In this document: positions 1 through 38,478 of the stretch, in pieces
How positions within the stretch are numbered: position 1 is the stretch's first letter
How the letters are laid out: each line of letters opens with the position of its first letter
Assembly (NCBI RefSeq): GCF_004010195.1
Contig: NC_057718.1
Span: forward strand, 64,145,110 to 64,183,587
DNA from: Chiloscyllium plagiosum
Lineage: Eukaryota
DNA length: 38,478 bases
Direction: 5' to 3'
Program-made: the position numbers and the translations under genes
The notes under the pieces: generated by a model
Database searches by the model: none
Seen by the model: only the letters and a program-made list of their open reading frames with translations
What the model was told of the DNA's origin: nothing

Positions 1-1030
1 GCATTTCACAGGGATCATTCCCTCTGGGACACCCTAGTCCATTCCTCGACCACCATCACCAGCCCCTCTTCTCATGCCCCTACCCATGTAACTGCAGAAG
101 TTGCAACCCCTGCCCCTTCACCTAGTCCCTGCTCATCATTCAAAGGGCCTAAACAGTCTTTCCAGTTGAAAGTTATAAACCACACAACACCAACAGGTTT
201 ATTTGGAAGCATAGCTTGCGGAGCGCCGCTCCTTCACCAGGAGGCTCTTCATCACAACCACTTGATGAAGGAGCGGCACTCAAAAAGCTAGCGTTTCCAA
301 ATACACCTGTTGGACTATAACCTGGTGTTGTATGATTTTTAAAAACTTTGTCCACCCCAGTCCAACACCAGCCAAGTCATGGTTTCCAGGTGAAGCAGCA
401 TTTCAATCTTGTGTATTGTATTCACTGCACCCAATGTGGCTTACTCTACATTGGAGAAACTAAACACAAATGGTGACTGCTTTGTAGAACACCTCTGGTT
501 CATATGTAAGCATGACCCTGACCCTCCCATAGCTGGTCATTTTAACACAGCATCCCGCTCTCATGCTCACTTGTCGAATCATAGCACAAACTGGAGGAGT
601 AACATCTCATCTTCAAACTAGGCATTTTACAACCTTGTGGGCTCAAAATTGAGTTCAATACCTTCAAATTGTGAACACATTTCTTTCCCTTTCTTTTAGC
701 TTTGCCTTTTACATTCTGTCTCCCTCAATTCAACTCCCCCCCTTGTGGACAGTCTGTTCTTTCCAGTCTGGCAGTTAGACACATCATTGTTCTGTTATTT
801 TCACACTACAATCATTTAATCTGAACTATCAACATCCATTCTTCCCCAGCACTCCAACACCCCCTACTCCCACTGTTGTTGCCCCGTCCACAATTTGCCT
901 TAGCTCTAATGAGAAGTCATCTAGACGTGAAATATTAGCTTTTTTTCTCTGCCTGATGCTGCCTGGCCTGCTATGATCTCCAGCAGTTTTGGTTTTCAGT
1001 TCATATTCCAGCATCTGTGGTAATTTGCTC
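1..1030 (+). mobile_element. Decayed 3' part of a Penelope-like retroelement (GIY-YIG endonuclease region plus pseudo-LTR), Neptune-like
   Basis: Manual translation gives a Cys-rich linker YPCNCRSCNPCP (81-116), a GIY-YIG motif VYCIHCTQCGLLYIGETK (411-464), then CFVEHL and IAGHFN, broken by frameshifts. The 3' end has a degenerate hammerhead core (CTAATGA 906-912, GAAA 929-932) followed by a gatgctgcctggcctgct...ttccagcatctg pLTR-type end. Interrupted by an insertion at 171-382. Confidence 0.85.
171..382. mobile_element. Fold-back PLE terminal-repeat insertion (family B) nested in the PLE endonuclease region
   Basis: Inverted arms 171-241 and 261-347, a ~35-nt unpaired tail 348-382, flanked by the near-direct repeat tttccagttgaa (159-170) / tttccaggtgaa (383-394). 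Each arm carries a degenerate hammerhead core. Confidence 0.8.
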
Positions 1031-1061
1031 TTAGTTGCTCATCTGAGGTTCTGCTAAGCTA

Positions 1062-2337
1062 ATGAGGGCTGAGCAGTAGACGTGATCTATATGGAGCTGA
1101 AAATGTGTTGCTGGAAAAGCGCAGCAGGTCAGGCAGCATCCAGGGAACAGGAGAATCGACGTTTCGGGCATAAGCCTTTCTTCAGGAAACCTCAGTAAGG
1201 CGTTCGACAAGGGTTTCCCATGGGAGACTGGTTAGCAAGGTTAGATCTCATGGAATACAGGGAGAACCAACCATTTGGATACAGAACTGGCTCAAATTTA
1301 GCAGACAGAGGGTGGTGGTGGAGGGTTGTTTTTCAGGTTGGTGGCCTGTGACCAGTGGAGTGCCACAAGGTTCAGTGCTGAGTCGACTACTTTTTGTCAT
1401 TTATATAAATAATTTGGATGTGAGCATAAGAGATATAGTTAGTAAGTTTGCAGATGACACCAAAATTGGAGGTGTAATGGAAGAAGATTACTTCAGATTA
1501 CAATGGGATTTTAATTAGATGGACTAGTGGGCTGAGAAGTGGCAGATGGAGTTTAATTTAGATAAATGCGAGATGCTGCATTTTGGGAACGCAAATCTTA
1601 GCAGGACTTATACACTTAATGGTAAGGTCCTAGGGAGTGTTGCTGAACAAAGAGTGCAGGTTCACAGTTCCTTGAAAGTAGAGCCACAGGTAGATAGGAT
1701 AGTGAAGAAGGCATTTGGTATGCTTTCCTTTATTGGTCAGAGTATTGACTACAGGAGTTGGGAGGTCATGTTATGGCTGTACAGGACATTGGTTAGGGCA
1801 CTTTTGGAATATTGCATGCAATTTTGGTCTCCTTCCTATCGGAAGGGTGTTGTGAAAGTTGAAACAGTTCAGAAAAGATTTCTAAGGATGTTCCAAGGAT
1901 TTGAGCTATAGGGTGAGGTTGTATACCTGGGGCTGTTTTCCCTGGAGCATTGGACGCTGAGGGGTGACCTTATAGAGGTTTATAAAATCATGAGGAGCAT
2001 GGATAGGATAAATAGAGAAAGTCATTTCCCTGGGGTGGATGAGTCCAGAACTAGAGGGCATAGGTTTAGGGTGAGAGGGGAAAAATATAAAAGTGACCTA
2101 GGGGCAATGTTTTCTCACAGAAGGTGGTGCGTCTATGGAATTATCTGTCAGAGGAAGTGGTGGAGGCTGGTACAATTGCAACATTTAAAAGGCATCTGGA
2201 TGGATATATGAATAGGAAGGGTTTGGAGGAGTATGGGCCAGTTGCTGGACAATGGGACTAAATTAGTTTGGGATATCTGGTCGGCATGGACGAGTTGGAC
2301 CGAAGGGTCTGTTTCTGTGCTGTACAACTCTATGACT
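1062..2337 (+). mobile_element. 5'-truncated CR1-type LINE (HER1-like), decayed RT C-terminus and 3' UTR
   Basis: ORFs 1312-1518 (SGVPQGSVL...SKFADDTKIGG) and 1546-1911 (MEFNLDKC...LEYCMQFWSP), with stops and frameshifts; ctctatgact-type 3' end. Confidence 0.93.
1094..1188 (-). mobile_element. Solo PLE pseudo-LTR fragment (family A) with hammerhead core, inserted in the CR1
   Basis: Nearly identical to 8031-8124. Splits the CR1 motif tatatgga|c(c/t)tcagtaaggcgttcgacaag. Minus strand reads CTGAAGA-aaggc-ttat-gccc-GAAA-cgtc. Confidence 0.85.
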
Positions 2338-2615
2338 TTAAAATGACATAATGTTATTTCTCTTCTCTCATTTTAAATCTCACGATATAAATTAACTTCT
2401 ATTAATTTGCTAGGAGACCTTCAGTCACCTCTCTGACACATACTGGTTTCAGAAAGATAGACCTAATTAGATAGTAAATGCCTTCACAAAAATAGACCAA
2501 CACTCATATGTCACTAGTTTAAAATCCAAATGCTTAAAAGAAGAGTCAAAGTTATGCTGCAGGGGAACAAAGCTAGAATACATTTTGCAACATTTTCTGT
2601 ACATGTTTTCATTAT

Positions 2616-2931
2616 GATTAGATTACACTAGATTCCCTACAGTGCAGAAACAGGCCCTTTGGCCCAACCAGTCCACAGTCATCCTCCGAAGAGTAACCCA
2701 CCCAGACCCATTTCCCTCTGACTAGTCCATTTCCCTCTGACTAGCACCTAGCACTATGGGCAATTTAGCACGGCCAATTCACCTAAAGTGCACATCTTTG
2801 GACTGTGGGAAGAAACTGGACACAGGGAGAATGTGCAAACTCCACACAGATAGCTGTCCGAGGCTGGAATCGAACCTAGTGTCCTGGCGTTGTGAGGCAG
2901 CAGTGCTAACCACTGAGCCAACGTGCCACCC
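2616..2931 (-). mobile_element. tRNA-derived SINE (HE1-like)
   Basis: Minus strand begins gggtggcacgttggctcagtggttagcactgctgcctcac (A box) with a ggttcgattcc B box, and ends in a CR1-like tail with atcta-type repeats. Internal 18-bp tandem duplication at ~2708-2744. Confidence 0.9.
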
Positions 2932-3013
2932 CTCTCTCCTATCCTCTCCCAAAATCTTTGACCTGATTCATCTCTTTTGTGAGGTAAATCAGTAAAGATA
3001 TGGAAATTATATA

Positions 3014-3172
3014 CAGTGGAACCTCGATTATCTGGCATTCGATTATCTGAATTTCTGATTATCTGGCAAGATCGCAAGGTTCCAACGCTCAGCTAAACTA
3101 TGTTATCCAGCATTCGATTAACCAAATGAAATACTCCCTGCCCATGTCCTTTGGATAATCGAGGTTCTTCTG
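3014..3172. mobile_element. Tc1/mariner-superfamily (Tigger/pogo-like) MITE
   Basis: TIRs cagtggaacctcgattatc (3014-3032) and gataatcgaggttcttctg (3154-3172); TA on both sides (3012-3013, 3173-3174); internal gattatctg sub-repeats. Confidence 0.85.
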
Positions 3173-5160
3173 TAGATAAAGTTCGTGATTTTGCTTGTTC
3201 TTTGTTGGTTTTCATTAAATCAGAGATTCACTCAATCTGACTGAAGGAATTTGCAATGGTGTAAGTGTGAGAGAATTAAGAGGTGGTTAAACTTCTTCTG
3301 CTCCATTATTAATGTTGGATACGGTTGTTAGTTTCCCAAGGAAAAAAAGAAGTGGTCCATCTAGACATTGTTGTTCTTTATAGAAAGTAGCTTATTTCTG
3401 GGTAGTTTTGACATGTTCTTCAAGGTTCTGTTCCAATACATGAATATACATATTGTGTTGGGAATGATTTGATTTATTGCTTGGTATTTTCTTTAGATTT
3501 CTGAGAAGTGGCTCTTTTGCTACAATTAAGACTTTGTTGTTGGAAAGCTGGACTATCTTGTGAGATTTTGGAAACTTTTGGAAATGTTTTATTTTCACAA
3601 GAATCAGCAAAATTTCTTTAGAAAAATGGTTAAAAGCTTCTGAGTTCAGTTCAAAGGAGACATGGCTGAAATCTGATGTAAGGGTACTTTCTTCTGGAAA
3701 AGGAAATTGTTCAGAACTGTTAAGGAATATAGTATCTGAGAGTAAGAATCTCAGTTGTGTGAGTCAGAGAAAGGCTTCACAGATCACGGGACCAAAACTG
3801 AAAAAAAGGTTAAACCTATAGATTTGATAGGGAAGAAAAGTTTCTTTGGAATTTGATAAACTGTAAAGTGGTCATGTTGTGAAGTAAATGGGATTTTATT
3901 TTTCCAAATGTTTTGAGAATATGTATAAATGTTAGTCAACATTTGTAAAAAAAGGGAAAAGGTGGAAAGAGATATTATGTAAAGACTTCAGGACCCTGGA
4001 CAACCTTGCAATGATCTTACAGAGCTGCATACCTCTGAACGTGAACAACACAGTGTAGGTGGAGTTAGAACACGACCAGACTAGACCATGCTACATGAGA
4101 CTAGAACCTCACAGAGTCTTGTGAGCACATGGACATGAACACACAAGGACAGATTAGTCCTCACCTAATATAACTGTAGGATCAGAGGCTGGTAAATCTA
4201 CAATTGCCATGTATAGCAACATTTAGTATTAATTGTAATAAATACTTTGTAATACTTTAGCCCAAAAACAATTTTTGAATATAGTTCCTCCCTGATCAGT
4301 CTGACTCAAACTCAAGCTCATCGTCTGGTACCAAACTGCTTGATAAAAATATTATTAAAAATTGCTATTAAAATCATTGCGCAAAACACAAGTGAAATCT
4401 TCCCAGCCTCTGAATGATGTGAGCACTTATTACAAAGTTGGGTAAATTATGTGAGGTGACTAGTAAGGAGTTTCTCGACACCTAGAGTAAAAAGATCCAT
4501 TTTCCAGCCAGCCATTGGATAGCAAGATGAGAATCTCATTGCTGAGAATGTGAGAGGCCTATTTACATCCATTAACAGCTCATTATTACACAATCTTACC
4601 TCATGCAGTTTCTCCTTCTCCATCTTGATAGATAGAAACTATAACCAAGAATTCCCAACATGAAAGTCAGAGCAGGTACCTGTGACTCCAAACATCCATC
4701 TTGGACACCAAGTACCAACATCTCAGGGCACACGCCATTGGCAGTGGCTGTAGACAACCACATCCATAGATGTTGGCATCCAACATGTAACTAGCCACTT
4801 TGCACTCTTTCGGCACATCTCTGATCCACTTGGAAGATGATTCTGCACTTTGGAGTGCTGCTGCCAAAGCCACATTGCGGGCAGGGACAGGTGCCTATAT
4901 CATGAATTCGATGACGTTGCATCTCAGGGATCATCGCTTGCTTTCTTTGCGCTCACTCACTTCCTACCCCCTTAGATGGCCTCAGCATTCCTGTCTTGCT
5001 TGCCTTTTTGCAATGTTGTCCCCTCACTGTCAAGGTACCTCTGTACTGAATTGCTGTTTAAGACAAAGTCAGGCAGCTGGTTATACTTGGCAGCAAAGGT
5101 TAGTGAAGGGGCTGGATGTGTTGCCGTATGGCACTGTGTGACATCAATTTCACATCTGCA

Positions 5161-5580
5161 CCCCTCCACCTGTCCTGGCTTTTCCGACCCTACTGTGGAC
5201 CTTTTCTCCTGGAATGAGACAAACAGAGGGATTGAGAGAGATGAAAGTGGCTGACACAATTGTTAGTGCTAGTGCAGATGGTGGAAAAGTGGCAAGGTGC
5301 CCCGAGTGAGAGTAAGAAGTGCACACAGCATGCAGGATAAGTAGGTTTCAGGGGGGCATGTGTGAATGAGAGCAAATGGCAAAGTTGCTACATGCAATAG
5401 TGAGAGGGATGAGCATGATCCTTAGTGCAAGGTGGGTACAGAGAGGTGGTGAAGGTGTGGTATTGGAAAGAAGAAGGTGGCACTTGCCCCAGTGAAGGAC
5501 TGACCTTCTTGCAGCACTGCTGGGCATTTCTTCAGCCTTTGGAGACAGCACTGAGCCAGGTGGAAACCTCAGACCAGGGT
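5161..5580 (-). pseudogene. Decayed spliced Myb/SANT-like ORF, probably from a PIF/Harbinger transposon
   Basis: Minus strand from 5579 reads PWSEVSTWLSAVSKG*RNAQQCCKKV. After an intron-like segment ending in a pyrimidine tract and cattccAG (5210-5209) it reads EKRS/HSRVGKARTGGG with one frameshift. Confidence 0.6.
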
Positions 5581-7993
5581 CTGGTACCGTAGTCTCCTCA
5601 ACTGGTCATGGATGAATGAGCCAGCCCTCGTCTGCACTGTCTGCCCACCAGGATGTTTGTAAACTGGTGAGACATGTGTGTGGCTAATAAAACAAAGCAG
5701 GCAGAGCAGTTCTGGACTGACAGCATTTCGACCAGGTGCACAATTCCCCATCAAAGGTGGGCCTGGTACCCAGAGTCCCAGGACGTCCTGGAGTACGTCC
5801 AGCTCGGACAAGTGAAATAATATGAAAAGCAATGCACTTTAGGGGCACAGCTAACAAGGGGACTTTGGGGAAGATAAAACGATAAAACGATAAAACCTGT
5901 GAGGCTTCATGGAGAGATACCCACCAAGAAATTCACCAAAAATGACACTCAATCAATTTCTTGAAAGATTCCATTCGATAATAATGAACAAATAACATGA
6001 GAGCTACACTTCAACAGTGAAATGAGAAGGAGCAGCAAATGTGAAAGAAGTTGTAGTTTTTGAGTGAATTGTTATTGAGTGTTTTTGTCTCCTTTTTTTG
6101 GCTTTCCTCTTTTCTGCTCTATTTCATGTCTGATGGTCACTCAAAACCCAGGAGTGTATAGTGGCGACGCCCTGGGTTTCCCTATTGACAGGTACTGCCC
6201 CTAGCCCCCAATGTAAAGTGCCAGGCTCAAGCTCTGAAACTGTAAGAGTGACACCAAATCCCTCCACTACCCACACCTGCCAACACTTACCTACAGTCTC
6301 ACTCACTCTGCTTGTCCTCTCCAATGATTATACCTTTCATCTTTTATCCTCAACAAATTTCTCTTTTCCTGCTCTCATTCCATTATCCCAGTGTCAATTC
6401 TCTCCCCTCCCTGACATCAGATCAAATCAGCACTGGAATAGTGTGAGGAAATGCCATCTGGCCAGAGGTGGGGGCCTCCTACTCAATCTGGAACGAAGTA
6501 GAGAGGGTCTCAGATTAGACATACATTGATCTGCAATGCCAATGTACAACTCAATGCTACTGTCCAATCTGCATGCTGCCAGTGAATGCAAATACTGTCA
6601 AAACAAAATTGGCAATGCAAATCAGAAAAAAAAACAGTTCCCCAACAAATAAATAACGTTACAAGAAAATGATGCTAAGTGTGGCAGCTTAAAGTGAGGG
6701 CTTACTGTAATTAGGTGGTCAGATTGTTAAAATATCTGAGACATCTCTTACAGAAAGGAAATAGGAAAGACTCAGCCTATTGTAAACTTCAAAGGTAAAA
6801 GTGAATCTTCATGATCTTTTCTTCCTCAGCAGATCACTTTGTCTTCCCCTCCCCCACCCATCCCTCCAACAATCTTCCAACAGCTGTTGGCTGCTCTTTA
6901 AATGATTAGTGTAAAACTTGCCTCCTCGCAGCCCATAAAATTAGAGTGCATCATCATGGGAAGGTGGCAGTATTTTTTGATACGTCTTCTGTTCTCCCTC
7001 TGCCCCCCACTGAGCAGTTAACAATGGCAGCTTGTTTGAAGGTGAGATGTGCACTTTCAGAAAGTGCCCAGTGCCATCTAGGAGGTGGTGTCGGCTTTTA
7101 CTTTAAGCTGCTTTAATGACTCTGTTAATTTTACCATTAGCTCAAAAGTGTTCAAATTAAGTTGCTCCGTGCATTGAGATTGCTTCGGCAATGATCAAAA
7201 GTAAGATTTGAAGGCATTCCTATTTTACATAGCTTTGAAACAATCAGTATTTAAAAGGGAGCTCTACCATTCATTGCAAAAATAACTTAGTTAAAGAGTT
7301 AACGGTGTGGAATATTTGAGCTGCAGTAAAAAAAAACCAGACAGAAACTAGTAAGTGATGTTTGATATGCTTCTGTAGCATTCAACTTGTGGTGCTGAAT
7401 GATAAGAGGATTGCACACTAATATTTGTGATCTTTCCATAAAATGAACTGCACTATAAAATCATCCACACTGACATAAGGAAAATCGGCTGGTGTTTAAA
7501 ATGAGCCTCCCCAGTGAATCTTTTCATGACTGACTGCACGCTCAGCTTCCCCAACTTGTTCTGCTGCCAGGGATTTCAGCAACTGGGTACTGTGACTCAT
7601 TACAACTCTATTGTTGACCTCCTTCCACCCTCTCCAGCTCTGAACTATTTGTTGCAGTTTTTGTTATTTTCATCTGATTGTGAGCTGTGAATGACTGTCT
7701 TTCTTTCTCTCTCTGTTTTGTTACTGGTCCTGCATGTGAAGAAGATTAAACTAATATCAGCTGTCAAACAAAGCACGACTTCCTGTTATGGCAATATATG
7801 CGTACAGAGATTACACTTTTTGTCATTCTAATACTGAATACACATGTGCCTGTGTGCAGGGTTTCATCTCAATCTTTTCAGGATTACCAGGAAAATACAG
7901 ACCTGTAAACAGGTTAATGTTTTTAGAACTGCTAGCTATAGTTCCTTCAATAGACCTATATTCTCACCTTCAGTACACCTGCTTTTGATTTAC

Positions 7994-8212
7994 TGAGGAG
8001 AAAGTGAGGTCTGCAGACGCTGGAGATCAGAGCTGAAAATGTGTTGCTGGAAAAGCGCAGCAGGTCAGGCAGCATCCAGGGAACAGGAGAATCGACGTTT
8101 CGGGCATAAGCCCTTCTTCAGGAATGAAGAAGGGCTTATGCCCGAAACGTCGATTCTCCTGATCCCTGGATGCTGCCTGACCTGCTGCGCTTTTCCAGCA
8201 ACACATTTTCAG
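7994..8212. mobile_element. Fold-back PLE terminal-repeat insertion (family A) with two head-to-head hammerhead cores
   Basis: 90-bp inverted arms 8031-8120 and 8125-8214 (1 mismatch, 4-nt loop ggaa), unpaired tail 7995-8030, exact 15-bp TSD ctgcttttgatttac (7979-7993, 8213-8227). Confidence 0.92.
8090..8126 (-). ncRNA. Minimal type I hammerhead ribozyme motif
   Basis: Minus strand cattc-CTGAAGA-a-GGGC-ttat-GCCC-GAAA-C-GTC-gatt: intact core, 4-bp stem II, palindromic ACGT stem III, GUC cleavage triplet. Stem I is weak. Confidence 0.75.
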
Positions 8213-8629
8213 CTGCTTTTGATTTACATCTATCAATATTCAAACAAAATCTTTGCTGTCTCTGTTCAAACACAATCAGAAGGACAGTCACCACATTGGT
8301 CAGAGGCCAACTCGAATTTTCCAGTCATCCTCTGGGAACTCAGTCACGGCTGCCTAGGGATGACCCAGCTAGCAGACTGGGTGGGCCAAGACTCCTGGAT
8401 CAGTTGCATGCCTAGTCGCCCCAGACCTATCTAGCCCCATCTGCAGCCCAGGCTACTCGGTGGAGAGATATAGCGGGATGGGGGAGCTGTAGCCATTTTA
8501 ATTTCAAAAGTATTCAGGGGTCACCTCAAGATGCAGGCTGCAATTCCTTCAGTCCAAAAGGCTCCTAATATCAAGAGCCTACCCACTGTTCCTAACTGGA
8601 CTATGACTATGCCCTCTGAACACTAAATA

Positions 8630-8790
8630 AAGACCAAAGTAAGTGCGGATGCTGGAAATCAGAAACAAAAGCAGAAATTGCTGCAAAAGCTCCTTGTTCT
8701 GAGGAAGGGTTGCTGGTCCCGAAACATTAACTCTGATTTCTCTTCATAGATGCTAGCAAACCTGCTGAGCTTTTCCAGAAATTTATGTTC
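8630..8790 (+). mobile_element. Older PLE terminal-repeat insertion (family C) with short inverted arm
   Basis: Inverted arms 8672-8692 and 8767-8787, upstream tail containing gatgctggaaatcag, and a degenerate core CTGAGGA-aggg...ccc-GAAA-catt (8699-8728). Confidence 0.7.
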
Positions 8791-10726
8791 CTGTGGCCAC
8801 TAATTGGAACATTTTGCAAAAAAACACTTTTGTGCAGGGTTGAGACTTGCATTTGACCCAGATGCGTAGGCCCTGGCACCAAACAGAAAACCCTGCCTCA
8901 AATCTCTGGCCTGTTATTCCAGACCAAACAGAAGCAGTTCTGTCACTGATATGTGGATATGTTAAGCTCTATTGATATGGTCTAGGACTGCAGATGTCCA
9001 GGTAATTTTCCATCAGTTCAACCATAAAATGCTGTTTTTGGGAGGAAAAAGAACTCACATGAAGGGAGTAAAAAAATTTAACTTTGCAAAGTATCCAATA
9101 AAAACAACCATGTACTAAAAAGATTCCAGTTTAAGAGCTGGGCCACGTTTGATTCTATTTCAAAGAGATGGACTTTGCAAAAGAGCAAATCCAATCGAAA
9201 TATGATATAAATTGGCCAGGTAACAATTGAAATAGTTTGGTGTTAATGAAACAATCACATGAAACAAGTGCATATGGAAAGCACTTCTGACTATTTGATC
9301 CAGAAGAACAGGCTAGTAACTGGATGAGGAGGCCCAGGTTCAAGACCCACCTAATCTAGAGGTGTGTGATTAAAAATCTGAACAGGTTGTTTGAAAATAT
9401 TTGTTTTTTAGAAACAAACCTGCAGAATCCTTGCATTCTGCACCTCCTACATGCCGGTTGAACACCTGCTCTCTTAACAAGAGCATCAATGATGTCTATA
9501 ACTGAAAAATAATGACAAACTCTGTCTTTTGCTGTTTCAATTCGCTCTATATTGTAATAGTATCCCAAAAAAAATGCCTTCTTTGAATTTTCAACAAATT
9601 AATGCTAGCCTTGCCCGCTGTAAATCTTCACTGCATATTTATTGGGGTGCTTCTCAGCTGTCACTGCCAAAGACTATAACTGGCCTGTGAGTAATGCCTC
9701 TTGCAGTTCTGCTGACTGCCAAGTTATGCTCTGTTTACCGACTCTCCAATATAATCTTTCTTCTGTGGGCTGAGTTGACTTTGACAGTCACTTGTGAAAA
9801 AATATTTTCAAATAACTTCATCCTCCTAGAATGCCTATGTAGTTCTACACTGCCAGCAACAACCTGAAATGGTTGTTTTTCATCTTCCCACAGATTTTCT
9901 TTTGTTTGCCTTCGGGTTTTGCAAATGTATTATTTCAGCTGAGAATTCAATGTGTTAATGGTCTTTATATCTTGACTGCACAGAAGAATGACTAATGCTA
10001 CATCTCCCCCCCCCACCCATCACAATGAGCATCTATCTCCATCCTGTGAGTTTTAAAAAGCAAGGCAAGCAATTTGTCCAGCACCTACTCACTTTAGGTG
10101 ACAACAATTAATTAGCTGAAGAGGAAAAGAAGTATTAATTCTAACACTGGGTGGTGTGTCTGCTGTTGAAAAACACTGCTAACTAGAGAGCATTGGGCCT
10201 GTGGGTTTGGCACCTACCTTGGGAAACATTTGCTCAGTTTCTTCCTGCACTTTCCTTTGTTTGCTCACGAGATAATTTATGTGCTGGAAGCTGGATAATC
10301 CTGGAAGCCCAGCCTGTGGGAATATGAATGAATACAAACGGTGGTGAAAATATAGATGGGAAAGAACTTTCATCAGTAATCGCTTACCTCCTTCAAAAGC
10401 TGCTGTGTCATAAACCACAGAGTTTTATACTTTTCCCTTTGAAAGTTTTGTAAACTCACGTTTGTAAAAAAGATTTAAATAATTGTTCTATTAAAGTGAA
10501 GTAAAATAACTTTGTCAGAAGAAATAATGATAAACAGATATTATTTTGATCTTCTGTAATAAGTGTAGTTTTGATAAAGATGCAAATTCTTTTTTTGTGT
10601 CGTATTAGAAGGCACTGTCTGGACTTGGCATATAAAAGAGGTTGTAGATTCGATTCCTGACCAGTGCTGAGTTAACTAGAACTCATTTATTTAATTAGTC
10701 TCAGTGTTTTCAAACTAATAAGAGAG

Positions 10727-10805
10727 AGCTCTTGTGGTATAGTGGTAATGTCCTTACCTCTAAGCCAAAGGCCTGTATTAAATGTCACCTGCTCCAGAAG
10801 TGTGC
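10727..10805 (+). mobile_element. Decayed tRNA-like SINE head
   Basis: gtggtatagtggtaatgtccttacctct resembles an A box. Related fragments at ~9320-9400 (+) and ~15868-15935 (-). Confidence 0.45.
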
Positions 10806-11964
10806 AGCCCCATACAGTTGAATAGCAGTTGCCATTCAATGCCATGATACCATAATATGATGAGAGTCAAGAGGCCGAAAATTTTAAAATCCTCATGCCA
10901 AGGATTCTTGGACTGTCTTGATTAATGTTTTGGGTGAAACTCTTGCAGCCTCTGTTTTCTATACTTTACAAATGTGCACTCCTGGAAGTGTCGAGGAACT
11001 TACACATGTCCCTTTCATGAATGATATTATCTACTTTCCTATACCTGTTCAACATTAAACCCTGCTGTGTTGAATTATACACCTGTAGATTTAGCAATGG
11101 GCACTGTATGGAGTTGTCTAAAAGTGAAGATAATCTTCTCATCGTTGGCTACCTCCCAAACAAATTAAATACAGAAAACACAGGTTATTGTAATTAAACT
11201 TCCACGCAAGGTAAGCAAACCTATTACCAGAGTAATTTATGCAGGCATCTGGTAATCAAAGTTACTGATGAATTTGGCATTAAGAATAAGTAACTCTTAA
11301 TGTAATGCCATTTTATAATAGATTTCCAGACACACTAGTCAAGATCAGAGAATGAATTCTATAAATCTACATTGCTGAAGGGATCCTCTCACGTTCTGGC
11401 TGAGTCAATTTGAAACGTGACTCATTTCTAATTTATGCAACAGGAAAGCTCACTCCTGCTCAAGACTGCATATGCATAAATTAAGCAAGTAAATAAATAT
11501 TGTTTGCTTCATTTCTGTACTGCTCCTCCCTCTCTTTCTACTCTCCTCCCTCAGTCTGAGTGGCCACATTGTATGACTAGCAACCTGGAACACATTTTCA
11601 CCCAGTCAGAAATATTTTGAAAATGGAGGGCATGTGCTAATTCCAGGCTTCTTGACCTAATTTTTCCAGTTTCCACAGGGATAGGGAGCAGGGATTCATG
11701 ATGTGGCCATAACTTGAACTTCTGACTCGCTTGCTCCATTGCAGAAATAGATATACCATCATCATCCACAATTTTCATGGGCTTGGATCGGTTTTCAAAA
11801 GGACTCATGGTTTATGGTACCACAAAGGTGGTGCATTATGGCCCCCCTTGCCAACTGTGTGCCCACTCACCCCATAAGGCACTCATGCCCCATACCAGGC
11901 TACATCCTCCACCCAGTCCTAATGACATCTCATACCCAAAATTTAACTGATGGCATTTGCAGGC

Positions 11965-12287
11965 ATTAGATTAAATTAGATTCCCTACAGTGTGGAAACA
12001 GGCTCTTCGACTCAACAAGTCCACACCGACCCTCCGAAGAGTAACCCATCCAGACCCATTTCCCTCTGACAAATGCACCTAACACTGTAGGCAATTTGGC
12101 ATGGCCAATTCACCTGACCTGCACATCTTTGGACTATGGGAGGAAACCGGAGCACCCAGAGGAAACCCACACAAACACGGGAAGAATGTACAAACTCCAC
12201 ACAGACAGTTGCCTGAGGCTGGAATCGAACCTGAGTCCCTGGTGCTGAGAGGCAGCAGTGCTAACCACTGAACCACTGTGCTGCCCC
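11965..12287 (-). mobile_element. Near full-length tRNA-derived SINE (HE1-like)
   Basis: Same family as 2616-2931; A and B boxes on the minus strand; attag repeats at the tail. Confidence 0.9.
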
Positions 12288-12391
12288 TATGTTTACCCAT
12301 GGAAGCCTACTTGAACCAGCTAATCTTAAACTTAAATTTCATTTACAAAAATAGTTATTCATGCATTGTTTTCAAATTACTGATGAAAAGA

Positions 12392-12825
12392 AATTTACAA
12401 GGATATTGCCAGGACTAGTAGTCCTGAGTTATAGGGAGAAGACTGTATTCCGCGGAATGTACGAGAATGAAGGGTAACCTTATTGAGGTGTATAAAATCA
12501 TGGGAGGTATAGATAGGATGAATGAATCCCCATCCCAGGGACGGGGAATTGAAAACTGGAGGGCATAGCTTTAAGATGAGAGGGGAAAGATTTAAGAAGG
12601 ATGTGAGGGGCAACTTCTTCTGCAGACAGCGGTGCATACATGGAATGGACTGCCTGAGAAAGTGGCCACTGCCTACACTTTCGAGGCAGGTACAATAGCA
12701 ACATTTCAAAACAATTTGGATAGGTACATGGATGGTAAGGTTTACAGGCATATGGATCAAATGTGGGCAATTGGAAATAGCTGAGTGGGCATGCTGTCTT
12801 GTTACTATAGAGTCCATTACATAAT
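12392..12825 (+). mobile_element. CR1-type LINE 3' fragment
   Basis: Homologous to ~1880-2330 (gaggtgtataaaatcatg...agggcatagctttaagatgagaggggaaagattt). Confidence 0.8.
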
Positions 12826-13068
12826 ACAGTGAGTGGATAGACATGGAAGTACTAATAGTTTGGCATGGGAGAATAAATAGTCCAGAAGATGAGGGGCATG
12901 GCTTGCCACAGATGGGGCATGAGGGGCTTGTTGTTTGGTGGGGGGAATGAGGTACCATGAAGGGTAGCTGGAAATTCCCAGGGGATGTGTAGGAAGTGGT
13001 TGGTGAGGTCTAGAGAGCCTTGCTGTTTTTATTATGAGTGGACCAAAGTCATACAGCTCCAAAGCAGG

Positions 13069-13159
<91 letters not shown>
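13069..13159. repeat. Compound (CT)n(CA)n microsatellite
   Basis: Directly visible. Confidence 0.99.
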
Positions 13160-13163
<4 letters not shown>

Positions 13164-13404
13164 CTTTTGTACTCAGCTCTTTTTTTGGGCTGACGAGTGA
13201 GAGGATCACATATACCTGAAAACTAAACTGGAAAAGGGAAATTTGGACTGTGATGTTTTACACACACATACATAAAACATACATCCAACGTGGAATTGAA
13301 TGATGTTCATTCACTTTTTACACAAGAACATCCTTTAGAGAAACTGGATTTGACACTTTTGTAAAGCTAGCTATGACTCCAATCAGCAAAGAATTTGTCC
13401 CTGA

Positions 13405-13650
13405 TTCTCATTGACTCCAGTATTGTCAGGCTTCTAAATACCACACTCAACCAACTACAAGGGCAATCACCTTCATTTCCCCTCCGGGGTTCAGCTCTTT
13501 TATCCATGCCCAGACCAAGGATGTAATGAAGTCAGCAGCAGAGCAGAGCTGGTGGAACCCAAATGTCAATGAGCAGATTATTGCTCAGAAATTGTCACTT
13601 GATAGCACTGTTGATGGCACCTTCCATCACTTCACTAATTATCGAGAATA
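13405..13650 (-). mobile_element. Decayed LINE RT fragment
   Basis: Partly similar to the ~25070-25200 end of the minus-strand LINE (caagggc...tcacct...ccat). Confidence 0.5.
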
Positions 13651-13652
13651 AG

Positions 13653-14703
13653 TTTGGATCAGAAATTGGCTAGCTGAAAGAAGACAGAGGGTGGTGGTTG
13701 ATGGGAAATGTTCATCCTAGAGTTCAGTTACTAGTAGTGTATGCAAGGATCTGTTTTGGGGCCATTGCTGTTTGTCATTTTTATAAATGACCTGGATGAG
13801 GGTGCAGAAGGATGGATTAGTAAATTTGCAGATGATGCCAAGGTCAGTAAAGTTGTGGATAGTGATGAAGAATGTTGTGGGTTATGGAGGGACATAGATA
13901 AGCTGCAGAGCTGGGCTGAGAGGTGGCAAATGGAGTTTAATGTGGAAACATGTGAGATGATTCACTTTGGAAGGAGCAACAGGAATGCAGAGTACTTGGC
14001 TATTGGTAAGATTCTTGGTAGTGTAAATGAACAAAGAGGTCTTGGTGTTCATGTAGAAAGATCCCTGAAAGTTACCAGCCAGGTTGATAGGGTTGTCAAG
14101 AAGTTGTGTTAGCTTTTATTAGTAGAGGGATTCAGTTTTGGAGCCATGTGGTCATGCTGCAGCTGTACAAAACTCTGGTGTGGCCACATTTGGAGTATTG
14201 CATACAGTTCTGATCACCGCATTATTGGAAGGATGTGGAAACATTGGAAAGGGTTCAGAGAAGATTTACTGGGATGTTGCCTGATATGGGGGATAGGTCT
14301 TACAATGAATGGCTAAGGGACTTGAGGCTGTTTTCATTAGAGAGGAGATGGTTGAGAGGTGACTTAATTGAGACATACAAGATAATCAGAGGGTTAGATA
14401 GGGTGGTCAGGTAGAGCCTTTGTCCTCCGATATTGATGGCTAGCACAAGGGGGACATAGCTTTAAATTGAGGGGTGATAGATATAGGACAGATGTCAGAC
14501 GTAGTTTCTTTACTCAGAGTAGTAGGAGCGTGGAACACGCTGCCTGCGACAGTGGTAGACTTGCCAACTTTAAGAACAATTAAATGGTTATTGGATCAGC
14601 ATATGGACAAGAATGGTATAGTGTAGGTTAGATGGGCTTCAGATTGGTTCCACAGGTCAGCGCAACATCGACAGCCTGTACTGCGTTGTAATGTTCTATG
14701 TTC
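13653..14703 (+). mobile_element. 5'-truncated CR1-type LINE
   Basis: ORF 13741-14112 (QGSVLGPLLFVIFINDLD...SKFADD...WQMEFN); atgttct tail repeats. Confidence 0.93.
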
Positions 14704-14705
14704 AT

Positions 14706-16010
14706 GGCTGATTTTGGGTTTCAACTCCACTTTCCCATGGATTTCTTACATCATGTGATTTATTAATACACCAAAAATATGTCTGCTTCAGACTTAAATA
14801 TATTCAATGATGGAGTATCCACAACCTTCTGTGATAGAGAATTCTATAGATTCACAATTTTTTAATGAAGTAATTTCTCCTCAGTTCTAAATGATCAACC
14901 TCTTATCTGGAAATGATGCCTCTTTGTTTTCTAAATTTCTATAGAGGCAAACTATCCTCTAAGTATCTGTCACATCTAGTCACAACCTTGAATGTTTCAA
15001 TTAGATCACCTCCTCAGGGAAGGTAATGGCCTACTGGTGTTATTACTGGACGTTAACCCAGAGAACCAATAGTGTTCTGGGGACCTAGGTTCGAATCCCA
15101 CCATGGCAGATGGTGGTGTTTGAATTCAATAAAACTCTGGAATTAAGAGTCTAATGACGACCATGAATCCACTGGAAAAACCCATCTGCTTGAATAATGT
15201 TCTTTAGAGAATGAAACTGCTATCCTTACCTGGTCTGGACTACATGTAACTCCAGACTCACAGCAATGTGGTTGACTCTTAACCGCTCTCTGGGTAATTA
15301 GGGATGAGCAATAAATGCTAGCCTAGCCAGTGATGCCCTCATTCCGTGATGAAACAAAGAGAAAACAATTCTTCCAAACTCCAGAGAATGCAGACCCTGG
15401 GACTAATCGAGTAAGTTTATGGTATAGTGCTTCTAATACATGTATATTCTTCCTTAAATATGAAGATCAAAATTGCACACAGTACTCCAGGTGTGTGGTT
15501 TCACTAGAGTACCATTCAATTGTATTATTCTTGGGACTGCAATTGCCTTTGTAATAAAGGCCTACATTACCTTTGTTTTCTTAATTGCTTGCTTCTTACC
15601 TTTTCTTTTCCTTCTGTGAATACACCCAGGTCTCTCTGAACATCAATATTTCATGCCTTATAGAAATTATTTGGCTTTTCCAGCCTTTCAACCAAAATGA
15701 ATAACCTCACACATCGCCACATTATTTTCCATCTGCACCAATGTTGCCCACTCACTTAATCTGTCTGTATCTCCTTATAGCCACTTTGCGCTTCCTCATA
15801 GCAGACATTTTCTTACCTTTCCATCATCAACAAACTTGGATACATTTCTCTCCATTTCCTGGACTAGATATTTTTAATCAACTTGTTACAACACAGTTCC
15901 GCAGCAGGTGGGACTTGAACCCAGGTCTTTTGGTCTCTCTCCTGCTCTAAGATTGTATAGATTGTAAATAGCCAAAAGCTTCAGAACTGATCCTGTGGCA
16001 CTTTACTCAT
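14706..16010 (-). mobile_element. Old, decayed CR1-like LINE fragment interrupted by a SINE
   Basis: Reverse-complement similarity to CR1 3' regions (aattgcacacagtactccaggtgtg, ataacctcacacat...ccacatta); similar to 21180-21950 and 29636-30050. Confidence 0.6.
15017..15358 (+). mobile_element. tRNA-headed SINE of a second family, with LINE-derived tail
   Basis: tggcctactgg A box and ggttcgaatccc B box. The 3' tail gcaataaatgctagcctagccagtgatgccctcat resembles the LINE 3' end at ~36705-36760. Confidence 0.8.
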
Positions 16011-17519
16011 CACAGTGGTAATTAATCACTTATCAAACAGGTAAAGAGACACTCGAAGAACTGCTCTCACTTCCAGCAAAATATATTATTGTTAAGAGGA
16101 GGGCTGGAGATTTTCAAAACTGGATTTTACCTCAATGCTGTTCCATCTCCCCTTCTCCCAACTTTCAAAAAAATTGTGTCCTCCCAGACCCGGGAATTTC
16201 AAATCTTCAATGTCATATTTGAGAAGGTGCTGCTCGATGAATTGTGTGGTTGATTATGTGGTCCATAGCAAGCCTGAGGTTGTTATAGCTCACACACTAA
16301 ATATTGCAATCTAGCCACAGAGAGCATGTTGTTGGAACAGGGGCAGCAAATGGCCTTACTGTAAATGGAAAAGACTCTCCAAGTTTTCATTTTGCACTAC
16401 ACCAATCCATGAAATACCATATTCAAGGAATCAATTTTACTTCAAGTTAAAGACAGATGTGCAAAATACATATTTAAATTATTACAAATTGCAGACATTT
16501 TGAAAACATTCAGGAAAAAAAATTCTTGATAAAGGTTCCATAATCATTGCAAACAAAACTTAGTCTATTCCCCTTTAAGAGCTCCAACCCCAATCAAATC
16601 AATTAAAAATACATATTGCTGCAACATGTTGCTATGTTTGAATCTTTTGGGCATTAATACAGTTGCAACCTTCACAGCTAGTATATGTAAGCACCAGCTC
16701 CTTATATTCTAGTTTTCCCATATACTGTTAAAACTAGATTTGTATTCTCATGTTATCTGTACCACACAGCTGTGAGTAAACGCTGCCCATTACCTTGTAC
16801 TTAGGATCTCTTTCAGCACACATTTTTGCACCCACCAGCCAAAGTGTGCCAGCACTGGAGTGAGTAGTGTTATCGGGTGTTAGCTGCACAGCTCAAAGAC
16901 TGCTCTGAAAAGTATCACATCATTAGCATGCTCTTTAGAACTTTAAAATCCAGTTCTTCACACCAAACCAGATTAAATTGGAAAAGGATCAGTCGTGATT
17001 TTAGCTAGGTGAACACAACAAAATAAGGCTACAGTTTCTATCTTGTTATGAATGTAATCTGGTCTGCAGTAACAAAGATATTCCAATCTTAGTATCGCTT
17101 ATTCTTCATGGAATGAATTGAATTCATTTGTTCCAACTGCAAAATGATAAAGTTCACACATCTAAGGGTGTTGATAGTAACATTTTCCAAGTTGAACACA
17201 GGCTAATATTAAGTGCACAGAATTAGTGGTAGCCTGGGCTCTCATATTTTCAGTGCTAATTCCAAAATGGACAGGGTGATTGGGACACGCAGAAGAGATT
17301 GTACTGATTTACTGTATCTTAACATTAGGCAAAGTAGCATAGCAATTATTTAAATTAAGATTTTAATCCTTATATTTTTTTCTACCAACGTAAGTTGAGT
17401 GAGTTCTCCAATGGCATCTCACCAGGATCCTGCCATTTTAACCAGCCAATCTGAGCATGCACTAAGGAACTAAAGTTAGCGGGTTTCTTAATTAATGATA
17501 CAAATCAAAGACTCTTTGT

Positions 17520-17675
17520 CGAACAAACAGACCTAGGAGTGCAAGTGCCTATTTCCTTGAAAGTGGATTCACCGGTAGATAGGTGCAAAAGGTGTTTGGC
17601 ACGTTTGCCTTCATTGACAGTGCGCTGAGTATAGGAATTGGGATGTCATGTTATGGCTGTACAGGACATTGGTGA
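17520..17675 (+). mobile_element. Short CR1 RT fragment
   Basis: Homologous to ~1645-1795 (gtcatgttatggctgtacaggacattggt). Confidence 0.8.
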
Positions 17676-17779
17676 CATTATTGGACTCTGATTCTCTGGC
17701 CTGCCTTTACTGCCTATTGAACAGTGAGAAGGTTTATACATCATAATCAAGATAAAGCTATTTCTCCTCCCTTGTGGAA

Positions 17780-19754
17780 TCTGGAGAATCACTTATTCAA
17801 ATACTCCGCAGGTACCTTGGACCAGTATGCCACCACCGTCATAGACTTTATCAGCAAATGTGTGGAGGACTGCATACTGAAGAAGTCAGTCCGGGTGTAC
17901 CCCAACAGGAAACCCTGGATGAATCAGGATATACAGAACATTCTAAAAAGTAGGCATGAGGCCTTCAGATCAGGAGACCCACTCAAATATAAGGAATCCA
18001 AGCATGACCTTCGCAGAGCCATTAAGACAGCCATGGACCAATACCAATCCAATCTAGAGACCCAGACAGACACCTGGTGATTATGGCAAGGATTGAATGA
18101 CCCCACAGGTTCCAAAAAAGAGACAGTGCAAAATAGCAGACGATGACACATCCCTCCCAGATCGTCTCAGCGCCTTCTATGCTTACTTTTTTGAGAATTA
18201 TTTGAGCAGAAGTAATACTTATTCCGACAAGTCCTGATGAACCTATCCCAACAGTCACTGCATCAGAGGTCAGATCAGTTTTCCTTTGTGTGAATCCAAA
18301 GAATGCCATGGGACCAAACAGAGTACCAGGCCGTGCTCTCAGAGCATGCGCAGATCAACTAGCAGAGGTCTTCGCAGACATCTTCAACCTCTCCCTGCAG
18401 TAGGCCACTGTCCCTGCCTGTTTCAAGAGGGCCAACATCATCCCTATGCCTAAGAAGGCTCATGCAGCAAGTCTCAATGACTATGTCCAGTGGCCCTAAC
18501 TTCAGTGGTCATGAAATGCTTTGAAAGGCTGGTCATGGCATTAAGCAACTCCAGTTTCCCCACTACTCTTGACCCACTCCAATTTGCCTATCGGACCAAC
18601 AGATCCACATCAGATGCTATATCACTTGCCCTTCAATCCTCCCTAGAACATCTTGACACCAAGAAACAGCTACGTAAGAATCCTACTCATTGATTACAGT
18701 TCAGCCTTCGACACTATTATTCCCTCAAAACCGATTACTAAATTTAGTGATCTCGGACTAAGCCCCACTCTCTGCAACTGGATCCTCAGTTTCCTGACCC
18801 ACAGGCCACAGTCAGTGAAGATTGGGAACAATATTTCATCCTCACTAACACTCAACACTGAAGTCCCCCAGGGGTGCATATTTAGCCCCCTACTGTACTC
18901 ACTGTATACCCATGACTATGTCACCAAATACCAGACTAATGCCATTTACAAGTTCACTGATGACATTACCATAGTCGGTCAAAACTCAGACGGCAATGAA
19001 ACAGACTACAGACAGGACGTGGAAGACCTGGAAAAATAGTGCAGAGAACAATCTAGCTCTTAATGCCAGCAAAACCAAGGAACTCATTATTGACTTTCAG
19101 CAGGGTGTTACTCATGCCCCCCTACACATTAACAGCACAGAGGTGGAACGAGTGGAGAGTGTCAAGCTCCTGGGAGCAGTCATCCAGAACAAGCTTTCTT
19201 GGACCCTTCATGTGGACACACTGATTACAAAGGCCTAAAAATTTCTCTTCTTCCTCAGGCATAAGGCGATACCCTTGCCAACTTTTATTGGTGTGCCATC
19301 GAGAGCATTCTGTCTGGATGTATCATTACCTGGTATGGCAACTGTACCATTCAAGACGGGAGAGGGTTACAGAGAATGGTGAACTCGGCCCGGACATTCA
19401 TAAAGACCAATCTCCCATCTATAGAATCCACCTACCAGGCCCGCTGTCAAGAAACGGCCACCAGCATTGTCGAAGATCCATCCCACCCTGGCAATGTTTT
19501 TCTACAATTTCTACCATCGGGGAGAAGGTACAGAAGCCTGAACACACACACCAGCCGGTTTCGAAACAGTTTCTACACTACTGTTGTTCGAATACTGAAT
19601 GGACTCACAAATTCTTAACATTCACCTGTACCTGTGTTTTTGTTTTTGCTGCTATTTACCTATTATTTACTTATCTATGCTACTTAATATGTGATCTGCC
19701 TGTATTGCTCACAAGACAAAGCTTTTCACTGTGCCTCGGTTCACATGACAATAA
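17780..19754 (+). mobile_element. 5'-truncated, frameshifted Rex1/Babar-type LINE
   Basis: ORF pieces include [79 protein letters not shown] and LPSGRRYRS; ends in gacaataa. Confidence 0.88.
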
Positions 19755-19757
19755 GTT

Positions 19758-20874
19758 TGGACTTCAGCAAGGCATTTGACAAGGTTCTGCATGGTAGACT
19801 GGCTAATAAGATTAGATCACCTGAGATCTAGGGGACCTAGCCAATTGAAACAAAATTGGCTTGAAAGTAGAAGACAGAAGGTGACGGTGGAGGGTTGTTT
19901 TTTTTGGACTGGAGGCTAAGACCAGTGGAGTGTCATAAGGATCAGTGCTGACACCAGCAATTTTCATCATTCATATAAATGATTTTGATGTGAATTTAGG
20001 AGGTATGGTTTGCAGATAATACTAAAATTGGTGGTGTATTGGACAGTGAAGAAGATTATCTGAGAGCACAATGGGTCATTGATCAGATGGGCCAATGGGC
20101 TGAGGATAGGCAGATGGAGATTAATTTAGATAAATGTAAGGTGTTGCTTTTTGGTACAGCAAACCAGGGCAGGACTTATACACTTAATAGTAGGGCCCTG
20201 GGAAGTTTGCCGAACAAAGAGACCTGGGGTGCAGGTGCATAGTTCTCTGAAAGTGGAGTCGTAGGTAGATAGGGTGGTGAAGGCAGGGTTTGGCATGCTT
20301 GCCTTTATTGGTCAGTGCATTGAGTATAGAAGTTGGGATATCATGTTGTGGCTGTAAAGAACATTGGTAAGGCCAATTTTGGAATACTGCATTCAATTCT
20401 GGTCGCCTTTCTGCAGGAAGCAAGTTGTTAAACTTGTGTGCAGGAAAGCTTTACAAGGATGTTACTGGGACTGGAGGTTTTCAGCCAGAGGGAAAGGCTG
20501 AATAAGCTGAATAAGAGTTGGAGACTGAGGAGTGATCTTATTGAAGTTTATAAAATAGGATGAATAACCAATGTCTTTTTGCTAGGGTGGGACTGTCCAA
20601 AACTAGAGGGCGTAGGTTTAAGGTGAGAGGGGAAAGATTTAAAAAAGACCTGAGGAGTAACCTTTACATGCAGGAGATGGTGCATGTATGGAACGAGCTG
20701 CCAGAGGAAGTGGTGGAGGCTGGTACAATTACATTTAAAAGGCATCTGGATGGGTAGATGAATAGGAAGGGATATGGGTCAAATGCTGGCAAATGGGACT
20801 AGATCAGATTCAGATGCCTGGTCGGTGAAGATGAGTTGGACTGAAAAGTCTGTTCCCATGCTGAATGGCTCTAC
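19758..20874 (+). mobile_element. 5'-truncated CR1-type LINE
   Basis: Colinear with 1190-2337; starts ggacttcagcaaggcatttgacaagg; many stops. Confidence 0.9.
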
Positions 20875-21179
20875 AAGGTCGGGTCTCCATTTTGTGAGGC
20901 CAAGCCTGGAAGCTAATGAATAATATTATGGCCCCAACATTTGTGGGCAGGTCTGGAATGACATAAACCAAAACTGATCTGAAGCATATATTTTGGCATA
21001 GATATGCACAATAGTTCCTCATCATATCTTAGAAGGGCAACTCCTGGAAGGCAGCTGGCTAACAGGCCGACAAATGAACAGGGATAGGCCAAATTTGGGA
21101 GCACTAGAAGATGGGGCTGAGGGAGCAGAAAGAGATCTAAGATTGCCAACAAGAGGAATGAGAGGAAAGCTTAAAGTCA

Positions 21180-21950
21180 GGAGAGCTGGAGAGAACAAAG
21201 GACTTCGGAACCGAAGCAAGCCATTTGGCTTTGTGAGCATGCTCCACCATTCAATAACATAATGGCTTACCTGGTCTCAACTCCATTCTCCTGTCTGGCA
21301 ACCTATAACCCTCAACTCAAAATTTGACTCTGCCTTGAGTAAATCCACTGACTGAGCCTTCACCATTAACTTCATGGTCACTTTGAATGACCTTCTGAGA
21401 GAAAAAAACTCCACCTTTTTATTTTAAACTATGTCCCCTAGTTCTGGTCTCTCCCACAGGAGGAAACAGGAGGACCTATTAATAATCCTCTTAGGATCTC
21501 ATATGTTTCAATAACATCAACTCTAATTCTTTGAAACTCCAATGGATATAGGTTCAACGTTTCTTCATAAGATGAGCCTTTACTTCAGGAATGAATTGAG
21601 TGAACCTTCTCTCAACTGCTAAAGTAGTTATAATTATTTTTTCAAATAAAGAAGCTAAAGCTATACATAATACTCTAGATATAGTCTCACAAAAGCCACG
21701 TACTGCTACAATACAACTAAACTTCCTACTTTATAGTCAATCAACGTTTAATAAGTCTTCCAAATCATTTGTTCCATTTATTCATTAACCTCTCATCATG
21801 GAGTCCTGCAATCCCTCTCCAATTAAGTAGTATACTGCTTTTCCATTCTTGCCACGAGGATAAGTTCATATTTTCCCACATTATATTCCATCTTTCAATT
21901 GTTTGTCCACTCAACATATCTATATTCTTTTGCAGACATTCTACCTTCTC
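21180..21950 (-). mobile_element. Old decayed CR1-like LINE 3' fragment
   Basis: Similar to 14706-16010 and 29636-30050 (gctccaccattcaata...ctcaactccattctcctg). Confidence 0.55.
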
Positions 21951-22057
21951 TTGAGGGAGTTGGTTAACTTAAATAGCCGGATGGCTGGTTTGCCATGCAG
22001 AGTAACTCCACTTGCATGGATTTAATTTCAACACCTGCATTCTTGACCTTACCTTAG

Positions 22058-22301
22058 AAGGGACCTAAGGGGCAACCTTTTCACATGTCTGGTGGTGCGT
22101 TTATGGAATGAGCTGCCAGAGGAAATGGTGGAAGCTAGTACAATTACAACATTTAAAAGGCATCTGGATGGGTATTATAGATAGGAAGGGTTTACAGGGA
22201 TATGGGCCAAGTGCTGGCAGGTGGAACTAGATTAGGATGTCTGGTCGGCATGGATGAGTTGGACCGAAGGGTCTGCTTCCATGCTGTATATCTCGATGAC
22301 T
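22058..22301 (+). mobile_element. CR1 3' end
   Basis: Highly similar to 2095-2337. Confidence 0.9.
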
Positions 22302-22799
22302 AAGTGCTGTCATACTTTATCTCATTTATCTCTCAATAAAGGATTCTAAACCTTGTTCTTTGTCCTAGATAAAGTCATTTGTCAGGATTGTGGTAATGAC
22401 ATCTTTAGTTAACAGAGCTACTCCATCATCGTTTCCTAGCTAATTACCATTTCAAAACATCAAATATCCAAAGATTTTTAGGCCCCAGCCTTGGTGAACC
22501 AGCAGCCAGTCTCTGTACTGGTTATCAGGTTATGCATATTTATCTCACTCTGTGCTAACAATTCTTCCTGTTTACAAATGCTCACATACTGAGCCTTTAA
22601 CTTTGTCTTTATACCATTTTTGCAATCTCTGGCCTTATCTACTAGAGCATCCTTAAGTTTGTATTCTTCTCTCTCTTCCTGTCACACTTGGGTTATCATT
22701 ACCCAAATCACTATCCTGCTCTATGAACTCACAAGATTCCTTCCACACACCATTTAGTGCAAAGCTTTCTACTGCCCTAATTAAATGAATCACATACTC

Positions 22800-22992
22800 T
22801 GTATCACAGAGTCCCTACAGTGTGGAAGCAGACTATTCAGTCCATTCAGTGCACACCGATCATCTGAACAGCATCCCTCCCAGACCCATCCCATTTCCCT
22901 ACCTCGGTAACCCCACATTTACCATGGCTAACCCTCATAGTCTGCATATCCCTGGACACTATAGACATTTTAGCATGGCCAATCCACCTAAA
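22800..22992 (-). mobile_element. HE1-like SINE 3' fragment
   Basis: ccctacagtgtggaagcag...ttagcatggccaatccacctaa, as in the other copies. Confidence 0.8.
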
Positions 22993-23732
22993 TCTGGTCC
23001 CAACACAGTTCAGTTAAAGGCTGCTGCAGCAGTACAGCTCCAATTTCCCTCAGTACATGTGACAGTGCCATCTATTTATTTCACAGCAGTCTCTGAGCCA
23101 CACTTCATTCCTCTAATCTCATTTGGTCATACACCATTTCACTGAGGGTATAACTCAGAGACTGAGGCTCTACTTTTCTAATTCAGCCTCCAGCTGCTCA
23201 TAGTTTCTCAGCAGAACTTGATTCCTGCTCCTGTCCATGTCGTTGATATCCACCTAGACCATGGCAACTGGCTTCTCTCCCTCCCACTGTAACCTCCTCT
23301 CCAACCTAGAGCAGGTTTCCCAAATTCATACACTTGGCTGGAAATACATTTGCCAAAGACTTTGTTCTATACTGTGTCTTATTATCACAATATTCCTATT
23401 TACTCCCCATCATTAGAATGTTACCGTGGTCAGTTATCTCATCCAAGTTGCGAGCTCTACTCGCATCTGTACACGTTCCCAAAATCTCAAAATTGTTAGA
23501 AAATTGCAAGGGTTGATGCACCTCCACTTCTTGGTCCTCTTACCTCTCTTCCCCACAGTCACACCCTCCTGTCCCTGATCAAATTGGATGACCCAATCTA
23601 AGAGGTGTGACTGTCTCTTGAAACAAAATCTCATGGTAACTTTCCTCCCTTTTCACTCTCCTTGATGCATGTCATTGTCAGTGGATTGATCTCCAGCTCT
23701 TTGAGATACAGCTCCTTGAGTTGCAGACACAT

Positions 23733-23967
23733 GCGGTGCTGGGTCCATTGCTTTTCATCATTTATATAAATGATCTGGATGTGAACATAGGAAGTATAGT
23801 TAGTAAGTTTGCAAATGAACTAACTAAATTGGAGGGGTAGTGGACAGCGAAAGAGGTTACCTCAGATTACAATGGGATCTTGATCAGATGGGCCATGGGG
23901 CTGAGGAGTGGCAGATGGAGTTTAATTTAGATAAATGCAAAGTGCTGGATTTTGGGAAAGCAAAGCA
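23733..23967 (+). mobile_element. CR1 RT fragment
   Basis: Homologous to 1375-1600. Confidence 0.85.
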
Positions 23968-25200
23968 GGTGGTGGTGTTCCCGTGTACCTGCTGCTCATG
24001 TCCTTTCAGATGAAAGCAGTTGTGGATTTGGAAAACGTTGTCTGAGGATCTTTGGTGAATTTCTGTAGTGCATCTTTTTTAGATTAGATTAGATAACCTA
24101 CAGTCTGGAAACAGGCCCTTCTGCCCAACAAGTCCACACTGACCCTCTGAAGAGTAACCCACCCAAACCCTTTCCCTATATTTACCTTGAACACCATGAA
24201 CAATTTAGCACAACCAATTCACCTGATCTTTGGATTGTGGGGGGAAACTGGACCATCTGGAGGAAACCCACGCAGGCACAGGGAGAATGTGCAAACTCCA
24301 CACAGATAGTTGCCCGTGGCAGGAATCGAACCCAGGTCCCTGGCACTGTGAGACATCAGTGATAACCACTGAGCCACTGTGCCTCCCTGTAGATGATACA
24401 TACTGCTACTGAGTCTCAGGGCTGGAGGAAGTGGATGCTTGTGAATGTGATAGCAGTCAAGCGGGCTGTTTTGTCCTGGATAGTGTCAAGCTTCTTGAGT
24501 ATTGTTGGAGATGTACCCATCCTTGCCTGTGGGGAATATTCCATCACACTCCTGACAGGCTTTGGGGAGTCAGGTGGTGAGTTACTCACTGCAGTATTCC
24601 TAGCCTTTGGCCTACTCTTATAGACACTCTGTTCAAGTGGTAGGTGTAGTTGAATTTCTGATCATGATAACCCCCAGAATATTGATAGTGGGGAATTCAG
24701 TGATGGTAACACCATTGAATTTCAAGGGGCAGTATTTAGAACATCTCATATCTCATTTTCTGGCATTTGTGTGATGCAAATGTTACTTGTCACTTGTCAG
24801 CTCAAACTTAGATGTTGTCCAGATCTTCAGTATCTGAGGAGTCACGAATGGTGAACATTATGTAATCATCAGCAAACATCCCCACTTCTGTCCTTATGAC
24901 GGAAGGTAATTAGTGAAGCAGCTGAAGATGGTTGGCCCTAGGACACTACTCCGAGGAACTCCTGTAGAGATGTCCTGGTGCTGTGATGGCTGACCTTCAA
25001 CAACAACAATGACCATCTTCTTATGTGCCAGCTGTGACTCCAGCCAGCAGAGCTTGGTCCCTCCAATACCCACTGATTTCAGTTTTGCTACGGCTCCTTT
25101 ATGTCACAATTGATCGAATGCAGCCTTGATCTCAAGGGCTGAGACTCTCATCTCACCTTTAGAGTACTGCTTTCTACTGATCATGTTGTTCCATTTAGGT
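23968..25200 (-). mobile_element. Decayed LINE RT fragment (CR1/L2 group) interrupted by a SINE
   Basis: Minus ORF 25104-25292 ends in ALEIKAAFD (RT LDxxxAFD motif). Reverse-complement similarity to 35985-36760. Confidence 0.7.
24079..24387 (-). mobile_element. HE1-like SINE
   Basis: Same family as 11965-12287; ttaga tail repeats. Confidence 0.9.
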
Positions 25201-25629
25201 GAGATTGACTGTTTTCGGCTGTTCCAGTGTTCAACACTCTGTTGAGGATGCTTAGTCACATACCCAACTATAGTCCATTCCACAGTGCTCACAGTAATTC
25301 TGGTGCTTTGTAGTCATTGCTTTTTGTGACTATCAGCAAGTGTCTCAAAGAGGGCATCACATCTGAACTCGAGCCTTCGTCCAACATCCCCACACTCAAA
25401 ACACACCCATATCCGTACAAAACATATCCACATCCACACAGAACACATATGTATATACACAAACACACACATAAAATACATACACTACAAGAGTATACAG
25501 GAAAGCCACACACACAGACCAAATCCTAAACTATGAAAGTAACCACCCCAACACACACAAACGAAGCTGCATCAGGACACTATTCAAAAGGGCCACAACA
25601 CACTGCAGTACACCAGAACTGCAAAAAGA

Positions 25630-26051
25630 NNNNNNNNNNNNNNNNNNNNNNNNNNNNNNNNNNNNNNNNNNNNNNNNNNNNNNNNNNNNNNNNNNNNNNN
25701 NNNNNNNNNNNNNNNNNNNNNNNNNNNNNNNNNNNNNNNNNNNNNNNNNNNNNNNNNNNNNNNNNNNNNNNNNNNNNNNNNNNNNNNNNNNNNNNNNNNN
25801 NNNNNNNNNNNNNNNNNNNNNNNNNNNNNNNNNNNNNNNNNNNNNNNNNNNNNNNNNNNNNNNNNNNNNNNNNNNNNNNNNNNNNNNNNNNNNNNNNNNN
25901 NNNNNNNNNNNNNNNNNNNNNNNNNNNNNNNNNNNNNNNNNNNNNNNNNNNNNNNNNNNNNNNNNNNNNNNNNNNNNNNNNNNNNNNNNNNNNNNNNNNN
26001 NNNNNNNNNNNNNNNNNNNNNNNNNNNNNNNNNNNNNNNNNNNNNNNNNNN
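25630..26051. other. Assembly gap (422 N)
   Basis: Run of N. Confidence 1.
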
Positions 26052-26304
26052 TTTTTGCCTTACTTATTTTATTCTTAAGTATACTATTCTTGCCTTTATA
26101 CTCGAAGGATGTTTGTGATTTTTTGGATTGGAATAAATGCAAAATATTACATCTTGGTAAAACAAACAAGGGCAGGACTTACACTGATTAAAGGTTGGGC
26201 CTCGGATAGTGATATGGAACAAAGAGACCGAGGGGTTCTGGTCTTTGAAGTATGTGTCACATGCAGACAGGGTGGTTCAGAAGGGGTTTAGCACATTTGC
26301 CTTC

Positions 26305-26602
26305 TGGGACAACACTACTATCATAGGGCAAGCCAGACAGAGAACAGCCAGGGAATTCCTAGAGGCATGGCATTCATCCACAAACTCCATCAACAAACAC
26401 ATCGACCTGGACCCAATATACCAACCACTACAGCGGTCGGCTGAAACTGACAACCGGAGGCGGCAGGGACAGATCACTATAAACACCGGAGGAAACATCA
26501 ACGAAGCGCTTCGCAGGAGGCTCCCAAGCACTGATGATGTCGCCTAGCCAGGGGACGAAACGTTTGCAACAAAGACTTCCAGCTCGGCGAACAGAACCAC
26601 AA
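26305..26602 (+). mobile_element. 3' end of a Penelope/Poseidon-type retroelement (endonuclease C-terminus plus pLTR)
   Basis: In-frame WDNTTIIGQARQRTAREFLEAWHSSTNSINKHIDLDPIYQPL followed by a hammerhead motif. Fused to an upstream CR1 fragment (~26130-26304). Confidence 0.8.
26528..26567 (+). ncRNA. Minimal type I hammerhead ribozyme motif
   Basis: GCA-CTGATGA-t-GTCgCCT-agcc-AGGgGAC-GAAA-C-GTT-TGC: stem I GCA/TGC, stem II 6 of 7 paired, palindromic stem III, GUU triplet. Confidence 0.8.
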
Positions 26603-27206
26603 CATACATACACTCAGATATGCACAAAACACACAATGTACGGGGGGGGGGGGAGGGAAGTCTTGGTGGAGGAGGAAGACATCAGAATTATCAGAACAAT
26701 TGGAGACAGACAAACTGACAGAATGTAATGGAACTTGTACAGGGCGCAGGATACTGAGGAAGTGTAATCAAAAAAGCTTTGGGCCTCTTTCGCCTCATAC
26801 TGAATATTTGTTGATTGCCTATTTTTGTGACCCTTAATATCTGAAACTAACAGAAACTGTTTATTTTCAGGCATCAAAAGAGAACAAGCGTGAAATGAAA
26901 GAGTCAGGCCGGATAGCTTTGTGGTAACGTGAACTGATGCTGCTGAAGAGACAGTGGTTTGAGGAATGATAGCTGTAATCGTGGCTGCATCAGACCCAAG
27001 AATGAAATCACTTTTGAAATCCACGAGGCAGGAGTTGGAGTTGATACAGTGGTTAAAGAAGTGAGTTTTAGTAGATGCCTGAGAAGGGAAATAAATAGCA
27101 ATGAAAATGACAAAGAGATAAATATAAATTTAATTGGAGAGAGGTGCAGAACTTAGTCAACGTGAACATTCCTGGAAGAGAAGTGGCAAACAACTGGACA
27201 CCAGTC

Positions 27207-27430
27207 CAAAAGTAAAATACTCTTCTGGATTGCTGGAAATTGGAAATGAAAACAGAACATGCTTGGCAGAAACTGTGGAGAAAGAAACAGGGTTGATGTT
27301 TCAGGCCTTTCATCAGAGCTAGGAATAAACAACTCCTCAGTAGGTGAATTGTGGGATAGTAAGGAAAGAACAAAACAGAAGGTCTGTAATAGGGCTGAAT
27401 ACAGGAGACAAATGACAAACCATTGATGGA
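27207..27430 (-). mobile_element. Old PLE pseudo-LTR fragment with degenerate hammerhead core
   Basis: Minus strand ctCTGATGAaaggcctGAAAcatc (27318-27295) followed by a ...gttttcatttccaatttccagcaatc end resembling 985-1015. Confidence 0.6.
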
Positions 27431-28626
27431 GCAGAGCCACACAGACTAGAAATGGGACATATACTTTTTGTTGGGATTCACTAGTTAACAATCAGTAGCT
27501 GAAACCTGAACAATTTTCGCTTTAGTGCTTTTTTCTGTTTTCCTTCCTCCATTAAGCTAGGAGAATTTGCCAGGCAAAACTGAAATACACCAAGCAGACA
27601 TGTTTGCCATTCAAGTGGTGAAAATTCACACAAATAAAATACTTGTCAGCACAAGTCACTGTTACTCTTCTTACCCTCTTCCTAATTTCAACTAGACAGG
27701 TACCTACTGGAGTTACATACCCTCACTAACATAATACACAGCCCTACTAAACTGAGTTAGATACTAATTGACAAGCAGCAACTCCAACTTCATGGTTCAA
27801 AATACAGAGTTGGAGGACATGTTGAACATGGAATTTCCCGGTAACTAACAGCTATTCTTCCTTTATAAACTTGCAAGCTATGTTACTTAGTGTGAATGGT
27901 ATCGTACAGCAGTATTGCTGAGGTGTGGGATTCTAAATTGGCATAGACCAGTAAAGAAACACTCCAACATTTCATTGTAAATAGTATACACAATCTGTCT
28001 TTAATACAACAGAAAACATCAACATTCTTTATTTAGAATGTTCACCAGTGGCGACAAATCAATGACTCCCTACATTAAGGGACAGCAATAATTGATTAAA
28101 ACATAATCAATTTTGTTTATAAAAAGGTACGGTGGCAACTTAAGTAAGAGCACAACCAAAGTTGAATAATTCGAGCACTTGGAGCAAAAGGATTTCGTTC
28201 CTTTTATTGGGAGCAACTGCTGAACAAAGTCAATCCAACAAGTTCTACATCAAAGGTTTAAACACTGGACTGCATCCAATTGGCAAACTCTGCCACAGGT
28301 GACATTATTTATAACTTCCATGTTCTTTGCTTATGATTTGAAAACTTTCATGTAAATGTGCAACGGGGAAGAAAATGGTTGTGACCACACTTAGAGGAGG
28401 CAGGGTAACTGACTCAACCCGTGAGGGAGGGGGCTGCAGCTAACACTGATTGTAGGGCTTTTAAAAGGGGAAGAACATTGATCTCAGGTCTATGCAATGT
28501 ATAGCAGACTGGCTGCCTATTCTCGTCATCCTACAGAATACACCCTGTGTGTTGCACCTCTCTGATCAACTCTGACAGCTGTTAGCTTTTCATATGGAGG
28601 AAGACAAGCTTTAGGGATGTCACACA

Positions 28627-29060
28627 CCCCTCCACCTGCAGGGCTCTCTCTTCCTTGTTACGGGCTGTCCTGTCCTGTAATGACAGAATAGTAGGGGAAG
28701 TTAGTGAAATAGGTACTGGTGCATATGGAAGCAAGGTGGAGAGATATATTGAAGGATGAGGAAGCAGTACAGGGGCAAAGCAGGGTTGGTGGTCTGGGAG
28801 GACAGTGGGAGGTAACAGAGTAAATAGTGGAACATGAGCCTTTGTGGGAGGTAGGTGCAGGAGCAGAGATAAAGTGAAGGTGAGGTGACAGAGAGAAAAA
28901 GTGTGTCACTGTTACTCTGGTGGAGCAGAGGAGATCATTAACTTGCTTTCTGTATTGCTGGACATTTCATCTCGCCTTGGAGATGGCACTAATTCAGGCT
29001 GGCAGCATTGGAAGTGCAGCCTTCTTTGGTGGTTCTCTGGGTAGAGGATGCCTCTCCCTT
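28627..29060 (-). pseudogene. Second decayed spliced Myb/SANT-like ORF (PIF/Harbinger-type)
   Basis: Minus strand ISAISKAR*NVQQYRKQVNDLLCSTR, then GTAACA (donor 28915) ... TTACAG (acceptor 28675), then DRTARNKEERA../GGG. Confidence 0.65.
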
Positions 29061-29635
29061 GGTTCACCCTGCCCATCAGGACCTCCGGGCAGCTCTCCCA
29101 CTAATTTTTTTTCAGTTGTATGGTCCTCTGAAGTCTGTGCACCTTCCAGGACCAGAAATCAATGCTGAAGGGGGTTGGCAAGCTGATCACTGTGCACGGG
29201 TTCTCAGAATGGCTGCTCACACACATAGGTACACAGTGTAGAGGGAACACTGCCTCCAGTCCCTGTCGGAGAATCACAGTGTCACCTTCCTCTACTCCGA
29301 CATGTTGAGACTCAGGCTTTGAGTAAGGAGGGCAGCTTTGGAATGCCAGTGCTCATACAGGTTGACAACAGACTTTTTAAGATGGCACGGACGCAAGAGA
29401 TGCCAGTCTTTTGGAAGACATCCATTAAGTGGTGAGTTATTTGTGAGAATGGCATGTGCCAAGAAGGGTCATAGTAGGTAATTAATGAAGTGAGTTTGGT
29501 AAGATAACTTGCTACGTGACATGGTAAAAAACTCTTTCGAAAAGCTCAATGGAACTCAGATTTAGTCAAGAAAACTCATTCCAGAGGATATCATGTAAAA
29601 TGTATTTAGCATTTATTATTATCACAAGATCATAT

Positions 29636-30050
29636 AATGTAGAAACAGAATCAGACATTAAGTCCATTGAGTCTGCTCCACAGTTGAATGAGATCATAGC
29701 TGATTTGATAATCCTCCATTCCACTTTCCTGCCTTTCCTCATAAGCCTTGTTTTCTTACTGATTAAAGTTGTCTATCTTAGCCTTAATGAACAGCTTTAA
29801 TAATTCTTAGTGGTAAAGTATTCCACACATTCACAACCCTTTAAGAGAAGCAATCCTCCTCAAAGTTATCTTAAATGGGCATGTCCTTATTCTAAGATTA
29901 TGCCTCTGATCCGAGACTCTCCCCTAAAGGGAAATGAATTGTCAGTATCTACTCTGCAAAGTCACCCTAGAATCTTACATGCTTCAATGCTTACATGCTT
30001 CACCTCTCACTCTTCAAAACTCCAATTGGTACATGCCCAACCTACCAAAC
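29636..30050 (-). mobile_element. Old CR1-like LINE 3' end
   Basis: gagtctgctccac...aatgagatcatagctgat...ccactttcctgcc; similar to 14706-15000 and 21230-21550. Confidence 0.6.
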
Positions 30051-30391
30051 CACTTCTGATAGGGCTGTATTATCATATTGCCTTATGTAAAATTGTAATA
30101 ATGCGATGGCCTCTCTCTAATTGTATTCAGTACAACTAAAGTTTCCACAAACTTTTGACTCTCCCCTAAAGGGAAATGAACTGTCAGTATCTACTCTGCA
30201 AAGTCACCCTAGAATCTTACATGCTTCAATATAGTCACCTCTCACTCTTCAAAACTCCAATTGGTACATGCCCAACCTACCAAAACACTTCTGATAGGGC
30301 TGTATTATCATATTGCCTTATGTAAAATTGTAATAATGCGATGGCCTCTCTCTAATTGTATTCAGTACAACTAAAGTTTCCACAAACTTTT
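29915..30391. repeat. Tandem direct duplication (242 bp and 235 bp)
   Basis: Copy 1 is 29915-30156 and copy 2 is 30157-30391. They differ by two substitutions and one complex indel. Confidence 0.97.
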
Positions 30392-31569
30392 TAAAAACAT
30401 TGTCTTTGTAGCAGACCTTATCTACAAAACACATCAGGACATCCAGATTGAATTATGCACCAGTGGGGGCTCGGTCTGACTGTGTTTAGCAGGGTTCAAA
30501 ACTAGAACATGTTACTTTAGACACAAGAATACTAACAGGCTTTGGGCTGGCACTCAGAACTCAGAAGCTGTGCATACTCTCTGGAACCTTCTCAGGTGGA
30601 CAGCGGTGAAAAAAGTGTTGCCTATTTTCTTCTGTTTTTGCTTCTCCGAGGTGTGATTTCCAGCAAAATACTGGGAGCTGGGTTTTGGTGCTCTTCCTCC
30701 CACAGTACCCCGAGCTCACAGTTCCACTAGACAATCTGACTATGAAGAGAACCCACCACTTAAAGCCAGTGCACTGGAGTTAATATGATTTCTAGGTAGT
30801 GGGCAATAAAACTAAAAGACCAGTGTTGTGATCCCTCATGCAGCCTTAGATCTTCCAGAGCAAGGAGTCAACCTCAACTGAATGTTGCAGACTGGTCCAT
30901 TCCAAGGTTCAGAACTGTGTGCTGAGGAACGCACTAAAGCTTGATTCCCCAAAGGTGCAGTGGGGATAGACCATTATCTAAGGTCTCTCTACCAAAGTTA
31001 AATGGGGGTCCGTTCAGATATCATACCCTCCCGCTGCCTCAAGTATGTAAATATAGTCTTGTACAAGTAAGAAATGCCTTTGGTTTGTATGTTGGATAGA
31101 GTCAAACTCCAATGTTGGTTTGTATGCTACTGTACAGAATCAAATTGCTTTATTGACTATGCATGCACATAAAGATATTCTTATGAATGAAGTTTCTTTT
31201 ACAAAACTTTTTTTAAAAATCCCTAATACAGCCTTACTGGATGCTAAAATATGGACTGTATCAGATGCAGCATGCATCAGTTCCTGTACTGATTTCGAGA
31301 AGAATCAATAGAGAAAAAGTGTCTGCCAGCAAGTCAGGGGAGAGAAACACAATAGCACCAACATATGTGTCAGAAAGAAAAACCCAACATCAAATATTAG
31401 GAAATAATCTGCTGGGATTATTCAGGATTGAAGTGTTGCCTAAATTATGAAATGTGCTTCATGCATTGTAAGTGTGTCTTCCCATGATACTGTTTGAAAT
31501 AGTGTAGGAACGTGTTTGGCAATGCCCTAGTTCAGCACTTAGCCTTCAACCAACATCTAAAAACTGATT

Positions 31570-31735
31570 ATTGTCACATGGCATTTAAGGGATTTGGCTG
31601 TGCACAAATTGGCTTCTGCTTTTCCAACAGTCCAACAGTGATTAAACATTGAAAAGCATTTCATTAGCAGTAAAGCACTTTGGGATATCCTAAGGTTATG
31701 AAAGATACTACAGAAATACAATTCTTTCTCTTTCT
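31570..31735 (+). mobile_element. Ancient DeuSINE/AmnSINE-like 3' fragment
   Basis: gctgtgcacaaattggct...aacagtga...aaaagcatttcattagcagtaaagcactttgggatatcct resembles the recalled DeuSINE 3' region. A weaker copy lies at ~37505-37595. Confidence 0.55.
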
Positions 31736-31794
31736 CTCTTTGGAATTGACCCTTATTGTACTGCCAAATGGTTAGTTCCATTTATCTGATCCAC

Positions 31795-32297
31795 AGCGGC
31801 ACGTTGGCTCAGTGGTTAGCACTGCTACCCTCACAGTGCCAGGGACCTGGCTTTGATACCAGCTTTGGACGCTCTAGTTTCCTCCCACAGTGCAAAGATG
31901 TGCAGGTTTTGTGAATTGGCCACTCTAAATTGTCCCGTAAAGTCTAGAATGTGCAGATTAGTTTGGTTAGCCATGGTAAATATGGGGATAGGGTGGGATG
32001 CTCTTCAGAGGGTCAGTGCAGGCTCGATGGGCTCAATGACTTCTTTGAGGAGAAAGTGAGGTCTGCAGATGCTGGAGATCACAGATGGAAATGTGTTGCT
32101 GGAAAAGCGCAGCAGGTCAGGCAGCATCTAGGGAACAGGAGAATCGACGTTTCGGGCATTAGCCCTTCCTGAAGAAGGGCTAATGCCCGAAACGTCGATT
32201 CTCCTGTTCCCTAGATGCTGCCTGACCTGCTGCACTTTTCCAGCAACACATTTCCATCAATGACTTCCTTCCACACTGTAGGGATTCTATGATTCTA
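31795..32297 (+). mobile_element. HE1-like SINE (internally deleted) interrupted by a fold-back element
   Basis: Head gcggcacgttggctcagtggttagcactgct; tail ccacactgtagggattctatgattcta. Confidence 0.85.
32047..32256. mobile_element. Fold-back PLE terminal-repeat insertion (family A variant) with hammerhead core
   Basis: 85-bp inverted arms 32084-32168 and 32174-32258 (1 mismatch), tail 32047-32083, TSD tcaatgacttc (32033-32043, 32257-32267). Intact plus-strand core CTGAAGA-a-GGGC-taat-GCCC-GAAA-CGTC (32169-32196). Confidence 0.92.
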
Positions 32298-33747
32298 CAC
32301 TGCCTGTGTGCTAAGTGTGCACAGTGTCAGTGGTGAAGTAATTGACATCTATTCTGCCATTTGCAGTTGCTTTAACTGGCAATCAGTTCCTTTGCATTGT
32401 GCAATAAAAGATGCCCAAATCTTTTTAATCCAAAGCTGAATGAAATAAAGAGAGCCCAGGTTACATTTATTAATAAAAATAGATAGTCTGAGTTAATACA
32501 TCTAATACTGTCTTTTAAAAGATACCACTATCAGGATCTGTTTCATCAGCTTTTTGAGTGTAATGCATAAGTTTCTCTTTTGCATTTCCTCTTTTAAACA
32601 GAAATGTTCTCATTACTGTTTTACCATGCTTCTGTGAACAATTGCTCTTGCTCAAGTCAGACCGATGATAACAAGGAATGAGTTAAGATCTATTTGTCCT
32701 GGACCAGACAGAGTAAACAGTGGCCCATGTGGCTTACCTTAGGCAGGAGGTAGGATGAAAGACTTGCCTGGCCTCCTCACGGTTTGGTGACATTCCCAGT
32801 AATCCTCACAGCATTTGGAAGCAATTACAAAAGTCAGCTGAATGTACTCATAAGCGGTTTAATGGTCAAATTGTGTAGGACCAAACTTCTAAAGAATAAG
32901 GTGGATCACAGAGCTTTAAAATAGGATGTATACATGGATTTCCCAAAAATACCGATTGATACAATATCAGTAAGGATAGTCTCTACTTGCAACAACTGTG
33001 ATGGAAATCATTCAAAATGAGTGAAATCTGAAAATGTATTTTACACGTACATTCACAACAAAAGACATACTGCCTAATGTGTGAAATTTAAATCTACTAC
33101 TGCTGTGCTGCTTCATGAAATATTTTTAAAATAAATATTTATCTAACCCACAAAGATATAGGGGATTGGATTAAATCACCATTGAAAATTGCCAAGGAGG
33201 TTGTCACAATTACCCTATGTCCACTGAATATAATGCAGGTAGCAAGGCAACACCTAATGTTGCTTTGAGTCAGCCTCATATCTGGCATTTATCTCTGTTT
33301 CACCTCAGGCCCTCACATACTTCGCACTGCTACCATCTTCACACACATAGCTCACATTTGTACAAATTTCTGGCAATTTAACGCCACAGATGCTAAATAT
33401 TCACTAACACACTCCTTTCTCTTTCATGCAGAATTTCTCTTTCAAGTAGAATAAGGTGATGCCTGACTAAGTACAGTAGGAGATGGGCAGAGGGAGTTGG
33501 ACCCGGCTTGCTGTCCTCTCTTGTGGAGAAGATGTTGACGATAATTGGGGTGGCAACTGCTGAGGCTGGAGTGTCCTCATAATTAACCTGGATTCTTGCA
33601 TCCCACTGCCTCCTCATCAGAAATCTTTACTTACTCACAAGATGCAAATGAAGTAGGCATGCACCTTCTATTTTGTCCCCCTTCCTCTAAATAAGATGCA
33701 ACCTGACCACATAGTGAAGGAACATCGAGAAGAGAGTGATAGAGGCA

Positions 33748-34100
33748 GAGAGTCATAGAGATGTACAGCACGAAACAGACCTTTCAGTCCAACTCGTCCA
33801 AACAGACCAGTTATCCTAACCTAATCTAGTCTCATTTGTCAGCACTTGGCCCATATCCCTCTAAATTCTTCCTATTCATATGCCCATCTAGATGCCTTTT
33901 GAATGCTGCAATTGTACCAGCCTCCACTACTTCCTCTGGCATGACCCTCTATACGAAAACATTTAGGTCCCTTTTATATCTTTCCCCTCTCACCCTAAAC
34001 CTATGCCCTCTAGTTCTGGACTCCCCCACCCCAGGGGAAAGACTTTCTCTATTTATCCTAAAATTGCCCCTCATGATTTTATAAACCTTTATAAGGTCAC
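33748..34100 (-). mobile_element. CR1 3' end
   Basis: Reverse complement of ~1965-2337; agagtcatagag tail. Confidence 0.9.
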
Positions 34101-34121
34101 TCTCGAAGAACAAAGGACTGT

Positions 34122-34415
34122 CACTGTTGCCTCACAGCGCCAGGGACCCAGGTTCAATTCCAGCCTCAGGCGAATGTCTGTATGGAATTTACACATTCTC
34201 CCAATGTCTGCATAGGTTTCCTCCAGGTGCTCCAGTTTCCTCCCACAGTCCAAACTTTTGCAGGTAAGGTGAATTGACCATGCTAAATTGCCCATAGTGT
34301 TAGGTGCATTAGTCAGAGGGAAATGCGTCTGGTGTGTTACTTTTTGGATGGTCAGTGTGGACTTGTTGGGCCGAAGGGCCTGTTTCCAAACTGTTGAGAA
34401 TCTAATTTAATCTAA
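34122..34415 (+). mobile_element. HE1-like SINE, 5'-truncated
   Basis: cactgttgcctcacagcgccagggacccaggttcaattcc...gggccgaagggcctgtttcc...aatcta. Confidence 0.9.
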
Positions 34416-35494
34416 AAAAAAGTCCCCATTTGATGACAAGGCATTTAACGTTGTTTTGATTTAAAGTTGGTCTGTTAATAATGCCTATATTCTCATGTAG
34501 TGCATGAGGTAGATTTTAAAGATATTTTCTTCCGATCTTAAGTAGGGCTGCATGACCAGATTGGTGTCAGCTAGAAGCAGCCTGCTATTCTCAAACCTAC
34601 CTTCATGCTGCTGACACTCTGACTTGCAGCCTCTGTCACTCCCTGACTCACCCTCTTGCGGAACCTCCCACTCCCCAGAATTCCCACTGATGCTTCCCTC
34701 TTCTGAACCTGCATCCCCTTCTAAGTCCTGATCCACAGCCAGATCTGATCAGAAGCTGTAGCTCCAGCATAGTGAAAATGGGGATCCTGGCTGTGGAGAA
34801 GTGCTGTCAAAATCGACATTTTCCTTATAGATTGCTGCTTACCTCTCCTAAGCCTTTGGTGTGAGTGTTGGCTCTGGAGATGAGTGGCAGGAGGAGTAGC
34901 ATTGAAGTTGTGCCAGTGTGTTCATTCACCCTGAGGATTCAGGAGAAGGAGCCTATGAGAGAGAGAGAGCCAGGAGCAAGAGGTTCAGCGAGTGGAGGGT
35001 CGGCGAGAGGGGAATTCCGGGAACAGTCGCAGCTGCAAGACAGAGTGTTGGGAACAAGCACAGGTATACTGGTTAGGGAACAGGAGATGAGAGTACACAA
35101 ACCACAGGGTCTGTGGGTGGAAGGGTTCACAATGACTAGGACAGTCAAAGAACACCACTTGTTCATCTACCAGTGAAAGAATTTAGCAATGTCAACAATT
35201 TCAACTTACACGGTAAAATTTTAACATTTCTTTACTGATTTAGAAGACCCAAATTATGCTTTTATGTTGATTTTAATGCGATAATCTGATTCACTTAAAG
35301 TTGATTTTCTGGAAAGCAATTGCAACTTTAACTGAAGACTTACTGTATTGGAAGCCCACTCTGTATGTGTGCTAGATTATATACTATGTGGTTGGCAGAT
35401 AGCCCTGGTCATCCAGTACCTACCCTTTGGCCTGCCAAACTGATTCAAAACTGCTGCAGACTGAAGTCATCATGACTGCTAGGGTATTGATTAG

Positions 35495-35680
35495 ATCTTG
35501 ATTTAATTTATTATTGTCACGTGTACAGTGAAAAGTGCTGTTTCCGTGTGATCTAGACCAATCATACCTCATATAAGTATGTAAGTAGAACAGAATGCAG
35601 AATATGCTGTTACAGCTACAGAAAAGGTGCAGCCAAAGATCAAGTCTAATATATCAGAGGTCCATTCATAAGTCTGATCT
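35495..35680 (-). mobile_element. Probable LINE 3' end (Rex/L2-like)
   Basis: ttattgtcacgtgtacagtgaaaag is the reverse complement of the type of end seen at 19720-19754 (cttttcactgt...catgacaataa). Confidence 0.55.
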
Positions 35681-35984
35681 TGGCCATTGACCTGTATGAT
35701 TTACTGCCTAAGGTCATGCACTGAAGTGGAATCTCTTTCTATTCTGCTCTAGGCAGAGTTGATGTGACACTCACTTGGTGGTGTGAAGTAGTCAATGGCA
35801 CACTGCCCAATGAGGAAGTCTGCGAGCTTCGTAAATCCCAATGCTTGCTCTACATGCTGAGATCAGGCATGAGAGAATGATATGTAGTTACACCATAGTT
35901 AGTACTCTTTGAAGAGAAGTCCTCAGTGACCTTCTTTAACTAACAACGATACTGTGAAATGTTGAAAGTATTTCCAGTTTCAGC

Positions 35985-36760
35985 CCTGACATTCAGTGAT
36001 ATTATCAACACTGAATACCCCGGGATGACTTTGGACCAGAAACTGAACTGGATGAACTTGTAGCACGTGGCTAGAAAAGCAGGTCTGAGGCTGGAAATTC
36101 TATCTTGTGTAAATCACCTCCAACTTCTCCAAAAGCCTTCCTACCATCCACAAAGGCACAAGTAAGGAGTCTGAATGAACACTTAACACTTACCTGGATA
36201 AGTGTAGTGCCAACAACACTCAAGAAACTCAGCACCATTAAGAACAAAGCAGTCATCTTGATAGACAGAAAGTGAGGGCTGCAGATGCTGGAGATCAGGG
36301 CTGAAGAAGGGCTTATGCCCGAAACGTCAATTCTCCTGTTCCTTGGATGCTGCCTGACCTGCTGCGCTTTTCTAGCAACACATTTTCAGCATCTTGATAG
36401 ACAGGCCTTCTTCAGAATTCATTCAGTCTTCCTTTAGTGCACCTTTAGTATGTACCATCTATAAAGATTTACTGCAGCACTCAGCACTTTTTGAGCCTCC
36501 AGACTACCAGCTAGAAAAACATGAGCAGTAGCTGCACCTGAAAAACATCAACTCCTTTAAGTTCTTGTCCAACTATCACCCCAACCCAACTTAGAACTAT
36601 ATAATTGCTCCTTCACTATTGCTGGGTCAAAATCCTGACATTTCCTTTCTAATAGCACTTAGAAAGGACTGCACCAATTCAAAAAAGCAGCTTATCACCA
36701 CTCCTCAAGGGCAAATAACATTGGAGATGGCAATGATGCCCACATGCTAGGAATGACTAA
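35985..36760 (+). mobile_element. Decayed LINE 3' region (CR1/L2 group) interrupted by a PLE repeat
   Basis: gaccagaaactgaactgga..., ccaacaacactcaagaaactc...caccat...acaaagcag; reverse-complement similarity to 24400-24720. Confidence 0.65.
36269..36389 (+). mobile_element. Minimal PLE terminal-repeat insertion (family A): inverted tail plus one hammerhead-bearing arm
   Basis: Exact 15-bp TSD catcttgatagacag (36254-36268, 36390-36404). Core CTGAAGA-a-GGGC-ttat-GCCC-GAAA-CGTC at 36301-36328. Confidence 0.9.
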
Positions 36761-36922
36761 AGAAAAGGAGGAGCTATACACTATGATCATGTTCACAACC
36801 AGTGGTATTGTGCCTTTGCCAACTCAGCATCCATGGCTGCAGCAAGCAATAGGTCCCACTGAGGAGGTTCTTGCTGAACAGCTAGCATCTCAGTGTTCCA
36901 TTTGGAGGTTCAGGGAGCAGCT

Positions 36923-36924
<2 letters not shown>

Positions 36925-36954
<30 letters not shown>
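36925..36954. repeat. (GA)n microsatellite
   Basis: Directly visible. Confidence 0.98.
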
Positions 36955-36957
<3 letters not shown>

Positions 36958-38021
36958 CGTCCTACTAACAATCCATTACTACCACCCCAACTGTCCATCC
37001 TTCACTACACCTCTCTCATCCAGGAGCATGGTGACTGTTCATTCTCCATTGGAAACATCTGCTTGTTGAGACCCGTCAGCAAGAACACCTTCAGAATGAA
37101 CCACTAAAGAAAGAACTAAACAGTTGGAGAATCATAGCAACAGCCTGAAAAAATCAATCTGAACTGATGACAAATAATTGATAACTCCTTTCAGGTTGGA
37201 GGACCTTTATACTGATGAACATACGCTGAGCTATATGAGGAAAAGCAGAGTGTTAGTGGCAGCTCTGAGCTCCAAAGTAACTGTGCTGATGTCAAATCAA
37301 GTTCCCTGTGCACATGCTGTGCCACCTGTACCAATATAACATTTAATGTGACTCACTGCTTGAGTAAGTGTGCAAGCTGCAGCAAGTGATTTTAGATCCC
37401 TAACAGCATTGTGCCCAACATGTCTAATTCCCTGCCTTTAGTTTAATAACGCATTCAGGAATTTTTAAGCCTGAGACTATTCCTTTCTCCTTAACTATAT
37501 CCATTCTGCAAGATTGTCTGCTATGTTTACTCATGCAGTAACAGTGATGTACTTCAAAAAGTACTTTGTGGGTATGAAGTTTTTAGGATATGCTAAAAAT
37601 CAAATGAAGTGATTTCCATTCCCCTCCTAAAGGCATCAGAGTAGGTGGAGACAAATGTCCTCCTGCAGTCCAATGTCACATTAGAACCTAGACTGGTCAG
37701 CCATATCAAGTTTTTTCACTACCGAATACATGATCATTGAACCTAATCCTTTTCTCACTGTCACTCAGATTCAAACCAATTCACCATGTTTGCCAGCATT
37801 CTGGCTCCCCTTAATGCCACCCTGCTTGAAAAATAATTTGAGATACATCAGGATTTAATGCAGAATCTTTCCGATCTGTGCGGCTAAATTTCACACGAAC
37901 CAGCATGTTGATCAAAAAAGTCATCAGGAGAAACTCTTTCCTTGGCTTTACTTCTCTACATCATTGATAAGATACATATGGTGAATGTAAACATACATTT
38001 CTGGGTTTAGGGACACCTTTA

Positions 38022-38307
38022 AATCATAGAATCCCTAGTGGTGAAGCAGGCCATTTGGCCCATTGAGTCCATACCGACACTTTGAACAGCATCCCAACCA
38101 GATCCCCACTCTGCACTTCGTGTGCCTAATCCACCTGGCTGTAAAACCTTGGACACTTTGGGCAGTTTAGCATGGCTAATACACTTAAACTGCACATCTT
38201 TGGACTGTGGGAGGAAATTGGAGCACCCGGAGGACATGGGGAGAATGTGCAAACTCCATACAGAAAGTCATCCAAGTCTGGAATTGAACCCTGGTCCCTA
38301 GCAATTT
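38022..38307 (-). mobile_element. HE1-like SINE, interrupted near its 5' end
   Basis: Same family as the other copies; broken at ggtccctagcaatttgag. Confidence 0.85.
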
Positions 38308-38478
38308 GAGCTGAAAATGTGTTGCCGGAAAAGCGCAGCAGGTCAGGCAGCATCCAAAGAACAGGAGAATCGACGTTTCGGGCATAAGCCCTTCTTCAGG
38401 AATGAGGAAAGTGTGTCCAGCAGGCTAAGATAAAAGATAGGGAGGAGGGACTTGGGGGAGGGGCGTTGGAATTGCGAT
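38308..38478 (-). mobile_element. 3' end of a longer family A PLE pseudo-LTR, running off the window
   Basis: Matches 8030-8126, then continues with sequence absent from the other copies (aggaaagtgtgtccagcagg...). Intact minus-strand hammerhead core at ~38371-38399. Confidence 0.88.

Follow-up and report, generated by a model that had tools for sequence, protein, structure and literature searches.

How does a retroelement leave behind two head-to-head copies of its own end, only one of which carries a short terminal tail? The question is raised by a 38,478-nucleotide stretch of the Chiloscyllium plagiosum genome (the window: GCF_004010195.1, NC_057718.1, positions 64,145,110 to 64,183,587 of the forward strand), analysed together with the rest of the genome, from which further copies were collected by pattern searches. 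The repeats in the window are stubs, that is, 5'-truncated head-to-head insertions of Penelope-like elements (PLEs). Their architecture of head-to-head arms, one-arm tail and TSD is not new and has already been described for PLEs. A passage of a 2021 review calls the origin of the inverted copies and one-sided tail undefined, and a 2024 in vitro paper (PMC11167929) leaves the later insertion steps unvalidated. What is added here is a counted one-tail rule, microhomology at both TSD junctions, and the observations that either arm can be the longer one and that either 3' end can occur alone with a TSD. The one-tail pattern suggests that both cut ends likely start copying at two fixed sites, one each.

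Insertions in the window and their parent element

A first-pass annotation of the window had described five insertions with head-to-head arms and the tail on a single arm. All five were confirmed, with inverted arms of about 5 to 90 bp (~6 to 90 bp in the annotation) and minor shifts in coordinates, the family B start moving to about 166-168 and that of the second family A copy to 32044. The TSD range of 11-15 bp held for three exact duplications (15, 11 and 15 bp), but family B shows 7 exact bases and family C a 9/12 match. Family A arms are numbered with hammerhead C3 as +1.

159..165, family B duplication, left copy, 7 bp; exact match to 383-389 (chance 16/2783 trials)
168..241, minus strand, family B tail-less arm, antisense, with its 3' end at the left junction
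253..382, plus strand, family B arm that carries the tail (~32 nt, 351-382) and a minimal hammerhead, decayed, with its core from 262
383..389, family B duplication, right copy, 7 bp; one paralogous host copy (L204) holds a single copy, by eye
1094..1188, minus strand, single tail-less family A arm outside the five, 5' end at -2; a TSD was searched for and none found
7979..7993, TSD left copy, 15 bp, first family A insertion
7994..8131, minus strand, family A tail-bearing arm; the tail is 7994-8030, and the remainder crosses the hammerhead core (C3 at 8121) and reaches about -5/-9
8125..8214, plus strand, family A arm without tail, from +2 to +89/+91, with 99% complementarity to 8031-8120
8213..8227, TSD right copy, sharing its first 2 bases with the element
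8617..8628, probable decayed TSD of family C, left copy; 9/12 match to 8794-8805 (chance 54/2784)
8629..8793, family C insertion: antisense tail and ~28-nt arm (about 8629-8693), then sense tail-less arm, hammerhead core at 8699
8794..8805, probable decayed TSD of family C, right copy
32033..32043, TSD left copy, 11 bp, within a host SINE-like repeat; for this insertion (32044-32256), the sequence continues through a single 11-bp copy in 37 of 38 pairs of paralogous host-SINE flanks
32044..32168, minus strand, family A (minor subfamily) tail-bearing arm, +130 to +6
32166..32256, plus strand, family A arm without tail, from -2 to +88, with its hammerhead core at 32169 and overlapping the other arm by 3 nt
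32257..32267, TSD right copy
36254..36268, TSD left copy, 15 bp
36269..36305, minus strand, family A tail with only ~5 nt of arm; stops at the RNA position of the other arm's 3' end
36301..36390, plus strand, family A arm without tail, from +1 to +89, overlapping the tail arm by 5 nt
36390..36404, TSD right copy
38308..38478, minus strand, tail-less family A arm keeping upstream pLTR sequence (TATA-like and initiator-like motifs); runs off the window

The PLE hallmarks of a 30-40 bp tail, an inverted 5'-truncated copy and a TSD are all present. In two copies (L101 and L132) family A arms run contiguously into the end of an ORF matching PF01541 (GIY-YIG) above cut-off, and in these two the profile match places the C-terminal endonuclease upstream of the 3' pLTR. 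The L132 translation, read by eye against the published definition, shows a CX2-5CxxC linker and a CCHH motif around the GIY-YIG core; family A likely belongs to the Neptune clade, a label given by motifs alone, the linker also occurring in Nematis. The interiors of long family A copies are assembly gaps, and the six copies with a downstream continuation are short deleted tandems. Partial tandems forming pLTRs are present as pLTR-tail-continuation-pLTR units (L132, L133, L135, L136 and L154). Comparison with the published description places a minimal hammerhead core motif with stem II in the pLTR of families A, B, C and a fourth family, D; an Rfam scan gave no hammerhead match, only hairpin-driven microRNA matches, all below cut-offs. 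Tandem head-to-tail hammerhead units, which mark non-LTR retrozymes, were not found among the five window insertions, which are dispersed head-to-head pairs. Among the insertions analysed, TSD length is 14-16 bp in 41/53, and the empty site holds one TSD copy in eight of the ten insertions that have paralogous flank pairs.

One tail, two sites on the RNA

The tail had been said to lie always on one arm. Exactly one tail is carried by all 35 unselected TSD-flanked two-arm family A insertions (mismatched-flank control, 0/374), and by 44/45 when the search is run with symmetric and wider limits; the one exception is a local 26-nt duplication. The same holds for 15/15 core-anchored and 13/13 tail-anchored insertions, for family B (11/11, one re-read by hand) and for family D (3/3), while no TSD-flanked pair was recovered for family C, its copies being too diverged. 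"Always" is nevertheless too strong, as the genome contains 58 two-tailed sites against 3316 tail-plus-arm matches, at most 1.7%, where independent site choice at p=0.5 would predict 25% two-tailed pairs. The pattern is near-strict, almost a rule. Tail-plus-arm pairs make up (3316+4456)/9466 = 0.82 of two-arm matches, so that tail-less pairs are not the majority, although this ratio does not separate the models. The fixed stop ascribed to the other arm was borne out in 47/53 insertions, which end at +83 to +92, but six of the 53 end at +41 to +76. The two arm 3' ends lie 33-39 nt apart in 35/47 insertions.

Both ends may bear traces of pairing with the RNA. Strict microhomology to RNA at the two TSD junctions is 1.67 and 1.75 nt versus 0.66 and 0.70, a level reached in 0/2000 simulations; the strict count was used since mismatch-tolerant TSDs inflate microhomology (1.93 and 1.95). 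Microhomology is zero at 14/45 and 9/44 junctions, and the excess could reflect a sequence preference of the endonuclease, the control here being random targets. Either arm can be the longer, arm lengths are independent, and single arms with a TSD end at either site, five with the tail and six without (partly by eye).

Two priming events about 36 nt apart, in a twin-priming-like process, had been proposed from the window. This proposal gains support from the one-tail rule, the microhomology at both TSD junctions, the independent arm lengths and two start sites seen in vitro with an anole PLE. Its placement of one event at the RNA 3' end fails, since the element runs on past the tail: six of the first 100 matches listed share one continuation, and there are partial tandems besides. 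Both sites are therefore internal to the RNA, and RNA folding revealed no strong stem linking them. Among the marks of L1-type priming, the inverted product within TSDs and the junction microhomology were found, with priming by both strands read from the geometry; a primer at an RNA 3' poly(A) end was not, there being no poly(A) and the element extending beyond the tail. On balance, the two 3' overhangs of a staggered cut probably each prime reverse transcription, at one or other of two fixed RNA sites ~36 nt apart.

Could the two arms be copied from two RNAs? In such dual priming, which has been proposed for L1, both target ends would prime on separate RNAs in an asymmetric dimer with one protomer fixed per site. 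Fully overlapping arms would then need no strand displacement, and the arms of one two-tailed locus (L194) do carry different subfamily marks. Tail arms stop at the +89 site in 4/9 cases (post hoc p=0.02), yet about 2 do so among the first 100 matches listed, an almost unfiltered sample, and the lack of a clear pile-up there also suits two RNAs. Against this, the protomers would need an extra rule to choose different sites, whereas with one RNA site exclusivity comes free. Sister arms also share subfamily marks, agreeing at 318/337 diagnostic cells versus 0.71 when shuffled; this is not decisive, as gene conversion, or subfamilies that were active in different periods, should give such agreement too. 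Two separate RNAs are an unlikely solution, and one RNA as template for both arms is plausible.

The centre of the palindrome

The inversion point had been placed near the hammerhead core, and 71/126 arm 5' ends indeed fall at -6 to +7. In family A the centre is marked by a sharp wall, which lies 3-5 nt upstream of the core and frequently comes with an extra G: 43 of the 126 ends are at -6..0, one at -39..-11 and 12 beyond -41. A hand tally finds G before A(-3) in 23/32 non-templated cases (background 0.26); a script count is weaker (11/25, p=0.035) and includes eight copies of an older subfamily with a templated T. In the literature an extra G is a mark of capped templates, and the wall looks like a capped transcript start and not a ribozyme stall. 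A splice acceptor was considered for the wall and rejected, as one subfamily lacks the candidate AG and the wall is preceded by variable bases.

The annotation had the ribozyme structure stalling or delimiting cDNA synthesis. As the main cause this is not supported, most arms crossing the whole ribozyme to end 5' of it. That the hammerhead sets the centre, whether it stalls the enzyme or cleaves the template, has several facts in its favour: the wall falls on the 5' strand of helix I, 9/126 ends form a small cluster at +24..+35, around the cut predicted after +28, ends near the core are also seen in families B and C, and one of the peaks in family D is just before it. Another family D peak is about 30 nt behind the TATA box, and this family has no hard wall (hand tallies for both peaks). 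However, a polymerase moving 3' to 5' on the RNA should stall on the 3' side of the structure, and 78/126 ends are at +7 or within the 10 nt upstream of the core, only one being at +15..+23. A template end would agree with the extra G and with the fall in numbers upstream of -10, and ribozyme mutants left insertion size unchanged in vitro in the experiments reported by Frangieh et al. (2024, PMC11167929). Control of the centre by the hammerhead is improbable.

A fold-back of the first cDNA comes close to views found in print, self-priming (a passage of Arkhipova 2013, PMC3846280) and endonuclease resolution (a passage of Craig 2021, PMC8557442). The 3' end of a single cDNA would snap back near the hammerhead and copy itself, and a nick or bound protein would end the second arm before the tail. 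Fold-back does leave traces: two of six two-tailed loci (L192 and L193) run into the flank, copying 23-33 nt of it inverted, some junctions hold short snap-back inserts, and joins fall most often in an imperfect palindrome at -2 to +8. But it cannot produce a tail-less arm longer than the tail arm. Such an arm, with sequence absent from the tail arm, occurs in 6/35 insertions whose whole inserts were read (for example 36269-36389 and L149), the count being reached from 10/35 by removing two internal deletions, one gap and one long unread insert; the tail-less arm is therefore not a DNA copy of the tail arm. Nor can fold-back give tail-less single arms with a TSD, and the same 5' wall appears in single-arm copies without any fold-back. 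As a general route it is already contradicted by the asymmetric insertions, and we consider it quite improbable. It is scarcely credible that the palindrome is a non-autonomous, MITE- or retrozyme-like element copied as a unit from a few masters, despite its abundance (9466 two-arm matches genome-wide) and the exact recurrence of some centre junctions (such as +6/-2 and +3/-2), since centres and arm lengths vary widely between near-identical copies, identical ends bound insertions from 85 bp to 3.9 kb, and the recurrent junctions coincide with a microhomology hot spot.

A proposed programmed twin priming, and known systems

A sequence of steps could join these observations. The GIY-YIG endonuclease would cut both strands about 15 bp apart, as the 14-16 bp TSDs and the anole PLE in vitro suggest. 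Pairing over 1-5 nt would place one overhang near +89 and the other near +125, positions where the arms are seen to end, which would put the tail on one arm only. Both sites would probably lie on one RNA held by a dimer, the downstream-primed enzyme displacing the first cDNA or stopping early. Family A cDNAs, which mostly end at the wall, would run off the template near -3, where a transcript initiated in the pLTR probably has its capped start. On this view the ~200-bp palindromes would derive from the 5' end of the mRNA itself, and the kilobase insertions would have been copied from the 3' pLTR. Host microhomology-mediated repair would join the two cDNA ends, often in the imperfect palindrome where junctions are found, and priming by only one end would leave a single arm with a TSD.

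Stated in full, programmed twin priming would be the normal mode of PLE integration, a dimer holding a single RNA by two fixed sites, both internal and 36 nt from each other, one per 3' overhang of a 15-bp staggered cut, and the thousands of ~200-bp palindromes being copies of the capped mRNA 5' end. This is a tentative proposal, a little more apt to fail in some part than to hold throughout. The near-strict one-tail rule gives it a sharp prediction, that start sites differ between the two strands of a single target. If this is true, priming from both DNA ends, no more than a side reaction in L1, is built into the design of a whole retrotransposon class. Tail, inverted pLTRs and TSD would be explained in one step, and an abundant class of hairpin repeats, easily confused with MITEs or microRNA precursors, would be accounted for as well.

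Several known systems share parts of this arrangement. Retrozymes and other minimal hammerheads have the same minimal type I core with a palindromic helix III, and minimal hammerhead pairs on opposite strands 100-700 bp apart have been noted in the literature; retrozymes, however, are tandem units, whereas the C. plagiosum repeats are dispersed head-to-head stubs with TSDs and a predicted hammerhead cleavage. Pen2a_Av, as presented in passages of Arkhipova et al. (2013, PMC3846280) and Craig et al. (2021, PMC8557442), has the same TSD, head-to-head arms, 30-40 bp one-arm tail, 5' truncation and pLTR hammerhead. These passages call the tail optional or "often" one-sided and ascribe its one-sidedness to self-priming or endonuclease resolution; in C. 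plagiosum the rule is near-strict, with microhomology at both ends, and TSDs are 14-16 bp compared with 8-10 bp in the Pen2a_Av-type insertions described there.

The closest biochemical parallel is Poseidon, a PLE of the green anole (family A being, by contrast, probably Neptune-type), for which the main text of Frangieh et al. (2024, PMC11167929) reports two internal start sites spanning the tail, as here, with both strands nicked and extended, uncleaved RNA as template and a predicted dimer. In the same text start sites are not seen to differ between the strands, and no homology between target and start site is reported, results that count against priming by two ends at two sites; it neither connects the two sites with the opposite ends of a single insertion nor treats inverted copies. 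Twin and dual priming in L1 (Meyer et al. 2010, PMC2837659; bioRxiv 10.1101/2024.08.27.596794) share with the C. plagiosum PLEs the priming by both nicked strands, probable in the PLEs, the inverted product within TSDs and the microhomology joins, and can yield internal duplications. In L1 one primer sits on the poly(A) end and the other on a chance internal match, whereas both PLE sites are fixed and internal, with no poly(A), and the PLE arms, unlike those of L1 twin priming, usually overlap almost fully.

Head-to-head arms and the single tail

The first-pass annotation described five insertions of Penelope-like elements (PLEs) built from head-to-head pLTR arms with a tail, an extra sequence of about 35 nt, on one arm only. 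All five are present in the window, together with a fourth family, D, of the same design.

About 166-382: family B insertion
7994-8214: family A insertion
8629-8793: family C insertion
26380-26604: family D, tail-less 3' end; TATA box 52 nt before the hammerhead, AC-rich end
32044-32256: family A insertion
36269-36390: family A insertion

The first-pass annotation gave target site duplications (TSDs) of 11-15 bp for all but the family C copy. Three insertions have exact ones (15, 11 and 15 bp). In the family B copy 7 bases are duplicated exactly, and in the family C copy 9 of 12 match; matches of such kind occur by chance at 16/2783 and 54/2784, respectively. The family B insertion lies within a decayed Neptune-like endonuclease end (1-1030), a PLE inside a PLE, and this host has its own hammerhead remnant and tail at about 905-1030. 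Positions 30000-30391 hold a direct repeat of 157 nt (99% identity, copies 235 nt apart).

An unselected sample made up of the window and 153 stretches of 10 kb, taken at fixed positions (1,513,639 non-N bases in all), together with 30 tail-selected loci, gave 120 candidate arm pairs, 54 of them with a TSD. Exactly one tail was found in 35/35 unselected TSD-flanked family A pairs, 18 on the left and 17 on the right, and in all 19 selected entries, where one insertion is counted twice; a mismatched-flank control gave 0/374. A relaxed search (78% identity, both ends free to reach the tail position) returned one tail in 44/45, the exception being a local 26-nt duplication, and core-anchored (15/15) and tail-anchored (13/13) loci, sets that partly overlap the earlier ones, agreed (control 0/239). 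The same holds for family D (3/3) and family B (11/11, including one scored as two-tailed by threshold whose end, at +88, falls in the tail-less cluster), while the same family search recovered no family C pair.

Genome-wide there are 58 two-tailed sites, and a single subfamily has 3316 tail-plus-arm matches, so the two-tailed share is at most 1.7%, where independent site choice at p = 0.5 would yield 25%. Independent choice at low p predicts mainly tail-less pairs, and is excluded by the sample and by the ratio of tail-plus-arm to all two-arm matches (0.82). None of six inspected two-tailed loci had a TSD by eye, and two are fold-backs into the flank. In loci L192 and L193 (about 1460-1790) the two-tailed palindromes extend into the flank, which is copied in inverted form over 23-33 nt, a target-site inversion in place of a duplication. 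One-tail ends of the same kind and 15-bp TSDs also bound insertions of 3-4 kb (L066 3020-6908, L101 3291-6363, L170 3798-6748); the interior is mostly assembly gap in the first two.

Probable priming at both ends

Both ends of the insertion look primed, as they would if each 3' overhang primed on RNA at one of two fixed sites about 36 nt apart (~+89 and ~+125; C3 of the hammerhead core is +1, with the natural copy L134 as ruler). TSDs measure 14-16 bp in 41/53 insertions. Among ten insertions with paralogous flank pairs, eight have a single TSD copy at the empty site and two do not; for the insertion at 32044 the copy is single in 37/38 pairs. Strict microhomology between the TSD end and the RNA continuation has a mean of 1.67 nt where the arm lacks the tail (0.66 simulated; 45/53 junctions scored) and of 1.75 nt where it has one (0.70 simulated; 44/53), values attained at either end by 0/2000 runs of a simulation that takes no account of endonuclease preference. 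Between one fifth and one third of the junctions show zero microhomology. Tail-less arms contain sequence absent from the tail arm in 6/35 insertions, and TSD-flanked single arms occur with either of the two ends (5 with the tail, 6 lacking it); therefore, as a general rule, neither arm was copied as DNA from its sister.

The earlier proposal of two priming events thus stands, on microhomology at both TSD junctions, the use of either site as a single-arm end and the one-tail counts. Its placement of one event at the RNA end fails: the element continues past the tail, one continuation being common to 6 of the first 100 matches listed and confirmed in loci, which makes the tail end internal. In L134 and in L131 (2756-3095; tail on the other side, 13-bp duplication with 2 mismatches), an end lies at about +195 to +198, roughly 70 nt past the tail, which may reflect a third start site or a spot prone to deletion. 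L009 (1381-2616) shows a family B element interrupted by a family A tail arm; the 17-bp TSD of this insertion stops precisely where B's tail boundary lies. PLE start sites may be preferred for insertion.

The centre of the palindrome

Arm 5' ends (126 at identity of at least 92%, unselected and selected loci mixed) form a wall near the hammerhead core that is also seen in single-arm copies: 43 lie at -6..0 and 28 at +1..+7, against 6 at -10..-7, 1 at -39..-11 and 12 beyond -41. The first-pass annotation proposed that the ribozyme stalls or delimits cDNA synthesis here; as the main cause this is not borne out by the ends, only 9/126 of which lie near the predicted cleavage after +28 (range +24..+35), compared with the 43 at -6..0.

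A transcript start is the other reading. The A at -3, present in 58 of the first 100 matches listed, sits in an initiator-like motif, ~30 nt behind a weak TATA-like run. Among A(-3) copies in these 100 with a non-templated next base, that base is G in 23/32 by a hand tally whose search pattern left out most copies extending upstream, and in 20/29 without three palindromic junctions (p = 1e-6, background 0.26); a script count of sampled loci gives 11/25 (p = 0.035), including 8 older-subfamily copies with a templated T. An extra G in L1 and SVA insertions is attributed to cap copying (PMC3287187). In family B, the ends form a cluster at -13..+7 and a TATA box lies at -39, an arrangement that fits either cause, and family D ends show two peaks and no wall by hand tallies, so the transcript-start reading rests on family A.

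In several arms that begin at -2, non-templated GT or GG comes just before the start (1189-1190 is one case), perhaps a miscopied modified first base next to the cap. At single-arm 5' junctions (L136, L091 about 3985-4010, L003, L177 about 10-35), short pieces of the target or of the cDNA end recur in inverted orientation, as expected of templated end-joining.

One RNA or two, and the relation to known elements

Could the two arms stem from different RNAs? They may, by dual priming on two separate RNAs as proposed for L1 (bioRxiv 10.1101/2024.08.27.596794). Sister arms agree at 318/337 diagnostic cells, against 0.71 when shuffled (37/53 insertions usable), although conversion, or subfamilies separated in time, would have this effect too. 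Tail-arm stops at the other site are suggestive in one count, not in another. Arm overlap on one RNA has precedent, since L1 twin priming can continue past the internal primer (PMC2837659; bioRxiv 10.1101/2024.08.27.596794).

Family A is abundant: in the 3.56-Gb assembly, one of its 46-mers has 9410 exact matches, and a 20-mer tail pattern has 84,985. Partial tandems are present, and the end of a GIY-YIG endonuclease ORF is contiguous with the arms on the upstream side. Families B and D are presumably Poseidon-type. Long family A copies have assembly gaps over the interior, which would hide an RT domain. In the endonuclease end of the family, both the linker motif and the CCHH motif that Neptune/Nematis PLEs carry (defined in PMC8557442) were read by eye. 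In five short tandems (L132, L133, L135, L136, L154), candidate non-autonomous mini-elements, the post-tail sequence jumps back into the pLTR after 70-150 nt. Retrozymes differ from the insertions described here in being tandem units (bioRxiv 10.64898/2026.07.22.740005), where these are dispersed and head-to-head.

The one-site-per-strand model was not found stated in the papers that the literature searches covered, among them the main text of PMC11167929. The counts sharpen the open question of insertion mechanism. The insertion pattern itself is real and known, here in new families: the architecture is in print for Pen2a_Av (PMC3846280) and in the Fig. 2 legend of PMC8557442, and two internal start sites appear in PMC11167929. 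The hammerhead was compared with the description in PMC4209133 (see also PMC2377424). The AC-rich end of family D is similar to the start site of the anole element, which is AC-rich as well.

Follow-up and report, generated by a model that had tools for sequence, protein, structure and literature searches.

We analyzed a 38,478-nucleotide stretch of the Chiloscyllium plagiosum genome (hereafter, the window), within which an insertion of about 220 nt at 7979..8227 forms a nearly perfect palindrome. Its arms (8031-8120 and 8125-8214) are 90 nt each and 99% complementary, separated by a 4-nt GGAA loop, and their sole mismatch is the A/T at 8083. Folded as RNA, the palindrome reaches -201 kcal/mol (z = -25.9), with 0 of 200 shuffled sequences folding as well. 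The insertion is bounded by a 15-nt target site duplication (TSD), the left copy at 7979..7993 (plus strand) being identical to the right copy at 8213..8227 (plus strand). Because the first 2 nt of the right copy overlap, and also match, the end of an arm, the true target duplication is 13-15 nt.

Positions within the element are counted on the sense strand of an arm, with C3 of the hammerhead core as 0. A one-sided Penelope tail at 7994..8030 (minus strand; 37 nt, 36 of which match the parent element) corresponds to +91 to +126, and in the parent this sequence runs on into the 5' end of an ORF. Next to it lies the long arm, 8031..8127 (minus strand), which covers pseudo-LTR (pLTR) positions -6 to +90 and matches parent positions -10..+126 at 96%. 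The short arm at 8125..8214 (plus strand) spans +1 to +90 by comparison with the parent and has no tail. Common to both arms is the junction at 8125..8127, a 3-nt TGA microhomology visible in the sequence and in the overlap of the two matches; elsewhere the arms of this copy differ from each other at one polymorphic site. The anatomy proposed by the sequence-only reading, a 90-bp palindrome with a ~36-nt one-sided tail and an exact 15-bp TSD, was thus re-found in full.

The minus strand at 8090..8125 carries a minimal type I hammerhead motif, AUUC-CUGAAGA-A-GGGC-UUAU-GCCC-GAAA-C-GUC, with C3 at 8121, A(-4) at 8125, and predicted cleavage after the C at 8094. Set against the minimal hammerhead (min-HHR) description in the available text of PMC4209133, this motif has the CUGANGA and GAAA boxes, an extra nucleotide before a 4-bp stem II, G10.1-C11.1, a palindromic stem III (self-complementary ACGU), and NUH; its stem I comprises three Watson-Crick pairs and a U-U, where the description gives a helix I of 4-5 bp. 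The plus-strand motif departs from the description, with A replacing C3 at 8124 and the 5' strand of stem I absent. The intact minus-strand core and the missing plus-strand C3 had both been recognized from the sequence alone, and a check with Rfam hammerhead models had been suggested. Upon scanning positions 7700-8500, no hammerhead model matched at E ≤ 10, and the top matches were generic miRNA hairpin models, all below their gathering scores; the ribozyme call therefore rests on inspection of the motif. The view that the palindrome consists of two hammerhead units stands insofar as both cores are present, but they lie on opposite strands, so no single transcript has two sense hammerheads. 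Read-through RNA is instead predicted to fold into a 90-bp hairpin that buries the hammerhead. In a cofold of two 45-nt units, a kind of fold that is poorly modeled, the hammerhead dimer was not the minimum-energy form.

Parent element and abundance

Longer copies place the arm within a retroelement. Upstream of the arm they contain a pyrimidine-rich 3' UTR and then a GIY-YIG endonuclease, and downstream of the tail they continue into the start of a long ORF. One locus (L187) preserves the order inverted arm, N-terminal ORF start, reverse transcriptase (RT), endonuclease start, and pLTR. Its RT region significantly matches PF00078 at E = 1.7e-6 and 28.3 bits, just under the 29.6 cut-off, in a frameshifted copy; significant matches to PF01541 (E = 2.5e-4 and 4.7e-4), also from frameshifted copies, likewise fall just under the cut-off. 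With the motif as defined in the available text of PMC8557442, the GIY-YIG sequence of a second locus (L072) is IYCICCTRCGLLYIG. The parent endonuclease has two cysteines between its GIY-YIG motifs, and a CX4CxxC linker separates it from the RT (CNRKKCKTC in L072, CNRRRCNTC in L187). A CX2-5CxxC linker is common to Neptune, Nematis, and Naiad in the accessible part of PMC8557442, and the C-terminal position of the endonuclease excludes Naiad. Judged from its sequence by the domain criteria given there, the parent is classed as a C-terminal-endonuclease Penelope-like element (PLE) with a Neptune/Nematis linker, of putative Neptune type.

The features of endonuclease-positive PLEs are found in this family: RT ORF continuity, a pLTR with a hammerhead, a one-sided tail of 30-40 nt, an inverted partner, and a TSD of variable length. 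We assign the arm as the end module (pLTR) of a Neptune-type PLE. The insertion represents a variant kind of product within a class already known and does not found a new family. The origin suggested earlier, a young product of PLE retrotransposition, is supported; longer copies show the arm running without a break into coding sequence for GIY-YIG and RT. The accompanying view that the insertion is a MITE in appearance only also holds, since the 36-nt tail lies beyond the repeat on one side and the TSD varies (12-19 nt) instead of having a fixed length; a MITE, i.e., a DNA transposon, is ruled out on the same grounds.

The window holds five copies of this family. A second head-to-head copy, of a different subfamily and with a different junction and a TSD-like repeat of ~11 nt, occupies 32046..32256, while that at 36267..36390, flanked by the TSD ATCTTGATAGAC(AG), has its tail arm trimmed to the tail alone. 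A solo short arm (-3 to +91) without a TSD is found at 1094..1188 (minus strand), inside a CR1-like RT fragment. At 38308..38478 (minus strand) lies the left arm (+91 end) of a long-armed copy (L031) that runs out of the window; the other arm, ~1.85 kb distant and beyond an assembly gap, terminates in the tail. Fragments of CR1-like LINEs are a separate feature of the window.

Genome-wide (3.56 Gb), the tail 33-mer has 55,359 exact matches, and 12,150 head-to-head junctions were counted. For a census of tail-bearing copies, the first 90 tail matches on one contig were taken, of which 87 were kept after the removal of 3 duplicates. These comprised 40 short palindromes, 28 solo arms of the short type, 8 long copies, 2 palindromes with one long arm, 2 with two tails, and 7 that run into gaps; 9 of the solo arms are flanked by a TSD of at least 12 nt. 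Scaling up from 4 Mb suggests ~25,000 short palindromes in the genome. The junction and tail samples were drawn from the first 4-13 Mb of one contig and required exact motif matches, so they favor young copies. Dropped before counting were L042 and L207 (the same insertion seen from the other side) and L195 (a local duplicate of L061). A whole-element DNA search (30 loci) was biased to similar junctions, and its results were kept out of the junction statistics; the searches relied on exact patterns.

Start sites, junctions, and the 5' boundary

The 3' ends of arms are bimodal, falling near +90 and +126. In a sample of 50 consecutive loci chosen by junction alone, 46 had one tail end and one short end, one had two tails, none had two short ends, and three had one arm cut short. 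Among the 46, chance matches make five appear a little too long (+131/132 or +99), and one borders a gap. One-of-each pairing therefore accounts for 46 of 47 informative copies (binomial p = 3e-13). TSDs of 12-19 nt (median 15) were present in 44 of 49 loci in this sample, and TSDs of at least 12 nt in 33 of 40 tail-selected palindromes, with a caller of the same kind returning any match in 23 of 443 random pairs. The same tail/short asymmetry was seen in ten long-armed pairs with unlike inner ends and in L187; the exception (L190) has two short ends across a 2.2-kb gap, and L086 was set aside as probably two insertions. That the asymmetry extends to long-armed copies with differing inner ends marks it as a property of the insertion reaction, not of a master copy. 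Solo and tandem copies share the +90 end. Within a single insertion, the two ends almost always come from different start sites, which adds to the picture given in the main text of PMC11167929.

The junctions themselves are diverse. The 50 loci yielded 36 distinct strings, or 28 classes when subfamily bases are ignored. The classes that recur show microhomology. Each is spread over 2-4 subfamily haplotypes, and of the five commonest, four are found in either orientation relative to the tail. Junction class was linked to subfamily weakly and not significantly (17 same-haplotype pairs versus 11.6, p = 0.09). The TGA-overlap class of the 7979..8227 copy occurred in 3 of 50 loci, all oriented opposite to it, and a distinctive inserted junction has exactly 2 copies genome-wide, 114 kb apart. 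The arms of a given copy agree in 165 of 181 comparisons at diagnostic sites, against 62% in permutations, and diverge by 4.8% within a copy versus 7.9% between copies. This agreement indicates that both arms derive from one source, and it mostly rules out an origin from two different source loci. Where an arm is trimmed, it can be either the tail arm or the short arm.

At the inner ends, 71 of 124 arm starts fell at -8..+2, 21 at +3..+12, 8 at +23..+33, and 10 further upstream than -30, with none at -30..-9. This tally comes from BLAST ends, which are uncertain by ~3 nt, and leaves out 7 gap-interrupted loci. Base-level inspection, which includes biased sets, put the boundary at -3 to -6, most commonly -4; many ends reach -5 or -6, and the start is not fixed to one base. 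A(-4) precedes the core by 4 nt and the ribozyme cut site by 31 nt. Exact matches starting at A(-4) number 53,979, of which 9,328 keep the next 11 parent bases upstream, a drop for which divergence and other subfamilies account in part, not in full. Three independent public runs show an accumulation of loose ends at A(-4) (163, 72, and 200 records), and no other top-listed "loose ends before" site that lies upstream of the tail is shared by all three. In direct-tandem copies, ORF-start sequence of variable length is followed directly by the last unit, which begins again at about -4; a run-off cDNA that jumped to another RNA end would give this pattern. A(-4) falls within TCATTCC, which we take to fit the initiator consensus. 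Drosophila Penelope has an internal promoter with an initiator, according to the available text of PMC2377424.

In non-element context, the base preceding A(-4) was G in 28, A in 10, and T in 7 of 45 cases (p = 6e-7 versus composition), as tallied by hand among the 100 matches listed, with C excluded by the search pattern. At two loci (L166 and L186) a lone G lies between the TSD and the element, outside the TSD, and the same is seen at two public-run joints. The G falls inside the TSD in 5 of 30 loci checked, two of the five being near-identical neighbors; such cases may arise when the C at the end of a cDNA pairs with the target. For LINE-1, an untemplated 5' G is interpreted as a sign of the cap in the accessible part of PMC4859970. 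From this sequence pattern, a capped RNA start at about A(-4) is likely, although the G excess could instead come from untemplated addition by the RT without a cap. One raw single-cell run (2,734 reads, both strands) showed no pile of molecule starts and a second yielded 0 reads; neither run bears on transcription.

The predicted cut site, at +27, lies ~30 nt inside the fixed 5' boundary. The hammerhead would thus be a passenger in palindrome formation, with a cut site that does not set the ends, and the starts at +23..+33 (8 of 124), near that site, may come from a small proportion of cleaved templates. The origin of the 7979..8227 palindrome probably owes nothing to cleavage, in line with the mutants described in the available text of PMC11167929.

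A proposed origin from two run-off cDNAs and competing explanations

We consider it likely that the insertion at 7979..8227 began with staggered nicks: each of the two start sites would have given one cDNA, both cDNAs would have run off the RNA at its 5' end, and the products would have been trimmed and joined by microhomology. A capped element mRNA would start at about A(-4); the hammerhead and both RT start sites would lie upstream of the ORF, within the first 130 nt of this mRNA. Probably acting as a dimer, the RT-endonuclease would nick both target strands ~14-15 bp apart, and each nick would prime one cDNA, one from +126 and the other from +90, on the same or a sister RNA. Each cDNA would run off the RNA 5' end in the manner of retroviral strong-stop DNA, often copying the cap. 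Should neither cDNA jump to another template, the ends would be trimmed and joined by microhomology, giving a palindrome; should one of them jump, tandem or long-armed copies would result. At the locus studied here, the long arm with its tail (7994..8127) would be the cDNA that was initiated at the outer site (+126) and extended as far as the 5' end of the RNA, and the short arm (8125..8214) the cDNA initiated at the inner site (+90). Several of these steps have parallels in the available text of PMC11167929, in which the anole Poseidon protein nicks and extends both strands, two internal start sites bound the tail, the protein is a predicted dimer, and hammerhead cleavage is not needed. No difference in start site between strands was found there in vitro, a bulk result that does not demonstrate the one-each coupling.

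A more general version of the two-cDNA reading is offered tentatively, as somewhat short of an even bet. PLE integration would be an obligatory coupled twin priming, in which a dimer acts on one RNA with two fixed sites 36 nt apart, one per nick, near the capped 5' end, and in which the first product is always a strong-stop cDNA. If this is true, jumps from the strong-stop product would build pseudo-LTR tandems, and the lack of a jump would leave tens of thousands of palindromes; one rule would then cover the tail, the inverted pLTR, and partial tandems.

Other routes could produce similar structures. The same two-strand reaction might be fed by short single-arm master RNAs, which we regard as unlikely. 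A unit from -4 to +126 would include the initiator, the hammerhead, and the two start sites; there are ~9 short arms for every long one, and solo short arms make up 28 of the 87 tail-bearing copies, 9 of them with a TSD of at least 12 nt. The TC-type subfamily, to which the 7979..8227 copy belongs, also contributes 41 of 89 short arms compared with 3 of 16 long arms (p = 0.054). Yet long members (9 listed, reaching the 3' UTR or endonuclease) occur in every main subfamily, TC-type included, and tandem short units restart directly after ORF-start sequence, which points to the full mRNA. The anole protein moreover requires RNA beyond the outer start site, namely the ORF's first 172 nt (available text of PMC11167929); if this also applies here, short copies would be without that RNA. 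The suggestion in the sequence-only reading that unique inversion points would indicate a by-product does not separate off masters of this kind. Its alternative of a truncation by-product is not quite apt either, as the 5' ends are non-random and piled at one position.

The same reading had also raised a separately replicating, retrozyme-like family, in which the whole palindrome is copied as a unit from a few non-autonomous, fold-back masters. Fixed ends, concordant arms, and recurrent junction classes would follow from this too, and 7 of the 8 copies in the commonest class are indeed oriented alike relative to the tail. We nonetheless hold copying of whole palindromes to be highly improbable. 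Junction classes are too many for it, the recurrent ones cross 2-4 subfamily haplotypes and mostly occur in both orientations, long-armed copies have the same ends, and the RNA is predicted to form a 90-bp hairpin with the hammerhead buried. A complex junction shared through amplification of a palindromic master is ruled out, as the distinctive junction is confined to its 2 copies 114 kb apart. Retrozymes, for their part, are defined as head-to-tail repeats in the accessible part of 10.64898/2026.07.22.740005, and no head-to-tail hammerhead tandem is found at the site. A different route, proposed for rotifer PLEs in the available text of PMC3846280, is very unlikely here: one cDNA would fold back on its own 3' end and self-prime the second arm. 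Arm concordance and junction microhomologies would be accounted for, and some junction inserts may be explained in this way. Fold-back needs a complete tail arm, however, and about as many copies have the tail arm trimmed and the short arm intact; that either arm can be trimmed argues against fold-back of a single cDNA and rules out its pure form for copies with a trimmed tail arm. It also leaves the stop of the second arm at +90 unexplained, an end that solo and tandem copies share. That hammerhead self-cleavage sets the template ends is extremely improbable. In its favor, 8 of 124 arms start at +23..+33 and one public-run joint runs from the cut site (+27) back to -4, but most 5' ends lie ~30 nt upstream of the cut. 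Among the first 100 of 212 short direct-tandem joints, counted by hand, the ends are mostly at +30, +38, and +45, with 3-4 clearly at +27 and about 9 ambiguous. Cleavage as the source of the RNA 3' end for template jumps is thus not supported by the tandem joints.

Relation to known systems

An endonuclease-positive PLE typically has an inverted pLTR, a 30-40-bp tail at one end, and a TSD, as described in the available parts of PMC3846280 and PMC8557442. The present family shares the head-to-head inverted pLTR, the one-sided tail, the variable TSD, the pLTR hammerhead, and a parent with an RT along with a GIY-YIG domain at the C terminus. It differs from the typical structure in that the palindrome has neither an ORF nor an internal segment, the two arms stop at a single fixed position immediately upstream of the hammerhead core, and this minimal form makes up about half of tail-bearing copies. 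The TSD is ~15 bp, compared with 8-10 bp in the rotifer examples in the accessible text of PMC3846280. Anolis Poseidon (PAc) likewise has two internal start sites bounding the tail, extension of both strands, and dispensable cleavage in the available text of PMC11167929. The parent here is instead of Neptune type, and its long ORF starts ~35 nt past the tail, whereas that of PAc starts inside the hammerhead. One-site-per-end coupling and run-off, which we infer from genomic copies, are absent from the main text of PMC11167929.

The combination of inverted pLTR, tail, and TSD is already known, as are opposite-strand hammerhead pairs (2014). Within the literature searched, with Repbase and several key papers outside its reach, we found no strong-stop or twin-priming model for PLEs and no one-site-per-end coupling; neither the family itself nor ORF-less palindromes made by run-off as a principal PLE product were described in the same literature, again without Repbase. 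The formation of PLE tandem and inverted structures is called undefined in the accessible part of PMC8557442, and the later steps of the reaction are left unvalidated in that of PMC11167929. The interest of 7979..8227 lies mainly in its value as mechanistic evidence: the family is a large natural record of the PLE reaction, with one site per end in 46 of 47 copies, a stagger of ~15 bp, and a fixed 5' boundary apart from the ribozyme cut.

LINE-1 twin priming offers a further comparison. As reportedly described by Ostertag and Kazazian in 2001, the second primer is said to copy a more 5' part of the RNA, such that the parts are not duplicated. The present reaction would be alike in that cDNA synthesis is primed on each target strand and the two products join in head-to-head orientation with small indels, but the arms considered here are both copies of one 90-nt segment, made from fixed start sites.

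With respect to the ribozyme, metazoan PLE min-HHRs (available text of PMC4209133) are alike in their core boxes, the extra nucleotide between 9 and 10.1, G10.1-C11.1, the palindromic 15.2-16.2, the lack of loop 3, and a weak helix I, whereas helix II is 4 bp here, not 7-8. The opposed cores also lie only a few bases apart, compared with the 100-700 bp between opposite-strand hammerhead pairs in Schistosoma, according to the same text. Animal non-LTR retrozymes, as portrayed in the accessible part of 10.64898/2026.07.22.740005 (see also PMC7229834), are similarly ORF-less, hammerhead-bearing, and pLTR-derived. Theirs is a head-to-tail tandem with at least two hammerheads on one strand, in contrast to the head-to-head arrangement, single sense core per strand, and TSD at each copy seen here. 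A non-LTR retrozyme is ruled out at 7979..8227, where there is no tandem repeat and one sense core per strand. The family is prone to misannotation as a MITE, miRNA precursor, or retrozyme, and its long hairpins, at least 12,000 in number, could yield double-stranded RNA under host read-through.

Older and sister palindromes of the pLTR module

Diverged, older relatives of the studied pLTR module lie within the window at 8640-8790, 900-1020 and about 27290-27340. The first shares the head-to-head layout of the studied element, with a hammerhead core marking the start of its right arm. Because this diverged relative is already so arranged, the head-to-head habit looks old. A sister-subfamily palindrome in locus L031 (L031:2138-2370) combines a CTGATGA core with a TTTT loop and a tail unlike that of the studied element; it is flanked by a 14-bp target-site duplication (TSD), and here too the junction falls at the core.

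Junction inserts, short tandems and solo arms

One unusual junction insert is common to two loci on contig C1, L206 and L212, which lie 114 kb apart. The outer ends of the pair differ, with two tails and no TSD in one versus a tail and a short end with a TSD in the other. Since this insert occurs in only two copies in total, local conversion or duplication is its likely origin. Genome-wide, the pLTR unit also forms 212 very short direct tandems, which may represent insertions at preferred nick sites in earlier copies; in a hand count of the first 100, the first unit stopped mostly at +30, +38 or +45 (relative to hammerhead C3). A solo short arm (1094-1188, minus strand) interrupts a fragment of CR1-like RT sequence and lacks a TSD. 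Among the 28 solo short arms sampled from C1, 19 lacked a TSD of at least 12 nt.

Coding potential, a second family and other repeats

A short reading frame (7995-8071, minus strand; sequence beginning MLPDLLRFSSNTF) starts in the arm and crosses the tail. In locus L073, this frame ends ahead of the long ORF; it is possibly an upstream ORF and is likely to give rise to spurious gene models. The window also holds a remnant of a second, unrelated-looking family (25475-26606, plus strand), which spans an assembly gap. It carries an RT C-terminal motif, a C-terminus resembling that of an endonuclease, and a separate minimal hammerhead with CTGATGA at 26531 and a 7-bp stem II. A Pfam search of the remnant retrieved no relevant match, and from its motifs we take it to be Penelope-like. 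Assembly gaps between the arms are very frequent in long-armed inverted copies (L031, L063, L067, L079, L083, L090 and L189-L193); full-length elements are therefore under-assembled in this genome. A 235-bp tandem duplication, 95% identical, occupies 29915-30391 of the window.
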